From positions 1-64,000 of IMG/VR virus record IMGVR_UViG_3300031227_000032: a DNA stretch of 64,000 nucleotides. The stretch is one strand, 5' to 3'. Numbering within the stretch: the first letter of the stretch is position 1; the number at the start of each line of letters is the position of its first letter. The DNA comes from a virus. The notes beneath the pieces were generated by a model. That model worked only from the letters and a program-made list of their open reading frames with translations. It was not told the origin of the DNA and searched no databases. The position numbers and the translations under genes were made by a program. Positions 1 through 64,000 of the stretch are shown here, one piece after another.

Positions 1-154
1 TTATTCAGTGCCTCTATGCGATATTTGAGCGCCATGCTTGCAGAGCCGTACTCAAATGCCAGAGTGCACAGTTCACGCACCAGCTTTTCAATCTCAGCGT
101 GAATCTCAGCGCTAGTCATTCCGCCTCCAGCAGCCCCGATATGCACGTCAGCCA

Positions 155-1747
155 TCACTTGCCCTCCAGTTCGGCGATATCATCCGCCACGCCGCGAAGT
201 TCTTGGCATAGAATGGCAAACGCAGTACATGACATATTTCGGCTGAGACGCTCGGGTGCAGAGTGTAGACGCTGTACAATGAGGTCAATCGTCGGCTGGT
301 GCAGGTTCACCTTTGCGATAGTGCAGATGTGACGCGCTAGGTCTTCGGCAATGTTGACATGCACAGCGCCGTGCGGACATGGCGTGCCGACATTCTCATC
401 ATTATCGTGTGAACGAAAAACGAGATTGTCACCGTCACGATCAACATGTAGCAATCCAAAACTAGCTTCGTTGTCAGGCTTGTCCTGGCAGTCAGGGCAT
501 GGCACGTCTTTCCAGTGCTCACCTACCATTCGATAGATCGTCTTATTGTCACCGCACGTCTTGCACTTAGGCTTGGCTGTAGAGCTTTCATCTACACGTG
601 TAGATGGTTTGTCTACACCCGTGCGCATGTAATCCTGAAAGCGCTTAGATGCTGGCTGGGCGATGGTGGTCAGGTCAGCGGGTGTGGATGGTTCGGGTGC
701 ATCTGTCGCCATAGCCTCATTCGCACGTAAGCATGCGTCAACCTTGCCCTCGCCGTCACAACGCGGGCAGTAGCCATCCTGCAAATGTCCACGTTCAACG
801 GGGCACTGATCAGTATGCACAATCTGAGTAGTTCCGTTAGGCATTTTCATTCCGATCGTGACAGTGCGCAGTCCGTCAGCGTAATCAATGCCGTAAGTCC
901 ACTGTACACCAGCAACGTCCAGCAGGTGATAGCCAATCTCGGCAGTGCGTTCGCGCGTCAGGTGTACACCGTCACGATCACGGCCCTTCACTTTCCAAAA
1001 CAGGTACACGACTGATTGCACATTTTCACAATCGCTGTAAGCACTGGGCTCAACGCCGACTTGCTTCCAGTCATGCAATCCACACGGCCATCTCTTAGGC
1101 TCCGGCTCGGGTGCATCTGTAATCGTCACCTTGCGCTTGCCGTCAGTAACTACAGCTTCACCGTCGGGTATGTGTGAATTTGCGGTGAGGTTGACGCCGT
1201 ATAGTAACGGATTAGTCAGCAGTTCATGCAATTCAATACATCCGTCTATGACGGCATCTACCTCTTCCGCTTTCATATGATCTACACTGCAGATATTACG
1301 TTCGGCCTGTAGCTCAGCTACTCGCTTGCGCAGTACATGCACCTGCACCTTTGGCCTGCTGGCAATGGCGTGAATCTCAGCGGCAATCTGCGTGGCCAAC
1401 TCGGGATTGCTCGTGGACATGCTTTTGTACTTTTTCCACAAGCACTTAATACCGATACGGTTGCAATAATACGTGCTATTCGCAGCTTTGATCTTCAGCT
1501 CGCATCCGCCGTCAATCGCAGTGCGGATCGCTTCAATGTCACGATGCACGAAGTCACGCTCTGCTGTCGTGATGGCTGGTGCGGGCGTGGGCTCGACAGA
1601 TGCATACTCCAAGCTGTCCAACTCGGCCTGTAGTGGTTCTGCAATCTTGGCAGATATACACACTACGCTGTACCCGCCGTGCGCGATAGCATATTCATGC
1701 AAGGCATCAATCATCGTCCGTAGTTCATCTGCACGTGTGTTTGTCAT
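155..1747 (-). CDS. Hypothetical mosaic phage protein with CxxC zinc-ribbon motifs
   Basis: 530-aa ORF; CPRC, CKTC...CPDC motifs and Pro/Thr-rich linkers; ATGA overlap with the upstream gene. Confidence 0.6.
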   Translation of the reverse strand: MTNTRADELRTMIDALHEYAIAHGGYSVVCISAKIAEPLQAELDSLEYASVEPTPAPAITTAERDFVHRDIEAIRTAIDGGCELKIKAANSTYYCNRIGIKCLWKKYKSMSTSNPELATQIAAEIHAIASRPKVQVHVLRKRVAELQAERNICSVDHMKAEEVDAVIDGCIELHELLTNPLLYGVNLTANSHIPDGEAVVTDGKRKVTITDAPEPEPKRWPCGLHDWKQVGVEPSAYSDCENVQSVVYLFWKVKGRDRDGVHLTRERTAEIGYHLLDVAGVQWTYGIDYADGLRTVTIGMKMPNGTTQIVHTDQCPVERGHLQDGYCPRCDGEGKVDACLRANEAMATDAPEPSTPADLTTIAQPASKRFQDYMRTGVDKPSTRVDESSTAKPKCKTCGDNKTIYRMVGEHWKDVPCPDCQDKPDNEASFGLLHVDRDGDNLVFRSHDNDENVGTPCPHGAVHVNIAEDLARHICTIAKVNLHQPTIDLIVQRLHSAPERLSRNMSCTAFAILCQELRGVADDIAELEGK

Positions 1748-2295
1748 GCTGATTCCTCGCTTGTGTTCGCCTCAAAGCACGCGATGGCTTCTGGCAGATC
1801 ATCCCACGGAATCGGATCATCGGAACCGCCAGTGTCGTCAACCGTAAATAGCTGCCACTGATTTTGGTTTGGCTGGGCGGCGTAATACTGACCACCATGC
1901 TTTAGCGCATATAGCCATCGATTCTCGCAACCCTCAATCTTGCCCTTGCCAATCCATACCCAATCAGCAGGCTCATCACCTAACCCATCAGCCCATGCCC
2001 TAACCTCAGTGTCAATCCGCTTGCACTCAGCGTCATAGTCCTGGTCAGGCAGGATGATGTACTGTCCATCATGTTCATCCCACGGGCAGTAGAACTTATA
2101 TCCCAGCCCCTCCATAATGTCCGTGAAGATTGCCCATGCGCCGCTCGTAACGTCTGAACCACACTCGGATTCAAAGTCCAAACTAAGCTGATCGGTGTTA
2201 TCAGATAAGCTATGTTCACCGTCCAGATAAAAGCCCACCAGCAGATATGCCAGCGCATTGTCAATGTCGTTTACTAAGATTCCGTACATAGTCAC
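1744..2295 (-). CDS. Hypothetical acidic protein
   Basis: 183-aa ORF, coupled to neighbours by 4-nt overlaps. Confidence 0.6.
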   Translation of the reverse strand: MTMYGILVNDIDNALAYLLVGFYLDGEHSLSDNTDQLSLDFESECGSDVTSGAWAIFTDIMEGLGYKFYCPWDEHDGQYIILPDQDYDAECKRIDTEVRAWADGLGDEPADWVWIGKGKIEGCENRWLYALKHGGQYYAAQPNQNQWQLFTVDDTGGSDDPIPWDDLPEAIACFEANTSEESA

Positions 2296-2516
2296 TCCTT
2301 ATCCGGTGCGTATTCCACACTAACGGGCCTAAACTCGCGGATCATTCGTCCGTCCGTCAGATGCACGTCATAGAACCACCTATCACCATCACCACGGGCA
2401 GCGTGCTCAGTGATACTAACTACATGATCGACTCCAGCAAAGTAGAACGCTTCCTCATCTGCATCCATCACAACTAGCTTTTCAATCTTCACATCACTCA
2501 CCTGCCTTGATAACAT
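2292..2516 (-). CDS. Hypothetical protein
   Basis: 74-aa ORF in operon packing. Confidence 0.5.
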   Translation of the reverse strand: MLSRQVSDVKIEKLVVMDADEEAFYFAGVDHVVSITEHAARGDGDRWFYDVHLTDGRMIREFRPVSVEYAPDKE

Positions 2517-3186
2517 TACTCAGCATCAGCGCAACATGCTCACGGTGCATTTGATCGAGCGATTCATCATCACTACAACTCACCGTAATCGTCGCGTCAT
2601 TTCGCACTTCGACAGCCACGCGAACATCGTAGTGATAGTAGCTGAATTTCATCGACTTCACCGTTTGACCTGTCAGCATATCATCGTGTAGGCGGTTATC
2701 AATCGACTTCGCGTTAAACTGCCCAATGAGGTTATCGCTGTAATGCTTCTGGATAACGCATCCTGCAAACTGCGCGGTATTCTGAGCTTCCAGCAACGCA
2801 TCAGACCACGCCTTGAGGTCGATACACAGTGGTTCGATCATCAGCTCACAGCCAGCAGCCTTACACACGTCAGCCAGCACTGCGAAGTCACGCGCGCCGC
2901 CGTATGTCTGCGCAATGTTGGTATCCATGTTCAGCGTGAAAAATAGACTGCTATACTTGAATTGCATCTCGCGGATCAGCACGCCCTTATCCTCATCGAA
3001 CATCGGCACTTCACGTTCTTTGCGCGTGATAATCTCAACGCTCAGCGTATTGTTATCAACGTCAGCACCAGTAACATGTACCTCAGAGTTCATTCCGAAG
3101 CTGATACCGCGCAGGCGTTCAGCGATGTTGTGAATGCTCACAGGATCAATGCCGGTGAATGTCGCGTGTGTAGTTTTAAGTTGCAT
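2494..3186 (-). CDS. Hypothetical protein
   Basis: ORF; likely start MQLKTT at 3186 with GGAGG upstream. Confidence 0.6.
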   Translation of the reverse strand: MQLKTTHATFTGIDPVSIHNIAERLRGISFGMNSEVHVTGADVDNNTLSVEIITRKEREVPMFDEDKGVLIREMQFKYSSLFFTLNMDTNIAQTYGGARDFAVLADVCKAAGCELMIEPLCIDLKAWSDALLEAQNTAQFAGCVIQKHYSDNLIGQFNAKSIDNRLHDDMLTGQTVKSMKFSYYHYDVRVAVEVRNDATITVSCSDDESLDQMHREHVALMLSNVIKAGE

Positions 3187-3188
3187 GG

Positions 3189-3437
3189 TTATTCGGCCTC
3201 CTGACCGCAAATTTCTGCCTCAATTTTGGCAACTTCGGCGTCATGCTCGCGGACTGACAGAAATGCACACAGACCGATACCCCACGCCAACGCAACTTCT
3301 TGCACGTCCATGCTGTTGTCTGTAGCTTCATTTGACATATCCTCAAACAGATCATCCCATGCCGCATCATCCAGTGTATTGCCTGGAATATCAGACTCGC
3401 TACAACCTGATGGTAAATTAAATCCTGTCATATTCAA
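3189..3437 (-). CDS. Hypothetical phage protein
   Basis: 82-aa ORF (NLPSGCSESDIPGN) downstream of a promoter and AAGGAG RBS. Confidence 0.6.
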   Translation of the reverse strand: MNMTGFNLPSGCSESDIPGNTLDDAAWDDLFEDMSNEATDNSMDVQEVALAWGIGLCAFLSVREHDAEVAKIEAEICGQEAE

Positions 3438-3451
3438 ATCTCCTTTGCTAC

Positions 3452-3479
3452 ATTATACCGCGTATTTCGGGAATGTCAA
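3452..3479 (-). promoter_or_regulatory. Sigma70-type promoter
   Basis: TTGACA-16nt-TATAAT on minus strand. Confidence 0.7.
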
Positions 3480-3480
3480 G

Positions 3481-4956
3481 CTATTCGGCATATTTTCTGG
3501 CTGCTGGCGCGAACATGCCCAGCGCGGGTATCCAGGCCATCGTCACGGTGTCCGTCGGGCCGTTGCGGTTTTTGCTGACAATCACCTCTAAGCTGTCAAT
3601 CTGCATATGTCCGCATTGATCACACCTGCCCGCCACATAGAAACCGTGGCACTGTGAGCACTGCTGCGCAACCTGTTTATCATAGTAGCTCTTACGGTGT
3701 AGGAACATCACTACGCTTGCGTCATGCTCGATAGCGCCGCTCTCACGCAGGTCTGACAGTTCAGGTCGTCTATCACGCTGCCCCGATTCTGCGCGCTTTA
3801 GCTGGCTGAGCACGACTACCGGTATCTTTAGGTCACGCGCAAGCTCTTTCAGCCCACGGCTCATACTGCTAACTTGCTGCTCACGGTTCGGAATGTTTGG
3901 CGGCGAGATAAGCTGCAGGTAGTCAACAATCACTAGCCCGATATGATGCTTGATATGATGCTGACGTGCGATGGATTTCAGCGATCCGATGTTCACCGTT
4001 ACATCACTCAGATACAGCGGTAACTTTCGGGTATCCTGCGCTGCAATCTTCAACGCCTCCCAACCGTCGCCGTCAGGGATATTGCCGGTCTGCATTTGTG
4101 TGTTTGATATGCCGTCCGCTTTTTGCGTTTGCCGATTGGTATGATGTGAACCCAGACTCAGCAGACGTTCTGTCAACTGATCAGCACCCATCTCTAGGCT
4201 GAATGCCAGCACGGGAACGCCTAGCGCGGCGACGTTACGCGCAATGTTGAAAGCGAACGCCGTCTTGCCCATCGAAGTGCGAGCGGCAATGATAGTAACT
4301 TCCGTCGGCTTAAATCCAGTGCAAATCTGATCTAAGTCTTTGTATCCAGCAGGCAATCCCGCGCTGATCGGCACTGGCTTACCGGTAGATATACACTCTT
4401 GGCAAGTGTCCCGACGCTCATTCAACCCAGCGAAATACTCATCAACCGCTTGCTTGATATGCACCGTACCGGACGGACACATTGACCGTGATAGGTTGAT
4501 AACCGTCTGCTCAGCTTGTTCCATGATCTGCAGATCGGACATTTCCTGCCGATAGCACTCTTCGATGATCTGAGTACATCCGCGAATCAGCGCGCGCAAG
4601 TGTGCTTTTGATGCTAGCTTTTTAGAATGATACTCAACGCTGGCTGCGCTCGGGACGCTATTTAACATTGCCAGTACGACTGCCGCGCCGCCGACCTGCT
4701 CCAGCAAACCACGGGAGCGCAACTCATCTAGCACCATATCGCTGTCAGGCGGTGTGCCGCGCTCGTGTAGTTCGCCCATCATTTCAAAGATAACGCCGTG
4801 TCCGTCCAGATAGAATGATTCTTTGCTGAGAATATCAGACGCAACCTGATATGCGTTCTTTGGCTCTAACATTATGCCGCCCAGCACACACATTTCAAGC
4901 TCGATGTTTTGCGGTGGGGTACGCTCTACGCTAAATTTGGGATCACGTGGCATCAT
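3481..4956 (-). CDS. dnaB: Replicative DNA helicase DnaB
   Basis: N-terminal PPQNIELEMCVLG, Walker A AARTSMGKT, FSLEM, IVDYLQL, LSQL, DLRESGAIEHDA, KNRNGP. Confidence 0.95.
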   Translation of the reverse strand: MMPRDPKFSVERTPPQNIELEMCVLGGIMLEPKNAYQVASDILSKESFYLDGHGVIFEMMGELHERGTPPDSDMVLDELRSRGLLEQVGGAAVVLAMLNSVPSAASVEYHSKKLASKAHLRALIRGCTQIIEECYRQEMSDLQIMEQAEQTVINLSRSMCPSGTVHIKQAVDEYFAGLNERRDTCQECISTGKPVPISAGLPAGYKDLDQICTGFKPTEVTIIAARTSMGKTAFAFNIARNVAALGVPVLAFSLEMGADQLTERLLSLGSHHTNRQTQKADGISNTQMQTGNIPDGDGWEALKIAAQDTRKLPLYLSDVTVNIGSLKSIARQHHIKHHIGLVIVDYLQLISPPNIPNREQQVSSMSRGLKELARDLKIPVVVLSQLKRAESGQRDRRPELSDLRESGAIEHDASVVMFLHRKSYYDKQVAQQCSQCHGFYVAGRCDQCGHMQIDSLEVIVSKNRNGPTDTVTMAWIPALGMFAPAARKYAE

Positions 4957-5203
4957 TATCCACCCCCAGTTCTCTGGCGATCAAATTGATTTTCCCTGCA
5001 GTAATTTTGTAAAGAAAACTCCCCTCAGTGGCAAGTGAAAGATCATCAGTGTAAGCTGCCATCAACGCTTCAATCACGGCCAATGTGCGTGGGAGCGGTA
5101 GTGATGGCGCAACATTCGGGATCATGGCGCGCACTTTATCTGTCTCTGAGCGACGAAACACCAACCACCGCTGTATCGCTTTCATTTGCTGTTGCGTGGT
5201 CAT
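4943..5203 (-). CDS. Hypothetical protein
   Basis: 86-aa ORF between initiator and helicase, GGGAG RBS. Confidence 0.5.
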   Translation of the reverse strand: MTTQQQMKAIQRWLVFRRSETDKVRAMIPNVAPSLPLPRTLAVIEALMAAYTDDLSLATEGSFLYKITAGKINLIARELGVDNDAT

Positions 5204-5269
5204 CGGATCAACTCCCGTGGCTTGACTGTTGGTAGGTGCGGTGTCCGATCTATGCTGAATTCTGGATCT

Positions 5270-6100
5270 CTAGTCATCGAATATCACCGTCCCGTCTGAT
5301 GCAAGTTCGTATCCTGGTCTGCGCTCAATGCGCGGTTCGTCGTCAGGCTTGCGCTGATTGCCGTGGTTTCTAGCAGCGGTCAGAACGTAATTGTGATTAT
5401 CAGCCGGACACTTGCACGCCTGCTGGAATCCGTAGCAAATAGCATCTTCGGATAGCTGGCTAGCGAGAATTGGTTTCAAGTGTCCAAGCAGAACCGATGC
5501 CGCTACCCGTCCGCTCTTGCGTTTCTCTGCGCACATCGCCTTAAATGCTTTCCAGTTATCCAGCAGTTTCGGGCTGAGTCCTGATTCCAATTCTCGAAGT
5601 TGAACATCCACCGGCGGTTCGTCAGAATCGCTATTGATCTGTTCTGTTTTGATTTGTTTTGATATGATCTGTTCTGTTCTGTTAAGACCACCCCCATTAT
5701 ACCCCGTTACCACCCCGTCTGAATCATACATCGCGTGAACGTCATTTACCAAGTCCGGAGCCTTATTACTATACTGAATGCGAATTTTATCAAGCGCGTT
5801 TTTCAGATTATTCCCCTTTATACCGAGTCGCTGATGATATATTCCGCGTATTGCCCAGACAATTTCACCCTGTATTTTCACCTTGCCATCCGCTACAAAG
5901 TCAGCTAGTATTTCATCTATGCGCACCATTGGCAGCTTCATTCTGATAGGCCACATGACAGGGTTACGCTCAGCGAAACTGTGACCGTTAGCAAAGTCAG
6001 GGCCATAAATCAGATAGTGCCATACCTGATGATGTTCAAGGTCAAGACTCAATACCCACGGATCATCCCAACCTGCTGTACTTGCAGTAACAAATTCCAC
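5270..6100 (-). CDS. Putative phage replication initiator
   Basis: Upstream of DnaB; N-terminal WDDPWVLSL...YLI wHTH-like region, repetitive central linker, helical C-terminal domain. Confidence 0.6.
   Translation of the reverse strand: MEFVTASTAGWDDPWVLSLDLEHHQVWHYLIYGPDFANGHSFAERNPVMWPIRMKLPMVRIDEILADFVADGKVKIQGEIVWAIRGIYHQRLGIKGNNLKNALDKIRIQYSNKAPDLVNDVHAMYDSDGVVTGYNGGGLNRTEQIISKQIKTEQINSDSDEPPVDVQLRELESGLSPKLLDNWKAFKAMCAEKRKSGRVAASVLLGHLKPILASQLSEDAICYGFQQACKCPADNHNYVLTAARNHGNQRKPDDEPRIERRPGYELASDGTVIFDD
5635..5720. repeat. Iteron-like short repeats inside the initiator (candidate origin)
   Basis: TGATCTGTTCTGTT at 5635 and 5665, TGTTTTGAT repeats, ACCCC runs; lambdoid origins lie inside the initiator gene. 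Confidence 0.4.
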
Positions 6101-6558
6101 TATTCACGCCCCTCCGCGATATGCTCTGCTAGCATGTGTGCATTTTGTAGCGCGGTGATTAAACCTGGCACGTCCTGAATGTGATCTAGGCTAGGGTAAT
6201 GTGACCCAGTGCCAGTGTACACTTCAGGCACGCCATCCTCTATGCGTACCTCTACACCAAAGTCGCCGCCGTCCTCATCCCACACGTAATATGTATTTGC
6301 ATCATGGCGACGCAGATTCGGCACTGTGATTGCTTTCCACACATCATCAGCATCACTCCACCCGTTAGGCGGATAGATGGGGCTGTGTGCATCTGGATTG
6401 AAGTTTTGATATGGGTCGTGGTCTACCCAGTTAATCGCAACGTGCGGTGCTGGTATTAGGGCTGGATAAAACAGCTCGCCATACCGCCGCCCGTCCGTCA
6501 CAATCCACCCTGGCGACGGGGTAATACGCTTGCCGAGTAGTTCATCATTCCATTTCAT
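6100..6558 (-). CDS. Hypothetical protein (paralog of 14774..15361)
   Basis: Shared PIYPP and C-terminal LITALQNA motifs. Confidence 0.6.
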   Translation of the reverse strand: MKWNDELLGKRITPSPGWIVTDGRRYGELFYPALIPAPHVAINWVDHDPYQNFNPDAHSPIYPPNGWSDADDVWKAITVPNLRRHDANTYYVWDEDGGDFGVEVRIEDGVPEVYTGTGSHYPSLDHIQDVPGLITALQNAHMLAEHIAEGRE

Positions 6559-6763
6559 TGTGTATCTCCTCTGACGATCTGTAATCCAATCGCAGCCTAA
6601 TCTTTACTTCGCCTGCAGGGTTAAGCTCCGTCATGCGGTCAATGATTTCCTGCACTGTGACGTTGGTACGAAACAACATCTCGACACTATGCTCCCATAA
6701 TTTGTCATCAGTCCGCGCCGCGATTGCTTTCACTACGCCCGTATAGTAACGCTTATCCATCAT
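6545..6763 (-). CDS. Hypothetical protein
   Basis: ORF in operon packing. Confidence 0.5.
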   Translation of the reverse strand: MMDKRYYTGVVKAIAARTDDKLWEHSVEMLFRTNVTVQEIIDRMTELNPAGEVKIRLRLDYRSSEEIHNEME

Positions 6764-6858
6764 TCCCTCCATCGCTCATACAATATATACCCAAAGACGC
6801 ACGCCGTCAGCACGATCAGCCAGAATAGCAGCCATCCATAATCAGCGTCCACGCTCAT
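6760..6858 (-). CDS. Small single-TM membrane protein (32 aa)
   Basis: MSVDADYGWLLFWLIVLTACVFGYILYERWRE; GAGGTG RBS; below the ORF-track cutoff. Confidence 0.5.
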   Translation of the reverse strand: MSVDADYGWLLFWLIVLTACVFGYILYERWRE

Positions 6859-6902
6859 GGTATCACCTCACGTTACATCATATCATAGATTCGCGGAAAA
6901 TG

Positions 6903-7271
6903 CTAGTCGCCCTGCGCCGATAGGGTGATGTATAGCTCTGCTAGTGCATCTGCTAACTCAGGTTTGCGCATTAAACTCCAGCCTGGGTCTGGGTGATCAT
7001 TATCAACCTGGTACACGACAGCGCCATCATCATTTTGACTCATGTAGATAGTGCTGTCCCAGCCAAACCGCTCACGGATCGCCGCTATCAGTTCGTCTGA
7101 GTTGTATATCTTGTATTCTGTCGCGTGCGCCCAATACGCATCACCATCGCCACCAAAATCTTCATAGCTACGAAATATCTTACCGTCTTCACGATACAGC
7201 AAGTCGCCATACTGTAGCCATTGTTCAATACCAGATGAACGTAAGCGCTCGCATGCGTCCAGTGATAGCAT
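6903..7271 (-). CDS. Hypothetical protein (paralog of 11631..11963)
   Basis: MLSLxxC..L, NSDELI and LAEL motifs shared. Confidence 0.6.
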   Translation of the reverse strand: MLSLDACERLRSSGIEQWLQYGDLLYREDGKIFRSYEDFGGDGDAYWAHATEYKIYNSDELIAAIRERFGWDSTIYMSQNDDGAVVYQVDNDHPDPGWSLMRKPELADALAELYITLSAQGD

Positions 7272-7777
7272 TAGGTGGCCTCCAATGTGTATTTGTACTG
7301 CTGATTGTCTGGGTGCTTATAGTTGAATAGACATGCACTAAAAGCTGCACGTGCATGTGTGGAATTGAGCAGTGTGTTGCGCCCTGTTTTGTGGCCCATC
7401 TGCTTGAGACAATCGTTCAGCCACTTATCCTGATTGCCCTTGGTGAATGGTTTACGGCCTAGCTGTTGCAGGATCACACGTCTAGGCGGGATATACACGG
7501 CAATGTGCATCTGTGTGAGTCTATCGGCAATGATGGCAGCAGTGCGGATACATGCGTCAATGTCAGGCCCGCCCATTTTCGGGATAGTGTAGGGCCACTC
7601 GATGATAGCTATATCAGGCGTGAATGTATAGTGATATTCAATGCCGATGAGCGTAACGTACTCGCCGTGATTATCGAAATCAATGTTGCCCGTATTGTCC
7701 ATATCACCATTGCACAGATGCACACCATAGCTATCCGCTATCGTCTTGCCAGGGTCAACGCCGAGTATGTTACTCAC
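7271..7777 (-). CDS. RuvC-like Holliday junction resolvase
   Basis: N-terminal ILGVDPG, AIIE acidic motif, RNase H fold pattern. Confidence 0.65.
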   Translation of the reverse strand: MSNILGVDPGKTIADSYGVHLCNGDMDNTGNIDFDNHGEYVTLIGIEYHYTFTPDIAIIEWPYTIPKMGGPDIDACIRTAAIIADRLTQMHIAVYIPPRRVILQQLGRKPFTKGNQDKWLNDCLKQMGHKTGRNTLLNSTHARAAFSACLFNYKHPDNQQYKYTLEAT

Positions 7778-7988
7778 GTGTATATTCCTCCAGTGCTTTC
7801 AAGCCATCAGGTGTAATTACATCGCACGCAAGTTCACCGAACGTAATGTATTCAGCGTCCAGGGCGTCCATATCACCGCCTGACGCAACGAAAGCGTCTA
7901 CAGCGTCCGCATATGCACGTGTAGCTTTTTCCTGTGCAATCACCGCCTGCAGTACGGCAGCTTCGACGTCTGATATGCACTTACTCAT
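7770..7988 (-). CDS. Hypothetical protein
   Basis: Likely start MSKCISD with GGAG RBS. Confidence 0.5.
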   Translation of the reverse strand: MSKCISDVEAAVLQAVIAQEKATRAYADAVDAFVASGGDMDALDAEYITFGELACDVITPDGLKALEEYTRE

Positions 7989-8322
7989 CACTGTCTCCCT
8001 TGCGGGTAGGTTGTGTGTCTGTAACATCAAGTTCCTTGCGCACACGGGCTACCATATCTGCATGACCGGACTCGGCCTCACCGCGTGTCGAGTACCTGTC
8101 CATGTCTTGATCCATCTCGCCGCCCATCACTAGCGTTTCATAAATCAGCGGTGGGCCGTCGCCGAACTGATGATCAAGACCGAGAAACACAGTGCTGATA
8201 CACACCTCTCCAATGCTGTCCATAGCAACGCGGCGATCTTCTTTTTCAAACGCTCGCGCCCATTCCAGTACATCATCAACTTGCACCGGCTTGCCGTCCA
8301 CTTCAATATAATGGTCACTCAT
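7981..8322 (-). CDS. Conserved phage hypothetical protein
   Basis: ISTVFLGLDHQFG...YETLV...RYST motif typical of a widespread phage family; start MSDHY. Confidence 0.6.
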   Translation of the reverse strand: MSDHYIEVDGKPVQVDDVLEWARAFEKEDRRVAMDSIGEVCISTVFLGLDHQFGDGPPLIYETLVMGGEMDQDMDRYSTRGEAESGHADMVARVRKELDVTDTQPTRKGDSDE

Positions 8323-8326
8323 ATCC

Positions 8327-8509
8327 TCACATCTCCTTTGCAATTACAGATGCACAATCGCTACAATATTTCACGCCATCTATCCACACACCGCGATACT
8401 CACTGACTGGCATAAGGCACTTCGCACAGCAGCTATGATCGTCATCAGCGAAATGCTCATCGGCTGCAGCATGGTTGCGGGCGTCGGCGATGGCGTCTAG
8501 GTTAGGCAT
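8327..8509 (-). CDS. Small zinc-finger protein
   Basis: CAKC...CSDC; likely start MPNLD. Confidence 0.45.
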   Translation of the reverse strand: MPNLDAIADARNHAAADEHFADDDHSCCAKCLMPVSEYRGVWIDGVKYCSDCASVIAKEM

Positions 8510-8906
8510 TGTGTGTGTCCTTGCAGCCGCCACACCCGCTTGCAGTGATCGCATCCTTCATGTCAATCGCACCGCACTGCGAGCAAACGCCCATGGCGCC
8601 GTCCAACAGTTCGACGTCAAGGTCGTGGCGGATATGCACACCACCCAGCACCTCCCGCGCCTTGGCGAGCAGCGGGCGAACCTTACCCCATGCGGAATCT
8701 GAGTGCGCCGTGTGTTGGTTCAGCGCCTCCATCAGCTCCGCCACGGTTGCGCGCAGGGTGTCATGGGCGTTGACGCATTCCACGATACGGGCGGCGTTGG
8801 CTTCGGTAGTATTAGCAATCGCCATGCCGTTGTCGTCATATATTCTGGCGGCCCCGGTGACTGTTTGCCACGGCTCCGGTGTGTGTTTCGTTTCATCGCT
8901 CATCAT
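8502..8906 (-). CDS. Hypothetical protein (KHTPEPW / ANAARIV family) with C-terminal CxxC
   Basis: N-terminal KHTPEPW and ANAARIVECVN motifs common in phage early proteins. Confidence 0.6.
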   Translation of the reverse strand: MMSDETKHTPEPWQTVTGAARIYDDNGMAIANTTEANAARIVECVNAHDTLRATVAELMEALNQHTAHSDSAWGKVRPLLAKAREVLGGVHIRHDLDVELLDGAMGVCSQCGAIDMKDAITASGCGGCKDTHNA

Positions 8907-8928
8907 GTCACCTCCAATGTCTAGTTAG

Positions 8929-8957
8929 ATCATAACACCGTTTGCGTCGTTTGTCAA
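8929..8957 (-). promoter_or_regulatory. Sigma70-type promoter
   Basis: TTGACA-17nt-TATGAT with extended TG, then GGAGG RBS. Confidence 0.7.
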
Positions 8958-8969
8958 GGTGATTCTGAA

Positions 8970-9007
8970 AATAAGGCGGGCTGGCTGCGGGGTAACACAA
9001 CCAGCCC
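8970..9007 (-). terminator. Rho-independent terminator
   Basis: GGGCTGGTTG...CAGCCAGCCC stem followed by TTATTTT on minus strand. Confidence 0.55.
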
Positions 9008-9081
9008 TATACTTCAGAAAGGCTTGAAATTGGGTTCCTTTGCCTTAAAATCTAACCCCACACAAACGGGGATTATGGCCG

Positions 9082-9657
9082 TTATGATTCGCCCGCAGGC
9101 TGCTTATCCTTCAACTTGAACGTCACCGTAGGCTGGTCAGTGACGGTTACGCCCAGTGCCTCCAGCGCAGGACGCCCCTTGCGTGCCATGTAATCACGCG
9201 CTCGCGGAGTGTCCAGGCTGGCGACAGTTGAGGTCATGGCGACGTTTTCCTTTACTGCCGCCGTTGCATCAGCGCCCAGCTTGAGCGCAGGTTCACGATT
9301 CGGATTATGCGTGTACTGTCCGATATGCTCCGAGTGCTCGCCCTTCCAGAAGCGATGCGACTTGCCAATGTCCACCGGCACTTCGCCTGCGATGAGCGGC
9401 GCGTACACATTCAGCATTTTAAGTATACGCGATTTGTAGCCTTTCGCCTGCGCAGCGTGGTACTTAGCTGCAGCCTCGTGGTCTTGCTGTTGCGCGGCAA
9501 TGGCAGCGATCAGCTTGTCAAGCTCATCTGCGGAGTCAGGTTGCCAGAACGGTACTTCGGGGTTATCCGGCACGGTGTCAACGCCTTCGATCACGCCGTC
9601 TACAAGCTGTCCGCGTGTGGCGAGGTTGATTGTGATTACACGTCGTTGAATGTCCAT
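9082..9657 (-). CDS. Gam-like / gp157-like coiled-coil protein
   Basis: Coiled-coil core; position next to SSB; C-terminal LGVTV..TVTFKL. Confidence 0.4.
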   Translation of the reverse strand: MDIQRRVITINLATRGQLVDGVIEGVDTVPDNPEVPFWQPDSADELDKLIAAIAAQQQDHEAAAKYHAAQAKGYKSRILKMLNVYAPLIAGEVPVDIGKSHRFWKGEHSEHIGQYTHNPNREPALKLGADATAAVKENVAMTSTVASLDTPRARDYMARKGRPALEALGVTVTDQPTVTFKLKDKQPAGES

Positions 9658-9666
9658 GTTATGCTC

Positions 9667-10098
9667 CTAATTACCAGGCGTGAGGCCGTCCATTTCCAAC
9701 GGTGGCCCCAAGTCGCCCAAATCATCATCATCCTGCGCGCTATCAGTCTGCGCATCATCGTCCTTTTTGCCGAGAAACTGAAAGCGATTGCATACCACTT
9801 CCGTTTTATAGTGCTTAACGCCCTGCGGGTCTACCCAATCGCGCGTCTGCAACCGACCTTCGATGTATAGCTGACGCCCCTTGCGCACGTACTGCCCAGC
9901 AATCTCCGCTTGCTTCGCCCAGACTACGATGTTATGCCACTCCGTTTTGTCAACGCGCCCAGTGCCAGTTTCAGTCGGGAAACTCTCGCTAGTGGCAAGT
10001 GAGAAGTTCGCCACGGCTGTACCGCTTTGCGTATAGCGCACCTCAGCATCCCTGCCGACGTGCCCGATAAGAATAACCTTATTTACTCCAGCCATCAT
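9667..10098 (-). CDS. ssb: Single-stranded DNA-binding protein
   Basis: VNKVILIG, RYTQSGTAV, TEWHNIVVW, YIEGRLQTR, acidic tail. Confidence 0.95.
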   Translation of the reverse strand: MMAGVNKVILIGHVGRDAEVRYTQSGTAVANFSLATSESFPTETGTGRVDKTEWHNIVVWAKQAEIAGQYVRKGRQLYIEGRLQTRDWVDPQGVKHYKTEVVCNRFQFLGKKDDDAQTDSAQDDDDLGDLGPPLEMDGLTPGN

Positions 10099-10451
10099 TC
10101 ACCGTCCTTAATTTGTTGCTGTATTCCATGTAAACCCTCATACATCCAGCCATCATATGTGAGTCGCGTAAAGTCTTTAATACCAGTCCTGCGCGGCATT
10201 GTTTTGTAAGTCCACCATTCTGAACCATCATATTCGCCGCGCTCTAGCCACCATGTATTACCGACTATGACTAAATCAGTGGCAATTTCAGCAGAGCCAA
10301 ACCCATCGTCATATTCCAGCCCTTCAGCTAACTCGCGGAAGCGATCAAATGATACGGCATATTGACCATCAGCAGACCCAACCCACCGCACATCATCATG
10401 TGATAGCTTGTGATAATTCATGGTTGCAATGGTATCATCATATAAGCACAT
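10095..10451 (-). CDS. Conserved phage hypothetical protein
   Basis: YDDGFG...WWLERGEYDGSEWW motif. Confidence 0.65.
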   Translation of the reverse strand: MCLYDDTIATMNYHKLSHDDVRWVGSADGQYAVSFDRFRELAEGLEYDDGFGSAEIATDLVIVGNTWWLERGEYDGSEWWTYKTMPRRTGIKDFTRLTYDGWMYEGLHGIQQQIKDGE

Positions 10452-10455
10452 TAGA

Positions 10456-11634
10456 TCATTCTCCTTTCAGCGTAATAATAGGTTTCAGCTTGTGAACTAC
10501 GTCCAGTATATCATACTGCAATTCGATCACTTTGTCAACGTCCTTATACGCGGCGGGGCATTCATCCAGATACGCCTCATGCGCAGGCGTCAGCGTGTGC
10601 GCGATAGAATCAGCGAACTCCGATACTGATACTGCGCGCTTAGTTGCGGTGCGTGAGCGTACCCTACCGGCCCCGTGCGAGCAACTGTGATATGAGTCCG
10701 CATTCCCTTTGCCGCGAACGATGTAACTTGACGTGCCCATGCTGCCTGGAATAATACCAAGCTCATTCTCGCGCAATCTGGTAGCGCCCTTGCGATGGAT
10801 GATAACATTCTGCCCGAAATGATGCTCCCAAGCTGCGTAGTTGTGGTGAATGTTGATCATGCGTGATTCGTCAAGTTCGATGTTCAGCGCGGCAAGTGCC
10901 TCTCGCATCATCAGCTTACGATTTGCAAGCGCGTAGTTCAACGCCCAGTTCATATCGTGCATGTAATCTTTATGCGCATCAGTGCCGAGCGGTAAAAAGT
11001 GCAGCCCTGGCGGTACGTTGGAATGCCAGTGCGTATTAAGCTGTTTAGCAATGCCGCTGTACCATAGCGCGATATTGAATCCCGTCTTGCGCGATCCGCT
11101 GTGCAGCATAATCCACACTTGGCCGTCCTGATCGTATTGCGCCTCGATAAAGTGGTTGCCCCCGCCGAGCGTGCCGAGTTGCCTGATCTGCATTTCAAGC
11201 ACGTTAGCGAAGCTACGCCCAGGCTTGATATTCGCACGCACTTGCCCGTCAGATTCAGCGCATATGTCCTGTACAGCGTCGGCGCGTGCCTTGCTAATCT
11301 CATCATGCTTATTGAAGCCAGACGGCACACGTTCGCCAACTGCCATCAGCCAGTCAACCCAATATGCATCTGCATAATCACCGCGCATAATGCCAGTCGG
11401 ATAAGCACACATACCGCAGCCGATATCCACGCCCACTGCGCACGGCATTACAGCGCCAATCAGCGGGATAACCGAGCCGATGGTAGCGCCGTCGCCAGCG
11501 TGTACATCAGGCATAACGGCAAGGTGACGGTACAGCATAGGTAGTTTGACAATGTTATCAATCTGCGCTAGTGCTGTAGCTTCAACATCTTCGATACTGT
11601 CTAGCCAGATTTTAGCTCTGTTGTGGTCAATCAT
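10456..11634 (-). CDS. rtcB: RtcB family RNA ligase
   Basis: MPDVH, VGVDIGCG, GTLGGGNHF, LHSGSR, HHNY, HRKGA, IPGSMG, SHGAGR, AYK. Confidence 0.95.
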   Translation of the reverse strand: MIDHNRAKIWLDSIEDVEATALAQIDNIVKLPMLYRHLAVMPDVHAGDGATIGSVIPLIGAVMPCAVGVDIGCGMCAYPTGIMRGDYADAYWVDWLMAVGERVPSGFNKHDEISKARADAVQDICAESDGQVRANIKPGRSFANVLEMQIRQLGTLGGGNHFIEAQYDQDGQVWIMLHSGSRKTGFNIALWYSGIAKQLNTHWHSNVPPGLHFLPLGTDAHKDYMHDMNWALNYALANRKLMMREALAALNIELDESRMINIHHNYAAWEHHFGQNVIIHRKGATRLRENELGIIPGSMGTSSYIVRGKGNADSYHSCSHGAGRVRSRTATKRAVSVSEFADSIAHTLTPAHEAYLDECPAAYKDVDKVIELQYDILDVVHKLKPIITLKGE

Positions 11635-11963
11635 TCGGTTTCCTTTGCTTTGATAATCGCAAGCTCAGCTAGCCCCTGGCATAGATCATTCTCCGCGTTA
11701 GGTACACGTAATTCCATGTCCGTTACAACATCCTGCCAGCATGTGTAACCGTATTTTCCAGCAAGATAGATGATTAGTTCGTCTGAGTTTGGGCAGTCAT
11801 AGTCGTGATGTTCGTTAGCTTGGCGATTCTCTGTGCTGCGGGTACATCCATCATCGAAGATGACAAACCTACCAGCATCATCGCCACCCCAATACCACGT
11901 TGTTTCACCTTGCCGCAACCCAATAGCCTTTAGTTCTTGGCATGTCTTTAGTGATAGCATCAT
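11631..11963 (-). CDS. Hypothetical protein (paralog of 6903..7271)
   Basis: Shared motifs with 6903..7271. Confidence 0.6.
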   Translation of the reverse strand: MMLSLKTCQELKAIGLRQGETTWYWGGDDAGRFVIFDDGCTRSTENRQANEHHDYDCPNSDELIIYLAGKYGYTCWQDVVTDMELRVPNAENDLCQGLAELAIIKAKETE

Positions 11964-12106
11964 TCACTCCCCAGTTGTGCCAGCAGATGCGGTATATCGT
12001 AAATGCCAACGCTGGTCATCATACCGTCATCGTCTGTGATATGGATAGTCGGGAAATCTCCATCAGCGTCAGTAATGCTGAAAGATGGTTTATCATTTTG
12101 CATCAT
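11960..12106 (-). CDS. Small hypothetical protein (48 aa)
   Basis: MMQNDKPSFSITDADG...; fills the gap with ATGA overlaps at both ends. Confidence 0.45.
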   Translation of the reverse strand: MMQNDKPSFSITDADGDFPTIHITDDDGMMTSVGIYDIPHLLAQLGSE

Positions 12107-12393
12107 TCACACTCCTGATATGCTTCGGTACTGCGGTAGCCTACAAACGGATCATACACTACACGACCCTCGCCGTATAGCTCGATCATTATACCACGGA
12201 TGTACTCAACATGCAACGTCAAGCCTAGCCGTTTTGCAACGCGCTTCGGACTCATCACATCACCATCGGACAGCAACGCCATGATCTGCACTTTGCGATT
12301 ATCGCGGATCGCCTCCATTGCAGGCGACATGCGGATGATTGCGTTTTGCGTTACAGACTCGTGTGTGTAGTTACCTAGTGATAGTTGCATCAT
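12103..12393 (-). CDS. Putative winged-helix protein
   Basis: IMALL...MSPKRVAKRLGL...L..EG.V pattern; downstream of TTGCAA-17-TATAAT promoter. Confidence 0.5.
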   Translation of the reverse strand: MMQLSLGNYTHESVTQNAIIRMSPAMEAIRDNRKVQIMALLSDGDVMSPKRVAKRLGLTLHVEYIRGIMIELYGEGRVVYDPFVGYRSTEAYQECE

Positions 12394-12445
12394 ACACTCC
12401 AATTATCAGCTACTACATTATAACATGCTATCAGCAGATTGCAAG

Positions 12446-12673
12446 CTAATCTTCGCGAATCTCAACTTTGGTCGCGTCACCTGCGTATTTTTTCGCAATG
12501 TCTTTAGGCAAGCCACCCGTGCGCTTCAGATGCCGCGTCACTCCGATGGTCAGGCGAGCATTTGTGATACGTCCGTTGCGCCCGAAGTAATGTAGCGTGA
12601 TGTCTACTTTGTCAGCATCGCCAAGCGCGGCGGTCAGTTCTGCAAGTAGTGGTTTGTAGTCTAGGCGTTGCAT
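12446..12673 (-). CDS. Hypothetical protein
   Basis: 75-aa ORF with AAGGAG RBS. Confidence 0.5.
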   Translation of the reverse strand: MQRLDYKPLLAELTAALGDADKVDITLHYFGRNGRITNARLTIGVTRHLKRTGGLPKDIAKKYAGDATKVEIRED

Positions 12674-12674
12674 A

Positions 12675-13763
12675 CTACTCTCCTTTGAAACTCACTTTGC
12701 TAATTGCTGGAATGATATTCCCCTTGCCGTCCTTTTTCGCCACTACAATACCTGATACATGCGTCGGTAAATGCTCTTTGGCGACTGCCGCTGCGTCTCT
12801 GCTGGTATCAGTGCTGGGGATGTATGCGGCGCTTGCTACAACACCGTTATAATCCAGCTCAATCCAGTAGCGATCATTGCCGTTATCAGTGAACGAGATA
12901 CAGCGGTATTCCTCATGCCTGCCCAGTGGCCACTCATCGCGCCACGTCGGGGCTTTCGTCTCAGCCTTGGCAGGTGTGGCGGGCTTGGGTTTCGGCGCAG
13001 TGGCGGGCTTCTGTGCGGGCTTAGGTGCTGGCTGAATAGGCGGGCAGTCTGCGGCTTCCGGTTTCGCGTCTGGCAACATCTCAGCGCCACCGTCTAGCCA
13101 ATCGGCGATCAGCTTGCCATGATCCGGTGTGAGCTTGCCAATGATACCATCGAATAGCCCAGTCCGATCTTTGCTGGTTTCCGCCTCATGGTTCATCGCA
13201 ATATCGAATACGGTAGTAAACTCGTATTCCATTCCCTCGCGCTGTACCGGTGCCATGCCAACTTTGATCGGCGCTTGCTTGCCGCGATTGTTTTCCTGCA
13301 GGATGTATTCCTGCTTACTACGCATTGTAGTAATGACATGCACCTTGGCTTGCAGGATGATCGCCTTAAACTGCTCATGCTGTTTCGTGATTGTAGCCCA
13401 GTTCGTATAGCTGTTACCGCCGCGTGCGTCTAACGCTTCCTTCTGCTGGAGTAAGCCGCCGTCGCCCGCCCAGCAATGTGTCAGACTGTCGATAATCAGT
13501 ACGTCATACCCTGCTTGTTCAGCGGCTTTGATCGCCTGGACATACTTATGTACTGTGAACGGTGCTTCAATGGTCAGCGCGTCATAATCACACAGACCGG
13601 AGTATGCTTCACCGCTACCATTCTCAGTGTCAATCATCGCAACCTTGCTACCAAGTCCGCGTGCGAGTTGTAGCGCGCTGTAAGTCTTGCCGCTGCCAGA
13701 TGGCCCCGTGATGGCAAGTTTGATAAACATACGTCGCCGTGTAGCCTTGTGGAATCCTGTCAT
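12675..13763 (-). CDS. AAA_24 / Sak4-like recombination ATPase
   Basis: GPSGSGKT, IDTE, IIDSLTH, MEYEF, KDRT; Pro/Lys/Ala linker and extra C-terminal domain. Confidence 0.85.
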   Translation of the reverse strand: MTGFHKATRRRMFIKLAITGPSGSGKTYSALQLARGLGSKVAMIDTENGSGEAYSGLCDYDALTIEAPFTVHKYVQAIKAAEQAGYDVLIIDSLTHCWAGDGGLLQQKEALDARGGNSYTNWATITKQHEQFKAIILQAKVHVITTMRSKQEYILQENNRGKQAPIKVGMAPVQREGMEYEFTTVFDIAMNHEAETSKDRTGLFDGIIGKLTPDHGKLIADWLDGGAEMLPDAKPEAADCPPIQPAPKPAQKPATAPKPKPATPAKAETKAPTWRDEWPLGRHEEYRCISFTDNGNDRYWIELDYNGVVASAAYIPSTDTSRDAAAVAKEHLPTHVSGIVVAKKDGKGNIIPAISKVSFKGE

Positions 13764-14224
13764 TACATAGCCTCCAAGTTGGGTCGTGATTCAATCATCT
13801 GGCGAAGTTCGTCACACTCGAACATCTTGAGTTCATATCCACGGTTACAATCCCCAAGGTGCAATGCGGCCCACTTCTCAGAGCGCGCATTGAGCCATGT
13901 GAGTATCCACTTCACGCTCAGCACGTCACCGTCGCCTGCCTTGATACATGCCATGCCGAAGTCGATGGCGGTGGCGTCGTCAAATGCAATGGTGTTGACG
14001 TTGCTCATACCGTCGTCGCCAATGGCGACACTGGCATCTATCCAAACGTGGTCATCGACACGTTCAACGCCTATACTGCAATCATCACGGGTGGCCCCAT
14101 ACCACCGCTTCGGCAGCGCGTCAAGCTCGGCCTGGATTCTGCCCTCAACCACCACCCTAATTACTGGGTCAAACAGATCAGGGGCAACTTCCAACGCAAT
14201 CTCTAGCTTCTCTTTCCTGTCCAT
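13763..14224 (-). CDS. Hypothetical protein
   Basis: 153-aa ORF with 1-nt overlaps. Confidence 0.55.
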   Translation of the reverse strand: MDRKEKLEIALEVAPDLFDPVIRVVVEGRIQAELDALPKRWYGATRDDCSIGVERVDDHVWIDASVAIGDDGMSNVNTIAFDDATAIDFGMACIKAGDGDVLSVKWILTWLNARSEKWAALHLGDCNRGYELKMFECDELRQMIESRPNLEAM

Positions 14225-14781
14225 TACTCACCATCCTTTATCATTGCTAACTGTTTCATCACTGCTCTGGAATAGCTCGTACTATTCAGATGTTTCCCTG
14301 TGTTGTAATACGCGGCGGCAGGCTCCCACGTTGTATCATCGTCAATGTCATATCCACCGCGCAGTAAGATCATACCACACACAGTCACATTGTCAAGTAA
14401 ATCATCGAGATTCACCGGCAATCCGATTTGCTCCGATGCCCAGTTCTGCCACGGGCAACGATGCACCTGACCCCACCCGATAGCGCGTCCGTTATCTCCG
14501 CGTTGCACATTGCCGTCGGCATCATAGTGATTATTGCGCGATTCGACATGCCCGATTGCCAGCAGGTAGCCAGGTTCGATGCTCAGCCCATCCGCTACGG
14601 TTTTGATCGAAGCCACAAGCTCATCGCTACAAGCGCGATTATCGGCGGCAAGCTCCCATGTCGGTGTATCGTCGGCACTCCAGTTCGCACACGCGCTACA
14701 TACGGTCATGGTACAGGCACCCGCAACGGTGGCCATCAGCAGAAACGCGCAGCATAGTATAGTGCATCCGTTGTTAGTCAT
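14224..14781 (-). CDS. Lytic transglycosylase (SLT-like), signal-anchored
   Basis: LLAIGHVES catalytic Glu, AIGWGQV, AAAYYNTG; hydrophobic N-terminus. Confidence 0.8.
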   Translation of the reverse strand: MTNNGCTILCCAFLLMATVAGACTMTVCSACANWSADDTPTWELAADNRACSDELVASIKTVADGLSIEPGYLLAIGHVESRNNHYDADGNVQRGDNGRAIGWGQVHRCPWQNWASEQIGLPVNLDDLLDNVTVCGMILLRGGYDIDDDTTWEPAAAYYNTGKHLNSTSYSRAVMKQLAMIKDGE

Positions 14782-15361
14782 CGCGTCCCGCCTTAATGCG
14801 TGCAGCTAGTACCTGTGCGTTCTGCAGTGCGGTGATTAGTTCAGGCGTAATATCAATGGACAGCTCATCATCTGGAATGTCGATGTATGGCCTCCCGTCT
14901 TGGTCAACGCAAACACCGCCGACAAGTTCAATGCACCAGTGATACATTTTTGTTGGTTTGAGGTGCTCAATGTGCGGCCACGGATCATTCATGTGAAAGC
15001 CTGCAATTTGACGCCATATCCTAAGCTCACTCAGACCGCCGAAATTGCAGGGCGGGTAGATCGGTTCAACTCTTTTATGTTCAACGTCATCAGGATATCC
15101 CTGATACATGTTCTGAGATGAAAGCGTTAAGTCACGTTGATCAGGTTTATAGCTCGGTATATCGCACTCTGTGACTGTTGCATACCTCACAAATTCAACC
15201 ACTCCACCAACCCACGTCTCCGGTGTAATCCGCACACCGCCCAACGTCATGCTGTCGTCAGAGTTAGCCTCATCATACCAGTTAAGCTGTTTCATCGCAC
15301 ACCTCAAAGCCATCAGTATTGCCGTCTGACCGCTGACCCATCCATCCAGACGGATATTCAA
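14774..15361 (-). CDS. Hypothetical protein (paralog of 6100..6558)
   Basis: C-terminal PELITALQNAQVLA. Confidence 0.55.
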   Translation of the reverse strand: MNIRLDGWVSGQTAILMALRCAMKQLNWYDEANSDDSMTLGGVRITPETWVGGVVEFVRYATVTECDIPSYKPDQRDLTLSSQNMYQGYPDDVEHKRVEPIYPPCNFGGLSELRIWRQIAGFHMNDPWPHIEHLKPTKMYHWCIELVGGVCVDQDGRPYIDIPDDELSIDITPELITALQNAQVLAARIKAGRDD

Positions 15362-15575
15362 TGACGACAGTACCGGTGGTCAACTCAATATCATAAGGCA
15401 CCGGATCACCATGCTCACTTTCAAAAAAGCGCAACGTGCCAGGTTTGGATAGCCGCCATACTGTGACTAGGAAGCCATCGCTAATGCGACGCATCTGTAC
15501 TGGTACGTCATCGACCCCGATCAGCGCATTCGGCTTGCAGGTTGGCATGTCCATATCAATGTAGTTACTCATCAT
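15282..15575 (-). CDS. Hypothetical protein
   Basis: ORF with GGAGG RBS; overlaps the next gene. Confidence 0.45.
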   Translation of the reverse strand: MMSNYIDMDMPTCKPNALIGVDDVPVQMRRISDGFLVTVWRLSKPGTLRFFESEHGDPVPYDIELTTGTVVIEYPSGWMGQRSDGNTDGFEVCDETA

Positions 15576-15852
15576 CCTCATCCTCCACGCTATCTACCAT
15601 ATCACACAGCAGAGTAATGTTATCCGCTGTCTGCAACGCAACGTCATACGCCGCTTCCTGCCATACGCCGGTGTCAATGTCACGATAGCTGAATGCCTTG
15701 CGCAGCGTTTCCGCCATGAGGCGCAGTTCCTCAATGTTGCCGATCGTCACGGTATCGCGCATCGCGGTAGTGCGTGCGTTCAGTTCGGCTACCTTGCCGT
15801 TCAGTACCTCGCGTGCCATCGTGCGCGCCTTTTCAAATTGATCATTTGTCAT
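15565..15852 (-). CDS. Hypothetical coiled-coil protein
   Basis: 95-aa ORF with GGAGG RBS. Confidence 0.55.
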   Translation of the reverse strand: MTNDQFEKARTMAREVLNGKVAELNARTTAMRDTVTIGNIEELRLMAETLRKAFSYRDIDTGVWQEAAYDVALQTADNITLLCDMVDSVEDEDDE

Positions 15853-16192
15853 TTTCAGCCTCCAATAATACTCTCTGCTTGTCTGCGATCCCCTGTATCT
15901 CAGCGTCCATCATGCCGGTAATGAGGATCAGCTCACCGGTCAGCGCGTCGTTTTGTTCCTGGTCGATATGCGGGTATAGCATGACGCGAACCTTGGCGCA
16001 ATGCACGCCCAGCGAGTTCATGCCAGACTGCACGGCCTGGATAGCCGCGTTACTTGCTACCACACAGTGCGATAGATTCTGTCCACTGATGAGCAGGCGC
16101 TTTTGTGTGACTTCAAGTGCGCGCACGGCGTGATTCAGCCATGCTGCGTATGCCAGCAGTAGAATGATAATGGCTATGAGTACGTATGTCAT
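15842..16192 (-). CDS. Membrane-anchored hypothetical protein
   Basis: N-terminal TM helix YVLIAIIILLLAYAAWL; GGAGG RBS. Confidence 0.6.
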   Translation of the reverse strand: MTYVLIAIIILLLAYAAWLNHAVRALEVTQKRLLISGQNLSHCVVASNAAIQAVQSGMNSLGVHCAKVRVMLYPHIDQEQNDALTGELILITGMMDAEIQGIADKQRVLLEAENDK

Positions 16193-16196
16193 ACAT

Positions 16197-16260
16197 CCTC
16201 CAGTGGCAACGCGGATGGGTTAGCATCGGGACGTATCCCGCCACCCGCGCTACCTGGAGG
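16197..16260 (-). promoter_or_regulatory. Long 5' leader hairpin sequestering the RBS
   Basis: CCUCCAG pairs with CUGGAGG; 14-bp stem with G-U pairs; internal CGGGA-UACG-UCCCG hairpin. Confidence 0.6.
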
Positions 16261-16296
16261 TTGAAATGTTGTTGCTGTCGTTGTCATACGATGGAT

Positions 16297-16388
16297 AGCT
16301 TAACATAGCGTTGCGCGAATGTCAAGCGGATCACGCAAAATCGCGGAATAACTTACAGCTTGACAAACGCGGTAGGGTGTGGTATAAT
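16297..16388. promoter_or_regulatory. Divergent sigma70 promoter pair at the strand switch
   Basis: Minus: TTGACA(16325)-17-TAAGCT; plus: TTGACA(16360)-17-TATAAT with TGTG. Confidence 0.8.
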
Positions 16389-16419
16389 GATTGCGTAGTG
16401 AAATTTTGGAGTATGAGTG

Positions 16420-16581
16420 ATGACTACCAGACAAGAGACGTTACATTATTTTAGGAACAGGGGGCCGCGTGGCTCATATTGCAGAGCATCACAGCACTTA
16501 GCAATCAGGCTTGATATTATGTGGCGCGAAGTATATAAGGTATTGCCAGCATGGATACGTAAACTATTGGAGGTAAAGTGA
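16420..16581 (+). CDS. Small hypothetical protein (53 aa)
   Basis: MTTRQETLHYFRNRG...; GGAG RBS; GTGA overlap with the next gene. Confidence 0.45.
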   Translation: MTTRQETLHYFRNRGPRGSYCRASQHLAIRLDIMWREVYKVLPAWIRKLLEVK

Positions 16582-17033
16582 TGAACAAGCTAGACGACAT
16601 GTTGCGTGAGATCATAAAACAGGCAGAGGCGGCAAGCGGTTGGTATTGTCCAGTCTGTCAACGCGGTGTGCGCCCTGAAGATGTTACATGGGAAGCACAT
16701 CACACCGAATGCGGCGCGGGCGTTATCATATCTGAGGAGGGCATTGTATCACGGCTAGCGAGGGCGCTCCGCGCGGCAGTTGGTCAGCGTGATAAGATGA
16801 TCGTTGAAGTTTTTGCGCGCATGAATGGCATTGATGAGCTAGGCTTGGCGGCGATAGCGAAAGACCTGGATGACCTGAAAATCACCGGTATACTGGATGG
16901 CAATTACAAATGCCCCGACTGTGACGGTGACGGTGATCTTGGCGCTGCCCCCGACTGGCGGCTGATCGCGTGCGAAACATGCGGAGGTCATGAGGATTCT
17001 TTGGGCACAGGCAAACTGCCGCCGTCATTTTAG
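16578..17033 (+). CDS. Zinc-binding hypothetical protein
   Basis: CPVC...HxxC, CPDC...CETC motifs. Confidence 0.6.
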   Translation: MMNKLDDMLREIIKQAEAASGWYCPVCQRGVRPEDVTWEAHHTECGAGVIISEEGIVSRLARALRAAVGQRDKMIVEVFARMNGIDELGLAAIAKDLDDLKITGILDGNYKCPDCDGDGDLGAAPDWRLIACETCGGHEDSLGTGKLPPSF

Positions 17034-17041
17034 ATAACCAC

Positions 17042-17102
17042 TTGACATTCCGTATTGACCATGCTATACTTAGATCAGTTAGCAATCAGGGAGACGGAAA
17101 TG
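17042..17102 (+). promoter_or_regulatory. Promoter plus conserved CAGTTAGCAA leader (copy 1)
   Basis: TTGACA-17-TATACT-5nt-CAGTTAGCAA...GGAG...GAAATG. Confidence 0.8.
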
Positions 17103-17477
17103 AAACGCAATAGCAAACAACCTCAAATACCAGCAGCAGCGCAGATCATTGATCGCGCAACCGCTGATACTGTCACAGTGACGCGGTGGACATGTGAGCA
17201 GTCAGGCGGATACCGGACGGATTACAAGCCGGTACGTACTGATTATATCCTATGTACCAACTCCGCTCAGCCAGAGCAGAACACAACGCTCCGTTATACT
17301 GGGCGCAACATTTCCACCGCTGCTGAAATTATGACTCGCGCACATTACATTGCGGCCCGTGTGAATGATGGCATGAGCTATAAGGATGCGGCGGACGCGG
17401 CAGACAACGCGGGCAGTCTTGGTATGTGCCACCGTCACCCTGATCAAGTACATACTAATGATGGCTCTGAAAAATAA
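17100..17477 (+). CDS. Hypothetical early protein
   Basis: Start MKRNSK after leader and RBS. Confidence 0.6.
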   Translation: MKRNSKQPQIPAAAQIIDRATADTVTVTRWTCEQSGGYRTDYKPVRTDYILCTNSAQPEQNTTLRYTGRNISTAAEIMTRAHYIAARVNDGMSYKDAADAADNAGSLGMCHRHPDQVHTNDGSEK

Positions 17478-17500
17478 GCGGGGCATTTTCTCCAAACCCC

Positions 17501-17561
17501 TTGACATTCTAACAAATCCATGTTATCATCTTATCAGTTAGCAACAAGGAGAAACGAAATG
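17501..17561 (+). promoter_or_regulatory. Promoter plus conserved leader (copy 2)
   Basis: TTGACA-17-TATCAT-5nt-CAGTTAGCAACAAGGAGAAACGAAATG. Confidence 0.8.
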
Positions 17562-17720
17562 ACCGACATTAAAACAAACGCGAGAAACAGAGGATACCAG
17601 GACGGATTAGACGACGCCCTGAACAACACAGAAGCCAACCTGCTCAGCGATGTGTACAACAACAGCATCGACTACGTTGAAGGTTACTATGAAGGACGCA
17701 AGGACGGCAAGCACAGTTAA
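17559..17720 (+). CDS. Small protein with GY.DG / Y.EGY.EG motifs
   Basis: 53-aa ORF after leader. Confidence 0.55.
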   Translation: MTDIKTNARNRGYQDGLDDALNNTEANLLSDVYNNSIDYVEGYYEGRKDGKHS

Positions 17721-17743
17721 AGCAACAGTAGCAACCGTCGAAT

Positions 17744-17773
17744 AAGCCCCGCTTAACGGTGGGGCTTTTGTTT
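17744..17773 (+). terminator. Rho-independent terminator
   Basis: AAGCCCCGC...GTGGGGCTTTTGTTT. Confidence 0.75.
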
Positions 17774-17793
17774 GCGCTATTTTCCGCAACAGC

Positions 17794-17822
17794 TTGACAA
17801 ACGCGGGGAGTTGTGGTATACT
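17794..17822 (+). promoter_or_regulatory. Sigma70-type promoter
   Basis: TTGACA-17-TATACT with TGTG. Confidence 0.75.
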
Positions 17823-17860
17823 TAATCAACGCGGCGAATGATCGCGCAAAGGAGACTGAT

Positions 17861-18499
17861 ATGGGCTGTGATATCCATATGTTTGTAGAGACGCGGCGCA
17901 ATTCGGACGCGCCGTGGCAGATGGTAGGTAAGGCGTGGCACGCTTGGTGGAAAGATGATCTAATTCATGCACCTTATGATGATCGGAATTATTTTACCTT
18001 TGCTATTCTGGCAGGGGTGCGGAACGGGTATGAAATTACGCCGATTGCGGAGCCGCGCGGCTTGCCTAATGATATGAGCACTGGGCTTCGTGAGCAACTA
18101 AAGGCGTCAGACGTTGACGATGAATCGCCGTATATCGGAGAGCACGGCCTATCGTGGCTAACCCTTGGCGAGCTTTTGGCGCATGACTGGGCGGCAGTAC
18201 AGGAATTGTGTGGATGTGTCGATGAGGAGCACTATCGGGCGTTCCGGTCGGGATACGGGCCACCGCAGCAGTACAGCGGCGGCGTGTCCGGCGGCCCATC
18301 GCGGATTGTCAGCAATGAAGAATTGAATGCGATCATTGACGGCAAAGCGGAGCGCAGCGTTCATCACTATTACACTTGGATAAAGTGGCAAGAGCCTCAT
18401 AGCGAGATTTGCGATACGTTTTATGATGAGGCAATTCCAAGGCTGCAATCGCTCGGCGATCCTGAAAACGTCCGCATAGTATTTGACTTTGATAGCTAA
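17861..18499 (+). CDS. Conserved phage protein (MGCDIH...RNY.LFA.LAGVRN...PRGLP...R.VF.FDS family)
   Basis: Characteristic motifs; AAGGAG RBS. Confidence 0.75.
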   Translation: MGCDIHMFVETRRNSDAPWQMVGKAWHAWWKDDLIHAPYDDRNYFTFAILAGVRNGYEITPIAEPRGLPNDMSTGLREQLKASDVDDESPYIGEHGLSWLTLGELLAHDWAAVQELCGCVDEEHYRAFRSGYGPPQQYSGGVSGGPSRIVSNEELNAIIDGKAERSVHHYYTWIKWQEPHSEICDTFYDEAIPRLQSLGDPENVRIVFDFDS

Positions 18500-18505
18500 A
18501 GGCAA

Positions 18506-18901
18506 ATGATGATTGATCTACCGATGAAACCATTCCATCAGCGGCTAATCGCCAAGGGTGACAAAACTACCACGTTACGCGGCAAGGTGTGGCGACCTGA
18601 TACGTATAGGATGTATGGCTATGGTGAGAGTGTAGGGAATGCTTACATGGAATTGCTATGCGAGTATACAGCGCCGGTGTTCATCGTATTTGAAGCTGAC
18701 GGGATGCTCGACTGGACACGGCAAACGATCAGCGGCAAATACTGGCTAGCGAAGTCTGAGGGGTATGAGTCAGTAGCGGAGTTTGAATCGTTCATGCGCT
18801 GCTGGAAGATATGGGGCAAGCCGTTCGGTGAACGCTTCATTACAGGCGAGCGTAACCTATGGCTGCATAGTGTAGTGTATGTGGAGGCAAATGATGAGTA
18901 G
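18506..18901 (+). CDS. ASCH/PUA-like protein
   Basis: I..G.KTTTLR motif and A.SEG.ES..EF. Confidence 0.55.
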   Translation: MMIDLPMKPFHQRLIAKGDKTTTLRGKVWRPDTYRMYGYGESVGNAYMELLCEYTAPVFIVFEADGMLDWTRQTISGKYWLAKSEGYESVAEFESFMRCWKIWGKPFGERFITGERNLWLHSVVYVEANDE

Positions 18902-19163
18902 ACCACCGAGCTATCGGATTATCAGGCGTGCTTATGCGGATGGGCGTGAAGAGTTCAGGGTGAGGCTGGGCGGCATCATGGCATGGTGGCTGGCCGTTGA
19001 TACGTCATGGGGGCAATTGGACAAGGTATGGAGTTCAGGCAAGCCGCACGTGTTCCGCAACAGAGATGACGCAGAAGAGGCATGCCACAAGCACTGGAAT
19101 AAGTGGGTATCGAAACAGCAGATCATCACAGACGAAACGCACTTTGATCCGGAGTCACCATGA
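18894..19163 (+). CDS. Hypothetical protein
   Basis: ORF with GGAGG RBS. Confidence 0.5.
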   Translation: MSRPPSYRIIRRAYADGREEFRVRLGGIMAWWLAVDTSWGQLDKVWSSGKPHVFRNRDDAEEACHKHWNKWVSKQQIITDETHFDPESP

Positions 19164-19288
19164 CGTTCTGTGACCACTGCAGCGCGGCGATCCTACCAGG
19201 GTGGGGGCATGTATGCGACGGCGCGGCGCTGTGTGATGCGTGCTGGGCGTGGTTGGGGTATAAGGTGGAGGATGATTATGTGCCGTAA
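19160..19288 (+). CDS. Small zinc-finger protein (42 aa)
   Basis: MTFCDHC...LCDACW; ATGA overlap. Confidence 0.5.
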   Translation: MTFCDHCSAAILPGWGHVCDGAALCDACWAWLGYKVEDDYVP

Positions 19289-19655
19289 CCTGCACCGCCG
19301 TAAGCGATACTTAAACGCTGTGCTGAGTTGCTGCAAGATTGAAATGCACGTGCATTCTGGATATGGTGCGATGGCCAACCTTAACGAGCGCTCTATTTGC
19401 ATACCGGCGATATTCAACAAGCAAACATTCACGGTGGCAATGCATGAGATCGGGCATATCATGTGCGGAGATGATCAGGACATTATGCGCTGTGAGCTAA
19501 GAGCGTGGGACTGGGCACACAAGAAGATGAAACGGCGCGGATGGTGGGACGCTGAAGCGGAAACGCGGGCATTGCAGAGCTTGGAAACGTATCGCGATGG
19601 TCTAGCATCTACTGACTGGAGGCCGGCGACGGCTAGAGTTACCCCGCGAGTGTAG
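19272..19655 (+). CDS. HExxH metallopeptidase-like protein
   Basis: AMHEIGH...ELRAWDWA motif; GGAGG RBS. Confidence 0.6.
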   Translation: MIMCRNLHRRKRYLNAVLSCCKIEMHVHSGYGAMANLNERSICIPAIFNKQTFTVAMHEIGHIMCGDDQDIMRCELRAWDWAHKKMKRRGWWDAEAETRALQSLETYRDGLASTDWRPATARVTPRV

Positions 19656-19722
19656 GCAGGGCTACAGCGTGACGCGATCCGCGCGCTACTAGAATTTACC
19701 ACTGCTATTTTCTGCTAACTGC

Positions 19723-19784
19723 TTGACATATCCAAAATACTGCGTTATACTTAGATCAGTTGACAACGGAGGTACATAGAAATG
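19723..19784 (+). promoter_or_regulatory. Promoter plus variant conserved leader (copy 3)
   Basis: TTGACA-17-TATACT-TAGAT-CAGTTGACAAC-GGAGG...GAAATG. Confidence 0.75.
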
Positions 19785-19922
19785 GAGATTGAAGCAGTGC
19801 TGATGAAATACGAAAATCATGTGTATGCCGTGGTATCACGCGATGGCAGGCGTCAATATTTCAGGGCAGCAAATGATCGTGATGCGGCAAAGTACACTGA
19901 ACGTTTATGGAGCGCACACTAG
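19782..19922 (+). CDS. Small hypothetical protein (46 aa)
   Basis: MEIEAVLMKYENHVY...; follows leader and RBS. Confidence 0.55.
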   Translation: MEIEAVLMKYENHVYAVVSRDGRRQYFRAANDRDAAKYTERLWSAH

Positions 19923-19956
19923 CTAGTCTAGTGCATATATTTCAGGAGGTTATGAC

Positions 19957-21394
19957 GTGAGTGGATTATTGAAGTGGATCGGCGTTGGACGTGAACCAAC
20001 AATACCGGGCGACAACGCGGCAACAGACATATACGAGGCAACCGCTGAGATTATCGTCAGTTATGACACCGGACGATCTGATGTTATGCAGCCAGGTGAG
20101 CGACTGGAATGCGCAGCCCATGATTATCCGATCAGCGTGCAGGCACACAGTAGCTAGACTGCTGACAATAGTAATGGAGGTGTGGATATGACATGTGACA
20201 AATGTAGCGGTGCGGGACAATATAGTGTGCGAGGAGAATATCAGCAATGCGATAAGTGCAAAGGGCGGGGCGTCATCCTGTCCAGCGCAGACAAGATTGC
20301 GGAATCCCTGGAGGGCATCAACGTATCCTTTGCGTCTATTGCACAATCGCTGCGCATCCTGACAGATACACACTAGGCGGCAAGTAGACTACAGTACATA
20401 CACTGAGGAGGTGTGATGATGAAAGTACCAGACAGATTCGAAATATTCAAGATCGCCCGAAAATGGTGGATGTTATTTCGATGCCGCGCGGCAGTACTAC
20501 GCATACTGGGCATGAGTGATCTATTCCCGATGCATGATGATGATGACTGCCTGGATCACTGTGCAGCATACAACGCGGCGATGTTTAACATCAGAAGCGC
20601 GATTGCCGAGGAGTTACATATTCGTCAGGAATGGCTTGAAGCATACAACGCTATGGAAGCTGCATTAGACGCTGAGGAGGTGTGAAGTGAATATGGAACG
20701 TGAGAAAATCTCTGAGTTTGACGTATGCTTGGCGTTCACTCCAATGACAACGCAAGGGCCGCTGGATTTCCAGTACATTGATTACAACGGTATGATACTG
20801 CGGCTACAGCATGACGCGGACGGATGGTATGTGAATCTGCCAGTACAAGAGGCGCATATCACATACGGCGACAGGAACATTTAGTACACACGAGGAGGTG
20901 TAACATGAGCAATATAGCTGACAAGATCAGAGACGGCCTGGAACGCATGATCAATACTGATTTGAACATTGACGACATGGCAAGGGCGCACGCAACGCTG
21001 GTAGCCATCGCAGAATGGTGTGAAACCACAGATGATGCACGCGGGGCATATATGGTAAAGCACATTATCGCAGAGCGCTTGGAGGTGTGATATGAAACGC
21101 TGGATAATCCGCCACGCTGTAAACTTGCTAGACAGGCAAGACGCGGCAAAGCTGAAAGTAAATGATCTAGTGATTGGCTGGCATAATGCAGGTATACGCA
21201 TCGGATTGCTGGATGATATCAGTGCCAACAAGCAAGGCGCATACTGTGTATACATGGGCAGCAATCGTTGTAGCAGATTTCATTACGTGGCAAGGGTCAC
21301 AACGTGGGCGGCGTTTGTGTTTGTGCTATTCAGCCAGCCGCGCAACCTCGGCAAGCTGTTTGAAGTGCTCGCCGATCAACGGGAGGATGTATGA
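19957..21394 (+). other. Run of six small hypothetical genes (19957, 20188, 20413, 20687, 20905, 21092)
   Basis: Most preceded by GGAGG(TG); one (20182..20376) has DnaJ-like CxxCxGxG repeats. Confidence 0.55.
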
Positions 21395-21576
21395 TCGAAT
21401 ACATCACAATGAAGCAAGTTAGCGTAACCTTGCCGCTATCACGTGAGCGTATCGGACAGCTAGTACGTGCTGGCACAATCGCGCGTGACGGACGTAATCG
21501 CTACAGCAAGGCAGACGTTGAGGCGTATCGTGACGCGCCGCGCAGCAAGGGCGGCAGGCCGAAAGTACAGCGGTGA
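21391..21576 (+). CDS. HTH / excisionase-like small DNA-binding protein
   Basis: YITMKQV...LSRERIGQLVRAG...DVEAY...GGRP. Confidence 0.6.
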   Translation: MIEYITMKQVSVTLPLSRERIGQLVRAGTIARDGRNRYSKADVEAYRDAPRSKGGRPKVQR

Positions 21577-21605
21577 AATTACGCTGGCTATTTTTCGTAA
21601 ACCCC

Positions 21606-21634
21606 TTGACAAACTAAAATTACCATGTTATCAT
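21606..21634 (+). promoter_or_regulatory. Sigma70-type promoter with long structured leader
   Basis: TTGACA-17-TATCAT with TG; about 155 nt to the next ATG. Confidence 0.7.
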
Positions 21635-21795
21635 ATTACTAGATCGCAAGATCGAACCTTGAAAAAGGGGCGGGGAACTGGGGAGACAAACCCAACTCCG
21701 AATAAAAAAGCACCCGATGAACCTGGTGAACAGACCAAGAGAATCGGGGAATCTGGTAGAGGGATATACCCTCAAATCTTTCCAAGGGGTCAGCA

Positions 21796-22017
21796 ATGAC
21801 TACCACAACCTTCACCATCCTCCGCATCGCCATCCTCGATGGCTTCATCGTTCCCGCCACCTGGGAGAACGTCGCCCGGATCGAAGGCGCGCAGAACACC
21901 CGCGAGTTTCGCACTCGCCTGTACACTGAAGTGGAGAACGATCTCCGCTCCACCGCCATCGCCACCAGCGCACTCTATAGCGCTGGTCATTCCACAGGGC
22001 TGGTTGGCTTAAGCTAA
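21796..22017 (+). CDS. Hypothetical protein (73 aa) with strongly C-ending codons
   Basis: AAGGGG RBS; codon usage differs from neighbours. Confidence 0.55.
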   Translation: MTTTTFTILRIAILDGFIVPATWENVARIEGAQNTREFRTRLYTEVENDLRSTAIATSALYSAGHSTGLVGLS

Positions 22018-22076
22018 CCGACCCTTCGGGGCATGAGTGAAGATATACCAGATTCTCAGTATTATCGGAGGCAACC

Positions 22077-22235
22077 ATGACCAAATCACAAGAGGCAGAC
22101 AAGATCAACAAGCGTATCATCGCTGATGCGTTGCAGGGTATCGACACATCCAGCGAGGCGTGTCTGCCGGGTATGTCGGCATCCCAAATCTATTGGGATC
22201 ATTATATTGTGGCTAAGGAGGTGACGCATGGATAA
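22077..22235 (+). CDS. Small hypothetical protein (52 aa)
   Basis: MTKSQEADKINKR...; GGAGG RBS. Confidence 0.5.
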   Translation: MTKSQEADKINKRIIADALQGIDTSSEACLPGMSASQIYWDHYIVAKEVTHG

Positions 22236-22416
22236 GCTATACAAGATCATCGAGACGCCGATCAGCAACAGCGTATCGAGTTATGACGTGTATGTGTATG
22301 TGCCGGGGCTACGCAGCCTTGAGTACCTAGACTCACATGATAGCCTGGATGATGCGCGGCTGTACTGTGAGGCGCGCGGCGTGGTAGTGAAGGAATCGTT
22401 AGTAAATGGAGGATGA
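22228..22416 (+). CDS. Small hypothetical protein
   Basis: AAGGAGGTG RBS. Confidence 0.55.
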   Translation: MDKLYKIIETPISNSVSSYDVYVYVPGLRSLEYLDSHDSLDDARLYCEARGVVVKESLVNGG

Positions 22417-22464
22417 TTTGGGATAACCCCTTGACATTTACAGAATAACGGTTATAATAGAACC

Positions 22465-22806
22465 ATGACAAGTGAAACACAGACGGATAGCAAAACGAAA
22501 CAGCAGCACCTAATCGGGCTGGCTGAGTCAGTACGCGGACTGGCTGAGGGATGCGCAATCGACATGCTACTCGCCGCCGCCGAAGCTGGCGAAACTGAGT
22601 ATACGCTGAATCATAAAGAACTGATCGCCGCTGGCGCAAATCGCATTCACGAGACGCTCGGATGTGACGTACCGGAGCAGGTCAAAGCTGAGATTATCAA
22701 GCTGACCACCGCGCTGATTGCAAACGAAAGCGGACTGAACGAATGGACAGCGGGCCTCATCAGCACCAACCTTGACGACCTGCACATTATCGCTAGGGGC
22801 AAGTAA
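22465..22806 (+). CDS. Hypothetical protein, predicted leaderless
   Basis: TTGACA(22431)-16-TATAAT-6nt-ATG, no SD. Confidence 0.6.
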   Translation: MTSETQTDSKTKQQHLIGLAESVRGLAEGCAIDMLLAAAEAGETEYTLNHKELIAAGANRIHETLGCDVPEQVKAEIIKLTTALIANESGLNEWTAGLISTNLDDLHIIARGK

Positions 22807-22807
22807 G

Positions 22808-23059
22808 ATGTACCCAGGCCAGAGTGACAAGATCATACATGCAAGCAAACATCCGGCGGTGGGGGATAATGTCAGGCGCACAAATCGAGACATTGCTATC
22901 ATCGCAGAATATCTGCCAGATCAACGCCCAGCGGAGCTTGTCAACGGACAGTGGCGCGTTATCTACAGAGTGCGGGTGCCGTTTCATCGTGACGGACTGA
23001 TGGAAGCTGTCAAGGTGATAGAGTCGCCGCGCGGTAAGTGCCAGTGGAAAGAAGTCTAG
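22808..23059 (+). CDS. Hypothetical protein
   Basis: Likely start MYPGQ. Confidence 0.5.
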   Translation: MYPGQSDKIIHASKHPAVGDNVRRTNRDIAIIAEYLPDQRPAELVNGQWRVIYRVRVPFHRDGLMEAVKVIESPRGKCQWKEV

Positions 23060-23111
23060 CTATTTCAGATAACCCCTTGACATTATCACAGGTACATGTT
23101 ATAGTTTCACC

Positions 23112-23282
23112 ATGACAGCAACACAGACAGCCGAGATTCACGAAGCAGAGGACAGGCTCCACGAGGCTAGAAAGATTATCAGGGCCATCGAGTATGCGGG
23201 AGTCAAGGCACTGGATACGATCCAGGCGCTGATCGTGGACATGGCGGAGACTCAGACGAAACTATACAAGCTGTCGAATTAA
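23112..23282 (+). CDS. Small hypothetical protein (56 aa), predicted leaderless
   Basis: TTGACA(23077)-17-TATAGT-6nt-ATG. Confidence 0.55.
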   Translation: MTATQTAEIHEAEDRLHEARKIIRAIEYAGVKALDTIQALIVDMAETQTKLYKLSN

Positions 23283-23297
23283 GTATTGGAGGATGAT

Positions 23298-23483
23298 ATG
23301 CACGTTGTACAGATGCAATTGGCAATGAATGCAATGCGTGGGCTAAGAGACCACTTACTGGAACAAGCGCATGAGGCAACTGAGCAAAGAGATATTGACT
23401 ATTTCAGCGGACGCGCGGACGGACTAGATCAGGCAATGAATATCTTGCATGACAAGACCGGCGGCGCGATCAGCGCAGAGTAA
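23298..23483 (+). CDS. Small hypothetical protein
   Basis: GGAGGATGATATG start. Confidence 0.55.
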   Translation: MHVVQMQLAMNAMRGLRDHLLEQAHEATEQRDIDYFSGRADGLDQAMNILHDKTGGAISAE

Positions 23484-23497
23484 CATTGGAGGATGAT

Positions 23498-23725
23498 ATG
23501 AGCAACTGGACAATCAGCGGCGATGATACGTTCTGGGTAGTCGAAGACCCCACGGAGCTATCCGAGCTTGGCGACATTTGCTATGAGGTGAATCTGGAGA
23601 GACTGCAGTACATCATTCACGGAACGCTACTCACTCAGCAAATGCTCCGCAACCCAACGCTACACGCAACCGAACGCGCAGCAACGGCAGACGCGCAAAG
23701 CCGACTGGCGGCACGCGATGACTGA
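23498..23725 (+). CDS. Small hypothetical protein
   Basis: Identical GGAGGATGATATG start. Confidence 0.55.
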   Translation: MSNWTISGDDTFWVVEDPTELSELGDICYEVNLERLQYIIHGTLLTQQMLRNPTLHATERAATADAQSRLAARDD

Positions 23726-23820
23726 GCTACTACAGTTTGTGGTATTATGTGGATGTTTGCTGGCAGTGGAGAGATGGTGGCCAGCGTTTCAGCGATGGTT
23801 AATGCAGCTAGGAGCGTGAG

Positions 23821-24000
23821 ATGAAGCGATCAGAAGTGACAATCGGCGACGTGTATTTAGCAAAGGTCAGCGGCGTTATTTGCCGCGTGAAGATCGAAGC
23901 GGAGTCGCGTTACGGTGGATGGGATGCGCGCAATCTGGATACTGACAAGCGCGTGCGTATCAAAACTGCGCAGCGGTTGCGGGGTAAATGTCGTGAGTAA
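23821..24000 (+). CDS. Small beta-rich hypothetical protein (59 aa)
   Basis: [18 protein letters not shown]...[23 protein letters not shown]; GGAG RBS. Confidence 0.6.
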
Positions 24001-24001
24001 T

Positions 24002-24712
24002 ATGAAACAAGCTATCGTTTACATACGAGTGTCAACTAAGCGTCAATCAATCGAGGGTATGGGGCTAGCCGCACAGTGTACACGTGCGCAGGCATGGTGT
24101 GAGTATTCAGGCTATACTATGACCGCCGTTTACATTGAACGCGGAACGTCCGGTAGGCGGGCTGATAATCGGCCAGCATTGCGCGAAGCTATAGCTGCGT
24201 TAGGTAGTGGTAACGCTTTGGTAGTTTACTCGCTGTCAAGGCTTGCAAGGTCGTTAATGGATGCGTGCCATGTGCTCATAGAACTAGAAGCTATTGGTGC
24301 TGACTTTGTTTCGGCAACGGAAAATCTTGATACAACATCTAGTGCGGGTAAATTATTGTTTCACATTCTGTCGGCATTTGCAGAGTTTGAATCAGATCAG
24401 ATCAGCGACAGGGTATTAGCTGCATTTGAGCAATGCCGCGCAACGGGCCGTGCGCACTGTGCGCAACCTGTTTATGGTTTCGATCATGTGCCGGTACAGA
24501 TTGGCGATAAGGTCAAATATAATTTAGAGCCGAATGCAACCGAGCTAGCGGTGATTCAGGATATGCGGGATATGCGGGCCGCTGGTATCAGCTATGGCCG
24601 GATCGCGGATAAGCTGAATAATGACCACGTGCCGACGAAACGCGGCGGGGTGGCTTGGTATGCTTGCGGAGTGCGGAGTATCCTGCAGAACAAGTTGCAC
24701 GATAAGGACTAG
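24002..24712 (+). CDS. Serine recombinase (resolvase/invertase family) with partial recombinase domain
   Basis: YIRVST catalytic Ser, LSRLARS, DTTSSAGKL..ILSAFAEFE, PVYGF. Confidence 0.9.
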   Translation: MKQAIVYIRVSTKRQSIEGMGLAAQCTRAQAWCEYSGYTMTAVYIERGTSGRRADNRPALREAIAALGSGNALVVYSLSRLARSLMDACHVLIELEAIGADFVSATENLDTTSSAGKLLFHILSAFAEFESDQISDRVLAAFEQCRATGRAHCAQPVYGFDHVPVQIGDKVKYNLEPNATELAVIQDMRDMRAAGISYGRIADKLNNDHVPTKRGGVAWYACGVRSILQNKLHDKD

Positions 24713-24740
24713 CCAGTAATCAACTCGGCAGTCTCAGCTA

Positions 24741-25100
24741 TCACGGCAGATCATCCAGCACGGCGTCTAGTGTACCCTCTGCTATGCGCTCCTGTTGATC
24801 CATGATCGCGTATGCGTTGAATACCACGGCAGCTAAATGATCTTCGTCTACCATGCCCTGCGCGGCTTCGTCAGCATGGCGTAACAGTGAGTCCATAAAC
24901 CTGCTATTCGGCTGGCCTAGTCTCCAGTTGTTATCACCATACTTTTTTGCGCCCCTCTCATACAGCAACGCAAGCCGCCTACGCGCGCGCTGTGGTATCA
25001 GGTCATATCTACCCTTGCCATCGCGGGTATCACGCTGCGAGCCTGTATCGAATTGCTCACGCTTGCCGCTGTCCTTTGTTTCGTAATCACCCTTTGCCAT
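24741..25100 (-). CDS. dATP/dGTP diphosphohydrolase-like (DUF5664-type) protein
   Basis: GK.RYDLIP...GAKKYG..NW..G...SL.RH...EDHLAA..FN. Confidence 0.8.
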   Translation of the reverse strand: MAKGDYETKDSGKREQFDTGSQRDTRDGKGRYDLIPQRARRRLALLYERGAKKYGDNNWRLGQPNSRFMDSLLRHADEAAQGMVDEDHLAAVVFNAYAIMDQQERIAEGTLDAVLDDLP

Positions 25101-25284
25101 TATTGCCTCCGTCGTTTACATAGAATCCGGGGCCGTTAAACTTGATACTCGGGGCATCATATATACGCTCGATATTGCGTGACTTGCAGCGCGGACACCT
25201 CGGGGCTTTGGCTTCCATCATAGTCTTATACTGCTTATCGAACTTGCAATCACAGGCATTGCAGTAGTAAGTATACGTCACCAT
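25087..25284 (-). CDS. FmdB-like zinc-ribbon protein
   Basis: Y.Y.CNAC...CPRC...FNGPGFYVND. Confidence 0.75.
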   Translation of the reverse strand: MVTYTYYCNACDCKFDKQYKTMMEAKAPRCPRCKSRNIERIYDAPSIKFNGPGFYVNDGGNNGKG

Positions 25285-26522
25285 TACCGCGTCTCCCACG
25301 ATTCATCATCTTCGCCTGTGAACTTCGCATCATATCCGCCATTGGGGTATATGTGGATGCCTACCCCGCCCATTCCAGGCGGCTCCCACCCTGCTTTGTG
25401 CGCATACGTTCCGAAATACCCAAGGTATGACTGCCCGATAAGCACGTACTGTTTCCGCATGTACAGCCGCTTATTCGCCTTATCCTCGCATAAGCAAGTG
25501 ACGATATTCTCTATCGCATCATGTACATGGAAGCTGACAATGTACTCTACAAAGTCGTTGAAGTTGCGGGGCTTGGTAGCGGCGTTCATCTTGCCGCCTT
25601 TCGTCTGACTAGCAGACCGCCCGTGCTGTACATTGAATCCCCAATCGTAATCACCCCATTGTACACGCATTCGCATAGGGTAGTGGTAGTAAGGGATGTT
25701 GAGTTTATCAGCGATAATATCCAGCGGACATTGATCAGTCTTTTTGCTAGTGCGATCCTCGTGGTTTCCCGCGTGCAGGAATAAGCACTTATGCGCAATC
25801 GGTGCGATCAGGTGCGTTATCTGCTGGAGTTGCGTGCGTGGTCTAACGTCTGAGTCATACGTCATGCCGCGCCCATCGTCAAGCGCGTTTTCCATAAAGT
25901 CGCCGCCGCCAAACCAGTACACACCCTCATGCTCCTGGATGTAACGGATAGTCGCCTGGAATTTTTCGGCAAGGTGCGCACGGTGTCCAAGATGCACGTC
26001 GCCTATCGGGATGATCTTGATACGCTCCGTTGTATCTTTCAACGTAACCGCTTGGTAAATCGGAGTATCGGTCAGCTCATCACGCTGGATGTAACATGAC
26101 CACTCACGCGGCAATACTTTGATTTCATCGCGCCATTCGGGTAGCAGGATGTATGTCTGGTCATTCCAGTCATTACGGCCTAGATGTATTTCAAGCTCGC
26201 CGTAGTCGTCGTCTAACGCAATCCCTACCTCATGCTCCGTAAGCTCGAACTTGCGTCCAATGTCGGCAACTGTGCGCGCTTTAGCTAGATACCTGGACAG
26301 CTTATAGCGCAGCCCTGTATTATCCTCTGGCACGTCAGACATTCCGCGTAGTCGATCAGCACACGCGCCCGTCAGTGACTTGCGGACATCGTTAGAGTTG
26401 TAGACCGTATCGGGCGAACCGAACTTATCGTTCAGCGCATCAGCTCTATCCGCCCACGTCATATCATCATCGAACGTCAAGCAGAATTTCAGTACATCGT
26501 CACGCCACTTTACGCTATTCAC
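25284..26522 (-). CDS. Calcineurin-like metallophosphoesterase with N-terminal helical domains
   Basis: GDVHLG, GGD, GNHE, HG, HVH motifs. Confidence 0.85.
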   Translation of the reverse strand: MNSVKWRDDVLKFCLTFDDDMTWADRADALNDKFGSPDTVYNSNDVRKSLTGACADRLRGMSDVPEDNTGLRYKLSRYLAKARTVADIGRKFELTEHEVGIALDDDYGELEIHLGRNDWNDQTYILLPEWRDEIKVLPREWSCYIQRDELTDTPIYQAVTLKDTTERIKIIPIGDVHLGHRAHLAEKFQATIRYIQEHEGVYWFGGGDFMENALDDGRGMTYDSDVRPRTQLQQITHLIAPIAHKCLFLHAGNHEDRTSKKTDQCPLDIIADKLNIPYYHYPMRMRVQWGDYDWGFNVQHGRSASQTKGGKMNAATKPRNFNDFVEYIVSFHVHDAIENIVTCLCEDKANKRLYMRKQYVLIGQSYLGYFGTYAHKAGWEPPGMGGVGIHIYPNGGYDAKFTGEDDESWETR

Positions 26523-27001
26523 GCGTCACCTCCATTCATTTCCAGCAGTCCATCTTCAGCCCACTCGTATAAATCGAAGTTACGATTTGCAGCATACTCG
26601 TATTCAGTACGCGCACCTTTGGAATCCTGCCACGGATACATGCAATGATAATCTATCTTGCCATCGCTATCAAAGGACAGCATCAGGATAGACGCACTTT
26701 CAGCTAAGCCAAACTCACGCATTGCATACATAGCAAATAGCCATTCGCAATCCGCCTCTATCCAATCCGAATGATCAGCCTCGCAAGTGCCATCCCAGTT
26801 TTCAATGTGGTTCACCGACCCCCACGGGCTAAATACAGCAAATCCGGCGGCAACTAATTTGCCCTCTATTCTGGCAACCTCTTTACTGATCTTTTGGGAT
26901 AGCTCGAATCCAGGCTTAGTCATGGGGCCGGATATGTAGATGTAAGCGGGGCGCTCATCGGGGCAGATGATATCGTCAATAGGTTCCGTAGTAATCTCCA
27001 T
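26519..27001 (-). CDS. DUF4406 / nucleoside 2-deoxyribosyltransferase-like protein
   Basis: IYISGPMT...VFSP...W..SKGA..E. Confidence 0.7.
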   Translation of the reverse strand: MEITTEPIDDIICPDERPAYIYISGPMTKPGFELSQKISKEVARIEGKLVAAGFAVFSPWGSVNHIENWDGTCEADHSDWIEADCEWLFAMYAMREFGLAESASILMLSFDSDGKIDYHCMYPWQDSKGARTEYEYAANRNFDLYEWAEDGLLEMNGGDA

Positions 27002-27004
27002 AGG

Positions 27005-27646
27005 CTACTCCTTTGGTTTCAGGTTACGCAACTCCGGTGAGAATCTAAACCTATTCAGTAAACCTCGCGTCTCTTCGCTCAGCACATCAGGGGCATCGGC
27101 AATCTCGTATATCGCTGGCAGCATGTTTACCAACGCTTGCCGTTGCGCGGTAAGTGCCTCATCAGTAAACGGCGCAGCGTCAATCCGCAGCGCGTAAGCC
27201 ATCGGTGTTTTTGCGACGTACTTACCTTTATACCAACCTGACTTACCAAGGTTGCGCCAGTACAAACCCTGGTTATCACAGAACTTCACAAACGGATTGC
27301 CAAGGTCTTTACCCTGCGCGGCAGTCAGTGCAAAGCCGACGTGATCCGGCGCTTTGTTATTGTTCAAGTCCATCGTCACGATAATATCCAGCGCCCTAAC
27401 GTCGCGCGGCCTCATCACACGTGTAATGTTCTGCTCGCGTTCTATCCTGCCAGGGCCATCGACATTGCCTACAATATCAGAAGTCCATGTTCGCACCTCA
27501 TCTATCATTCCAATGTCCAGTAACACAAGCGATAGGAATGTTGCGCAGCTTGGCGCTCCGTTAGTGACCTTGCGCGCGCGCTTGCGTAAGGTGTTGCAAT
27601 ATCCAGCATCGTGAATGTTGCCAGATAGCTCAGCGATTTTATTCAT
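27005..27646 (-). CDS. Putative cell-wall amidase (NlpC/P60/CHAP-like), endolysin candidate
   Basis: SCATFLS Cys and DHVG His; lies in the lysis region. Confidence 0.55.
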   Translation of the reverse strand: MNKIAELSGNIHDAGYCNTLRKRARKVTNGAPSCATFLSLVLLDIGMIDEVRTWTSDIVGNVDGPGRIEREQNITRVMRPRDVRALDIIVTMDLNNNKAPDHVGFALTAAQGKDLGNPFVKFCDNQGLYWRNLGKSGWYKGKYVAKTPMAYALRIDAAPFTDEALTAQRQALVNMLPAIYEIADAPDVLSEETRGLLNRFRFSPELRNLKPKE

Positions 27647-28241
27647 CGAGCACCTCCCAGTATTCAAATACTCCAGCTTCCGCAATATCACGCGGACTCC
27701 AGCGTTGCGGCTCAATGCGTGCGTTGACCTTGCGCGGGCCTCCCAGTGCTAGTGCGTGCCGCTGCCCATTCCATGCGTTGCTGTAGCTTAATGCGTCTCT
27801 CACGGCCTCTGAGCAGAATAGCTTACCCGCCCAGCGCCAGCCGACAAACCATCGCATGATCGCAAAGACCAGCCCCCATACGTTGTATGTATCGTGACGG
27901 TGATCTTTAATCCACTGCCGCAATCCGTGAGTACTGAGTTTCGCGCTAGCTGTTTTGCTCAGGAAAAAGCCGACCGCTCCGAAAGGATACGCGGCCAGCC
28001 TGTCAGCAAGCGGAGTAATCACCATCCCGCCTTTCGGCCACGGGAATAATTTAGTGACTGTAAACTCTACGAGTGACAGCACGCCGTCAACCTGCACAAC
28101 GATCCCCATATGCACGATGTTGTGAAATCCATTGTTATCCCCGCCGTTGTAGAGTTGACCAGCGCGAATGAAGTTGTGTCCGACATTCCAGCGGTTAGCG
28201 ACAAATCCTACAACGTCGCCTTCCCTTAGATGATTTAGCAT
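27639..28241 (-). CDS. Permuted papain-like (YiiX/YebB-type) amidase
   Basis: GD.V, HMGIV His before FCSE Cys. Confidence 0.7.
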   Translation of the reverse strand: MLNHLREGDVVGFVANRWNVGHNFIRAGQLYNGGDNNGFHNIVHMGIVVQVDGVLSLVEFTVTKLFPWPKGGMVITPLADRLAAYPFGAVGFFLSKTASAKLSTHGLRQWIKDHRHDTYNVWGLVFAIMRWFVGWRWAGKLFCSEAVRDALSYSNAWNGQRHALALGGPRKVNARIEPQRWSPRDIAEAGVFEYWEVLDE

Positions 28242-28358
28242 TCGCCCTCCTGACGTACCGTCGCCGTATCCACCGCTTTGATTTTAGCGGCAGATCGTCA
28301 AATTCCCCTGACGTAATCGGCATAGCCATGATGATCCTCCAGACCATTAACAGTCCGA

Positions 28359-29030
28359 TCAATTAGACTCTGTGGTTTTGCTCATCGAAACATCTGGCAT
28401 TATAGCATGGACTTCGCCAGGTGTCAAGTCACCCCGCATAGCATTACGGGCGGCTGCGATTTCTTCAGCTAGCCAGATCATGCCGATGTCCTCTTCAGCA
28501 GGCGTGAACGTTGCATTCGGCAGCGTAGCCAGCAGCTTATTCAGCAGTGCGGTCGTGGTGATAATCTCGCCATCGTCAAACTGGATATCGCCACGCACCA
28601 TCAGGTAGTGAGCAATGCGGATCAGGTAGCCCTCTGGCACGCCTGACTCGTTGACGCGATAGAACACCGCAGTCATAACGGGCGATACACGGCTGATACC
28701 TGTCCAGATATCAACCCAGTCACCATCGCTCAGATTCTCGGCGGCTTTTTCTAGCCCGTATGCAAACAGCACATCCTTAACGGCGTCATCCGGATCGTCG
28801 CCCATCGAAGCGCTGCGCAAGTCAGTCAGCAGCCCGCCGATTTCGGCTGTGATCATCGGCAATCCGTCTGGTAAATCCACATCGAGCGATCTCAGAATGC
28901 CAGCGGCAATCGGAACATACTCGTGAATGATCGTGGCGATTTCCTCATACATACAGTACGTGTCTTCTTTAGCTACCGCTGGAGTTGCCAGCAGGATAGC
29001 TGCAATGCAAATTATAATGATACGCTTCAT
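28359..29030 (-). CDS. Secreted hypothetical protein
   Basis: Signal peptide MKRIIIICIAAILLATPAVA. Confidence 0.6.
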   Translation of the reverse strand: MKRIIIICIAAILLATPAVAKEDTYCMYEEIATIIHEYVPIAAGILRSLDVDLPDGLPMITAEIGGLLTDLRSASMGDDPDDAVKDVLFAYGLEKAAENLSDGDWVDIWTGISRVSPVMTAVFYRVNESGVPEGYLIRIAHYLMVRGDIQFDDGEIITTTALLNKLLATLPNATFTPAEEDIGMIWLAEEIAAARNAMRGDLTPGEVHAIMPDVSMSKTTESN

Positions 29031-29041
29031 AGTACACTCCT

Positions 29042-29257
29042 CTACTTAAAAACAATACCTGCCGTCACAGCGACTAGCGTTAGAATCGTTGTAGTTAAAA
29101 TCCAGTTCACGCGCAATTCCAAAGCACATAACCTCTTTTCAGTGTAGTCGTTTGTGGTTTCCTGACTTGCGCGAAACTTTTCCATCTCGCCCATGTCTCC
29201 GCTCATTTTACCTAGCTTTTCCTTTACCCAATCTTCAGTTGCAACGCCGTTGCCCAT
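29042..29257 (-). CDS. Holin-like / XhlA-like protein
   Basis: Coiled coil plus C-terminal TM helix; follows tail genes. Confidence 0.55.
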   Translation of the reverse strand: MGNGVATEDWVKEKLGKMSGDMGEMEKFRASQETTNDYTEKRLCALELRVNWILTTTILTLVAVTAGIVFK

Positions 29258-29277
29258 GTCAACCCCTACAGTGTAGA

Positions 29278-30954
29278 TTACACTTCAACGTCCATTTCAT
29301 TAGTCGGCAACGCGGTAATCGTCATTGTGTTAGTCGGCATATCGGTGACGGTCATCACCAGCACACCTGCAAGTCCGACGATGGCCTTGGTAAGTGTAAC
29401 ATCGCTGCCAACGAGATTATACACGCCGGAGTCGGCACTTGTCAACCAGCCATGCAATAGGTCTGCCGACGTGCCGGTGACAATATACGTCCCGCCGTCC
29501 GCAGTCAGCGTATAGGTCGAACCGCCTTTCGTCAGTGTTACATCGAAGCCGACTAGATTATAGTTACCACCTGTAGCGGTCAGCAGATAAGTACGCAGCA
29601 AGTCAGCGGTCTGTCCGGTGACTACATACGTGCCGCCGTTTGCCGTGACTAGATAGCCGTGCAGCAAGTCTGCCGACGTGCCGGTCTCCGCGTAAGCTCC
29701 ACCGGTCGCCGTAACTAGATACCCGCGTAACAGATCAGCGGCAGTGCCAGTCTCGGTATAAGCTCCACCGGTCGCACCAAGTTTGCGGGCGTGCAATAAA
29801 TCAGCGGCAGTGCCGGTCTCGACATAAGCGCCAGCGGCAGCGGCCATCGTGAATCCATAGTACAGCCCAGCGTCGCTACCAGTTTCCGCATACGTGCCAC
29901 CTGTTGCGCCAAGTAGGTATGCGTGCAGTAGATCAGCGGCAGTGCCGGTCTCGACATAAGCGCCAGCGGCAGCGGCCATCGTGAATCCATAGTACAGCCC
30001 AGCGTCGCTACCAGTTTCCGCATACGTGCCACCAACCGCGCCCAGTAGATAACCGTGCAGTAAGTCCGCAGCGGTTCCCGTCTCCGCATAACTGCCGCCT
30101 GTTGCCGTAACTTTCCGACCGTGCAGCAATCCCGCAGCGCTACCCGTCTCGGTATAGCTACCAGCATCAGCAGCCATAGTGAATCCGTAGTACAACCCCG
30201 CCGCCGTGCCGGTAAGTGCATACGTGCCGCCCGTTGCGCCAAGTAGGTATGCGTGCAGTAGATCAGCGGCAGTACCAGTCTCGTGAAACTCACCGCCAAC
30301 TGCGGGCAGTGTGTAAGTTGACCCGCCTACAGTGTAGGTAATGACTAGTTTAGGGTCGTAGTCGGTGCCTGCTTCGTCGGCGCACCTCGTTTCCGTGTAT
30401 GCAAATCCGCCACTAGACCAACTCGGCTCTGTGTTGCTCCGGTCAGATTCATAGCGTCCGCCAAGTTTGGTAATGCTGGTTTTAGAGATTGCGGCAATGC
30501 CTGCTGGGTTTAATGTAATATCTGTATATACAGTGTCATTAGCTGTAATAGTAGATACTGCGACTGCTGTTGCATATAGCGTGGTGCCGACTTGAGCATA
30601 ATCAGCATTGACTATGGCGTTGTTGTTTGCCGGAGTGCTGCCGACAAGTGCAATCGAATCAGTAAATGGGTCACTCTTTTGTGTAAACCATAAACTGAAC
30701 ACTGCACTGGAAATACTGGCTCCGCTTGTCAGTGCCGACGTATCCAGCGTCCATATATTCCGCCTAAGTAAACTCCATTCATCTTGCGTGGTAGTGGCCT
30801 GCAGGGCCAGGTAAGCTGTGGCATTAGTATCGCCGCTGCCATTGCCAGCCGCCGCCCTGATGGTTGCCCATATTGCATCTGCCGATGACTGCACATAGCC
30901 ATCCACCGTAGTATTGCCAGTGCCAGCATCAGGATATACGGTCAACGTGCTGAT
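29278..30954 (-). CDS. Virion fibre/appendage protein with 22-aa tandem repeats
   Basis: N-terminal beta domain ending DPKLVITY, then ETG.AADLL..Y...A.GG.Y repeats; start either TTG 30945 or ATC 30954. Confidence 0.7.
   Translation of the reverse strand: MSTLTVYPDAGTGNTTVDGYVQSSADAIWATIRAAAGNGSGDTNATAYLALQATTTQDEWSLLRRNIWTLDTSALTSGASISSAVFSLWFTQKSDPFTDSIALVGSTPANNNAIVNADYAQVGTTLYATAVAVSTITANDTVYTDITLNPAGIAAISKTSITKLGGRYESDRSNTEPSWSSGGFAYTETRCADEAGTDYDPKLVITYTVGGSTYTLPAVGGEFHETGTAADLLHAYLLGATGGTYALTGTAAGLYYGFTMAADAGSYTETGSAAGLLHGRKVTATGGSYAETGTAADLLHGYLLGAVGGTYAETGSDAGLYYGFTMAAAAGAYVETGTAADLLHAYLLGATGGTYAETGSDAGLYYGFTMAAAAGAYVETGTAADLLHARKLGATGGAYTETGTAADLLRGYLVTATGGAYAETGTSADLLHGYLVTANGGTYVVTGQTADLLRTYLLTATGGNYNLVGFDVTLTKGGSTYTLTADGGTYIVTGTSADLLHGWLTSADSGVYNLVGSDVTLTKAIVGLAGVLVMTVTDMPTNTMTITALPTNEMDVEV
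29400..30310 (-). repeat. 66-bp-period coding repeats including an exact 102-bp duplication
   Basis: 29800..29901 identical to 29932..30033 (132-bp offset). Confidence 0.85.
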
Positions 30955-30988
30955 ACATCCACCTCCTCTACTGCGCTACAGATGCACA

Positions 30989-31621
30989 CTACTTCGCCTC
31001 CAGCTTCACGACCTGCTTGGAGATCACGGTGTACAGCGTTTTCAGCTTGGCAATCTGACCATTGCAGAACGTCCGCAGCTCATCGTCAGTGCTGATCTTG
31101 CCGAAGTCTTTTTCGGTGAACTTCACTGCCGGACGCCCATCCTCAACCACGCCTTCAACTGTGCTGTCAGTGATGGTTTCCTTGACCTTGAGTACGGTGG
31201 TTTCCTTGCTGATCTTGGCGCTATCCACAGTCCAATATTCAGCACCGGCTGACGGTCGCAGTGTGTAAAATTTCAGCGGAACTGGAGTGCCGTCCTTGTC
31301 AGTTTGCGGCGTGAACTTAGACTCATAATCACCGGAGATGATGAACGAATTGTCCTTGATAGCAACAATGGACAGCTCGCCGCTGCTTGCCTTGTCCAAA
31401 GATTCGAGCGTGTACTTCGCCGACCAGTCGGGTGCCTTTGCGCTGATAACTGGATCACGCGGATGCACACGCTTACCGCGAACGTACTTCTGATATGACT
31501 TGCCATCTTCATCCACCGCGGCAACGTATTCACACTCGCTGTAGAATTTCACGTCCGCCCAGTCGATATGCACACCGTCTAAGCGATGTACCGCCGCCCA
31601 TTTGTAGTCGGTGTATGCCAT
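30989..31621 (-). CDS. Hypothetical tail-region protein
   Basis: 210-aa ORF in tail operon. Confidence 0.6.
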   Translation of the reverse strand: MAYTDYKWAAVHRLDGVHIDWADVKFYSECEYVAAVDEDGKSYQKYVRGKRVHPRDPVISAKAPDWSAKYTLESLDKASSGELSIVAIKDNSFIISGDYESKFTPQTDKDGTPVPLKFYTLRPSAGAEYWTVDSAKISKETTVLKVKETITDSTVEGVVEDGRPAVKFTEKDFGKISTDDELRTFCNGQIAKLKTLYTVISKQVVKLEAK

Positions 31622-31622
31622 G

Positions 31623-32039
31623 CTAAGCCACCGTCAGAATGCTCGCACCGAAATCGACCGTGAATGTCTCGCCTGTTGCAACATCCACCGCACTGCCGTA
31701 ATCCCAATACGCGATCAACGGGCTACCGGCATACGAGCTATTTAGCAGCACGACATACCTGAACTGTGCAATCGCTCCGCCTGCAGCCGTGAATACGTGA
31801 TCGGTGCCAGCAAGCGTGGCAGTACCGGCAGTCTCAGACCACGTTGTACCCGCAACAGTGCCGCCGCCTGTCGAATACCCGTTGCCGTCTGCAATCTCGG
31901 TAATGTCAGCCAGCAGAGCGTCAGTCGCAACCGTCGGCGCGGTGTTGGTCAATGCGAGTTTGAGTGTGTCGTTTGGAAAGTCGTGGAATGCCGCACCCAA
32001 ATCCTCTACAAACTGATCGTATTTTACAAAACTAGCCAT
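31623..32039 (-). CDS. Small virion structural protein (DTLKLAL...GY..GG family)
   Basis: Motifs DTLKLAL, NGYSTGG, FRYVVL, PLIAYWDYG, GETFTV. Confidence 0.7.
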   Translation of the reverse strand: MASFVKYDQFVEDLGAAFHDFPNDTLKLALTNTAPTVATDALLADITEIADGNGYSTGGGTVAGTTWSETAGTATLAGTDHVFTAAGGAIAQFRYVVLLNSSYAGSPLIAYWDYGSAVDVATGETFTVDFGASILTVA

Positions 32040-32053
32040 GTGTTGATAGCCTC

Positions 32054-32383
32054 CTAGCTAAACTTATCCACTACCAGAAATCTCTCCTGAGTAGTGCGTG
32101 AAAATGTGTAGAGCTTTGTGCTCTTTACAACATCCATGTATACATCGTAGTGGTCAACCTCATCAGCCCACCATGTTGTAATTGGCGTAAGTGTAATCTC
32201 GCCTGCCGTTGCGTCAGTGACACTCAATAGTCCCGTGAGATTATCAGTGGAATCCTCCACGCCAGTATTCGCCTGTCGCCGCAATGTTGCGGATGTAATG
32301 CCTGTCAGGTTGAATGCTGCGCTGTTACGTGTCAATGTAAATACAACATCCTCCGTTTCGCCTACTCGTACAGTCTGTGACAT
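32054..32383 (-). CDS. BppU-like Ig-fold adaptor protein
   Basis: FNLTG...VTDATAGEIT pattern. Confidence 0.5.
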   Translation of the reverse strand: MSQTVRVGETEDVVFTLTRNSAAFNLTGITSATLRRQANTGVEDSTDNLTGLLSVTDATAGEITLTPITTWWADEVDHYDVYMDVVKSTKLYTFSRTTQERFLVVDKFS

Positions 32384-32391
32384 ATCACCTC

Positions 32392-35300
32392 CTAATCTGC
32401 GTACATGTACACTTTAATCCAGTCTATATCTAGCTGTAATGTTATATCTTCCAACGCTACCTCACTCGCGCCTTGCGCCCACACGCCCGCGCGTAAGCAC
32501 TCATTCCATCCGCCAACGTCAGTACCGGCAGCGGCAAGCGTTGCGATGTACCAAACGCCATCGGACATACTGCCGAGTTGATCCGCAGACTTCGCGGTAT
32601 TTGCGAGTACATCAGCAGTGGTAACGTCATTGACGACTAAGTACACGTTATCGAAGTTAGCCACGGTGTTTACTCTGATGCGCGCTTGCACGTATACGCG
32701 GCAGTTATCGTTGTTATCACCCTGACGCCCGAACGGACTCCAGACGGCAACCTGTGATTGATTCGATTGTATGTAGTCAGGATCAGCGAATACTACGTTA
32801 GCCTGCCACGTCCAGCGGCCAAATGACGTTAAGCCGCCTTCGTTTGTAAAGTCAAATCCGCCCGTATTGCTGGCAGTTACGGTGCCAATCGCTACAGCGG
32901 TCGCGGGGTATTTCAAGCTGTCCCACGTTTTGCCGGTAGCGGCATTCTGCGCGGCCGTCCAGCCAGCGAAGTAATGCGGCGTGCGCTGCGTCAGGTCGTG
33001 GCGATTGGCGTCTGAGTCGATAGCGTATAGCCTGCCATCGTCACCGGCGATAGCGCGGACATAGCCAGCTTCCGGAGCATCGGATAGGGGGGTATTTGAG
33101 GACTCCCCCATATCATGCCAATTGTCAGAAACAACACGCGGGAATTTGCCTTCATATGCTGCATTATCCGCCGAAGCGCAAACACCTTCAACTCCAATGG
33201 TTTCACCAGTTGCGCCAGTAGCTTGGCCCAACATCGCGCGCCCATCGTTAACAGTGCCGGTGTATTCGCCTACAATAGGCCCGGTGTCGCTACTTACCAC
33301 TTCTATCCTATCATTCACCGTGGCCGGTGTAAGCGCAGTGCCAATGCGTTGCCAGTAATTCACACCGAGCGGGCCTGTCTCAGTTCCGTCATCTTCCAGA
33401 TAATACAGCCCATCTGCGAGTGCATAAACTCGCCAATCATCTGCCGCTGGATTGGCAGGGGTGCTGCCCAGTTCATCTAAGTCAGCCCACGTGCTTATCT
33501 TGACACTATCTATCGACAATCCGTAACCAGGGCCGTCGCATCGTACTGATAGTGCGTTTTCGGTATCGGTTGCATCATCCTGTATGATCTCGACTACTGG
33601 CTTATCAGTTTCGGCGTCTACCAAGTCACGCTCGATACGCACCGTGTAGCCTTTTTCCGTGGCGCTATCGTTGCCGTTAATGTCCAACACTCCAGCGGGT
33701 GTGGCCGTGCTGATACCGATGCGATCCTTTGACGCATCAGTGTAGATTAGGTTGATGTCGTTTTCACCCTCAACTCTAAAGTCAATGTCAACACCGTCTT
33801 CGTTGATAACTGCACGATCAGGCCACAGGTCTAAGACACTTTTGAATGTGCTGTCAACCTGCATTTCGATACCAAGCCCACCGTCTTCCGAGCCTGCTAT
33901 CACGTTTTCAGAATACGCACGCAAACGCACGTAATCTGTCATGGCGGGCGTGGAGTTATTGCCGCTGAATAGTAGCTCGCCAAGTATGTCATTGTTCGCC
34001 TGTGTTGCGGAGTCATGCTCAAAGGTGATCGTCGGGCCTGAAACATCAGCGCCAGTATACGTCAGCTTGAACATTTCATCATCGGTGGCGTTAGGAATCT
34101 CTACCGTATCATCGGCAGTTGCCGGCGAAAGCACAACGCCGTTACGTTGCCATAGGGACGCTACGTTGATTTGATCCCACACCGCAGCGGTGGCCGTATC
34201 GTCAACGCTCTTGTAGGCTATGTCAGTTGCTGTATCTACCCAAGTATCGCCAGTAAAGAATGTGCCGTTACCGCCCGTACCTACGTTATCATCGTTCGCA
34301 TCCGGCGGTGAAGTATCTGTATAGCGTTGTACCGCGTGTGTGTGATTGCCAACCTTTCGATTGCCAGCGTCTAACCCTGAAAGCTGCCCGTGATCGCTAG
34401 TGCTTACCTCTACACGGCTGATCGTTTCACTACGCCAATCAATGTAATCGTCGCCCTCATCAGTGCTGACAATCCGCGCGTTAATAGCAGACGCATATGC
34501 CGTATTGGTCTGGTAAATCACCGTGGCAATAGGGCGAATCTCTGGCAGCAGAATATCATTAGTGACCAAGCTAAGCACTTCAGTTTTAGCACCCTCGCGC
34601 GCCGCTGGCTTGTTGCCATAGGTAGCCTGCCCCATCAGTGAGATCATGGGTTTATCTTTTTCAGTTGTGGCGAATACATGGTAAAGAACATACTTGCCAC
34701 TGTCAGCTTCGGTAAGTTGCCATGCGCCGCCTGTGTACTCATTCCAAGCCAACCTGTCAGCGGATGTATTATCGAACGTCCGCGCGCTGAATCCAGCTAC
34801 CACAGTCTGCCGTAAGTTGCCATCAGCGCCATCTAAATGATAGACTGGCAATCCAGTGGTACTCAATACTGCGCTGATAGGTAGATAAATATCCTCATCA
34901 GCGACAGCGCCAACGTCAACGCCGAACTGTGCATCGGCGGTTGCCCCGCCACCGTCAACGCTAAACGTATTCAGGCCAAGCCCGCTGAAGTATTGCAATC
35001 CTAAAGCGAAGTGTAAATAGGCGTGAGTATCCGGCGACATGCGTTCGGCGTGCCGCTCCTCGCCTATGTAGTTTCCCTCCGGTGTTGACGCATCCCAGTA
35101 GATGAAACTCACCAAAGCATAGTTGCGGATCAGGTCGGAGATGTTCTCAACAGTAGGATTGGCAAGCGCAGTAAGCGTTGCGCCATCGTAGTAGATTGCA
35201 TGCACGCCCTCGGTATTATCAATCTGCACCGTGTCGCCAGTCGCCGTATATTTCACTCCAACTACCCAGTAGTTAAAGTCAGTGCCAGTCGGCTGGATGC

Positions 35301-35676
35301 TGAGCGTGCGATCAGGCCCGGTGTCCGTCCAGGTCAGGGTGCTGAGTGTGCGATCATCGAAGCCGTTCTGATTCCATTCAGGACGTGTGGGCCACAGGTC
35401 ATCTACAGCTATCTCAATATCCTGAGCAGCTTGCGTGAGCAGTACACCGTAACCCTCAGACAGCGTAACGTCGTCAACTAACGCAGTTTCGCCAGCCTTG
35501 GCAAGCGTGAAATAATCACCGCCACTGCCGCCTGGTTGTGTGTCTGCATTCTGGAATCCAGCGGACGTGAAAGTCGCAGGTGATACCGGCGCATCATCAC
35601 CCGATACTTGTTCGATCAGGTCGATAATATCCGGCACATCATTCAGTGCTGGGCGTTTGATCTTTGGTTTAGACAT
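32392..35676 (-). CDS. Large tail fibre / receptor-binding protein
   Basis: 1094 aa; WQR.G..L.P repeats, INEDG.D.DFRVE, RIGI.T.TP motifs typical of fibres. Confidence 0.7.
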   Translation of the reverse strand: MSKPKIKRPALNDVPDIIDLIEQVSGDDAPVSPATFTSAGFQNADTQPGGSGGDYFTLAKAGETALVDDVTLSEGYGVLLTQAAQDIEIAVDDLWPTRPEWNQNGFDDRTLSTLTWTDTGPDRTLSIQPTGTDFNYWVVGVKYTATGDTVQIDNTEGVHAIYYDGATLTALANPTVENISDLIRNYALVSFIYWDASTPEGNYIGEERHAERMSPDTHAYLHFALGLQYFSGLGLNTFSVDGGGATADAQFGVDVGAVADEDIYLPISAVLSTTGLPVYHLDGADGNLRQTVVAGFSARTFDNTSADRLAWNEYTGGAWQLTEADSGKYVLYHVFATTEKDKPMISLMGQATYGNKPAAREGAKTEVLSLVTNDILLPEIRPIATVIYQTNTAYASAINARIVSTDEGDDYIDWRSETISRVEVSTSDHGQLSGLDAGNRKVGNHTHAVQRYTDTSPPDANDDNVGTGGNGTFFTGDTWVDTATDIAYKSVDDTATAAVWDQINVASLWQRNGVVLSPATADDTVEIPNATDDEMFKLTYTGADVSGPTITFEHDSATQANNDILGELLFSGNNSTPAMTDYVRLRAYSENVIAGSEDGGLGIEMQVDSTFKSVLDLWPDRAVINEDGVDIDFRVEGENDINLIYTDASKDRIGISTATPAGVLDINGNDSATEKGYTVRIERDLVDAETDKPVVEIIQDDATDTENALSVRCDGPGYGLSIDSVKISTWADLDELGSTPANPAADDWRVYALADGLYYLEDDGTETGPLGVNYWQRIGTALTPATVNDRIEVVSSDTGPIVGEYTGTVNDGRAMLGQATGATGETIGVEGVCASADNAAYEGKFPRVVSDNWHDMGESSNTPLSDAPEAGYVRAIAGDDGRLYAIDSDANRHDLTQRTPHYFAGWTAAQNAATGKTWDSLKYPATAVAIGTVTASNTGGFDFTNEGGLTSFGRWTWQANVVFADPDYIQSNQSQVAVWSPFGRQGDNNDNCRVYVQARIRVNTVANFDNVYLVVNDVTTADVLANTAKSADQLGSMSDGVWYIATLAAAGTDVGGWNECLRAGVWAQGASEVALEDITLQLDIDWIKVYMYAD

Positions 35677-38096
35677 TAGCTAATGTTACTCGCTGCATAG
35701 TTCAATACTGTATAGTCAATTGTCGTCGCTTCGCCGTCTACTGAGATTGTAAACTCGCGCATTACTCCGGTGTAATCCACACCGCCGCCGTCCTCATCAG
35801 TGGCAATCGTATCGCCAAGTTCAGGCTTTGAGGCTAGCACACCTGGATAACTGTAGCTATGCTGTTTATACAGGATCAGGCTTGACTCAAGATACGCACG
35901 CCCGATGGTCAACGCTGCCGCTTCGGATGCCGCGCCAATGTTGATATTGTGTACACGTTGCGCACCCGCTGATCCGTCGGCATTCACACCGCCGCGTAAC
36001 TTCACATGCGCGTTCACGTCATAGAGATACTGCGGCAATGTTTTGTTCAGTACATCATCCGTAGTCTGCACTAGAGCATACTTTGTGATGTTACCCATAA
36101 TGCGAATGTTGTGGATTGCCGCCCAGTACTTATGCCCGCTATCTACCGGCCCCGCCATGTATTCCCAGACCACACGTACTGCGTTTACTTGCGGTAATGC
36201 AAACTGTTTCAGATTAAGCTCTACAGTCTTGGCAGTACGCCCGATATTACCTTTGGCTGTACCCTGTAGCTTAGTGCCGAGATTCTGCCATGTGCCGGTG
36301 TGAGTTGCGTCATTAAAATCAGTGCAGCCATCTATGCGCAGTACGTAGGTTTCGTCTGTGTTGTGACGTGTGCGATCCTCAGTCGAACGATAAGCGTTTA
36401 CCCGTAATACGATTTCGTCAAGGTCAACGGACGGCGAGCCCGCGCCAAACCAGTACATCGTATGCGGAAAATCAGCAGCGGGATCGTGGAATACTTCAGC
36501 GAGTAACTTACTATCTAGCTTACCATCAGTTGTAGCCGCCGCGCCGAATGCACTTGCACCTGCCGCCGTGCTGGTAGTATTCGTTCCCTTGCCGTAACCT
36601 TCCGCGCCCTCAGTGCAGTAATACCACGTATCAGGCTTCGCCCCCGCCGCCGCCGCGCCCTCATGCCACGCAAAAGTATGACTTGCAAGGTTAGGGTCTT
36701 GATCGTGCGTATACTCCACCCTCACCGCGCTGTATACATCGGCAATGCTGGTCTCTTGTTCTAGCCTATCCACTCCAGTGATAGTCTGATCTACAACGCC
36801 GTTAGCAATCTCCAGCAGGCGTAACTTACCCTCGCTGTGATTGTATACAAACTCGTATTCATCAGTCAAGCCGAGCGACGTAATCAGCCCTTGCGCAGCT
36901 AGCCATTGCGTCTTAGGGTTACGCTGCGGATTGTAGTCATAGCGCGTTATCCGTGTGACAAGTGCCATCGCTGTATATTCAGCAGACGGTGAGACGTAAT
37001 CGAACTCATCGCCTAGATCAGCGAGCACAAAGCCTGAACCGCCGTAAGCAAGCGGAGTCGTGACGATCAGCCGAATAATATCTGGCAGTGAGTAGACGGT
37101 CGATCCCGCGTCCAGCACCTTGTCAGCATCATAGTAGTAACATGTCGTCGCATATGTAGCGCCCGCCTCAACGCCGCCTGCCATGACGAAACAACCGTAG
37201 CTGTAATGCGCCGTCCATCGTTCGCCGTAGCGCATGGATATGTATGCAGTACCGCCCGCTGGGTCTTCGTAAACGATGGCAGGTTCAGGGCCGAGCCGTT
37301 TGCCGACCTTGCTTGTAACAGTCGCATTTGCCGCATGACCAGCCGCCGTCGTGCCAAGTGCCGCGCGTTCTTTCACGTTGACCTTGTATCTATCACTGCC
37401 GCCCGTCGGGTCATAGCCCTCATAATACATCCATTCAGTACCAATTTTCAGCCAGCCTTGCGGCGGGAATCCCTGATTAGTTGTTGTAAATTCAACGTCA
37501 AACGGTGCAGCCGTGCCTATCAGTATTTCGGCGTGGATTGTATCGCTTGCGCTATCGCCATCTTGCACATAACATTTCGCGCCCTCTGCGTCTGCCGGAT
37601 CAGGCCATAGCGTATCAGTGTCAACATCGAACGAACCAAACTCGCCGCTGGATTGCAGCGGTAAATAACTAGGTGCGCTTTCACCGACTAGCACGGTGGA
37701 CGTTGCCACACTCCAACGCACGTTGCCCGCTGAGTCCGTCACAGCGGCGCGTGTAAGCCCTTGTTCGTTCCCGTCGCATTCCACTACTATATGGCGGGCC
37801 GGTGATCCGTCAGCGGCCTGTGATACTTCGTAGTATGGCTTGGCGGCCACAACGCCGCGAAACCAGAAGTCCGCGCCGTCCTTAACTACCACCTGCGAAT
37901 GTAGCTGCAATGCGTTGGTATCAGTTGAGTCCAGGTTATACACGTTGGCAGCGTCAGTCTCGACTCGCAACGTGACGCCGGATATTTCACCGAACGATTG
38001 GTGAATCTCCAGACGCGCGACGGGCACGGTGGTTTCCGCACCGCCCGCACCGTTGTAATTTTTGACCGGATTGGAGAATGTTGCTAGTTTGCTCAT
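35676..38096 (-). CDS. Tail tip / baseplate hub (Tal-like) protein
   Basis: 806 aa; FRG.V, PELGD.I, RAALGTTAAGH motifs; position after Dit. Confidence 0.6.
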   Translation of the reverse strand: MSKLATFSNPVKNYNGAGGAETTVPVARLEIHQSFGEISGVTLRVETDAANVYNLDSTDTNALQLHSQVVVKDGADFWFRGVVAAKPYYEVSQAADGSPARHIVVECDGNEQGLTRAAVTDSAGNVRWSVATSTVLVGESAPSYLPLQSSGEFGSFDVDTDTLWPDPADAEGAKCYVQDGDSASDTIHAEILIGTAAPFDVEFTTTNQGFPPQGWLKIGTEWMYYEGYDPTGGSDRYKVNVKERAALGTTAAGHAANATVTSKVGKRLGPEPAIVYEDPAGGTAYISMRYGERWTAHYSYGCFVMAGGVEAGATYATTCYYYDADKVLDAGSTVYSLPDIIRLIVTTPLAYGGSGFVLADLGDEFDYVSPSAEYTAMALVTRITRYDYNPQRNPKTQWLAAQGLITSLGLTDEYEFVYNHSEGKLRLLEIANGVVDQTITGVDRLEQETSIADVYSAVRVEYTHDQDPNLASHTFAWHEGAAAAGAKPDTWYYCTEGAEGYGKGTNTTSTAAGASAFGAAATTDGKLDSKLLAEVFHDPAADFPHTMYWFGAGSPSVDLDEIVLRVNAYRSTEDRTRHNTDETYVLRIDGCTDFNDATHTGTWQNLGTKLQGTAKGNIGRTAKTVELNLKQFALPQVNAVRVVWEYMAGPVDSGHKYWAAIHNIRIMGNITKYALVQTTDDVLNKTLPQYLYDVNAHVKLRGGVNADGSAGAQRVHNINIGAASEAAALTIGRAYLESSLILYKQHSYSYPGVLASKPELGDTIATDEDGGGVDYTGVMREFTISVDGEATTIDYTVLNYAASNIS

Positions 38097-38147
38097 GGTG
38101 ACTTGACAATCTCCGCGTTATGTGTTACATTCTGATTGGAGGATATT

Positions 38148-38597
38148 ATGTACAAATACATTTTAGTGCTGGTAATCTTACTCGCCGTGAGTTGCGGCGG
38201 CGGTTCGCCTGTGAATGATCCGCCCGATCCGCCAGTCAAAACGCTTGGCGGCGATTGGCTGCTGACTGCGCGCGGCGACGTGCCCGATAGCTGGCCGGAA
38301 GACGTGCAGATTTATATGCATTCCGAGCCTGATAATAGATGGGGTCTGCTGACATTGCCGCCTGCTATCAGCGAAAGTCTGAATGACGATGTAATGGAGT
38401 TTCGTAAACGCAGCCATCCGGTTATCGCCAACACACAGGTATACAATTCTGATCGTATATTTTCCGCCTACGATGATCCGCACCTGTATGGTCAGTGGAC
38501 GTTTATCAAGTCAGGCAACGGCGACTACCTCACGCTGAAGTTCCCCGACGGCGACGGCGGCGCGGTAGTGGTAGTGTATGACGCGGTGAAACAGTGA
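38148..38597 (+). CDS. Lipoprotein moron
   Basis: Lipobox LAVSC; own promoter TTGACA(38103)-17-TACATT; antisense to the tail operon. Confidence 0.7.
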   Translation: MYKYILVLVILLAVSCGGGSPVNDPPDPPVKTLGGDWLLTARGDVPDSWPEDVQIYMHSEPDNRWGLLTLPPAISESLNDDVMEFRKRSHPVIANTQVYNSDRIFSAYDDPHLYGQWTFIKSGNGDYLTLKFPDGDGGAVVVVYDAVKQ

Positions 38598-38797
38598 TGG
38601 AATACAAGGCACATTTCACAGGCAAGGGTGATACCGCGCTCTATATTGAGGGTCAATCTGACGATCCGGAACTAGGCCCAGATGTATATGTCGGGCTAGG
38701 CCATAGCGGGGACTCGTTCACGCCCGCACAGGCTCGCATCATTGCCGCCGCTATGATTGCTGCCGCCGACGCTGCAGATGACGCGGTGAAACAGTGA
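38594..38797 (+). CDS. Small hypothetical protein flanked by 23-bp direct repeats
   Basis: FTPAQARIIAAAMIAAAD; repeats at 38578 and 38778. Confidence 0.6.
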   Translation: MMEYKAHFTGKGDTALYIEGQSDDPELGPDVYVGLGHSGDSFTPAQARIIAAAMIAAADAADDAVKQ

Positions 38798-39081
38798 TGG
38801 CAACTGATAACACAAGTCATAAGATGATCCCGCTATCTGTATTCACCCGCACGCTGGCGCGGCTGGATGCGATAAAGCGCGGCACTGAGTTCATGCACTG
38901 CCCCAAATGTAAGGGTCTCGGCGGATGGAATGGCCCGTTGGCGGACGGTGATTTCAAATTCAATAAATGCGCCTATTGCAATGATAGCGGCATCGTTGTT
39001 AGGCCAGATGAGGTAGCGTTTGATTGGTGCGCAGAGATAATCCGTGAGGAAATTGAACGATGCCCAGATGCAACGCGGTGA
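38794..39081 (+). CDS. Zinc-ribbon protein
   Basis: CPKCKG...CAYC. Confidence 0.55.
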   Translation: MMATDNTSHKMIPLSVFTRTLARLDAIKRGTEFMHCPKCKGLGGWNGPLADGDFKFNKCAYCNDSGIVVRPDEVAFDWCAEIIREEIERCPDATR

Positions 39082-39109
39082 GATTGTAGCGCGATTTTCT
39101 GGAAACAGC

Positions 39110-39172
39110 TTGACATTGCTGAAAGGTCGTGGTATACTATGACCAGTTAGCAACTTTGGAGGAAACGAAATG
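39110..39172 (+). promoter_or_regulatory. Promoter plus conserved leader (copy 4)
   Basis: TTGACA-17-TATACT-5nt-CAGTTAGCAAC...GGAGGAAACGAAATG. Confidence 0.8.
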
Positions 39173-39460
39173 CACCCGAATCAGAAATGCGAAGATCAAA
39201 TTACAGCAAAGGTAGATCGCTTCTGGCAGGATCGCGCCCTGGATATGTTTCGCACCCTCACCAGCAGAAACGGCGATGTACCGGCCTACGGTGATAACAT
39301 GCGAATCTCGGCGAACTGGCCGCAGCGTGGCAGCATCAGCTTTGATCTGCACCCCGAAGAACACCGCGTCTACCTGCGGATGAATAAGAAAGGGTTTCAC
39401 ATCACGCATAAGGCGATCAAGTCAGCCAAAGCGAACCGTGCCAAGCTAAAGGTTGCATAG
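39170..39460 (+). CDS. Hypothetical moron protein
   Basis: 96-aa ORF between leader and terminator. Confidence 0.65.
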   Translation: MHPNQKCEDQITAKVDRFWQDRALDMFRTLTSRNGDVPAYGDNMRISANWPQRGSISFDLHPEEHRVYLRMNKKGFHITHKAIKSAKANRAKLKVA

Positions 39461-39487
39461 CTAACAAATCCCCAACCGTCGCAGACC

Positions 39488-39512
39488 GCCCCGATTCGTC
39501 GGGGCTTTTTCT
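39488..39512 (+). terminator. Rho-independent terminator
   Basis: GCCCCGA-TTCG-TCGGGGC-TTTTT. Confidence 0.8.
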
Positions 39513-40373
39513 TTAGCTCAGTATCGCGGTAGACGACTGTATATCGAATGCCAGCTCATAGCCGTTGCCAAGTTTCATCTTTGACGGCGACTCAACATCG
39601 CCTGGAATACTCGCTAGCCATCCGGTGTAATCCTTGAAGTATGCGTCTATATCCAGGTCGGGAACCGTACTCACTGCTAAATCTTCGATGTACAGCGTGG
39701 ATTGATTCTCCCACCAATACCACAGCAATGATAGGTTAGGCTGGCCTTGCGGCGTGGATTGATTATCGCCCGTAGCTCTCGTCTGACACCGCACGCTTAA
39801 CGCCGTTACTCCGGTGTTGACAATATCACGCTTTCGCAACGTGCCGCCAGTATCTTTGTACTGACGATTCGATGCAAGTGTAGGCTTCACGTCAAGGCGA
39901 TTCTGCAGCGTCATGTTACGCAGCCAGTTTAGAAACTTGCCGGTAGTGGTATAGCTTGCGATGGTGAGCTTGATCCAATACGCATCTGTGCCGTCAATGG
40001 TATCCTTGCCCCACGCCGACGCGCCGGGTGGATTCTGCACCGCAACGTAGCCGTCCGCCGTGAATCCATTAGTGGAATCATGAAACGGATTGCTACCATT
40101 GAATGCAGTCCAACCGGCAGCGCCGTTACTATACGCCCATGTGATAGCCCCCACCACAGGCGCTGTATCCCCCACGCGGTAGCCAAAGGTGCCCGGTATG
40201 GCATCCCAGCCTAGATACATAATATCGCTATCAGCAGACCACAGCGCATTACCAGCGCCCGTCAGGTCGTTTACATCGCTATCATAATCGTCAGCAACCG
40301 AGCCGCCCGAATCGCGTCTGCAGTATTCGGGGTAATCGTCAGTTTGCGTAATGCGTACTTCTTTACGTGACAT
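39513..40373 (-). CDS. Distal tail (Dit-like) protein
   Basis: Directly after tape measure; D.TNGF..DG / YW.K insert domain. Confidence 0.5.
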   Translation of the reverse strand: MSRKEVRITQTDDYPEYCRRDSGGSVADDYDSDVNDLTGAGNALWSADSDIMYLGWDAIPGTFGYRVGDTAPVVGAITWAYSNGAAGWTAFNGSNPFHDSTNGFTADGYVAVQNPPGASAWGKDTIDGTDAYWIKLTIASYTTTGKFLNWLRNMTLQNRLDVKPTLASNRQYKDTGGTLRKRDIVNTGVTALSVRCQTRATGDNQSTPQGQPNLSLLWYWWENQSTLYIEDLAVSTVPDLDIDAYFKDYTGWLASIPGDVESPSKMKLGNGYELAFDIQSSTAILS

Positions 40374-43300
40374 TTAATAACCCGTCGTGCGCATTTGCCC
40401 ACGTAGTGTATTGCCGCGCGATACTTGCTGTAACCGTTGCGCTTTCGTGACGTTCAGCATTTCTGACAGCAGCCGTTCGCGTTCATTGTTAGTATCGAAT
40501 ACATAGATCGGATTGCTGGTAGACTCGCCACGGTTTTTCTTGCCGCCGAATAGTCCGCCGAATAGTGCTGATATTCCAGCGCCCAGGAATCCGCCGATGA
40601 CAGGCCCGAAGCCGCCCATGCTACCAAAGCTGGACGTGATAGCCTGTGTGAGTGGCTGTACAATCGCGTCCGCCACGCCTGACCAATCGTTAGTGCTTAC
40701 CGCTGTGAATAGTGCATCGCCTAGCTGCGCGGTGAATAGCGTAGCCGTCTGCTGTGCTTGCTGTGCGATTTGCTCAGTAGCTCCACCAGTAGCGCCCAGA
40801 CCGGACGCATCAGCCGTGCCTCAACCGCCAGGGCCGCAAGCCGCATTACTTTCGCCGTATGTAGGATCATACCCACCGGCCATAATGCCGATACCGCGCA
40901 TCTCCAAGCCGAGTGCTGCAGCCCCAACGCCCATGTGTGATTGTTGAGCAACAGCGCCTAGTGCCCGTCCGCCAATGTCAGCAGGGGTGTTACGAATCCA
41001 ACCTGCGCTATCACTACCACCCGACTGGGCGGCCACATCAGCGGCTAGACTTAACGCATCATTAACTGTCCGCTTGGCCGTTGCCAGTGAGCCTATTAAT
41101 GATCGCTCGATAGCATCAGTAACCGCCATAATCGAAGCCACTGATGCGGTCTGCATTGCAGTAAACGCACTGACCATTTCAGTATGCAGATCAGTAACGC
41201 GCTGTAAGACACGTGGCACGGATTCATCTACAGTGTCATAAATCCCTTTCCACATGTCAGGCCAGATTGAATGGCCTACAATGAGATCCCACGCCCATTG
41301 AAATGGAGCCACTACGTTCTTTGCGAATGTCTCGATCTCTTTAACGACCTTGCCTACAAATTCAGTTACGGTAGCCCATATGCCATCCCACAAGCCAACC
41401 CAGAACTCCGTTATATCAGTATTGACGTTTTCGAACCATTCAGTAATATCATCAATGAAGCCAGATATAAACTCGCCAGTATTAGCAGCAATTGTATCAG
41501 CAGTATCGGCGATAGTTTGCCATGCTCCCGACCAATCGCCAGTAATCAATTTCAGCCCAACCTCGAAGATACCACCGACAATAGCAAGCGCGTTTTTAAC
41601 AACAAGTTTGATCGCATTCCATACGGTTGAAATGACAAGCTTAATGCTTTCCCACACAATGCTAACAGCGGCCATGAACGGCGGCCCCCACTTATCCCAT
41701 ATGATCTTGATAGCATCCAACGTAACGCTAAATGCTTCTTTAATCAGTGGCCAGTTTTTCATCCACCAATCAATGATCGGCTGTACTAACTCCAGCGCCT
41801 CAGCGCCAAGCCAACCGAATACCTCACCGGCTTTATCCCTTATGGCAGTGAGTGTCGGACTGATTTTATCCTTGACTTCCTGAATCTTTTCTGCGAACGC
41901 GCTAGCCTTTTGTTCACCCTCAGTCAACGGCCCGACGAATCCGTCAGCAGGTGCTTTGCCTGTCAACGCATCCCATGCTGCGCGAACTGTTTCAATCCTT
42001 TCGGCCAGAACTTGCGCGCTAACCTCCGCCTCACTCAATGGCCCGATAAATCCCGACTGAATCTTATCCGGCCCCTGCCCAGTCAATGCCAGCCATGCCG
42101 CCTTGACAACATCCATAGCCTGTGCTATCTGCGGGAAGTTGCTGTCAGCAAATGATTTAATCTTACCCCAGTTGGCGATGATCAACGCACCGCCCGCCAC
42201 AATAGCAGCTACAGCAATCCCGATAGGGCCAGTCATGGCGGTAAATGCAACACCAATACCTGGCGCGGCAGCTACTATGTTCCCAATGATCATCAGCAAC
42301 GGGCCAAGTGAAGCTACCACTCCGGCGGCAATCACTCCGAAATTCAATAATACTGGATTGGTTTTTGCCAGATTTTGCACGAACGGTATTGCGGCTTCAA
42401 CTAATGAGACAAAGCCGTCAAGCAGTCCGCTGTCTGAGATTGACAAGCCTAAGCCCTGCACTGCTGAACTGAGTCGCGTCAATACCGGCGTTACTTCTGT
42501 AGCGATCCGCGCAGCCGTGCCAGCCGAGGCCAGGTTCGCCTCAGATAGTCTTTCTAGTGCCGCGCTGCCCTGATTCACCAATGCGGCCATAGCTGGCCCT
42601 GCACGCTGTCCAAAAATAGTCATAAGCTCAGCGGTTCTTTCCACTTCGCCCATGCCTTCCAATCCCTCTTCAAACTGCGCGATGATATCAACAAGCGGCA
42701 GCATAGCACCATCCGCACCTTCAATACTAACTTTGAGTTTCTTAAGGGATGCAGTGGCCTTTGCGCCTGGATTGATCAGTAGCGATATAGCGGTCTTGAG
42801 TGACGTACCCGCCATGCTTCCCTGAATACCAGCGTTACCTAACAGACCAACAGCGGCAGCGACCTCTTCAAACACAAGCCCAGATGATGATGCAATCGGG
42901 CCTACGAACTTCATTGATTCGCCAAGCATCCGCAGATCAACATTGGCGCTAGTGAATGTGTTAGTCATTACATCCGCTACGCGCGTCATTTCAGTGGCCT
43001 CAAGGCCGAAACCAGTCAGGATGTTAGACGCAATATCGGCAGTAGTCGCTAGATCAATCTGACCAGCGGCGGCAGCGTTCAACACACCGGGCAACGCGCC
43101 GATAATATCCACAGCCTTGAAGCCCGCCATTGCGAGGAAGCTCTGTGCATCAGCGGCTTGCTTGGCTGTAAACGCCGTGGTCTCGCCAAGCATTTTGGAC
43201 TGCTTACGTAGCTTCGCAAACTCTTCAGCGGTGGCACCTGACAATGCACGCACGCGATTCATCGAGTTCTGAAAGTCAATGCCGAGCTTAATGATCGCAG

Positions 43301-43502
43301 CGCCGACGCCGACGATAGGCAACGTCAAGCCCATCGTCATTTTTCTGCCGACGCCCGCCATCTGACTGCCCGTCTTTTTCCACGCGGCGGCTGTCTTTTG
43401 CGCAGCAGTGACGCCCTTTTTACCAGCGTCAGTCAGCGGCTTGCTGAGCTTGTCTTTCAGCTCTAGTACAACCTCTAAGATTTTCTGATCAGTGTTTGCC
43501 AT
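40374..43502 (-). CDS. Tail tape measure protein (TP901 type), 1042 aa if the in-frame TGA at 40821-40823 is read through
   Basis: PhageMin_Tail core (FTAKQAADAQSFLAMAG, GIQGSMAGT), W/F helical repeats; frame stays open past TGA into a typical TMP Gly-rich C-terminus (GGFLGAGISALFGGLFG), TAA abutting the next ATG. Confidence 0.85.
40784..40820 (-). promoter_or_regulatory. Putative bacterial SECIS after TMP UGA
   Basis: UGA-12nt-GCGUCC-GGUCU-GGGCGC; GGUCU at +22..+26. Confidence 0.65.
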
Positions 43503-43845
43503 TCTTTTTACTGCTCGCCTTTTCTTTAGCCGCGTCAAGCTCGGCTATTTTTCTGTCAATCACGCCCATCGCAGATATGTACCAAACAGGTTGATCCTCA
43601 AGCCCGCCTGCACGGAATGAGAATCCATTTTTGTAATGAGCATATAGCCCATTCAAGTAAACGCTCAGTTCGGATACATCTTTCCACGGGCAGTGGGTAG
43701 CATAGATAGGCTCTATGCAATCCCCCACCCGTCGCTCGTCAATCTGCAGCATCCCATCTGTACAACCTACTCTACAGTTAGCTTCGTCAAAGTTGCATCC
43801 GGAACATCGGTCTCCGATTCCGTGCTGGAGTTTGATGTAAAATTT
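43489..43845 (-). CDS. Tail assembly chaperone T domain (-1 frameshift product)
   Basis: GGLEDQP.WY motif; -1 frame open from the slippery site to the stop. Confidence 0.7.
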   Translation of the reverse strand, partial: KFYIKLQHGIGDRCSGCNFDEANCRVGCTDGMLQIDERRVGDCIEPIYATHCPWKDVSELSVYLNGLYAHYKNGFSFRAGGLEDQPVWYISAMGVIDRKIAELDAAKEKASSKKNGKH

Positions 43846-44222
43846 ACATCGGCAGTTTCCTCCTTATTCAGCCCGCCGATAGCCTCACTGACTGTAAGTG
43901 CGATATTCGTAATCAACTCCAGCGGAAGGCGCTTCATTGATGCCTTGTCAATAACATCCTCACGCTCCCCGCAAACCTTGACCTTCTCGAACGTCGGTTT
44001 GAAATCCTCACCGTCGTCTTGCAATCCTTCGATGTCAGTCAACATCAACTTAACCAGCATGTAATTCAGCTCGCCGCCGTTCACTTCGCCGTGCTTATCA
44101 GTGACATTGCCGATCAGCCAGAATTGCATACGGTTATCAATGTCGCGGATTTGGTAGCGCACACTATCATCGCATTCAGCGGTGAACCATCCACCGGTTA
44201 CTTTTGGGGACAATACTTGCAT
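43767..44222 (-). CDS. Tail assembly chaperone G
   Basis: Between major tail and TMP; slippery A-AAT-TTT at 43839..43845. Confidence 0.75.
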   Translation of the reverse strand: MQVLSPKVTGGWFTAECDDSVRYQIRDIDNRMQFWLIGNVTDKHGEVNGGELNYMLVKLMLTDIEGLQDDGEDFKPTFEKVKVCGEREDVIDKASMKRLPLELITNIALTVSEAIGGLNKEETADVNFTSNSSTESETDVPDATLTKLTVE

Positions 44223-44231
44223 CTCAAACTC

Positions 44232-45131
44232 CTATGTATACACAATAGTAAATCCGTCTTCGCCAGACTCATCAGACATACGGCAACTCACCGTGATATC
44301 GTGGAAGCCATTGCTGTTTCCGAAGTCAGGCTCGACATTGAAATAGCCATCCATGTTGTAGGTAATAATGTTGCCAGCATCGGAACCTACAATCGCGTTC
44401 AGCGTAGTCTTAGTACCGGCAGTAGCGGATGCGAAAATATCATACGCAGCAACGGTGGTTAGCCTGAATGTGGTCGTGTAGATGACCTCACGATTGCTAA
44501 GCTCTGGGTCTTGAATGCCGTTCGTACCTGCGATATCTTCGTCAGGATCAGGGAACGCATTACCGAGCGTAATGGTAGCGCCCTTAATGTTCAACGTCTT
44601 ACCGCCAACGGTAAAGGTCAAGCCCTTACAGATCGGCTGTAACGCACCTGTCACGGTTGCGGCAGTACCGGACGCATCAGTCGGCGCTGTGTAGGTTCCG
44701 GAGCCTGTCCAGCTTTCCTTCACAGGCTCGTTCGGAGTGAATGTCCATGTCGGATTAAGCACTGTGCTGTTGCCGCTGATTAGATATGTGTTACCTGGAT
44801 AGTAGTCAATATCCACTGCGCTAAATGTCAGCGCGGGTGTCAATGAATAGGTTACGCTAGTAGCGCCGACAGTGACTCCCTCCATACCACTAGCGAGCAG
44901 TAATTTGTCAACTGGCGGCACAACTCCAGCAGGCGCACCCGCGCCCCTGGCGTAAGTTGCAAACGATACATTGCTGTACAACGCCCCCGCCTGCGGACGA
45001 TCACGGATAGACAGCGGCATCATGTCAGCATTATCGTGGTAGCCCACCTTTGGAGTGATGTCCAATTCCATCACTTTGTGACCGGCACTATCAAACTCAA
45101 CGCGGTCAAGTGCCATAATTAGATTCGCCAT
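44232..45131 (-). CDS. Major tail (tube) protein
   Basis: 299 aa Thr/Gly-rich beta protein, LLLASG...VTY, position. Confidence 0.7.
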   Translation of the reverse strand: MANLIMALDRVEFDSAGHKVMELDITPKVGYHDNADMMPLSIRDRPQAGALYSNVSFATYARGAGAPAGVVPPVDKLLLASGMEGVTVGATSVTYSLTPALTFSAVDIDYYPGNTYLISGNSTVLNPTWTFTPNEPVKESWTGSGTYTAPTDASGTAATVTGALQPICKGLTFTVGGKTLNIKGATITLGNAFPDPDEDIAGTNGIQDPELSNREVIYTTTFRLTTVAAYDIFASATAGTKTTLNAIVGSDAGNIITYNMDGYFNVEPDFGNSNGFHDITVSCRMSDESGEDGFTIVYT

Positions 45132-45146
45132 AAATTCCCCCTGCGG

Positions 45147-45380
45147 TTAGATCCGCGTTAGTTCTTTAAGTTTACGTTGATAGCCCATAGACTTCCACGC
45201 TTGAAATCCGATGCGCTCAATCACATTACACGCATCATTGTAAGTATAGGGCTTCGGGATAGTACCCAGCTCTGCGCGCTTTGGAAAGTATAGCGTGACA
45301 GGTGCAAGCGGCGCGCGTATTGCACGATCCATCACTTCTGGGTTGACCGCTTTACGGCGGGCCTGTACCTTTTTCTTCAT
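45147..45380 (-). CDS. Small basic hypothetical protein
   Basis: 77-aa ORF in neck operon. Confidence 0.5.
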   Translation of the reverse strand: MKKKVQARRKAVNPEVMDRAIRAPLAPVTLYFPKRAELGTIPKPYTYNDACNVIERIGFQAWKSMGYQRKLKELTRI

Positions 45381-45826
45381 TATGCAAACTCCTGTTCAAT
45401 CACTATATCTACTGAACGAATACGCTGATGTAATCCGCTATCCTGTACATTGTGTACTGTCGTTTCATTGTTAGCTGAGATGTTAAGGCATGTCTCAGTA
45501 CCGTCACTGTCGGGTAATCTTGTTTTAGCAGCCTGTTCGCAGTATTTCACAAGATCATCCGAGATACCCCTGGCTACCGCCTCTGTAGTGTCAGACGAAT
45601 TATAGTACAGTGACAAGTCAAGTGATAGGTTAATCTCACGTGATGCCGTAGTGAAGCGGTCGATCAATGTCTCACCGCGTTCCGCTACGATCAGCAGTGG
45701 AAAGTCAGAATCAGTTGCGGACGTGACGGGGATTGGCCCGTCCTCAAAGCCCTTGATTGCTGCAATGTTTGTATCAAGGTATGTTATCAGTGCTGTTATT
45801 ACCGCGTTGCGTGATTGATTAGCCAT
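45380..45826 (-). CDS. Tail terminator-like protein
   Basis: R.A.I.AL...FP.L.V pattern; position. Confidence 0.6.
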   Translation of the reverse strand: MANQSRNAVITALITYLDTNIAAIKGFEDGPIPVTSATDSDFPLLIVAERGETLIDRFTTASREINLSLDLSLYYNSSDTTEAVARGISDDLVKYCEQAAKTRLPDSDGTETCLNISANNETTVHNVQDSGLHQRIRSVDIVIEQEFA

Positions 45827-46225
45827 TTAGTCTTTCCATGTGATAATATCTTTCAACCGTTGCATCAGTCCTTCTGATTCCTCGCGGATAGGGATGCCCA
45901 AAAACTCACGCGCCTTGATATGCTTAGTACCATGCTCCAGATACTTGGCATATGTCGTGGTTGCCTTTAGCCCGATAGCGTCGTTCTTGAGTCCGACACG
46001 AATGACGTTCGCACGGCGCTCAGTGAAACGCTGAATCCTTCTAAACAATTCACCGCTCTGACGATTCAATACGCTATCATAAAAGCCCTTGGCACGTCGC
46101 AAGAACTTCCATGACAATCCGCGCATTTCATCTTTGACTACTTGCGGATTGCGCTTCGCAGTTTCGTTCAATAGCTTGTTAATCGCAGGGCTAAGCTCTT
46201 CTAAGGTAACCGTTTCTTTAGACAT
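45827..46225 (-). CDS. HK97 gp10-like tail completion protein
   Basis: SGEL...YAKYLEHGT..IKAREFL. Confidence 0.75.
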   Translation of the reverse strand: MSKETVTLEELSPAINKLLNETAKRNPQVVKDEMRGLSWKFLRRAKGFYDSVLNRQSGELFRRIQRFTERRANVIRVGLKNDAIGLKATTTYAKYLEHGTKHIKAREFLGIPIREESEGLMQRLKDIITWKD

Positions 46226-46887
46226 TAGTATGACCTGCGGATATATCCGTCCAGCACGGTCTTAACTTCTGGCGTCATGCCCTTATTGAATCGCTGGATT
46301 AGAAACTCCTGTCCGGTAACTTCAACGCCCTTCACGCCCAACCTGCCACCGCCGCCGCTTGCGCCCTTGCCCTCTAACCACTTCAGCACAGCCATAGTAC
46401 ACACCGCCCATTCCAGATCAGCGGGCACGCCGAAACTTGCAGTCATGGCTAACGTATCCCAGCTCGTGGTGATGTATCCCGCGATGTAAGTGACTTTGAT
46501 ATTCTCATCACCGATAGGCCACGCGCCGTATTCCGCATCATCCTCTTGCCCCAACTTCGGATAGCGCACGTGGAATGAAATGCCGCGCTCATCTTTCAGC
46601 AGTTGCATGTATGAGGTAGATTCGCTCACATATGTCTCAGTGCCAGTATCCCAAATGCTGACAGCACTTAGCGCAGTGACAGGCTCCTCGTTCAGATACA
46701 ACAGCGTGCGATCATCACCGGAGTAATACTCATCAGTGATGGTAGACGATTCTAGCCGACGGTTGCAGTATTCGTTGACCTCTACTGTCGCAGCTTCAAG
46801 TAACAGCTTGAATGAATCGTCATATGTCGTCTCAGGTTCATTCAGCAGCAAGTCATCTTTCATTACGCTTAATCTACCTAGTGCCAT
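46225..46887 (-). CDS. Head-tail connector (gp6/gp15-like)
   Basis: LLEAA...YCNR, VTYIAGY, VPADL, L..Y.R. Confidence 0.8.
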   Translation of the reverse strand: MALGRLSVMKDDLLLNEPETTYDDSFKLLLEAATVEVNEYCNRRLESSTITDEYYSGDDRTLLYLNEEPVTALSAVSIWDTGTETYVSESTSYMQLLKDERGISFHVRYPKLGQEDDAEYGAWPIGDENIKVTYIAGYITTSWDTLAMTASFGVPADLEWAVCTMAVLKWLEGKGASGGGGRLGVKGVEVTGQEFLIQRFNKGMTPEVKTVLDGYIRRSY

Positions 46888-47513
46888 TGTTGCAATAACT
46901 CCCTGGCCACCGGTACATCGAGTAGCGTTGGCGATAGTGATTCTATTCTGATTCCGTTATCTTGCGCGCGGTATATCATTGTCTGTAATGTGCCGCGCTT
47001 GTAGCCCCAAATGTCCCCCTCAGAGCGCTTGCCGTCACAGGTTGACCCGTCGGCGTGTGCGTGACCTGTCATGTCAACTCCGCAATAAACGATATGCCGA
47101 CACCCTTGCTTAATCAACATGTCAGTCGCAACACCCGCTACAGTGCCGCCCGCAACTAAGTAGCTTTCGCCAAGTCGCTTAGGTGCTTTGTTGTATGCGT
47201 ATTGTCTGCAGGCATACGTCGGGTTATGTTCGCGCATCCGGTGATCCATCAGTGACTCAACGCCGCTATGTAATCCAAACTCCCACCATTGCGGGTTGAT
47301 ACCGGGCGCTTCGGGTGATGTGCATATCCATAGATCGAAGTTGAGCAGGTGTTGTATCGAGCCGTTGACAGCGACAGTGTAGATGTTATCGGGTATGCGG
47401 TTTATGTAAGCGCTACCTAGCGGCCCAGCGCCTACTATGATGGATGGATTAGTTACCGGTAGCTGCGCATCGAATATGTCTATGGGCGTAGTATGTTCTG
47501 AGGAGGTATTCAT
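46878..47513 (-). CDS. DUF115/MptE-like (Maf-type) Rossmann protein
   Basis: IIVGAGP, VAVN, GGTV, YCGVDM. Confidence 0.6.
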   Translation of the reverse strand: MNTSSEHTTPIDIFDAQLPVTNPSIIVGAGPLGSAYINRIPDNIYTVAVNGSIQHLLNFDLWICTSPEAPGINPQWWEFGLHSGVESLMDHRMREHNPTYACRQYAYNKAPKRLGESYLVAGGTVAGVATDMLIKQGCRHIVYCGVDMTGHAHADGSTCDGKRSEGDIWGYKRGTLQTMIYRAQDNGIRIESLSPTLLDVPVARELLQQWH

Positions 47514-48432
47514 GATTGAGGTATTGTGCAACTTCGTATACGCCGGTAGACTGGATACTATTCAGCTTGTTTGTAAGTACAGTTTGATAATCTTCGTTGA
47601 CTAACTTTATGCCGTCCGTCAGCTCTGACAATCGGAATACGCCTGACGGATGTTCATGTATGGGCGGGATGCCAGCGTGATATACCGCCCTGCCCGCCAT
47701 AAGCGCCTCGTATCCAGCGGTAGAGTTGATTGTTACTACCGCATCACACCTTGCTAAATCCTTAGCGTAGGGGCGCTTCATTTGCCAATCGTCGGTTACT
47801 GAGATTTCAACGCCGTCTATCGGATCGCTGAGCATCGGATCAGGATACCACGTTATGTCTGCTGTAAACTCTTTATTCTGTAGCGCAACGCATTTAGGAT
47901 GCGGTCGATATGTCAGCTTTGCGTTAGGTAATATTGTAGACACTTCGGCTACAAGTGTAGATGAATTGTATCCATTGCCGCCGTATGCTAGTGATTGATC
48001 GCTCTGTATCTGTCCAACGATAAGCACGCTTTTAATCTCAGCGTCAGTCTGTAGCGCGGGTTTAGTCGCTATGTATTGCTGCGAGGTCATCGCACGCTGA
48101 AATGTATCTTCGGTGTACAGCGCCCAGTCGAATCTATCGCCTGCATAATGACTAGCGTAGGGTAACGCATAATGCCAGTAGTGTATACCAGCATCGCGGA
48201 ATGCCTGTCGCCGTGCATCATCATGGTCAACGTATTCCATGGCGAGTACTGTATCAATACCGCGCTCTATGCAATCAGCAACGCTATCATCTTCCAGCAG
48301 CCACAACTCGCCGAATGATTTAAGCAACGTCGGCATACGGACTGTATCGGGATGATCGAAGCGCCCGCGTAAATGCGGCATGATGGCAATGTGGCGGTGT
48401 TGTAGCTCGCTGTTAGTGTGGAGTAGTTTCAT
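47449..48432 (-). CDS. Capsule_synth (KpsC/KpsS-like) glycosyltransferase-fold protein
   Basis: GQ..SD.S, YRPHP, VVTINSTAGYEAL..G..V...G. Confidence 0.7.
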   Translation of the reverse strand: MKLLHTNSELQHRHIAIMPHLRGRFDHPDTVRMPTLLKSFGELWLLEDDSVADCIERGIDTVLAMEYVDHDDARRQAFRDAGIHYWHYALPYASHYAGDRFDWALYTEDTFQRAMTSQQYIATKPALQTDAEIKSVLIVGQIQSDQSLAYGGNGYNSSTLVAEVSTILPNAKLTYRPHPKCVALQNKEFTADITWYPDPMLSDPIDGVEISVTDDWQMKRPYAKDLARCDAVVTINSTAGYEALMAGRAVYHAGIPPIHEHPSGVFRLSELTDGIKLVNEDYQTVLTNKLNSIQSTGVYEVAQYLNHEYLLRTYYAHRHIRCAATGN

Positions 48433-49564
48433 TTATCTCGCCAAACAAACTTCGCTGTTGAGTCCGCTTCTTTGCCAACTCTGCATACTCCGGGTTAAGC
48501 TCGATCCCTACCCACTGCCTGCCCAATGTCTCGGCTACTTCGCCTGTCGTGCCGCTGCCGAAGAACGGGTCTAGCACTATGCCGCCTTCAGGACACCCCG
48601 CCAGTATGCATCGCCGTGGTATCTCAGGCGGGAACACTGCGAAGTGCGCGCCGCTGTAGGGCTTGGTAGCGATTGTCCAGACGTTGCGGGCGTTGCGGGT
48701 TTCACCTCTGCCGCTGAGCATTGCTCGAGTACCCTGCTTGCTGGTGTCTGATGCTCGAGATAGGCTATCGCCTTTGTGCGCGATATTCCCGCCGAGCCGC
48801 TGATAGCATTGCCGCATGCCCGGGAAGTTCACATCTGTTTGATTAGGTTCGCTGATCGCATCCGCGTCATACCAATAATCCATTCCCCGCCACAGGTTAA
48901 TCCGCCGCCAGTCTGCCATCATTACTTCGGGTGGCTCAACGTCGGTTTCCTCTCTGGTGTGTTTATTGATCCATCGGTAATCCGTCAGATGCACGTATGA
49001 CCACTCACGGGAATCACGGTGTCGCCAGACGGTTGTGTTACCACTCTTGGTCAGCAGGTAGATATGCTCATGCGCTGACGTTGGGCGATCCTTGCAACTC
49101 TCGGGCATCGGGTTAGGCTTTGCCCAGATGATGTCACTACGCAGCCACCAGCCGTCAGCCCGCAGCGCCAGGGCTACACGGGCGGGGATCATGCACAGGT
49201 CTTTGGGTTTGAGTCCTGGGGGTAGTTTGCGCCGTGGCAATGCAGTTCCTTCCGCTTGCCCAATGTTACGACCAGTGGTGCTGTTCGCCCCTTGTTTGCC
49301 TGTCATACATCCAACGCTGTAGCTATCCCCCAGGTTCAGCCAGCATGTGCCCTCGGGTTTTAGCACGCGCCGCACTTCGGCGAACACCGCTACCATCTTG
49401 GCGACATATTCATCCGGCGTGGATTCAAGGCCGATCTGCTCATCGTTGCCATAGTCACGCAAGCCCCAGTAAGGCGGACTGGTCACACAGCAATCAATGG
49501 AATCAGCAGCCATGCCGCGCAGGATTTCGATACAGTCGCCAACGCGGATGGTGTTAGTCTCCAT
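48413..49564 (-). CDS. DNA N4-cytosine/N6-adenine methyltransferase (beta class)
   Basis: TSPPY, IIWAKPNPMP, HFAVFP, VLDPFFGSGTT. Confidence 0.9.
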   Translation of the reverse strand: METNTIRVGDCIEILRGMAADSIDCCVTSPPYWGLRDYGNDEQIGLESTPDEYVAKMVAVFAEVRRVLKPEGTCWLNLGDSYSVGCMTGKQGANSTTGRNIGQAEGTALPRRKLPPGLKPKDLCMIPARVALALRADGWWLRSDIIWAKPNPMPESCKDRPTSAHEHIYLLTKSGNTTVWRHRDSREWSYVHLTDYRWINKHTREETDVEPPEVMMADWRRINLWRGMDYWYDADAISEPNQTDVNFPGMRQCYQRLGGNIAHKGDSLSRASDTSKQGTRAMLSGRGETRNARNVWTIATKPYSGAHFAVFPPEIPRRCILAGCPEGGIVLDPFFGSGTTGEVAETLGRQWVGIELNPEYAELAKKRTQQRSLFGEINETTPH

Positions 49565-50429
49565 TTAGCTCATCATCCACAACGCGCACTATGGGTTGCT
49601 CAGGATCATTGGTTGCGAAATCATGCACCATCGGATGTTCGCCCGCTTCTGGATGTTCTGCCATCTCCCATGGCGGCTTATCCGTCACTGTCATTATTGA
49701 TTTAACTTCGCCAATCTTTACGGGCAAACCATCATCATCCCTGAAACACAGATCGGCTATTGGCTTACGTTTCATCGCATAGACTTCCATCATGTTACCT
49801 GGCCATGCGAAGTTGTATTTGAATCCTAACAGCTTGCCGATGAACTTAAACCAATCCCACGTATCAGCATAAGGCGTTCCGTGATATGGCAACTCAATAT
49901 CTGTAATCACCATGCCGACATGTCGCAAGATGTTACACAGTTCACGTTCGCCGAATGTCACATAGTTATACGCAGGATCGAGTGCCGGTAAGTCACCGAA
50001 TAGCCTATACACTATGCTGTCAGTATTGGGCGTTGCGAGGAATATCATGTATCCCCCTGGACGCAAGCGTTCAACGCATTCGCTGATCACTGTTAGCGGA
50101 TTGTCAAGGTGCTGGATAGTGCCACGGAATACTACAACATCGTAGTAATCGTAGCGGTATTTATACGGATGTACTGTGATGCCTTTGCTTGCAGCAATCT
50201 CGCGCGCATGGTCTGATACTTCGATGCCGTGCTTAGTCCACGTATCGGGGAACATCTGCAGAAAATCGCCGATACCACAGCCGTAGTCCAGAATGCGATG
50301 CCGCTTATCGAAGTCAGGTATCAGCGTTTCGATACGCGCGATCTCCTGTCGGTACATCTCCGCGCGCTTCGGATCGTCGCCGTATGCCGAGAAGTAGTCG
50401 GCGTTGTATAGCTTTTGGGGGCTAGTCAT
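49554..50429 (-). CDS. Class I SAM-dependent methyltransferase (glycan-cluster type)
   Basis: ILDYGCGIG, GIE.S, HL..P, L.PGG...TPN. Confidence 0.85.
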   Translation of the reverse strand: MTSPQKLYNADYFSAYGDDPKRAEMYRQEIARIETLIPDFDKRHRILDYGCGIGDFLQMFPDTWTKHGIEVSDHAREIAASKGITVHPYKYRYDYYDVVVFRGTIQHLDNPLTVISECVERLRPGGYMIFLATPNTDSIVYRLFGDLPALDPAYNYVTFGERELCNILRHVGMVITDIELPYHGTPYADTWDWFKFIGKLLGFKYNFAWPGNMMEVYAMKRKPIADLCFRDDDGLPVKIGEVKSIMTVTDKPPWEMAEHPEAGEHPMVHDFATNDPEQPIVRVVDDELNGD

Positions 50430-50439
50430 GTTTACTCCC

Positions 50440-50661
50440 TTACTCTACTCTGCGCTTGACTCCAGCGCAATACACATAACGTGGTTTATCACTGCTGTAC
50501 ATGCCGTCAAACTCCGCGCGTGATTCGGGCTTGCGCAGTGCGGCCTTGCGGCGTTTCAGCTTGTCAATCACGTTATCAACCTCATGCCACGAGCGCGGGT
50601 CGATGCCGCCTAAGCTGAACTCCAGATCAGAGATTGTAGCGTCAATGTCGCGTTTAGTCAT
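50440..50661 (-). CDS. Small hypothetical protein
   Basis: ATGA overlap with upstream gene. Confidence 0.5.
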   Translation of the reverse strand: MTKRDIDATISDLEFSLGGIDPRSWHEVDNVIDKLKRRKAALRKPESRAEFDGMYSSDKPRYVYCAGVKRRVE

Positions 50662-50924
50662 CGCAGACTGCTCTCAGTGATGTTCATTTCCTTTGCGAAC
50701 TCCAATATATCCGTCGTGATGTTCCCCGCCTCATCTGTGCAATTGTTAGCAACGGCGGTTCGCAAGTCACCCTCAAGCCGATTCAGCCGCGCCTCGCCGT
50801 CATTAACCCATTGCGTTGTTTCGTCAATGCCAGGGACATTGCCAGCCCACTCAATCATACCACGTTTATCATCAATGGTGGCATGCATAGATGCGATATA
50901 ACGCTCAATTAAATTATTATCCAT
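50658..50924 (-). CDS. Hypothetical protein, predicted leaderless
   Basis: TTGACA(50959)-17-TATGAT-6nt-ATG. Confidence 0.6.
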   Translation of the reverse strand: MDNNLIERYIASMHATIDDKRGMIEWAGNVPGIDETTQWVNDGEARLNRLEGDLRTAVANNCTDEAGNITTDILEFAKEMNITESSLR

Positions 50925-50963
50925 ACCACCATCATACCACACTACCGAGCATTTGTCAACCCC

Positions 50964-51758
50964 TCATCGCGCATCCTGTTTCCATGCCGCGCGTTTCGCG
51001 CAGGTATCCAGTGCATCAGCTTGGGCAATGTTCGCCGCCCCGATCTTGTCAACCTGCGCCGCCGCCTCGTTTGCTGTATCATGCACTGAGAATGTAAGCC
51101 CATATCCGCCGTGCCAAACAAGTTCATACCAAATGGCGCGGTAACGGGTTTCGTCTAATGCGTTCGTCTCGGCGATGATCTCTGGCAGTATGCGTAGGAA
51201 ACGCTGATGGTCAGGCATTTTAGTATATGGCGTCTCACTGTAATAATCAATATCATTGGCGTGGCTTACCTGATCAATGTGTTCGGCATGTTCGAGCGCC
51301 GCCAGCATGCTTTCAAATCCTAACCTTTTGATAACCGCCTTTTTCCAGTCCCAGCAACTGCCGCCATCAGTGAAACCTCAACCGCCAGATGATGATGATG
51401 TTCCTTTCTGCACACCTCCCCAATAAATATCATATTGATCGCCGTCTTTGATTATCCATGCTGGCTTATGCAAATCACTCAATGCGCATTTAGCAACATA
51501 TGTGGTACGTTGTGTATTGCATAATGAATATCGGATAGCGTATATTGGGAGCGCACATAATACCAATATACACAGGGCCATAATGACTATACATATCGTT
51601 GATCCCACACAGGCGACTTCAGACATCTCATGCCCATCTGCCGCAGATTGGGTAATGTATGCGTATTGTGGCCCTGCCACTTCATCACACGAACAAGTTA
51701 GCGTAACTATCAGCAATATACTGATTAACGCAACTGCAAATTGCAAATGTTTGTTCAT
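50964..51758 (-). CDS. Membrane protein, 264 aa if the in-frame TGA at 51378-51380 is read through; paralog of 51791..52270
   Basis: Leaderless start; frame open across TGA into 50964..51308; both halves resemble parts of the intact neighbour. Confidence 0.6.
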
Positions 51759-51790
51759 GCTTACACTATACCACACTCCGCGCCGTTTGT

Positions 51791-52270
51791 CTAGTACCAC
51801 GTATCTCTTTTCTTTGCAATGATATCATCTTGCTTAGCCTGCAGCCTTTGGGCTAAATCCTGCTCCGCTAATTGCCGTGTGGCGTGAATAGTTTGAACCA
51901 CTTCACACCATTCATACTGCTCTGACCATGAAGATGTACCACAGCCGTCTATGGTATCACTGCCGTGCGTGTAGTGATTCGTTTCAGACTTTAACTCATA
52001 TACGCACACTGCGTAACGCTGCTCGCCTAGCTCATTTTGCTCAGTTTCAATCCACGGGTCTCTGGCAAGGTCTTTCACTCTGACGGCGCGTTTACGGGCG
52101 CAATAACGGATTATTGCAATCCCACCGAATATTGATAATACCATTATCCCTGATGCGACTACTATGTACAGCAGATTGCCAGACGCGAGCGGTGGTATCA
52201 AGCATAGCGGACATACCAATAAAAGCATTCCGATTATAATAGTTTCATCACTCATGCCATATGTGTCCAT
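51791..52270 (-). CDS. Two-TM membrane protein, predicted leaderless
   Basis: TTGACA(52305)-17-TATGAT-6nt-ATG; hydrophobic N-terminus. Confidence 0.65.
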   Translation of the reverse strand: MDTYGMSDETIIIGMLLLVCPLCLIPPLASGNLLYIVVASGIMVLSIFGGIAIIRYCARKRAVRVKDLARDPWIETEQNELGEQRYAVCVYELKSETNHYTHGSDTIDGCGTSSWSEQYEWCEVVQTIHATRQLAEQDLAQRLQAKQDDIIAKKRDTWY

Positions 52271-52301
52271 ACTACCATCATACCACACTATCGCGCTTTT
52301 G

Positions 52302-53540
52302 TCAACCCCAGACCACGCATTCATCACGCATCCTGTTTATCCACGTCAGCAGTTGCCAGTAATCCAACTCCAGCCCATGCGCAATATCCAGCACTGACAG
52401 CCTGCCGTCCAGCAAATCGAGCACGTCGGCGTATTTCAGATTGAGTTGCCGATCCTGTCGCCAGTCTACCCATAGCCCATGCTTCGATAAACAGATCGGC
52501 CCTTGCCCCGTGCGTTGCGGATACCAGTCGCTATCCATCATATCCAGCAGATCAGCAACGCGGTTAGCGGCGTCCATTATCAAGCTGGGGTGTAGGCGCT
52601 CCGCAGTGTCCAGGCTCGTGTGATAGCCGTAATATGGCACCTCACCTTTCGCCCAGCAACGCGCACGGCTTATACTGACAGCTGGGATGCCGACGTTGTT
52701 ATACACCTTTTCATCATTGCTTACAACGGTGCGGTATGGCTCGGCCTCATCACAGACCAGCACGCCAGCTTTGTCAATCAGCGATTCATCGAACGGCGAG
52801 TGCTGTAATACTAGCCTGTTATCATTGCCCAGCATATCCAGCGCGATAGCGTAGCGGATGTTATGCTGCTCGTTCGCCAAGTATGCGATAGTGCCGATGG
52901 TCTCAGGTAGCCACAGAAATCTCAACCCATACTTACGCGGCGTATCGCGGAGTCGCTTCACAAGCTCGACCATCGCAACGCAACCTGACGCATCATCGTT
53001 CGCCTGCATCGGATGGCAGACGTGCGCTGTCAGCACAATCTCGGCGTCAAGCGTGCCAGGTAGGTACACCTCGCCGATGGCAAGTTCGCCGTCGCTAAAC
53101 TCGCTGTCGATAAGCACGCGGTATTCGTCAGCATCGAACTCGTGTAGGCGGTCATGCTGAATGCAGAATGCCCACGCTGGTTCGTAGTATGAAAACTCAA
53201 ACGGGATACCCGCTGGGCAATCCTCACGACTGCGCACATGTTTCATCAGCTCGTTATGGCTGATCGCAGTATCGACCGCCGTGCTGTAGCTCATCACGTG
53301 CAGCGGATGGTCGTCAGTGGATACGATGATACTACCGTCGGGACGTGCGATGTATGCTGTGCGGCACTCCCACTTCGGCGGTATCGTCCAGTCCCATACC
53401 TCACTGCCGGTCGGGTAGCGATGTATTTGCAGCTCCGGTAGGCGTGCGGCAATCGCGCCAAGTGCCGTATCGTAGCCGTCTGAGATGAGGTCACGGCGGT
53501 ATGCGCTGATTTCGTGAAGTAGGTTTTGCATAGTTGACAT
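52302..53540 (-). CDS. DUF4910 aminopeptidase-like protein with C-terminal winged helix
   Basis: WTIP..W, LHV.SYS, IP...SYY...W.FC, H.CHP.QAND..SG, PETIG, YHTS.D. Confidence 0.85.
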   Translation of the reverse strand: MSTMQNLLHEISAYRRDLISDGYDTALGAIAARLPELQIHRYPTGSEVWDWTIPPKWECRTAYIARPDGSIIVSTDDHPLHVMSYSTAVDTAISHNELMKHVRSREDCPAGIPFEFSYYEPAWAFCIQHDRLHEFDADEYRVLIDSEFSDGELAIGEVYLPGTLDAEIVLTAHVCHPMQANDDASGCVAMVELVKRLRDTPRKYGLRFLWLPETIGTIAYLANEQHNIRYAIALDMLGNDNRLVLQHSPFDESLIDKAGVLVCDEAEPYRTVVSNDEKVYNNVGIPAVSISRARCWAKGEVPYYGYHTSLDTAERLHPSLIMDAANRVADLLDMMDSDWYPQRTGQGPICLSKHGLWVDWRQDRQLNLKYADVLDLLDGRLSVLDIAHGLELDYWQLLTWINRMRDECVVWG

Positions 53541-53568
53541 TTAGCGTGATGTGTGGTATAGTGATGGT

Positions 53569-53754
53569 ATGAGGATTATCAAGATAGTCGCTGCATTCTT
53601 TTTATTCTGCGTGCTGGCGTCAATCCCAATATCATTACAACCTGAGGTTGGCGGCTATCTCAACGCATTAGTCGCAACAATTGCCGTGATGGTTGTAGGA
53701 TTGCTGATCGTCGTTCCGGTCGTGCTATTGCTGGCATCAGCAAGCGACCACTAA
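53569..53754 (+). CDS. Small two-TM membrane protein, predicted leaderless moron
   Basis: TTGACA(53534)-17-TATAGT-6nt-ATG. Confidence 0.6.
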   Translation: MRIIKIVAAFFLFCVLASIPISLQPEVGGYLNALVATIAVMVVGLLIVVPVVLLLASASDH

Positions 53755-53759
53755 TACCG

Positions 53760-55406
53760 CTACTTATCCGTCCCTGGTAGTAACTGTTTCACCGCTTTAT
53801 TCAGTCTGCACAGCGAGCTTGGCCCGTAGTGTCCTAGTGATATACGCGGATCGAGACTGCCCAGCACCATATTCATTCCAGCAGCCATACTACCAAATGG
53901 TTTTTGCGGTGGCCCTGTAGGCGGTTCCTGGTAGTCATAGTAATGCGTGCGGTTATTGCAGTAGTCTAGTCCGATCATGTGTATCGTCTTGACGTTCGGA
54001 AAACTCGCCGCAAGCTGTACCGCTCTGGATGAAATGCCGCCTGCGCCGTTCAGATTGAACGCCTCAAACTTCGCATCATTACGTCTAGGCGGTAGATGCT
54101 CGAACTCGTAATGATCGAACGGATAACCGCCTGCCGCCTCCAGTAGCTTATGCCCGATCAGGTGTACATTGCCCCGTAGGTTGCGCCAGATACGCGGATA
54201 CTTCCAGGCATCAATGTTCATCACTAAAAACAGATCAGCGTCCACAACTCCGCAACCTGCGTTAACGGAGATCACGGTATATTTGCTCAAGTCTACTTTG
54301 TCGATGTACAACGCGGTAGGCCCACTGCCGACGACCAGCACCTTATCGGTAGGCTGGAAATCCTCTGCGAACTTCTCTATCTTGCCAAGGCACTTACCCT
54401 GGACGTTCATCGGCGGCGATGCGTTAGGCTTGCTCAATGTCGTTTTATGCATGTCACCATATGTTATCAGCATATCGCGTTCCTGCTGTAGCCAGAACTC
54501 CGCCTCGTATGCTGAAAACTTGCTGCTCTGAATGCGCGATAGTGTGGGCTTTAACGCTCGCAGGTAATCGCCCGTTACAACCTTAGCGCCCTCATCTAAA
54601 TAATCCAGTAACAGATTGCCGCCTGGATGCTCGTGCAACATCGGCACGCCTGCGTTATAGACCGGCACGCTTGCCATAAGTGACTCATACGCGGCAGTAG
54701 AATTGATAGTGACTGTCGCATCAGGCCATCCGAAACTCAGCTTACCCTTGTCAACCTTCACGCCGTCTATCGGATGCTGTAAATACGGATCGTTGTAGAC
54801 CTGCTCGCCGTTTACTTCGCGTGATTCCTTGACTCGATTCAGCGTCTTAGGATGCGGACGGTATTTAATCTCCGCGTCAGGTAGTATCGTGCGAACGTCT
54901 TTAACTAACCGCAGTGAGTCATACCCCCTACTGCCGTATTGCAACGCCTGATCGCCCGTCACCTGTCCAATGATCAACACCTTGCGGATAGGCTGGCCTG
55001 TCGCTATTGCCGCCTCCGCCGCCATGCGCTGCGGTGAGGTGACGTAACGTAGGTAGGTATCGTCGGTGTATAAGCCCCAATCGAAGCGTGACGTTTCGTA
55101 GTGGTCTACCACGCCTAGCCCGTGATGCCAGTAGTTTATGCCAGCGTGACGGAATAGCCGCGAACGGAAATCACGATGCCCTGAATACTCACTACAGAAT
55201 ACAGTATCAACACGGTGGTCTAAGCATTGTGCTAACAATTCCTCATCGGTATACGCAAGGTCATCCAGCACATACACCTGGCCGAACGCGCTGAACATCG
55301 GACGTAACCTGTTGCTCCGGATATGCGGCACCATGTGAGTCGTTACCGCCACGATACGGTTAGCAAGCGGTGTGCTCTGGTCAGTTGTAGAGTGTAGTAG
55401 TTGCAT
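53760..55406 (-). CDS. Fusion of KpsC/KpsS-like GT domain and DUF115/MptE-like domain
   Basis: GQV.GD, YRPHP, TINSTAAYESL; then VVGSGPT, ISVN, IGLDY. Confidence 0.7.
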   Translation of the reverse strand: MQLLHSTTDQSTPLANRIVAVTTHMVPHIRSNRLRPMFSAFGQVYVLDDLAYTDEELLAQCLDHRVDTVFCSEYSGHRDFRSRLFRHAGINYWHHGLGVVDHYETSRFDWGLYTDDTYLRYVTSPQRMAAEAAIATGQPIRKVLIIGQVTGDQALQYGSRGYDSLRLVKDVRTILPDAEIKYRPHPKTLNRVKESREVNGEQVYNDPYLQHPIDGVKVDKGKLSFGWPDATVTINSTAAYESLMASVPVYNAGVPMLHEHPGGNLLLDYLDEGAKVVTGDYLRALKPTLSRIQSSKFSAYEAEFWLQQERDMLITYGDMHKTTLSKPNASPPMNVQGKCLGKIEKFAEDFQPTDKVLVVGSGPTALYIDKVDLSKYTVISVNAGCGVVDADLFLVMNIDAWKYPRIWRNLRGNVHLIGHKLLEAAGGYPFDHYEFEHLPPRRNDAKFEAFNLNGAGGISSRAVQLAASFPNVKTIHMIGLDYCNNRTHYYDYQEPPTGPPQKPFGSMAAGMNMVLGSLDPRISLGHYGPSSLCRLNKAVKQLLPGTDK

Positions 55407-55409
55407 AGG

Positions 55410-56153
55410 TTATCTAGGCTGGTCTGCTTGCCATTGTCTGATGCTCGCTTCGTTGCGTGGCTGAGTGTCCGCTATCCATTGCGCGAGTGCTGGGTTAAGC
55501 GGGCCTTTGTGACGTTTCATCCAGGTGTAGGGATCGCGGGCATGCTTGGAGTAATTACACCGCTGGCACGCTGGTATGATGTTATCTTGTGTGTATGGCC
55601 CATCATTGTCTTGTGCAATGAAATGTTCCTGATGAAACTCTTTACCTATTTCTGATTCTGTCCGATTGCAATATGCGCACCGGTGATTAAACAGCATCCA
55701 TGTATCTTGTCGTTGTTTTGGTGTCAGTGTGTCCGGCAAGTTGGCTTTGCGCGCTCTGCGACGTTGGTCTTTCATCCGGCATAGTTCTCTGCCCCTGTCA
55801 GTTGCGCGGTATACTTTACCATATTTAGCAGTCCTGTCTTTATGAACCTCGCGCCAGATCTTGATGCGATCATGATTTCGCTCATATCGCGCCTTTCTAC
55901 ATGCGGCAATATTCTCTTTGTTTGCTTCACAGTATGCCTTGCGAGTTACGGCAATCTTGTCTTTGTAATCTACACGATATGATTTGTCACGTGCGGCTTT
56001 GCGGTCTTTGTTGGCTTCATAGTACGCCTTGTCAGACATCTTCATGCACATTTTACATGCGCTCTGCAATCCGTCCCGTTTCCCTTTATGCTTATAAAAC
56101 TCGCCAACAGGCTTCACTTCCCCACACTTGCTGCATCGCTTAGTCTTACACAT
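55410..56153 (-). CDS. HNH endonuclease with N-terminal zinc finger, predicted leaderless
   Basis: CSKC..CKMC, helical repeats, CAYC..EH..N.IPAC..CN; TTGACA(56188)-17-TATACT-6nt-ATG. Confidence 0.85.
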   Translation of the reverse strand: MCKTKRCSKCGEVKPVGEFYKHKGKRDGLQSACKMCMKMSDKAYYEANKDRKAARDKSYRVDYKDKIAVTRKAYCEANKENIAACRKARYERNHDRIKIWREVHKDRTAKYGKVYRATDRGRELCRMKDQRRRARKANLPDTLTPKQRQDTWMLFNHRCAYCNRTESEIGKEFHQEHFIAQDNDGPYTQDNIIPACQRCNYSKHARDPYTWMKRHKGPLNPALAQWIADTQPRNEASIRQWQADQPR

Positions 56154-56315
56154 AGCTACAGTATACCACGGCTAGCGCGGAATGTCAAGTGGTTATGAAT
56201 ACTACACCGCGCAAATGTCAAGTGAATGAAACGGGCGACCCTAACGGCCCCAACATCAGAGCCGCCCGCGCAAAGGAGTTAATAGTAGTAACCTCGTAAG
56301 GCTACAGGTAGATTG

Positions 56316-56783
56316 CTATGCTGGATTCAGCAGATTGCCGCTAGCAGGCACGTTACCGTGACCACGAATCGCATGCACGCCGATAATGACACCGTAAGAC
56401 CACGAGCCAGTCAGCGTGATATAGACGCGGTAGAAATCGTAGTCCGGGTCAATCTTGACGCCCGCCATATAACTCTCGCTGATCTCTGTGTCATCGTTGA
56501 CGAATCCGAAAGCATTGGATGTGCTCTCGCCGTCCTTGCTGATCAGATCAGTTGCGGCGCAATCGGTATAGGTTCCGCCGAGCGTGGTACATTTCTGTAC
56601 CTTGCAAGTGACATAAACGGTTGACCCGAGCGTATCGCTGGAAGCGCCATAGTCCACTAGGAACGTGAGTGAGTTCCATCCGCCCATGTCAATGCCCGTC
56701 ACTTCCGTAGTGGCAGCACTGATAAGGATTGGCGACTGCAGTTTCTCAATAGATTGAGTATCAACGTTGCTTTGACTAGCCAT
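56316..56783 (-). CDS. Head decoration / capsid accessory protein
   Basis: Follows MCP; GIDM.G...L.F...YR.Y beta-sandwich pattern. Confidence 0.55.
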   Translation of the reverse strand: MASQSNVDTQSIEKLQSPILISAATTEVTGIDMGGWNSLTFLVDYGASSDTLGSTVYVTCKVQKCTTLGGTYTDCAATDLISKDGESTSNAFGFVNDDTEISESYMAGVKIDPDYDFYRVYITLTGSWSYGVIIGVHAIRGHGNVPASGNLLNPA

Positions 56784-58072
56784 TAGGTGATCTCCAGAAT
56801 TTTGATTGCTTCACTCTGTGCGACCTTGCCACCATAACGCGCATACCACTTGAATACCACGTTCGGGCTTGAGCTGAACGGATCACGCAGAATCCATACG
56901 TCCTTACGTCGCACAATACGGTAGCCCTCGCGGAAATCGCCTAGCATCAGCGGCTTATTCCCGTCAACAGCATCATTGTCCATAGACTGCGAAATGTCAT
57001 ACGGACGCCCCGCGAGCATGACCGGCGGGCCTTCCTTCAGATTGCGCTGCCAGATGAATCCACCGTTATCGTCTTCGAGCTTCATTGCCTTACCCAGCAC
57101 AGTCGCATTCATCAGGAATGTCGAACTATTCTGGTAGCGTGGCAGCAGTCCCGTACCGTCGTCGCCGTTACCGGAAAGCAGCGAATAGAAGTCAACCGCT
57201 TCGAGTAACCAAGTGCTCGTGTCATTGCCGGCCACGAGGTCAACGTCAGAGGTAGAGATGATACCTTCCGGCTTGCCGTTGCCATCACCTTCCAGGAAGG
57301 CGACTCCCAGCGTATAGCCGATAGCCTCGCCAGCGTCCTTAGTCAGCTCGTTTTCCATGTAACTAACATCCTGCAGCAACGAAGTGGTAGCAGGGGTGTT
57401 GACGCCTACAATGTGAATCGGAATACTGACCAGGTTATAAACCGACTGACTCGCGGTCGCATCGCTTTCCTCGCCAACCCAGTAACCGGTAGGCCCAGCA
57501 GAGCGCCGACTAAACCGATACTCGTTGGAGTTTTCCAGCGTAACTACGCGAGCATACTTCATAATCGGATCAACGCTGACGGTGTTCTTAACAATCTCAT
57601 CAGTCTGTTCCGGAGTGACAAGGAAACCGCCAGCGGTAGCCACGCCCTCAGACAATGCGCGGGTAGCAATAGCCTGAAATTCCTGACGCGCCATAAACTC
57701 CTTAGCGAGCCCAGGATTATCGTCACGCATAAACGCATGACTAGCGACGCGGTGCTCTTCTTTCAGCACGTCAGTTTCGCCAGCGGCATTACTCCGCGAC
57801 AGCTTAGTGTCCAGTTCGTCAATGCGAGATTCCAGCGCTTCAGTAGCATCTTCGCGTGCCAGCTTATCAGCGTCATTGGCAACCCGCGCCTCGCCGACCT
57901 CTTTAGTAACGCCGACTACTTCTTCAGTGATGCGAGCAAACATTTCGTCAACGTCGCTGCGGGCAACCTTGCTGCCCAAGAGCGTTTGCATTTCCTCAAC
58001 GTGCTCGCCAATGTCGCCGAGCCGATTCTGTAAATCGGTGCCCAGCTTTTCAAAATTAAATTCGGTACTCAT
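56783..58072 (-). CDS. HK97-fold major capsid protein
   Basis: Coiled-coil delta domain, GGFLV.P, W..E, AFL.GDG..KP.GI, GDF, R.GG. Confidence 0.92.
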   Translation of the reverse strand: MSTEFNFEKLGTDLQNRLGDIGEHVEEMQTLLGSKVARSDVDEMFARITEEVVGVTKEVGEARVANDADKLAREDATEALESRIDELDTKLSRSNAAGETDVLKEEHRVASHAFMRDDNPGLAKEFMARQEFQAIATRALSEGVATAGGFLVTPEQTDEIVKNTVSVDPIMKYARVVTLENSNEYRFSRRSAGPTGYWVGEESDATASQSVYNLVSIPIHIVGVNTPATTSLLQDVSYMENELTKDAGEAIGYTLGVAFLEGDGNGKPEGIISTSDVDLVAGNDTSTWLLEAVDFYSLLSGNGDDGTGLLPRYQNSSTFLMNATVLGKAMKLEDDNGGFIWQRNLKEGPPVMLAGRPYDISQSMDNDAVDGNKPLMLGDFREGYRIVRRKDVWILRDPFSSSPNVVFKWYARYGGKVAQSEAIKILEIT

Positions 58073-58103
58073 AGATTCCTCCGATGAGTAAAGTAAATGT
58101 GTG

Positions 58104-58841
58104 TTACAGTTTATTTGCAACAGTGGTAGCGGTGTCTATCAGCGAGTGCAACATGCGCGACTCAGCTTCATTAGTAGCGGCTTGAGTGGATTCATCCGGC
58201 TCAAGTGCTGGCGCTTCAATGTCAGCTTCGGTACTGCCGTGCCCGTCGCCGTTGTCTGCAAGGTATTCGTCAAGCTGCGTAGCATTCGGAATGCTCACGC
58301 CTAAATCTTGAAGTAGCTGGATTGTAAACCTAACTTGCGCTAGATTATATGCGGATCGCATTTCATTGACTCCAGCACTCGGCCCAGCCTGCCAGTCTGG
58401 AGGTGTAATCGAATATTCAAATAGTCTCGCCTCTTTAACATGATTAACTTGCTTATCGTCAGTCTCCATTTGCATAGGTTGGAAGCCGACGGATAGACCA
58501 ATCTTACGATCAGCCTCATGTACCAACTTCATATATCCCCACGTCTCTTTAGCGATGGCGTGAGTCTCGATACTCAGCTTCGCACTGACTGCTAGGCCGT
58601 GCAGGTCTTCCGTTGCTGACTGCCCCAATCCAATCGGCGGTCTGCCAGAATATGAATCGTGCATATACAGCACTGATACCTTGCCGCCATTCTCCGATAG
58701 CGTCTTTTTATATGCGCCAGGGTCTACCATTTCGTTGTAGCATTCAATCAGTTCATTGAACACACTGGCGTATCCGTCAAACTCTCCTGTATCGCGCACG
58801 TCGGCTACGCGCATTTTAACGGTGTAATAATGTCTATCCAT
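58104..58841 (-). CDS. HK97-type prohead protease
   Basis: FDGYASVF, L..HD, GLSVGF, L.EYSI; start MDRHY. Confidence 0.9.
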   Translation of the reverse strand: MDRHYYTVKMRVADVRDTGEFDGYASVFNELIECYNEMVDPGAYKKTLSENGGKVSVLYMHDSYSGRPPIGLGQSATEDLHGLAVSAKLSIETHAIAKETWGYMKLVHEADRKIGLSVGFQPMQMETDDKQVNHVKEARLFEYSITPPDWQAGPSAGVNEMRSAYNLAQVRFTIQLLQDLGVSIPNATQLDEYLADNGDGHGSTEADIEAPALEPDESTQAATNEAESRMLHSLIDTATTVANKL

Positions 58842-58878
58842 GTTTCCCCCGTGGCGGGTAGCCGCCGTGTTTATCCTC

Positions 58879-59766
58879 TTAAGTTTTCGGGCGTAATTGT
58901 TTATCACCTGGTAGCATCGGTGACAATCCGCAACGGCATTGAATGTCAAACGCAGCCTTGCCGCTCAGCATCGGCCCTTCGATGAAACCGACCTGATTGA
59001 ATGTATCAAACAGCCCGTCCGCATCCGTCACGGCTCCGTCCATGACGATGTGACTGTACATGTCTTTGCCACCGCCACGTACTAAGCTATCGCGTGCCGT
59101 TAGCCACTCTGAACGTATCACAACATCCAAGTATTCGGCGGACTGTTTGTAACCTTCAAGCTCTGCTTTAATGTCCGCACGTCCGACTTCGGTTCTAGCA
59201 ATAGCGTTGCTACGCGGTTGTGTGATCGCATCAGTCTTGCCTGACCATTCGGCGTATTTCTCACTGATTGCTTTCGATGTAACCTTGAAGCCCTGATCTG
59301 CAGTATCAGCGATGATGACCTCTAACTTTGCCGCGCTGGTTTTGTCAATCAGGTTAGAGCGTATATGTAAATTCTCAGTAAGCCACTTCCGGAAGTCAGG
59401 GCGATCAGGTGCGAACGCCGGTAGCTTTTCCGCTGCCAGTACTGCAACCTCATCGACTGCCAACTGCCCGAACTCAGCTACTAACTCAGCTTGCAATGGG
59501 CCAATGATCGCAGCATACGCGGCATTTTCCACTTCAGGATTCAGCAACGGCTTAGGCTTATCAGCGCGTGTCTGTGCGGTCTTGAGTACCCGCGCCTCCT
59601 GACCTACCCAGTATTTTTCAATGCCCGCCTTGTAGCGTTCCTGCCACGGCTCGCGTATCTTATCCTGATCGGCTAATCGCTCCTCACGATCAGCCAGCGT
59701 TGGATACTTACTGCTGGGGAATGTAGGCTCATCGCCTATATCGTCATCGACCCGATGACTTGGCAC
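58879..59766 (-). CDS. MuF/gp7-like head morphogenesis domain (likely C-terminal part of a portal fusion)
   Basis: IARTE, W.T.RD..VR..H...DG, QCRC; in frame with the portal and no well-spaced RBS. Confidence 0.8.
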   Translation of the reverse strand: MPSHRVDDDIGDEPTFPSSKYPTLADREERLADQDKIREPWQERYKAGIEKYWVGQEARVLKTAQTRADKPKPLLNPEVENAAYAAIIGPLQAELVAEFGQLAVDEVAVLAAEKLPAFAPDRPDFRKWLTENLHIRSNLIDKTSAAKLEVIIADTADQGFKVTSKAISEKYAEWSGKTDAITQPRSNAIARTEVGRADIKAELEGYKQSAEYLDVVIRSEWLTARDSLVRGGGKDMYSHIVMDGAVTDADGLFDTFNQVGFIEGPMLSGKAAFDIQCRCGLSPMLPGDKQLRPKT

Positions 59767-59769
59767 GCC
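59731..59769 (-). promoter_or_regulatory. Putative bacterial SECIS after portal UGA
   Basis: UGA-10nt-GUCAUCG-GGU-CGAUGAC perfect 7-bp stem. Confidence 0.65.
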
Positions 59770-61122
59770 TCATCCGCAGGTTTCCAGATACGAACGCATA
59801 GCGCGCGCCGCCTCTTTTGTTTCATTCTCTTCGGTATCGACTCCGATCTCCTCTGGCTGGAGTTGTTTCAATGTATCTGGCAGTCTGATATACGGCTTGT
59901 TCAACGGGTTATCCGGATCGTCAGGCTCGATCATTTCAAGCCCGCTGGCTTCGCGCTTTTCGTTCGGGGTCATCCAATCGCTGTTAGCAAGGTTGTGCAC
60001 TCGTTCCGTTACGTTATCCTGCAGCGCGTTGATTCCGCTTACAATCGGTAACAGCTTTACATCATCTTCAAGCCCCATCTTAGGTAACACAAACTCTGCA
60101 AACTCCTCGCGGAATAAGCGATGCAATGGCAATACTGTATTCTCATAGAGGAATCGTTCAGCGGACTCGACATTGTTATACGTTGATGATTTGTCATCGC
60201 CGACTAACTGTGACGGCACGCCCAGCGCCGCGCAGATATGCCGCATTGTCACACCAGCGCCGCTAGTCCAGTCCATCTCTTTCGGGCTATGCGCGAGTGC
60301 CATATAGTTAGACTTCTCGCCGTCAATGAAAGCCGTCGCGCCTGCGTTAGATGCACCGCTGAACTTATCGTTGTAATCCTGCTCAATGCGTGCGCGCACT
60401 TGCGGAGTCAGTGAACTCCAACCCGTAATCTGCAACACACCGCCTGGTACTGCACTATTAGTAAGTAGCTTAGAGTTCCAAGCTAGCTGTAGGTTGCTGG
60501 TATCAATGTCCGTCGCTGCAGCATTCAATGGTGATAATCCAAACATCGGATGCGCAGGATCGGTGAACTTCACGTTATACATTTCGTCAGGCGTCAGATA
60601 GCGTTTATTGCCAATGCCTGTTTCGATAACGTACCGACTGACTGTGCGATTATCTGTGGTTTCAATCGTCACGCGGTCAGGCAATTCGAGATACATTTCA
60701 GGTGCGGTCTTGGGTTGCGTCTTGCCATTAGTCGTGCGCTTGCCAATGCCGATACCTTCGATGTATGTGATACCGGCAAGGTGAAGCTGATTAGACCACA
60801 GCGCGATGAACTCGTGATAGCCTTGATTCGGATTGAAGCGCTGCACTAAGTTGTACAACGGCTTGACGCGCGGGGCTATATCATCCTGCGTTACAATCTC
60901 GCCCTCATACTCGATGCCGATTGGTACTGCGCAAAGGCCGTTGCCGATTACCCGCAAGCAGGCATATACAATCGGATTGTGCCGATACGCCTCTTTGTAA
61001 AACTCATTGAATCGGCGCGCGCGAAACTCAGCACTGACACCGTTAGTATCCTGAATCGTCAGAACCTTAGCGCGCAACATCGACCGTAGTATGAAGTTTT
61101 GGAATCGTTGTTTAAGGTTCAT
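59770..61122 (-). CDS. HK97-family portal protein (747-aa portal-MuF fusion if TGA is read through)
   Basis: VYAC..VI, PN, GLSPL, PGGVL, GASNAG, ICAALGVP, TYNN.E, TPNE.R. Confidence 0.92.
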   Translation of the reverse strand: MNLKQRFQNFILRSMLRAKVLTIQDTNGVSAEFRARRFNEFYKEAYRHNPIVYACLRVIGNGLCAVPIGIEYEGEIVTQDDIAPRVKPLYNLVQRFNPNQGYHEFIALWSNQLHLAGITYIEGIGIGKRTTNGKTQPKTAPEMYLELPDRVTIETTDNRTVSRYVIETGIGNKRYLTPDEMYNVKFTDPAHPMFGLSPLNAAATDIDTSNLQLAWNSKLLTNSAVPGGVLQITGWSSLTPQVRARIEQDYNDKFSGASNAGATAFIDGEKSNYMALAHSPKEMDWTSGAGVTMRHICAALGVPSQLVGDDKSSTYNNVESAERFLYENTVLPLHRLFREEFAEFVLPKMGLEDDVKLLPIVSGINALQDNVTERVHNLANSDWMTPNEKREASGLEMIEPDDPDNPLNKPYIRLPDTLKQLQPEEIGVDTEENETKEAARAMRSYLETCG

Positions 61123-61125
61123 AGT

Positions 61126-61653
61126 TTATCCCGTCGCCAATATATGAAATGGCGGCTTGACCGTTCCCTGTAGCGCCGCTGATGCTGATAGCGCAGTCTT
61201 AATCCTAGTCTTGGGCGCTTGCCCAGCAGTGCTGTATAGCGAGCCTAGCGCAACCATATAGCCGCTCCCTACTGATTCGTAGCCGCAGTGCGCACGGTTG
61301 TACTGAAAGTCATGAAAGTTATACAGGTGCTTACCCCACGCGATCAGGAATTGCCCAGCGGACGCTTTGTTATTTTCCAGCGCGGCAAAGTTTAGATCAG
61401 TGAATACCGGTCTCAGTAACTCGGTTATGTTGTATGCGTGGCGGTCAGGATCATTATGTATTTGGTCAGGCCACTTGACACCGTGCTTTAGAATCTGAAT
61501 CATACGATAATCCGTCGTGCCGCCCATGACATACGGCCCGCGCTTGAATAGCTTGCGGTCGCCCTGTGAGATGCTAGTCCACTCATTCGCCGCCGCGCTG
61601 TCAGCTCCCATGTACACGACGCCTTTATGCTTTAGGGCTACAATGCAAGTCAT
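61126..61653 (-). CDS. HslV/proteasome-like Ntn hydrolase
   Basis: MTCIV N-terminal Thr, GADS, K, GSG...ALG.L. Confidence 0.75.
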   Translation of the reverse strand: MTCIVALKHKGVVYMGADSAAANEWTSISQGDRKLFKRGPYVMGGTTDYRMIQILKHGVKWPDQIHNDPDRHAYNITELLRPVFTDLNFAALENNKASAGQFLIAWGKHLYNFHDFQYNRAHCGYESVGSGYMVALGSLYSTAGQAPKTRIKTALSASAALQGTVKPPFHILATG

Positions 61654-61698
61654 CTATACTCCCTTGACAAATGCTGGATAGTGTGTTATGATGATGGT

Positions 61699-61887
61699 AT
61701 GGTATTATACGAAACGCCAGCGGGCAGGGATAATATTGATCTGTATTTGGAAACCTGCCATGCGGGTGACAATCTGGTTATCATGCTCTATGACGATGAT
61801 GGCAGCATTGTCCGTGAGCTATCTCCCGAGCAGTGTGACGCGCTACGTATCGCGCTATCGGATCATCTGGCAACGCTCATAAAATAA
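61699..61887 (+). CDS. Small hypothetical moron protein, predicted leaderless
   Basis: TTGACA(61664)-17-TATGAT-6nt-ATG. Confidence 0.55.
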   Translation: MVLYETPAGRDNIDLYLETCHAGDNLVIMLYDDDGSIVRELSPEQCDALRIALSDHLATLIK

Positions 61888-61911
61888 CGCGCCGTAATTT
61901 TGCGTAACCCC

Positions 61912-61972
61912 TTGACATTGCTCGCTGGCTGTGCTATACTTATACCAGTTAGCAACAAGGAGAAACGAAATG
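61912..61972 (+). promoter_or_regulatory. Promoter plus conserved leader (copy 5)
   Basis: TTGACA-17-TATACT-5nt-CAGTTAGCAACAAGGAGAAACGAAATG. Confidence 0.8.
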
Positions 61973-62164
61973 TTAGACAATAAAAACAACACGATGAACA
62001 AGTTTAATACAGGCGATCACGTTATCTGCCGTGGTAAGAACTACAGAGTTACTGAGATCCGTGGTAGCCGTGGTTATGATACAAGCTGGTATTACACTTA
62101 CAAGCTAACCTCAACTAACGGCTCATCCCGCCGTGCCCCGCAACACCTTATCTCGGTTGCATGA
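61970..62164 (+). CDS. Small SH3/KOW-like protein
   Basis: KF..GD.V...Y.V. Confidence 0.55.
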   Translation: MLDNKNNTMNKFNTGDHVICRGKNYRVTEIRGSRGYDTSWYYTYKLTSTNGSSRRAPQHLISVA

Positions 62165-62187
62165 CGAAACAATATGCATAATCATTC

Positions 62188-62211
62188 AGCCCCGCCCTCG
62201 CGGGGTTTTTA
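62188..62211 (+). terminator. Rho-independent terminator
   Basis: AGCCCCGC-CCTC-GCGGGGTT-TTT. Confidence 0.75.
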
Positions 62212-62212
62212 C

Positions 62213-63577
62213 TTACCCTGTCAGGTAATCCAGCAACTCCATTCCGCCCAGCTCACCGTATACCATGTACCTACAGGCGTCCGGTGCGTGGTCATGCTCT
62301 TTCACTGGCTTATCATCTGCCAGCTTAGACGCGCTGTAATGATACGCGGGCATCCACTGCACTGCATTCGGACACTTCACCTTATCGAAGCATAGCGCCG
62401 GTACGTCCTCCCTGACTAGCAGGCTGCGCACTTGCGAGATACCATCGTCAATGCCGTTAATGATCTTGCCCGTGGCGGTCTTAATGTACACCGGAATGCC
62501 AAGGCCGATTAACTCCGCGTTTGCTGCAGCCGACGACGGATCACAGAACGCACCCTTAAACTGATTCTCGTTCAGATGGTCAATGCCTAACGCCGTGAGC
62601 TTGTTAATGATCTGCTCGCCGATCTGCGCTGGTATCTGACCGCTGACGTATATCTCATCGAAGACATTGATCTGCTCAGCGCCTACTTGCTGCCCGAATA
62701 GTACACACGTTGGGTTATCGAAACCCCAGTCAATGCCCAGGAACACCCGCGAGTCAGGCGTATACTTTACCTCTGCAACGTGGCGCTCTAAGCTGAACTG
62801 CGGATAGACTGAACCTGTCCGCGCTTCAAACTCTGCTAGAAACTCCTGACTGAAGCGTGATAGCTCACCGCGCCGGATGTACATATCGCGGATTTTGTCA
62901 ATCGTCGCCGTATCATTAAACGGGTTATCATAGCTAGTCCACTTCGCTGTAGCATACTCTGAATCGACTAACGCTTGGTCTGTCCAGTCAAGCCAGGTGT
63001 CCCGTGCGTGGTTATATCCGTTCGGTGTGGTAGGTATACCCAGCACGCCCTTACAGTCAAGCAGCGGCGGCATGAGATGTTCAGCGAGCACGTCCTTACC
63101 AAAGGCGTACTCATCGGCAAGTGTCATTACAAGCCCAGGCCCGCGCAGTGAGGTAGGGTCTTTTGTAGTCTTACCCTCAATCCTAGCACGCCACGGCATT
63201 TCGATATACCGCTCACGTGTAGACTTATGCAACGGCGTTGCGCCCAATACCTTTTGATCGACTACGAACTTCCAGACCTGCCCGAAGATGTTATCTGTAA
63301 TGTCAGATTCAGGTGCAGCTACAAGTATCAAACGTTTCGGCAGTAGGCCAATCGGTTTGAATGCCATCTCAGTTGTACCCTCGGTAGACCAGCCTAGCGA
63401 CTTACCGGAACGCCGACCTGCAACGTTCATTATGTACTTAGCGCCCGCGTCTATCGGGTTATGTATGCCGCGCAGTTGCCCCGCGTGCGGTACGTAGTCT
63501 ATGGCATTCCATATACGTTGCCTGTGATATTTGCGTTCAAGCGTGCGGAATTGCTGTGGTGTAATGAGTGTAGACAA
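62213..63577 (-). CDS. terL: Terminase large subunit
   Basis: AGRRSGKS Walker A, LRG, ADE, TTPNG.N, QEFLAEF, GIDWG, DH..DA.RY. Confidence 0.92.
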   Translation of the reverse strand: MSTLITPQQFRTLERKYHRQRIWNAIDYVPHAGQLRGIHNPIDAGAKYIMNVAGRRSGKSLGWSTEGTTEMAFKPIGLLPKRLILVAAPESDITDNIFGQVWKFVVDQKVLGATPLHKSTRERYIEMPWRARIEGKTTKDPTSLRGPGLVMTLADEYAFGKDVLAEHLMPPLLDCKGVLGIPTTPNGYNHARDTWLDWTDQALVDSEYATAKWTSYDNPFNDTATIDKIRDMYIRRGELSRFSQEFLAEFEARTGSVYPQFSLERHVAEVKYTPDSRVFLGIDWGFDNPTCVLFGQQVGAEQINVFDEIYVSGQIPAQIGEQIINKLTALGIDHLNENQFKGAFCDPSSAAANAELIGLGIPVYIKTATGKIINGIDDGISQVRSLLVREDVPALCFDKVKCPNAVQWMPAYHYSASKLADDKPVKEHDHAPDACRYMVYGELGGMELLDYLTG

Positions 63578-63592
63578 AGCATTGTAGTTAGG

Positions 63593-63949
63593 TTAGTTGC
63601 GGCAAAGGTGTTTCAGCGATTCGCAGCGATCAGTATGTCTGAAACGCTCATCGTGAAAATCGTAATGATCAATCACTAGCGCGATCAATTCAGCATCTTT
63701 ATCGAAATCATCCAGCTCATAGATTGCTGGCTTAACGAAATCAGATACGGTAATACTGTTTAGGTCTGTGTGATTATCACGAATCATCACAACCAACTCG
63801 GCGACGCGCTCCAATTCGTTATCCAGTATGCCTGTGTGATGATACAGCCAGATGAACCGCTTAAACTCAGTTATACATTCTCGCAACTCACGTGATGCCT
63901 TGAATATGCTATCACGCATTGCGCGATGCTGGTCTCTTATGTGGGGCAT
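63593..63949 (-). CDS. Hypothetical protein
   Basis: 118-aa ORF with AAGGAG RBS. Confidence 0.5.
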   Translation of the reverse strand: MPHIRDQHRAMRDSIFKASRELRECITEFKRFIWLYHHTGILDNELERVAELVVMIRDNHTDLNSITVSDFVKPAIYELDDFDKDAELIALVIDHYDFHDERFRHTDRCESLKHLCRN

Positions 63950-64000
63950 ACAAACTCCTTTGCATTAGTCATGTGGCCGGTTGGTTATCTCGCCTAACGT

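Follow-up and report, generated by a model that had tools for sequence, protein, structure and literature searches.

Candidate selenocysteine codons in the tape measure protein gene and two further genes of an uncultured salt-lake phage

The window, the whole stretch of 64,000 nucleotides that was analysed, belongs to an uncultured salt-lake phage whose source record of 72.5 kb is 67% complete with a GC content of about 52%. Three of its genes, all on the minus strand, each contain one in-frame TGA with Gly codons on both sides, at the places where the initial annotation had located them. The tape measure protein (TMP) gene (positions 40374–43538, minus strand), recognized by matches to PF10145 and to PHROG tape-measure families, with a phrog_28 match covering residues 11–1035, comprises 1054 codons when its UGA is decoded (905, the UGA and a further 148). 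This UGA (40821–40823, minus strand; candidate Sec906) lies in GGT-TGA-GGC and, with U for the residue at the UGA, within the motif C-G-P-G-G-U-G. Five residues ahead of U906 is the sole Cys of the 1054-residue protein, Cys901 (codon TGC, 40836–40838, minus strand), its partner in C-x4-U. A small membrane-protein gene (50964–51758, minus strand), the middle of three tandem paralogs, would have about 264 codons with its UGA decoded and a start at ATG 51758, which we infer; the UGA (51378–51380, minus strand) lies in GGT-TGA-GGT within S-G-G-U-G, and Cys149 follows U141. The third gene (58879–61122, minus strand) encodes a portal (PF04860) joined to a MuF-like domain, has 747 codons with the UGA decoded and matches phrog_2662 over residues 36–736; its UGA (59770–59772, minus strand; candidate Sec451) lies in GGA-TGA-GGC within C-G-U-G-V-P-S, near Cys449. 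A Cys near each site had been noted before, as had the continuation of the frames, which stay open beyond the TGA for 148 (TMP), 137 (membrane gene) and 296 (portal-MuF) codons. The motif CTGGCGGTTGAGG-N5-CTGATG, earlier described as common to two sites, has exactly two occurrences in the 72.5-kb record, one at the TMP site and one at the membrane-gene site, which thereby have 13+6 nucleotides in common.

Beyond its UGA, the TMP sequence shows homology to the C-terminal domain that full-length TMP homologs carry. In an alignment of this domain, numbered on the row in which U is position 50, G84 and W96 are invariant and D95 is near-invariant. The first ATG, GTG or TTG past the UGA is the GTG at 40676, where the ORF 40374–40676 begins, and the 48 codons between the UGA and this start (40677–40820, minus strand) encode invariant residues of the domain (G, D, W). 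The downstream piece therefore has no start of its own ahead of its conserved part, as a split gene would; because invariant domain residues precede the first canonical start, the TMP UGA must be decoded.

A HMMER search for TMP homologs gave 53 matches at E ≤ 1e-3. Five full-length homologs (P0021, P0028, P0022, P0023 and P0018) have a Cys pair at the place of the UGA, and in four of the five the pair supplies the only Cys residues of the protein (P0021, C632/C637; P0028, C641/C646; P0023, C527/C530; P0018, C57/C67), while P0022 has C883/C888 and one further Cys. Spacing within the pair is C-x4-C, CxxC or, in P0018, C-x9-C, and the second Cys lies 41–52 residues from the conserved [DN]W in four of the five homologs, the corresponding distance from the UGA being 45 in the window. 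When the sequences were aligned with MAFFT, with X at the UGA, the Cys motifs fell within a few columns of one another rather than in one shared column. The TGA itself recurs, in an identical CGPGG-TGA-G motif, in a diverged phage known from three IMG/VR contigs (L100, L101 and L102), whose GC content is 64% (two contigs, read whole) as against about 52% in the phage of the window. The TMPs of the window and of the L100 type are 54% identical over the N-terminal 424 residues and 26% identical over the C-terminal half; upstream of the TGA the diverged phage has synonymous changes in Gly and Pro codons, whereas the wobble bases of GGC GGT TGA GGC are kept between the 52% and 64% GC phages. In four further TMP lineages, known as proteins only, the called protein ends at the equivalent place: P0024 terminates in ...LCGPQG, which holds its sole Cys; P0061 in ...SCPGGT, after Thr; P0037 in C-x9-end with its sole Cys, after Ser (compare C-x9-C in P0018); and P0029 in ...GMGGG, without Cys. 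Three of these four lineages thus end at C-x4 or C-x9. Another 14 stand-alone ORFs contain the post-site domain alone, with start points that vary and in some cases fall within the domain.

Downstream of each UGA a small stem-loop can be drawn (positions counted from the U of UGA as +1). The TMP hairpin (40792–40808, minus strand) has a 6-bp stem (+16–21/+27–32), the loop GGUCU (+22–26) and a folding energy of −10.1 kcal/mol; the portal hairpin (59743–59759, minus strand) has a perfect 7-bp stem (+14–20/+24–30), the loop GGU and −8.6 kcal/mol; and the weak membrane-gene hairpin (51352–51363, minus strand) has a 4-bp stem (+18–21/+26–29), the loop AGUU and at best −4.5 kcal/mol. The initial annotation had reported a GU-containing loop after each TGA, and a hairpin with a stem of at least 4 bp, a 3–7-nucleotide loop containing GU and its G at +22 or +23 was indeed found at all three sites, compared with 89 of 3131 TGAs of the record (2.8%) and 249 of 9347 in-frame codon positions of the late genes (2.7%). 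A GU in the loop is needed by E. coli SelB; the TMP hairpin of the diverged relative, which has a 7-bp stem at the same distance from the UGA in a different sequence, has the loop GGA and so no GU. The bSECIS consensus, as given in the accessible portion of PMC13188914, consists of a 3–9-nucleotide loop with G in its first two positions, a stem of at least 4 bp, a spacing of 16–37 nucleotides and an energy of −7.5 kcal/mol or lower. A bacterial SECIS check, proposed earlier, thus came out in favour of the TMP and portal hairpins, which conform to this consensus, and against the membrane site, which misses the energy limit; 116 of the 3131 TGAs of the record (3.7%) also conform, and Rfam gave no SECIS family match at the sites. 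Under a stricter definition, set after the sites were seen (a stem of at least 6 bp and a 3–5-nucleotide loop beginning GG at +21 or +22), the hairpins of the window TMP, the portal and the relative's TMP were retained and that of the membrane gene was not, against backgrounds of 150 of 144,912 (0.10%) and 142 of 94,414 (0.15%) positions. The portal and L100 TMP hairpins are identical in geometry, with four of seven pairs changed on both sides. Compared with shuffled sequences, the 60-nucleotide windows after the TGAs were not unusually stable (z = 0.78, −0.01 and −0.98).

The portal UGA falls within some 18 residues (about 59737–59790) that are missing from fused portal-MuF homologs (P0004, P0006 and L103), so that these show a gap, and no Cys, at the UGA; the portal-MuF gene of the diverged relative has no stop. 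The proposed comparison with homologs therefore bore out the TMP site, with its Cys pair or TGA and a relative's hairpin of different sequence, and not the portal site. Since the portal site is an insertion with a similar motif and hairpin, we regard its decoding as Sec as probable from its sequence features. For the membrane protein no homologs were found. Its post-UGA part resembles the C-terminal part of a single-ORF paralog, with a score reached by 2 of 500 shuffles; GCG in the paralog gave no significant alignment to the UGA, and a promoter-like site is present at the gene. The case for Sec at the membrane-gene UGA is weak.

That the TGAs are assembly errors, or nonsense mutations in a decaying prophage, is highly improbable. 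Only GGA to TGA turns a Gly codon into a stop by a single change, and run depth was low (about 3–6), but contigs of other runs, derived from other samples and years, cross the sites without any mismatch (X2 for TMP and portal, X3 for the membrane gene), so the TGAs are not an artefact. In addition, the TMP TGA is kept in the three contigs of the diverged phage, and all other genes of the record appear intact. No more credible is a suppressor tRNA or a changed code, in which UGA would be read as Gly or Trp, with its source in the third of the genome that the record lacks or in the host. In favour of such a reading, the record is 67% complete, and UGA as Gly would turn each of the three sites into a plain run of Gly; but many ordinary genes, late ones included, end in TGA (a match to RtcB, for example, reaches residue 391 of 392), the long genes of the record are free of further in-frame TGAs, and the relative also uses TGA stops. 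The record shows none of the marks of table 4, table 25 or a suppressor system, namely disuse of TGA as a stop, numerous in-frame TGAs and a suppressor tRNA. TGA being a normal stop elsewhere in the record, the code is not reassigned.

The remaining explanations accept both the letters and the code. If the TGAs were ordinary stops of split genes, with the downstream parts made by re-initiation, this would agree with portal and MuF being separate genes in many phages (as portal-only matches indicate), with the separate ORFs reported by gene callers, with a possible restart at TGA-GGC-GTG, in which a GTG lies 3 nucleotides past the stop, at two of four sites (the portal and the relative's TMP), and, for the membrane gene, with a possible restart at ATG 51308, 9 nucleotides upstream of which stands AGGA. 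We nevertheless consider it unlikely, as it is contradicted by the missing start in the window TMP and by the inconsistent starts of the stand-alone ORFs in other lineages, and it accounts for neither the Cys correspondence nor the hairpins. Leaky termination, in which the UGA is read at a useful rate by a near-cognate tRNA (that of Trp, Cys or Arg), with help from the Gly-Gly end of the nascent chain and from the hairpin, and short and long products arise in a set ratio, would supply the decoding required at the TMP UGA, is compatible with the conserved context and the fixed distance of the hairpins, and at the portal site could yield portal alone plus some portal-MuF fusion. It too is doubtful: Trp in place of the conserved Cys would break up the pair, and stops that recur exactly at the Cys position in several lineages are the pattern of a Sec/Cys family and not of readthrough sites. 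In an in-frame stop-hop, peptidyl-tRNA-Gly would leave GGU or GGA and re-pair with the Gly codon past the UGA, so that 9 nucleotides give one Gly and the UGA no residue. Gly codons flank the stop at all three window sites (GGT/GGC, GGT/GGT and GGA/GGC) and at the relative's TMP site (GGT/GGC), but at none of 51 in-frame single-TGA junctions at other loci; hopping would explain the retention of GGT before and GGC after the stop at 52% and 64% GC more directly than Sec does; and the relative encodes a tRNA-like gene with an 8-nucleotide anticodon loop, expanded anticodon loops having been linked to hopping. Known hops are about 1% efficient, and different E. coli-type tRNAs decode GGA and GGC, so that the portal pair is not matched for one such tRNA. 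According to the accessible sections of PMC5009743, stop-hops between matched codons on either side of the stop have been documented for synthetic constructs, with no in-frame example known from nature. We judge a stop-hop improbable here, since the position at the conserved second Cys and the lone partner Cys are left unexplained and in other lineages the last residue is Thr (P0061) or Ser (P0037) instead of Gly.

The reading that we favour, with reasonable though far from full confidence, is that the TMP UGA is a selenocysteine codon replacing the second Cys of a conserved pair, with the downstream hairpin serving as SECIS. Cys in homologs, a UGA in a diverged phage and the hairpin together constitute the standard Sec/Cys-plus-hairpin signature, and with a UGA exactly at the conserved Cys of related TMPs and a small RNA hairpin after it, the phage probably builds Sec into its particle. 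Sec906 would turn C-x4-C into C-x4-U; the hairpin, beginning 10–14 nucleotides downstream, would be a bacterial-type SECIS to which host SelB and Sec-tRNA bind, so that Sec is delivered to the ribosome while release factor 2 competes, and the product would be the full-length TMP of 1054 residues. The portal-MuF UGA, in a linker insertion with a related motif and a hairpin of the same geometry, is probably decoded likewise, and the membrane-gene UGA, which has its local context in common, possibly so. The earlier proposal of Sec decoding with a 3′ hairpin thus finds strong support in the comparison with relatives for the TMP, where the domain needs decoding, is plausible for the portal and stays weak for the membrane gene. 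As had been reported, sel genes and tRNA-Sec are missing from the window: no tRNA, tRNA-Sec, SelA, SelB or SelD was found in its record, and tRNA-Sec, SelB and SelD were absent from all four phage records (36–70% complete), SelA having been searched for in the window's record alone. A search of 1,202 sampled genomes and of 80 genome loci gave no prophage relative. We infer the Sec identity of the residue, the possession of SelABCD by the host and a role for the Cys/Sec pair, which might, at a guess, respond to redox state or form cross-links close to the tail-tip end of the TMP; a set ratio of products or a sensing of selenium, as proposed earlier, would be other conceivable roles. It speaks against Sec that its insertion has a low efficiency in those bacteria where it was studied, yet a truncated TMP is probably of no use.

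Chances seem evenly balanced that a widespread siphophage TMP family carries Sec in C-x4-U or C-x9-U, substituting for a Cys pair, and that the Sec cassette (Gly-UGA-Gly plus hairpin) is also found in the portal-MuF linker and the membrane protein. If true, the building of infectious particles would depend on host SelB and tRNA-Sec and on selenium supply, and bacterial viruses would have their first structural selenoproteins; no phage selenoproteins, structural ones included, were found in the literature searched, in agreement with the initial annotation. In place of the candidate new system that it named, we see a recoding mechanism already known, in a setting that is new.

Phage-wide reassignment of late-gene stops recodes TAG or TGA with phage suppressor tRNAs. 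The present phage resembles such cases in having in-frame stops in late structural genes, and differs in that just three isolated TGAs are involved, in a record that elsewhere uses TGA as an ordinary stop and yielded no suppressor tRNA. With synthetic stop-hops and the bypassing of phage T4 gene 60, as described in the available parts of PMC5009743, the sites have in common a Gly take-off codon before the stop, a matching Gly codon after it and RNA structure nearby; here, in contrast, the stop coincides with the conserved Cys of homologs and no coding gap is skipped. A link between phages and the selenocysteine system also exists in the tRNA-SeC genes predicted in Basilisk-like Bacillus phages (PMC6145125) and in Salmonella phage SSBI34 (PMC8879037), which in the consulted portions of these reports are tRNA predictions only, with no selenoprotein gene, whereas the present record has candidate selenoprotein genes and no tRNA-Sec. 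Compared with bacterial selenoprotein genes, whose in-ORF SECIS is read by SelB (prototype, E. coli fdhF), the candidates here are virus-particle proteins (TMP and portal-MuF) rather than cellular redox enzymes, occupy up to three sites of a single genome in a common Gly-UGA-Gly context, would rely on decoding machinery of the host and are predicted from sequence. Like those genes, for which the accessible text of PMC13188914 gives a consensus model, the phage has a UGA where homologs have Cys, a partner Cys nearby and a stem-loop with G in the first loop positions 17–18 nucleotides past the UGA, and, again as in bacterial selenoprotein genes, a diverged relative retains the UGA.

The source of the window is a tailed phage without a close cultured relative. 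The window comprises 64,000 of the 72,516 bases of a linear IMG/VR virus record estimated to be 67% complete; its large terminase is ~25% identical to those of known phages, and megablast searches against phages with TMP and portal as queries found nothing. The minus strand carries the late region, which encodes a terminase, a portal protein (PF04860) continuing in frame into a MuF-like domain, a prohead protease, an HK97-type capsid protein, an HNH gene, a block of glycan/methyltransferase genes, three small tandem paralogs, tail genes and a PF10145 tape measure protein (TMP). A host-like gene block between the capsid and tail modules (46878-55406) encodes a capsule-synthesis-like protein, a class I methyltransferase, a DUF4910/M28 peptidase-like protein, an HNH endonuclease and a DNA methyltransferase ~43% identical to phage enzymes. 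Among the early genes is one for a full-length RtcB RNA ligase (PF01139, E 1e-102; 10456-11634, minus strand); phage RtcB elsewhere is taken as serving the repair of host-cleaved tRNAs. Sampled words from a 1-kb stretch of the TMP gene were contained in 11 runs labelled salt lake metagenome, and no RNA dataset that would be a sign of expression was listed among the matching runs.

The initial annotation proposed selenocysteine (Sec) recoding at three in-frame TGAs, and all three are present as described. The TMP frame (TGA at 40821-40823) reads ...C-G-P-G-G-UGA-G-T-A-D... and continues for 148 codons beyond the UGA, the membrane-gene frame (51378-51380) reads ...S-G-G-UGA-G-F-T-D... with 137 codons beyond, and the portal frame (59770-59772) reads ...T-C-G-UGA-G-V-P-S... 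with 296 codons beyond. Contigs assembled from other sequencing runs, at a low depth of ~3-6, span the TMP site (run X2, record 1, 40736-41814), the portal site (run X2, record 8, 58075-59847) and the membrane site (run X3, record 12, 51163-51652) with no other letters in any of them; the TGAs are therefore not the error of one assembly, and that explanation was rejected. Global recoding was also rejected, because TGA is a common real stop that ends ordinary genes. In-frame TGAs are missing from the long genes (1095, 813, 565 and 549 codons), and the Pfam match to RtcB reaches residue 391 of a 392-aa ORF that ends in TGA, with many more TGAs beyond in the same frame. No tRNA of any kind was found in the window's record. 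The motif common to the TMP and membrane sites (13 + 6 nt) occurs nowhere else in the record. As a widespread element, the shared 24-nt motif was rejected: it was found at only two IMG/VR loci, which are identical AT-rich sequence without an open frame, a number close to chance expectation. Short +1-frame ORFs starting at CTGATG (29 and 15 codons) are mutually unrelated and were dropped.

Among the three sites, that in TMP is decisive. The protein has a single Cys, residue 901 of 1054, and the UGA is residue 906. A HMMER search with the last 355 TMP residues against 1.84 billion representatives gave 53 matches at E<=1e-3. Five full-length TMP homologs span the site, and all carry a Cys pair at the same place. 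In four of them these are the only Cys residues (P0021, C632/C637 of 783 aa; P0028, C641/C646 of 808 aa; P0023, C527/C530 of 684 aa; P0018, C57/C67 of 225 aa), while P0022 has one distant Cys besides its C883/C888 pair. The TMP UGA sits 45 residues upstream of a conserved [DN]W motif; from the second Cys of the pair to this motif there are 44 (P0021), 52 (P0028), 41 (P0023), 46 (P0018) and 91 (P0022) residues. The expectation that homologs carry Cys at the column of the TMP UGA was thus borne out as to place, in five homologs, but not as to a single alignment column: with X written at the UGA, MAFFT sets the Cys and UGA motifs a few columns apart, so that the correspondence rests on motif, uniqueness and distance. 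The stand-alone ORF P0013 (208 aa) starts exactly 10 residues ahead of its sole Cys, the counterpart in the alignment of the pair's second Cys; should a TGA precede its start codon, this lineage would be U-x9-C, with Sec in place of the first Cys.

Four called proteins terminate at the place equivalent to the UGA. P0024 ends in ...LCGPQG, with its only Cys 5 residues from the end; P0061 ends in ...SCPGGT; P0037 ends in ...TCWVNADGSKS, with its only Cys 10 residues from the end (compare C-EILADGSMQ-C in P0018); and P0029 ends in ...GMGGG, without Cys. The distances from the last aligned block to the protein end are 41, 64, 78 and 55 residues, respectively, against 43, 60, 82 and 62 residues from the matching blocks to the UGA in the window's TMP. 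A further 14 stand-alone ORFs of 87-208 aa contain only the domain that follows the site. Their starts are inconsistent, several lying within the conserved domain, which is the expected output of gene callers after an in-frame stop; these ORFs and the truncated N-terminal proteins show that gene callers systematically split these tape measure genes. In the window, the first ATG, GTG or TTG past the TMP UGA is a GTG at 40676, downstream of three C-terminal-domain residues, G and W (both invariant) and D (nearly so), and the UGA must therefore be decoded.

A profile of four stand-alone C-terminal ORFs, searched in IMG/VR, matched one diverged relative phage on three contigs that share an identical 8.3-kb stretch. 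Its GC content is 64% (two contigs read whole), compared with ~52% in the window, and its TMP is 54% identical to the window's over the N-terminal 424 aa and 26% identical in the C-terminal half. At the site the relative has TGC GGG CCC GGC GGT TGA GGC and the window TGC GGC CCT GGC GGT TGA GGC; the codon differences are synonymous, and C-G-P-G-G-UGA-G is conserved in both. A pattern scan for C-G-P-G-G-TGA-G in all of IMG/VR (such scans excluded the window's own record) gave 24 loci, with TMP sites on the three relative-phage contigs only. The relative also carries a gene (L106:6484-6559, on contig G002, and L109:11038-11113, on contig G001) for a tRNA-like molecule whose anticodon loop has 8 nt; ARAGORN assigns it a four-base anticodon 'cacc', CCA is encoded, and the Rfam tRNA score of 27.2 bits is slightly below the 29-bit cut-off. 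tRNAs with an expanded anticodon loop have been linked to frameshifting or hopping.

The hairpin with GU in its loop that had been noticed after each UGA was recovered at all three sites by a loop test that asks for a stem of 4 bp or more and a GU whose G is at +22 or +23. The pass rate is 2.8% among all TGAs and 2.7% among in-frame positions; with G widened to +19..+27 the background is 10.4%. Agreement with the published consensus for bacterial SECIS (bSECIS) hairpins, as set out in a section of PMC13188914, extends to the TMP (-10.1 kcal/mol) and portal (-8.6) sites and fails at the membrane site (-4.5), the consensus being passed by 3.7% of the record's TGAs. Behind the TMP UGA of the relative comes a 7-bp stem (+14-20/+24-30) with loop GGA, and a stem of equal length and position, with loop GGU, follows the window's portal UGA; between these two hairpins both sides are changed in four of the seven pairs, and three pairs are identical. 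A strict test, fixed after the sites had been seen (at least 6 bp, 3-5-nt loop opening with GG at +21 or +22), was passed by the window's TMP and portal sites and the relative's TMP site, with backgrounds of 0.10% and 0.15% of all positions in these two genomes; the membrane-site hairpin fails it. A three-way alignment of hairpins did not accommodate a single shared structure line. The 60-nt windows behind the TGAs have no unusual stability, and Rfam gave no match at the sites.

The portal UGA falls within a segment of ~18 residues that is absent from all fused portal-MuF homologs (phrog_2662; P0004, 719 aa; P0006, 736 aa). The relative's portal-MuF, which likewise lacks the segment, is encoded by a stop-free frame of 759 aa and is 41% identical to the window's. 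The segment C-G-U-G-V-P-S resembles C-G-P-G-G-U-G-V-P-S in the relative's TMP: counted from the UGA, the two agree in their first 11 nt, and the Ser codons are from different families. From this likeness in sequence we read the portal site as probably of the same kind, set into a linker. Re-initiation at a GTG 3 nt downstream of the portal stop is a possible alternative.

The membrane gene is the middle of the three tandem paralogs. Each paralog has, 6 nt upstream of its ATG, a near-consensus sigma-70-type promoter-like site with a TG-extended -10 (50931-50959, 51765-51793 and 52277-52305, minus strand; 11/12, 10/12 and 11/12 matches). These sites argue for a host with a standard sigma-70, and suggest that the paralogs are leaderless, independently transcribed 'moron' genes within the head-tail module. 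Among the three paralogs, some of the apparent 'protein' similarity at the N-terminus is a conserved promoter. The score of the single-ORF paralog against the part before the UGA was reached by 0/500 shuffles, partly owing to promoter DNA, and that against the part after the UGA by 2/500; the paralog is similar to both parts, and the two halves of the membrane gene therefore belong together. Equivalence of G-C-G in the paralog to the membrane UGA, obtained with MAFFT only when U was written as C, was rejected; with X, 104/500 shuffles reach the score. No homologs of the membrane-gene protein (P0002) were found elsewhere. AGGA-9 nt-ATG could start the second half of the gene, and a Sec site here is only possible. 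The TGA that ends the gene (50964-50966, minus strand), with 101 open codons beyond in the same frame (third paralog), passes the loose hairpin test; we take it for an ordinary stop, since what lies beyond is the next gene's promoter.

The most likely reading, and on the whole a probable one, is that the SelB system of the host inserts Sec, more so for TMP and less so for the other two sites, because a UGA at the homologs' Cys comes together with a partner Cys, conservation of the UGA and a 3' hairpin whose loop, at ~+21, opens with G. What Sec chiefly leaves unexplained is why Gly codons flank the UGA so strictly and why the wobble bases are conserved. It is also possible that peptidyl-tRNA-Gly hops over the stop, a process treated in part of PMC5009743; a hop would explain both context and wobble bases, but gives no account of the Cys correspondence. 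The data agree less well with leaky readthrough, split genes, a suppressor tRNA or decay.

As already noted for the window, genes for Sec decoding were not detected: tRNA-Sec, SelB and SelD were not found in the four phage records, nor SelA in the window's record, to which that result is confined. A search for a prophage relative with the C-terminal domain profile found none in 1,202 sampled genomes (400 + 401 + 401), the matches being Gly-rich false ones, one of them DnaJ. The TMP N-domain profile gave 80 loci from many phyla in genome contigs, which show no host signal and all lack the C-terminal domain, and TMP searches of IMG/VR and metagenomes gave N-terminal relatives only, none with Gly-TGA-Gly. 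Nothing useful came from searches of IMG/VR with the portal or with the database proteins P0012 and P0013, or of genome contigs with the capsid, and a word-based search with the TMP C-terminus returned only itself. An alphaproteobacterial MAG locus (L025:2665-4410, plus strand) has a 581-codon frame with one TGA and the same 9 nt on each side (GGCGGTGCG TGA GGCGGTGCG).

If the UGA is read as Sec, selenium would be present in phage particles, and both the assembly of the phage and its range of hosts would be linked to selenium availability and to Sec-decoding bacteria, which make up roughly one-fifth of bacteria. The two paired Cys residues, conserved close to the tail-tip end of TMP, would then gain a candidate role as a redox latch, cross-link or metal site. 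If a tRNA-Gly hop is at work instead, it would be the first natural case of stop-hopping in frame and likewise of interest for research on recoding. In the literature searched, phages and Sec were linked only through predicted tRNA-SeC genes (in parts of PMC6145125 and PMC8879037), and the words phage, virus and viral occur nowhere in a 2026 review of prokaryotic selenoproteomes (PMC13188914). The mechanism itself would be a known one; what would be new is its use in virus-particle proteins and a family of TMPs organised around C-x4-U. The window phage has in common with bacterial selenoprotein genes a UGA at the homologs' Cys, a partner Cys, UGA conservation and a 3' hairpin, a combination that is the recognition signature of bacterial selenoproteins.

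What the first reader, a model, noticed from the sequence alone, without database searches (positions are those of the whole stretch)
40770..40850. Tape measure protein with in-frame UGA, CxxxxU motif and fdhF-like SECIS
Seen: ...NAACGPGG-UGA-GTADASG... The frame stays open for 148 more codons to a TAA abutting the Dit start, including a typical TMP Gly-rich C-terminus. The downstream GTG lacks an RBS. The RNA reads UGA GGCACGGCUGAU GCGUCC GGUCU GGGCGC, with GGUCU at +22..+26. From memory, the E. coli fdhF SECIS has GGUCU at the same offsets (G23/U24 contact SelB), although its bulged U17 is not reproduced here. ACGPGGU resembles CGPxGC-type dithiol motifs. Established: the TMP C-terminus engages the tail tip. 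Inference: residue 894 is Sec and readthrough is probably essential.
Basis: partly seen in the sequence, partly recalled or inferred. Interest (0 to 1): 0.92.

Follow-up and report, generated by a model that had tools for sequence, protein, structure and literature searches.

The report
Selenocysteine codon in phage tape measure
A salt-lake phage's tail tape measure gene is interrupted by a UGA codon that carries every comparative hallmark of a selenocysteine codon, which would make it one of the first selenium-containing proteins proposed for a bacteriophage particle.

Summary
Observation confirmed. The 893-codon tape measure (TMP) ORF, minus strand 43502 to 40824, ends at TGA 40823-40821. 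The frame continues for 148 codons to TAA.

- **No restart:** the first in-frame start after the TGA is a GTG inside a conserved domain.
- **Not an error:** contigs of two other runs keep the TGA. One is a variant strain whose 6 listed differences are all synonymous in this frame.
- **Conserved TGA:** four other phage TMP lineages carry Cys-x4-TGA-Gly, one of them twice.
- **Cys pairing:** these TMPs are almost Cys-free. The window's only Cys lies 5 residues before the TGA. Cys-form homologues have their only Cys pair (CxxxxC) at the same distance from the DW motif.
- **Hairpin:** all 6 TMP TGA sites are followed by a 5-7 bp hairpin starting at +14..+16 with a GG/GU loop. This fits the published bacterial SECIS model, against a 2-3% background.
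- **fdhF match:** the loop GGUCU at +22..+26 equals E. coli fdhF's (checked).

Best reading: selenocysteine at residue 894 (confidence 0.75). The host, its Sec machinery and expression are unknown. The portal-MuF junction of the same phage shows the same signature. This scan earlier noted a candidate Sec codon in another phage's hub gene. I found no phage selenoprotein in print.

The parts
40824..43502 (-). Tape measure protein, residues 1-893, as called by table 11. An alternative TTG start lies at 43538.
   Evidence: ORF list and translation. Pfam PF10145 PhageMin_Tail, E 8.2e-47. The 893-aa product is on record as P0002.
40836..40838 (-). TGC, Cys889. This is the only cysteine codon in the 1042-codon readthrough gene and lies 5 codons before the TGA.
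   Evidence: Sequence. Cys/Sec positions counted.
40821..40823 (-). In-frame TGA, proposed selenocysteine codon 894, in the context GGU-UGA-GGC.
   Evidence: Kept in the contigs of runs X2 and X3. The same Cys-x4-TGA-Gly occurs in L001, L027, L051 (twice) and L284.
40792..40808 (-). Proposed SECIS hairpin. The 5' arm is GCGUCC (+16..+21), the loop is GGUCU (+22..+26) and the 3' arm is GGGCGC (+27..+32).
   Evidence: The loop letters and offsets equal those of E. coli fdhF. It fits the bSECIS model quoted in PMC13188914.
40377..40820 (-). The 148 codons after the TGA, forming the C-terminal module of the TMP. In order they are a Gly/Gln-rich linker, the DWSGVAD helix, a Gly-zipper hydrophobic helix, a basic patch with the NPIY motif, and a final helix.
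   Evidence: Translation. HMMER found 20 non-self homologues of this part, 5 of them fused at the end of 684-1083-aa proteins. Alignments. Helices. Six synonymous-only differences in a variant strain.
40668..40688 (-). DWSGVAD motif, residues 939-945. It contains GTG 40676, the first possible restart codon.
   Evidence: Invariant in alignment A4 and A5. The ORF list gives 40676 as the first start.
40374..40376 (-). TAA, the true stop of the 1042-codon gene, directly followed by the ATG of the next ORF (39513-40373).

Best explanation
UGA-894 of the tape measure gene is decoded as selenocysteine. As the ribosome reaches the UGA, the hairpin 12 nt downstream presents its GGUCU loop to the host's SelB carrying Sec-tRNA(Sec). 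The hairpin spans +16..+32. Sec is inserted and translation runs on for 148 codons, giving a 1042-residue TMP.

The TMP's only cysteine (C889) and the selenocysteine (U894) sit in a flexible Gly-rich linker. That linker lies about 45 residues before the conserved C-terminal module. By analogy with other TMPs, this module sits in the tail tip and enters the host envelope. The C-x4-U pair replaces the C-x4-C pair of related TMPs. It most likely forms a selenylsulfide or binds a metal, within one chain or between the TMP chains of a tail.

Ribosomes that terminate at the UGA make an 893-residue product without the tip module. Tail assembly would therefore depend on the host's selenium supply and Sec machinery.

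What is shown:
- The UGA, the open frame and the hairpin.
- Their conservation across lineages.
- The Cys/Sec positional pairing.

What is inferred:
- That Sec is the residue inserted.
- That SelB is the factor.
- The chemistry of the pair.
- That the truncated form is useless.
For: 1. **Frame and start.** The frame is open for 148 codons after the TGA. The first start codon lies 49 codons on, inside the conserved DWSGVAD motif, and lacks a spaced SD.

2. **Not an error or a recent mutation.** Contigs of runs X2 (0 differences) and X3 (a variant strain) cover 40821-40823 unchanged. All 6 listed X3 differences are synonymous third-position changes in this frame. Three of them lie between the TGA and the GTG.

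3. **Conserved TGA.** Cys-x4-TGA-Gly is present in the following lineages.
   - L001 was found by protein search and shares 41% TMP identity. The same sequence is on 3 contigs.
   - L284 was found by protein search and reads CGSGG-TGA.
   - L051 shares 45% identity and has two sites, CVGDG-TGA and CGPGG-TGA.
   - L027/L076 belong to a different TMP family.
   - Sources.
   - In the window/L051/L001 alignment, CGPGG-U-G is invariant amid indel-rich flanks.

4. **Cys/Sec pairing.**
   - The window TMP has one Cys and one TGA, 5 residues apart.
   - P0012 and P0016 have exactly two Cys each, as CxxxxC, 44 and 52 residues before the DW/NW motif. The window's U894 lies 45 residues before it.
   - P0014 has CxxxxC and P0013 has CxxC.
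   - MAFFT puts the TGA on the second Cys.

5. **Hairpin.**
   - 7 of 8 candidate sites meet one criterion. These are all 6 TMP sites plus the window's portal site.
   - The criterion is a stem of at least 5 bp with at most 1 GU, starting at +13..+17, with a 3-6 nt loop containing GG or GU.
   - The stems have unrelated sequences and the encoded peptides are unrelated.
   - Background is 1.9% of all positions and 3.2% of in-frame TMP codons.
   - Ordinary ORF stops meet it in 2 of 58 TAA and 2 of 63 TAG cases.
   - For TGA it is 4 of 71, two of which are the candidate sites.
   - Synonymous recoding keeps such a hairpin in 2.7-62% of trials per site, with a product of about 4e-7 over the 7 sites.
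   - All sites fit the published bSECIS model (passages of PMC13188914).

6. **fdhF register.** E. coli fdhF has GGUCU at +22..+26, as here.

7. **No code change.** TGA ends 34 of 93 ORFs in the phage record.

8. **Published rule.** The case meets the rule of PMC1088965 (passages) for a new selenoprotein. That rule asks for at least 2 Cys homologues and at least 2 different sequences with a conserved TGA.
Against: - **Host unknown.** No selA, selB, selD or tRNA-Sec was found in the phage record, nor tRNA-Sec in 5 related records. All of these records are incomplete. Sec competence of the host is therefore assumed.
- **Weak alignment support at the motif.** BLASTP local alignments with P0012 and P0016 start only at fragment residue 65 and do not reach the motif. 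The Cys/Sec pairing rests on motif position and on a MAFFT alignment in a variable linker.
- **Partly circular invariance.** L027 and L051 were found with a DNA pattern that demanded CGPGG-TGA-GG. Their motif identity is by construction. Only L001, L284 and the first L051 site are independent of it.
- **Fold and Rfam.** The 71-nt fold is no more stable than shuffles (z 0.27), and Rfam gives nothing.
- **Peptide composition.** At three sites the peptide alone often yields a qualifying hairpin: L284 62%, portal 43%, L051b 26%.
- **Post hoc criterion.** I wrote the hairpin criterion after seeing the sites.
- **Missing negative control.** No DNA of the Cys-form homologues could be fetched, so I could not test that they lack the hairpin.
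- **One homologue without Cys.** 1 of the 5 fused homologues (P0023) has no Cys at all.
- **No direct data.** There are no protein, selenium or RNA data.
Confidence: 0.75

Rival explanations
1. Programmed UGA readthrough without selenocysteine. A near-cognate tRNA (Trp, Cys or Arg) or a suppressor reads the UGA at low frequency, perhaps helped by the hairpin. This would give a fixed ratio of a short (893 aa) and a long (1042 aa) TMP, as in other viral readthrough proteins.
For: The open frame, the conserved TGA and the hairpin are equally needed by this model. Both genes interrupted in this phage (TMP and portal-MuF) encode low-copy virion parts, where a low-yield product would suffice. No Sec machinery could be shown.
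Against: - It does not explain why the TGA stands where relatives have the second Cys of their only Cys pair.
- It does not explain why a Cys lies 5 residues upstream at all 6 TMP sites.
- It does not explain why the loop and its register match the SelB-binding loop of fdhF and the bSECIS model.
- No tRNA gene was found in the window.
- Hairpin-stimulated readthrough is, to my knowledge (recalled), not established in bacteria.
Confidence: 0.13
2. The TGA is a true stop and the C-terminal module is made as a separate protein. This would need reinitiation or an unusual start codon. Alternatively the module is not made at all.
For: - Gene callers split it. P0002 (893 aa) and P0003 (100 aa, from GTG 40676) are on record.
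- 15 of 20 non-self homologues of the module are short proteins of 87-225 aa.
- In L001 a GTG lies 3 nt after the TGA.
Against: - In the window no ATG, GTG or TTG occurs for 48 codons after the TGA, and the first one cuts the conserved domain.
- Homology to other proteins begins upstream of that GTG. HMMER stretches start at query 113-160, with the TGA at query 127 and the GTG at 176.
- Three synonymous-only differences fall in the supposedly untranslated gap.
- 5 homologues carry the module fused.
- The short database entries may themselves be products of splitting at a TGA or of contig ends.
Confidence: 0.06
3. The phage is read with another genetic code in which UGA is a sense codon (Gly in table 25, Trp in table 4), at least in late genes.
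For: The context is Gly-UGA-Gly at the window's three candidate sites. Glycine would fit a Gly-rich linker.
Against: - TGA terminates 34 of 93 ORFs of the record, including ORFs that overlap the next gene's start.
- Only 3 TGA junctions on the coding strand look like interrupted genes in 72.5 kb.
- L051's TMP itself ends at a TGA.
- No suppressor tRNA was found.
- The relatives have Cys, not Gly or Trp, at the position.
Confidence: 0.03
4. Assembly or sequencing error, or a recent nonsense mutation (TGY to TGA) in a defective phage.
For: TGC or TGT to TGA is one base change, and the aligned residue in relatives is Cys.
Against: The TGA is present in contigs of two further runs from other studies, one a variant strain. 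It is also present in four other lineages at 41-45% protein identity or in another TMP family. The sequence downstream shows only synonymous change.
Confidence: 0.02

Closest known systems
E. coli formate dehydrogenase H (fdhF): UGA-140 plus an intragenic SECIS bound by SelB
   Same: An in-frame UGA is followed within the coding sequence by a hairpin whose apical letters GGUCU occupy +22..+26, the same letters and offsets as in the window. The frame continues into an essential part of the protein.
   Different: - fdhF is a cellular redox enzyme with Sec at a Mo centre. This is a structural phage protein with Sec in a disordered linker.
- The fdhF upper stem has a bulged U and a GGUC loop closed by A-U (fold). 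The window has a perfect 6-bp G+C-rich stem and a 5-nt loop.
- The host here is unknown.
Bacterial selenoprotein families predicted from Cys/Sec pairs plus bSECIS (Zhang, Fomenko and Gladyshev 2005, PMC1088965; review PMC13188914)
   Same: It meets the same published criteria. These are Cys-containing homologues, a conserved in-frame TGA in several different sequences, a small apical loop with G in its first two positions, and 16-18 nt between the UGA and the loop.
   Different: Those families are mostly thiol oxidoreductase-like enzymes, with CxxU or UxxC in a folded active site. Here the spacing is C-x4-U in a Gly-rich linker of a virion protein. The 2026 review's main text has no occurrence of 'phage', 'virus' or 'viral'.
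Poxvirus glutathione peroxidases (molluscum contagiosum, fowlpox)
   Same: These are virus-encoded genes with a Sec-UGA decoded by the host's machinery. In fowlpox the SECIS lies in the coding region (passages of PMC8310308).
   Different: They are captured cellular enzymes of eukaryotic viruses with eukaryotic SECIS elements. They are not virion structural proteins and not bacterial-type SECIS.
Recoding in phage tail and capsid genes: the tail chaperone G/GT -1 frameshift and the Qbeta A1 UGA readthrough protein (both recalled, not tested here)
   Same: A recoding signal inside a virion-module gene yields a longer product from a fraction of ribosomes. Low-copy structural proteins are the targets.
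   Different: Those events insert standard amino acids or shift the frame, and the identity of the residue is unimportant. Here the recoded position pairs with a conserved Cys and replaces a Cys of relatives.
Candidate Sec codon in a phage baseplate hub gene
   Same: By that note, a single in-frame UGA replaces a near-invariant Cys in a tail-tip protein of a phage. It is followed by a conserved small hairpin in related phages.
   Different: It concerns another genome and another protein (hub, not TMP). I did not examine it, and it is an unchecked AI note.

Membership tests
Bacterial-type selenoprotein gene (SelB/bSECIS-dependent UGA recoding) | An in-frame UGA with the reading frame continuing into conserved protein sequence. 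| tested here: met
   148 open codons follow the TGA. Homologues align from before the first possible restart codon.
Bacterial-type selenoprotein gene (SelB/bSECIS-dependent UGA recoding) | Cys-containing homologues with Cys at the position of the UGA (at least two, per PMC1088965). | tested here: met
   P0012, P0016 and P0014 have CxxxxC and P0013 has CxxC. In P0012 and P0016 these are the only Cys residues, 44 and 52 residues before the DW/NW motif, against 45 in the window. Caveat: BLASTP local alignments do not extend into the linker.
Bacterial-type selenoprotein gene (SelB/bSECIS-dependent UGA recoding) | A conserved in-frame TGA in at least two different sequences. | tested here: met
   There are 5 lineages and 6 TMP sites: the window, L001 type, L051 (two sites), L284 and L027 type. 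Two of the lineages were found with a pattern that required the TGA.
Bacterial-type selenoprotein gene (SelB/bSECIS-dependent UGA recoding) | The bSECIS model: an apical loop of 3-9 nt, an upper stem of 4-16 bp, G in the first two loop positions (mostly G[G|U]), and 16-37 nt between the UGA and the loop (PMC13188914). | tested here: met
   The window has a 6-bp stem, the loop GGUCU and 18 nt of spacing. The other 5 TMP sites have stems of 5-7 bp, loops GGA, CGUGUC, GUU, GGU and AGGU, and spacing of 16-18 nt (model text). The model's free-energy term was cut off in the passage I saw and was not applied.
Bacterial-type selenoprotein gene (SelB/bSECIS-dependent UGA recoding) | The organism that translates the gene has selA, selB, selC (tRNA-Sec) and selD. 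| not testable with these tools
   The host is unknown. None of these genes is in the phage record, and there is no tRNA-Sec in 5 related records. Searches for a prophage copy found nothing in 5 + 400 + 401 genomes.
Bacterial-type selenoprotein gene (SelB/bSECIS-dependent UGA recoding) | Selenium is actually incorporated at the UGA. | not testable with these tools
   This needs 75Se labelling or mass spectrometry.
E. coli fdhF-type SECIS | GGUC(U) in the apical loop with G23/U24 at that distance from the UGA. | tested here: met
   GGUCU occupies +22..+26 in both fdhF and the window.
E. coli fdhF-type SECIS | A bulged U in the upper stem (U17 in fdhF numbering, recalled). | tested here: not met
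   The window stem +16..+21/+27..+32 is uninterrupted. The fdhF fold shows an unpaired base in the 5' arm.
Phage tape measure protein (Pfam PF10145 PhageMin_Tail) | A match to the family model above its curated cut-off. | tested here: met
   E 8.2e-47, 160.1 bits against a cut-off of 33.2, residues 111-310. tblastn hits are annotated tape measure proteins.
Stop-codon reassignment (tables 4 or 25, or late-gene recoding in phages) | TGA is used as a sense codon throughout and not as a stop. | tested here: not met
   TGA ends 34 of 93 ORFs. Only 3 gene-like TGA junctions were seen on the coding strand.

The most novel reading that the evidence does not exclude
A small portable 'Sec cassette' has been installed repeatedly in flexible linkers of low-copy virion proteins of salt-lake phages. 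The cassette is Cys, 1-4 mostly Gly residues, UGA, Gly, and then a SelB-type hairpin. It is seen in two unrelated tape measure families, twice in one gene, and in the portal-MuF linker of this phage, where relatives have an uninterrupted fusion.

The resulting selenylsulfide or diselenide links would covalently latch the tail-tip and portal assemblies. They would also tie virion production to the host's selenium status and Sec machinery.
Probability: 0.3. Interest if true: 0.93.

Novelty: new variant of a known kind. Interest (0 to 1): 0.88.

Why it matters
Selenocysteine is known in cellular redox enzymes and, among viruses, in two poxvirus peroxidases (PMC8310308, passages). Three full-text searches turned up no paper on a phage selenoprotein. 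The 2026 review of prokaryotic selenoproteomes never uses the words phage, virus or viral in its main text.

If this is confirmed, several things follow:
- A structural selenoprotein in a phage tail would show that phages exploit the host's Sec machinery.
- It would add a non-enzymatic, linker-embedded C-x4-U motif to selenoprotein biology.
- It would make phage production depend on an environmental trace element.
- It would explain a class of 'split' tape measure and portal genes in viral metagenomes that gene callers now truncate at TGA.

The claim is directly testable with a dual reporter in E. coli, because the loop matches fdhF.

Tried and rejected
**RNA fold.** The 71 nt after the UGA gave -23.3 kcal/mol against a shuffle mean of -24.1 (z 0.27). 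This is not informative for a 17-nt hairpin.

**Rfam.** A scan of 40300-41000 at E up to 10 gave only two chance matches and no SECIS family.

**Close DNA relatives.** There were none among cultured phages. tblastn gave only W-rich TMP repeats at under 30% identity. The portal is under 30% identical to cultured phages.

**Word-indexed protein searches.** Searches returned only the window's own proteins. One search (alignment A5, longer proteins) returned nothing.

**Pattern scan of genome contigs.** By my reading of the flanking translations none is in a TMP context, so it gave no host.

**Pattern scan of viral contigs.** 69 of 75 stretches were out-of-frame-looking or short-frame matches. I did not examine them further.

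**TMP relatives found through the N-terminal domain.**
- 1 of 80 loci (the L044 contig again) has the site.
- The other 79 have other C-termini or are cut by contig ends.
- L281-L283 and L287/L288 have the DWSGVAD word but no Cys motif and no TGA.
- L294 and L295, relatives of the L027 type, show no Cys motif.

**DNA of Cys-form homologues.** Two viral scans with P0014 and P0013 found nothing.

**Host hunt with the C-terminal module (A5).** There were 0 matches in 5 named genomes, in 400 scored genomes of the class of G006 (1 further genome not scored), and in 401 genomes of the phylum of G007.

**Structure of the last 185 residues.** Mean pLDDT was 61.7, and the motif region was below 50. I ran no fold search because the model is too weak.

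**Protein atlas.** All scores were under 0.9, so these are leads only.

**Formal pair counting.** I did not run it. MAFFT aligned the five 17-18-nt hairpins by their GG loop and put the stems in different registers, so no single consensus structure could be written.

**Biased junction scan.**
- The scan covered all held viral loci for in-frame stops with a hairpin and a nearby Cys.
- It gave 18 of 342 TGA junctions, 0 of 116 TAA and 0 of 169 TAG.
- Most of the TGA hits are redundant copies of the known sites, and 3 look like antisense chance hits.
- The loci were fetched because of these sites, so I do not count this as evidence.

**RNA runs.** No RNA holder was listed.

**Supplements.** Supplementary files of papers were not consulted.

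**The ORF junction at 50964.** I considered it as a fourth site and rejected it. The downstream ORF starts with a GTG that opens a third paralogue of the same small protein.


Full report
**What is there**

The window is the first 64 kb of a 72.5-kb IMG/VR virus record, with 51.5% G+C. Most genes are on the minus strand. ORF 43502-40824 (893 codons from the ATG, with a TTG at 43538 also possible) matches Pfam PF10145, the phage minor tail or tape measure family, at E 8.2e-47.

It ends at TGA 40823-40821 in the context ...NAACGPGG-TGA-GTADASG.... The same frame stays open for 148 codons to TAA 40376-40374, which touches the ATG of the next ORF. Counted from the ATG, the TGA is codon 894 and the Cys is 889.

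The first in-frame ATG, GTG or TTG after the TGA is GTG 40676. Its only upstream purine run, AGG, ends one base before it. It also codes for the V of the DWSGVAD motif, which is invariant in relatives. The one exception is that the next gene could not be shown to be Dit, since it has no Pfam or PHROGs match.

**Not an artefact, not another code**

TGA ends 34 of 93 ORFs in a greedy ORF set of the record, including ORFs overlapping the next start. The phage therefore uses TGA as a stop.

The stretch occurs in runs labelled salt lake metagenome. A contig of run X2 covers 40736-41300 without a difference. A contig of run X3 covers 40696-40937 with 5 differences. Both keep the TGA.

The 6 differences listed for X3 are all third-position and synonymous in the TMP frame. 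Three of them (residues 907, 915 and 925) lie between the TGA and the first possible restart codon. That stretch is therefore under coding constraint in this frame.

**The C-terminal part belongs to the TMP**

An exhaustive HMMER search used the 275 residues around the TGA, read as Cys. It found 22 proteins at E up to 0.001.
- Two are the window's own split products.
- Five are long proteins (684-1083 aa) that carry the module at their C-terminus.
- Fifteen are short (87-225 aa).

Several matched stretches begin before the restart GTG (query 176), and some span the TGA (query 127). One short entry, P0004, is a hypothetical protein of a Dissulfurispiraceae MAG.

**The TGA is conserved**

A protein-based scan of viral contigs found L001. 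Its 858-codon TMP ORF ends ...GLLGGCGPGG-TGA-GVPSPQDEG... and runs on into the same C-terminal module.

A DNA pattern for CGPGG-TGA-GG matched 75 stretches of viral contigs. Six are in TMP genes:
- The L001 sequence, on three contigs.
- L051.
- L027 and L076, which are two contigs of a different, lambda-H-like TMP family.

L051 has a second site 61 codons upstream, CVGDG-TGA. A protein-based scan of metagenome contigs added L284, with CGSGG-TGA-GGG.

The full TMPs of the window, L051 and L001 are 41-45% identical. CGPGG-U-G is invariant in an otherwise indel-rich region. Because the pattern demanded the motif, only L001, L284 and the first L051 site are independent witnesses of it.

**Cys/Sec pairing**

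These proteins are almost free of cysteine. The table gives the Cys and Sec positions and the distance from the second position to the DW or NW motif, where I noted it.

| Protein | Length (aa) | Cys/Sec positions | Residues to DW/NW motif |
|---|---|---|---|
| Window TMP | 1042 | C889, U894 (only these) | 45 |
| P0012 | 783 | C632, C637 (only these) | 44 |
| P0016 | 808 | C641, C646 (only these) | 52 |
| L001 | 1027 | motif pair C854, U859 (plus C585) | 56 |
| L284 | partial | motif pair C916, U921 (plus C597) | 54 |
| L051 (second site) | 1145 | C987, U992 | 43 |
| P0014 | 1083 | CxxxxC (C883, C888), plus C312 | 156 |
| P0013 | 684 | CxxC (C527, C530) | 41 |
| P0023 | 936 | none | not applicable |

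MAFFT places the TGA on the second Cys of CTDGSC, CTDSQC and CSSGTC. BLASTP local alignments do not reach this linker. The pairing therefore rests on motif position, which I consider strong, and not on alignment statistics.

**The hairpin**

After each UGA comes a hairpin.

| Site | Stem (5' arm / 3' arm) | Loop |
|---|---|---|
| Window | +16..21 / +27..32 | GGUCU |
| L001 | +14..20 / +24..30 | GGA |
| L051, second site | +15..21 / +25..31 | GGU |
| L051, first site | +15..19 / +23..27 | GUU |
| L027 | +16..20 / +27..31 | CGUGUC |
| L284 | +14..20 / +25..31 | AGGU |

The stem sequences and the encoded peptides are unrelated between lineages, but the geometry and a GG or GU in the loop are kept.

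I applied one criterion: a stem of at least 5 bp with at most one GU, starting at +13..17, and a loop of 3-6 nt holding GG or GU.
- It is met by 7 of 8 candidate sites. The miss is the window's third site.
- It is met by 1.9% of all positions of the record and 3.2% of in-frame codons of three TMP genes.
- Among ordinary ORF stops it is met by 2 of 58 TAA and 2 of 63 TAG.
- It is met by 4 of 71 TGA stops, two of which are candidate sites.

I wrote the criterion after seeing the sites. Synonymous recoding of the same peptides keeps such a hairpin in 2.7% to 62% of trials, depending on the site. The window scored 4.3%. The product over the seven sites is about 4e-7. Part of the signal therefore sits in the peptide choice, which in a non-conserved linker is itself free to be selected for RNA structure.

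All sites satisfy the published bacterial SECIS model. That model asks for a loop of 3-9 nt, a stem of 4-16 bp, G in the first two loop positions, and 16-37 nt from the UGA (passages of PMC13188914).

The TGA is at codon 140 and GGUCU is at +22..+26, the same letters at the same offsets. fdhF also has an interrupted stem that the window lacks.

**A second site in the same phage**

Notes of this scan pointed to two more TGA junctions. I tested them in part.

The portal ORF (61122-59773) ends ...YLETCG-TGA-GVPSHRVDD.... It is followed by a perfect 7-bp hairpin at +14..+30 with a GGU loop, and it continues in frame into a MuF-like ORF. In two related phages that also have the TMP site, portal and MuF are one uninterrupted ORF of 759 and 768 codons. 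These are the L001 and L051 records. The window has an insert of about 18 residues that carries the Cys, the TGA and the hairpin.

The first 11 nt from the UGA are identical at this site and at the L001 TMP site. A restart at the GTG 3 nt after the TGA cannot be excluded there.

The third site (51380-51378) has only a 4-bp hairpin and weak paralogue support.

**Mechanism proposed**

Selenocysteine is inserted at UGA-894 by the host's SelB and tRNA-Sec, guided by the hairpin. This gives a 1042-residue TMP with a C-x4-U pair in a flexible linker. The linker has pLDDT under 50, and helices follow it. It sits ahead of the C-terminal module with its Gly-zipper hydrophobic helix.

Termination would give an 893-residue product lacking that module. 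That the pair forms a selenylsulfide or a metal site, and that it works in the tail tip, is inference.

The phage record and five related records contain no tRNA-Sec. The phage record has no selA, selB or selD. The host must therefore supply the machinery. All attempts to find the host failed.

**Comparison and novelty**

The mechanism is the known bacterial one. What is new is the carrier and the setting:
- A structural virion protein of a phage.
- The motif in a disordered linker, not in an active site.
- Recurrence in two TMP families and probably in a portal-MuF linker.

Full-text searches found no phage selenoprotein (listings only). The 2021 recoding review names only two poxvirus peroxidases as viral selenoproteins (passages). 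The 2026 selenoproteome review does not mention phages or viruses in its main text.

This scan has one earlier AI note of a candidate Sec codon in another phage's baseplate hub (e1-3265702), which I did not check.

I rate the Sec reading at 0.75. Sec-independent readthrough stands at 0.13, a true split gene at 0.06, another code at 0.03, and an error or pseudogene at 0.02.

Noticed in passing
window 59743-59772 (minus strand); portal 59773-61122, MuF-like ORF 58879-59766: The portal ORF ends ...ETCG-TGA-GVPS... and is followed by a perfect 7-bp hairpin (+14..+30, loop GGU). It continues in frame into a MuF-like ORF. In two related phage records portal and MuF are one open frame of 759 and 768 codons, without the ~18-residue insert that carries the TGA. 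This is probably a second Sec or readthrough site. A restart at the GTG 3 nt after the TGA is not excluded.
   Followed up: partly
window 51336-51380 (minus strand); ORFs 51378-51800 and 50964-51308: This is a third Gly-TGA-Gly junction (...SSSSGG-TGA-GFTDGGSC...) in a small membrane-protein gene. It has only a 4-bp hairpin with loop AGUU and fails my criterion. The two halves match one neighbouring paralogue ORF weakly (E 0.002 and 0.008).
   Followed up: partly
L051 8909-8911 and 9092-9094: One related tape measure gene carries two Cys-x4-TGA sites 61 codons apart, each with its own hairpin. The gene's true stop is also a TGA.
   Followed up: yes
window 59762-59772 and L001 3384-3394: The 11 nt starting at the UGA are identical at the window's portal site and at the L001 tape measure site. 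Both encode U-G-V-P-S, although the genes are unrelated. This hints at a shared cassette or a shared constraint on the spacer.
   Followed up: no
window 50658-52327 (minus strand): Three tandem small ORFs begin with similar N-termini (VDK/LDK...VWY...). They look like paralogues of a small membrane protein. The TGA at 50964 is an ordinary gene boundary followed by a GTG start.
   Followed up: partly
window 48413-49564 (minus strand): A DNA methyltransferase gene (PHROG 67, E 1.2e-79) sits inside the block of late structural genes. 8 of the 10 large late-region proteins scanned have no PHROG match at all, so the phage is far from described ones.
   Followed up: no
protein P0004 (no DNA seen): A 142-residue protein consisting only of the TMP C-terminal module is annotated as a hypothetical protein (HSW65420.1) on a 56.7-kb contig of a Dissulfurispiraceae MAG. 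It may be the downstream half of another TGA-split tape measure gene and a lead to a host lineage.
   Followed up: no
window 43489-44222 (minus strand): Two ORFs (151 and 87 codons) lie directly upstream of the tape measure gene, and the second overlaps its start. This is the usual place of the tail assembly chaperone pair with its programmed frameshift. I saw them only in the ORF list.
   Followed up: no

Follow-up and report, generated by a model that had tools for sequence, protein, structure and literature searches.

The portal protein gene and the MuF-like minor head protein gene encoded on the minus strand of a 64,000-nt stretch of viral DNA (IMGVR_UViG_3300031227_000032:1-64000; the whole stretch is referred to here as the window) are, as judged by comparison with their homologs, an interrupted fusion, since continuous portal–MuF fusions are the rule among the nearest relatives of the pair. 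Ordinary gene fission with translational coupling is considered the most likely explanation, with a modest chance of a recoding event. More specifically, the favoured reading, held with somewhat better than even confidence, is that a portal–MuF gene that was ancestrally fused has secondarily undergone fission, with the MuF protein being made by termination–reinitiation at a GUG codon. New here are the fused ancestry of the pair, the derived nature of the stop codon between its two members and the identity of their junction across sequencing runs.

The portal protein ORF (positions 59770..61122, minus strand) encodes 450 aa and was identified from the ORF list and from a match to the Pfam family Phage_portal (PF04860, E 1.6e-49). 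Its deduced C-terminus, ...YLETCG, is followed by an in-frame TGA stop (59772..59770, minus strand), which interrupts the ancestral portal–MuF frame and was observed in the window as well as in four further runs (X2 to X5, see below). The TGA is followed by a GGC and then by a GTG codon (59766..59764, minus strand), and the MuF-like ORF that opens at this GTG (58879..59766, minus strand) is in the same frame as the portal gene, from which it is separated by a gap of one codon. The MuF-like ORF is intact, comprising 295 codons without a stop, and sequence alignment revealed that its 295-aa product retains every family-invariant residue. The Pfam match of this product to Phage_Mu_F (PF04233) was weak, with a score of 20.4 bits under the cut-off of 29.6; its family was confirmed by homologs, the phmmer matches being mostly to the C-terminal halves of portal–MuF fusions. 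The GTG, which is proposed here as the reinitiation codon, is the sole canonical start in this frame from which the product still contains the conserved MuF motif near its N-terminus (P-S-S-K-Y-P-T-L-A-D-R; 59686..59718, minus strand; residues 17-27 of the MuF ORF), within which the S471 and R479 columns are nearly invariant in alignment A1.

Translation across the TGA corresponds to a 747-aa product with the domain order of a portal–MuF protein, i.e. Phage_portal and then MuF (phmmer matches to E 1e-57 against fused homologs). The two domains are not encoded by a single uninterrupted ORF, owing to the TGA at 59772-59770; rather, the arrangement is that of a coupled pair, in which the upstream stop lies within a few nucleotides of a canonical start that opens an intact downstream gene (TGA-GGC-GTG). 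The surrounding head module is composed, in this order, of genes for the terminase large subunit, a 175-aa ORF, the portal protein, the MuF-like protein, an S78 prohead protease and an HK97-type capsid protein. The gene of the prohead serine protease, which is the next gene downstream of the MuF-like ORF (58104..58949, minus strand; PF04586, E 6.5e-14), is given here as its longest ORF, with the true start probably located further in, and the HK97-type major capsid protein is encoded at 56783..58120 (minus strand; PF05065, E 5.2e-56). The description of this locus in the earlier note was found to be accurate in all of its sequence statements, i.e. those on the ORFs, the CxU context of the UGA, the GAGG spacing, the hairpin downstream of the stop, the position of its loop at +21..+23 and the additional GCC/GGC pairing, with the feature residing on the minus strand.

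An SD-like GAGG (59771..59768, minus strand) runs over the stop, with 1 nt between its end and the GTG, a distance too short for it to act as the RBS of this codon. The earlier note had taken this spacing as an argument against a separate MuF start; the spacing itself is correct, and the argument is weak because 12 of the 29 tightly packed genes, the portal gene among them, are likewise without a well-spaced SD core. These 29 junctions derive from 65 adjacent minus-strand ORF pairs, of which 29 are spaced by -10 to +15 nt. In-frame neighbours account for 11 of the 29 close pairs, and the identical 3-nt in-frame gap was observed in four of them, including the pair immediately upstream of the portal. 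A well-spaced SD core is present in 30 of the 66 minus-strand ORFs, with many genes displaying a clear SD at 5-9 nt. Tight stop–start junctions without a dedicated RBS are a habit of this genome, in which both a one-codon in-frame gap and the absence of a well-spaced RBS are ordinary. The phage is bacterial in style, as it encodes DnaB, RtcB and a serine recombinase, the last of these implying that it may be temperate; its record spans 72.5 kb and was judged to be 67% complete.

The junction is covered by contigs of four further runs, with 0 differences among the covering pieces (X2, 58879-59847; X3, 59698-59863; X4, 59626-60056; X5, 59348-59859). These runs are salt-lake metagenomes under four studies from 2017-2018, and the same sequence is present in five runs under five studies (2017-2019) when the likely source run is included. 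An assembly error at the TGA was rejected on the basis of this identical junction in the contigs of four other runs, which also indicates that the stop persists. A diverged strain was, in addition, glimpsed in run X4. TGA terminates 34 of the 93 ORFs of at least 80 aa in the 72.5-kb record, structural genes included, with TAG and TAA accounting for 30 and 29, respectively. TGA is therefore an ordinary stop in this phage, which excludes an altered code, and its use as a sense codon was rejected on this stop usage; moreover, large genes are intact under table 11, and tRNA genes are absent from the window. With nothing in its favour beyond the open frame, the reading of the TGA as an artefact or as a sense codon in the phage or its host carries a negligible probability.

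A full HMMER (phmmer) search with the 295-aa protein returned 236 matches at E<=0.001; 37 of these, the query protein itself included, reached E<=1e-10. Among the 36 strong non-self homologs, 28 have lengths of 661-746 aa, with the match located at the C-terminal end, while the remaining eight are shorter (130-409 aa) and include several evident fragments. Alignment of 24 of the long proteins with the read-through product showed that they consist of portal and MuF in one chain, and the six IMG/VR loci with both halves, which were located with a six-sequence alignment, were all uninterrupted ORFs at the DNA level; a continuous fusion at this position, for which the earlier note had suggested looking, was thus found in both sets. 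Loci with both halves on one strand numbered 35 of the 102 searched, some of the 35 being the same contig from two collections; 15 of these were fused and 20 separate. The separate loci group in a distant clade, where the portal and MuF frames are spaced by 90-230 nt, and at one locus (L021, identical to L039) the MuF frame is shifted by +1 within an acidic repeat. A single in-frame stop or a stop-plus-restart layout like that of the window was observed at none of the 35 loci.

A phylogenetic comparison of portal sequences was performed on 44 rows by a quick method for which SH-aLRT was the only support value. Besides the window, 10 rows came from fused loci (15 in total), 10 from separate loci (20 in total), 21 from the long proteins (28 in total) and two from portal-only loci, with duplicates and the remaining rows left out. 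The portal of the window was placed as the sister of the fused protein P0005 (SH-aLRT 99), within a 14-row clade composed of 13 fused rows and the window (SH-aLRT 99). This nested position within a fused clade indicates that the TGA interruption is derived from a fused ancestor.

The stop maps to the linker, a variable region that joins the two domains, and more precisely to a stretch of ~12 residues where most of the 24 aligned fused homologs have a gap, and the conserved MuF sequence (P-x-S-x-Y-P-T...R) commences only at residue 17 of the downstream ORF. In P0025 and P0030, which are stand-alone MuF proteins, the same S-x-Y-P-T motif is preceded by only a short N-terminal stretch (a few residues in P0025); together with the occurrence of separate genes at 20 of the 35 loci, these starts mark the linker as a natural break point. 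All of these relatives are distant, as the best portal relative is 45% identical and the closest MuF relative (P0003, 58%) is a 194-aa piece, the locus of which was looked for and not found. Similarly, no DNA match was obtained in the phage collection, and no peptide-pattern match for the MuF ORF was obtained in viral contigs. Comparisons of DnaB and the capsid protein by tblastn yielded matches of 28-37% only, across many phyla, and pointed to no host, with GTDB relatives being found in unrelated MAG lineages.

Downstream of the stop, a perfect 7-bp hairpin (GTCATCG-GGT-CGATGAC; 59759..59743, minus strand) is located 10 nt past the TGA and 4 nt past the GTG, with its GGT loop at +21..+23 when counted from the U of the UGA. 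The hairpin alone has a predicted free energy of -7.2 kcal/mol. In the MFE fold, a GGC (59734..59736, minus strand) pairs with a GCC at 59762-59764 that takes in the final base of the GTG, and the structure is thereby extended over the start codon; with this lower stem and further pairs, which enclose both the stop and the start, the predicted energy is -11 to -16.9 kcal/mol. The fold of the 101-nt region was unremarkable (z -1.28).

Perfect hairpins of at least 7 bp number 18 per strand, and 9 of 3131 TGA triplets are followed by such a hairpin whose loop lies at +16..+37, while looser SECIS-type rules are satisfied by 94 of 3130 TGA triplets (3.0%) and by 4 of 93 gene stops. The presence of a perfect hairpin at the sole break of a fused gene represents a coincidence of roughly 0.3-3%. 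This hairpin is unique within the window, no other copies having been detected there, and a role as a terminator was ruled out because no T-run follows the stem. A search against Rfam returned sub-threshold, snoRNA-like noise at the junction and no family match. Only one of the linkers of 10 fused homologs contains a hairpin of at least 7 bp, which is near the genome background rate, and the structure is not conserved in these linkers. Coupling, readthrough and SECIS models could all make use of it alike.

Under fission and reinitiation, the UGA would release the portal as a 450-aa protein, and ribosomes terminating at this codon would reinitiate at the GUG 3 nt further on, thereby producing a separate 295-aa MuF protein. 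Translational coupling by termination–reinitiation occurs in bacterial and phage operons. The GUG is a weak start, is not preceded by a well-spaced Shine-Dalgarno sequence and lies within, or immediately ahead of, a local hairpin which would be hard for free 30S subunits to open; with the hairpin 4 nt past the GUG and the lower stem including its last base, free initiation would be expected to be hindered. These features suggest that MuF would depend on translation of the portal, being produced only in cis to it and at a fraction of the portal level. Such a low dose would fit an SPP1-like situation, in which the MuF-like protein gp7 is bound to the portal and few copies of it are taken up into the procapsid (PMC6316719). 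Probable separate translation of MuF from the GTG, an outcome that the earlier note had set against its own model, is the best-supported reading.

Certain observations on the locus do not sit easily with fission and reinitiation. A perfect 7-bp hairpin in this position is rare, yet reinitiation needs none, and the hairpin could equally serve readthrough. Following a long history of covalent fusion, free MuF may bind the portal poorly. In addition, the exact layout of a stop plus a restart was encountered at no other locus of the 35.

Leaky or programmed readthrough of the UGA by a near-cognate tRNA, with the structure assisting, would generate mostly the 450-aa portal and a minority of the 747-aa portal–MuF protein, such that few of the twelve portal subunits carry a covalent MuF; it could operate alone or together with reinitiation and is regarded as a possible, though clearly less probable, explanation. 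The maintenance of the frame across the stop and the fused nature of the ancestor agree with such a process, although in-frame neighbours are common in this genome in any case (11 of 29 close pairs) and a start codon one codon past the stop would be superfluous. In the RNA phage Qbeta, UGA readthrough yields the minor capsid protein A1. The hairpin and its lower stem directly follow the stop, and so perfect a hairpin is rare by chance; against this, its distance of 10 nt from the stop exceeds that of typical recoding stimulators, which sit nearer, and 9 of the 10 fused homologs are without a hairpin in the linker. The portal TGA is followed by a G, a minority context in this genome, where the base after TGA stops is T in 18 of 34 cases and G in 5 of 34. 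An in-frame single stop was found at 0 of the 35 loci, which may likewise count against readthrough, these loci being distant and the portals of the relatives at best 45% identical. A literature search on phage portal proteins and stop-codon readthrough yielded a single paper, which deals with P2-like phages. The earlier note had proposed partial selenocysteine readthrough with a SECIS-like hairpin; in this model, SelB and tRNA-Sec would insert selenocysteine at the UGA, with the hairpin acting as the SECIS, to give a minor portal-Sec-MuF protein. This mechanism is not supported, the comparative evidence being against it, and is viewed as highly improbable. The bacterial SECIS consensus, as outlined in a 2026 review of prokaryotic selenoproteomes, comprises a loop of 3-9 nt, a stem of 4-16 bp, a G in the first two loop positions, a distance of 16-37 nt from the UGA and an MFE <= -7.5 kcal/mol (PMC13188914). 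The hairpin matches the loose geometry of this consensus (loop of 3 nt, stem of 7 bp, G first in the loop, spacing of 17 nt; PMC13188914), and a conserved coding sequence, that of MuF, continues downstream of the in-frame UGA. However, the specificity of the consensus is low, given the 94 TGA triplets and the four gene stops that also qualify, and the hairpin alone falls just short of the energy limit, passing it only with the lower stem. The hairpin is also devoid of a bulged base, whereas a bulged U is a main SelB determinant in E. coli. Homologs with a Cys at this position, the other kind proposed as a check, were not encountered, as the linker region is free of Cys in all of the 24 aligned fused homologs; the Cys of the 'CxU', located two residues ahead of the stop, is not conserved, and the C-G-U stretch belongs to a variable and probably unstructured linker segment, which most homologs lack and which is not a redox site. 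The junction has no Rfam match, and a search of the phage record (72.5 kb, 67% complete) for tRNA-Sec, selB and tRNAs in general found none of them. Reports of phage selenoproteins were not apparent among the titles listed in the literature search, and the words 'phage' and 'virus' are absent from the main text of the aforementioned review (PMC13188914).

The TGA might alternatively be an inactivating nonsense mutation, with the loss of MuF being tolerated by the phage or prophage and with the downstream ORF being silent and still undecayed, which is considered unlikely. In SPP1, gp7 is dispensable, with ~25% of virions lacking gp7 infectious (PMC6316719), and the serine recombinase would be in keeping with a temperate phage, in which case a clonal host could account for the identity of the sequence between samples; the completeness of the record is, furthermore, put at 67%. 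These points are countered by the intact state of the MuF ORF, with its 295 codons and all of its family-invariant residues, by the start codon directly after the stop and by the presence of the same sequence in five runs under five studies from 2017-2019. In addition, the ORF list and Pfam matches reveal no apparent broken gene elsewhere in the head module.

If the portal–MuF gene has been split and MuF is made by reinitiation, the locus would represent an ordinary but clean example of a fused phage head gene breaking apart at its linker, as well as a route by which a portal with twelve covalent MuF domains can give way to one with a dose that is lower and tunable. Readthrough, if it takes place, would make the locus a rare example of virion stoichiometry being set by stop-codon recoding in a tailed dsDNA phage, and a dsDNA-phage counterpart of the Qbeta A1 strategy that evolved from a fully fused ancestor. 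Selenocysteine insertion, if true, would have provided the first phage selenoprotein, an idea to which the comparative evidence lends no support.

When compared with known systems, the locus resembles bacterial selenoprotein genes in that its in-frame UGA precedes, at a permitted spacing, a small hairpin of the G-loop type, and differs from them in lacking Cys homologs and a redox context, in its background-level specificity and in the absence of visible Sec machinery from the phage record. The logic of Qbeta A1, where the leakiness of a UGA governs how much of an extended minor structural protein is made relative to a major one, would be the same if readthrough occurs; Qbeta is nevertheless an RNA phage, the protein concerned is a different one, and readthrough is hypothetical here. 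As in termination–reinitiation coupling, of which this junction is a putative case, no more than 3 nt separate the stop from a weak start that is without a well-placed SD and over which a local structure extends. The locus also parallels that of SPP1 gp6 (portal) and gp7 (MuF-like), in that a MuF-like gene follows the portal gene in the head module and its product is expected to be portal-bound and present in few copies (PMC6316719). In contrast to loci with separate genes, which are 90-230 nt apart or in other frames, the gap in the window is a single codon, in frame and fusion-derived. Portal–MuF fusions are reported for the Microbacterium phage clusters EA3/EA5/EA8 and EB (PMC7302621), and portal/MuF-anchored polyvalent proteins are included in a survey of polyvalent proteins (PMC5512222). 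The pair described here shares with such fusions the same two domains in the same order and is nearest in sequence to the uninterrupted fusions of 661-746 aa, from which it differs in that a real TGA within the linker interrupts its frame, such that its primary products would be two proteins.

The stop-start layout of the portal/MuF junction was also observed immediately upstream of the portal gene, where a 175-aa ORF and the portal ORF share a reading frame on the minus strand, with the TAA of the former located one codon ahead of the portal ATG (61123-61128).

In relative L021 (located on the same contig as L039), the corresponding region (2380-2640) is arranged differently, with conserved MuF sequence resuming directly past the portal stop codon in the +1 frame, and with several ATGs present in the portal/MuF overlap. 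The C-terminal stretch of the L021 portal ORF consists of an acidic, GAT/GAC-rich repeat. This +1 layout could represent a frameshift-type split of the two halves, a programmed shift, or an indel error within a repeat.

Hairpins were also identified away from the junction. The linker of the fused portal–MuF homolog P0006 was shown to encompass a perfect 7-bp stem with a 3-nt loop, spanning the V-G-T-V-P-T codons (L002, about 2860-2880), and such a hairpin was absent from the other nine fused linkers examined. Furthermore, a hairpin past the TGA of a 905-aa ORF (40821-43538) satisfies the loose SECIS-type rules (40760-40823, minus strand; 6 bp, 5-nt loop, spacing of 18, -8.9 kcal/mol), and served as a chance control.

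Within salt-lake metagenome run X4, a single 196-nt contig, which stops short of the junction, was found to differ from the portal gene at 17 of 126 compared positions (60137-60262), showing that a diverged strain of the phage is present in the same habitat.

Among the other phage genes, an HNH endonuclease gene (55410-56153, minus strand) is located downstream of the head module, separated from the major capsid gene by a 155-aa ORF and immediately followed by a 548-aa ORF without assigned function. A serine recombinase (23915-24712, plus strand), a DnaB helicase (3481-4956, minus strand) and an RtcB-type RNA ligase (10456-11634, minus strand; E 1.4e-102) are also encoded, the latter suggesting a role in mending tRNA cleaved by host defence.
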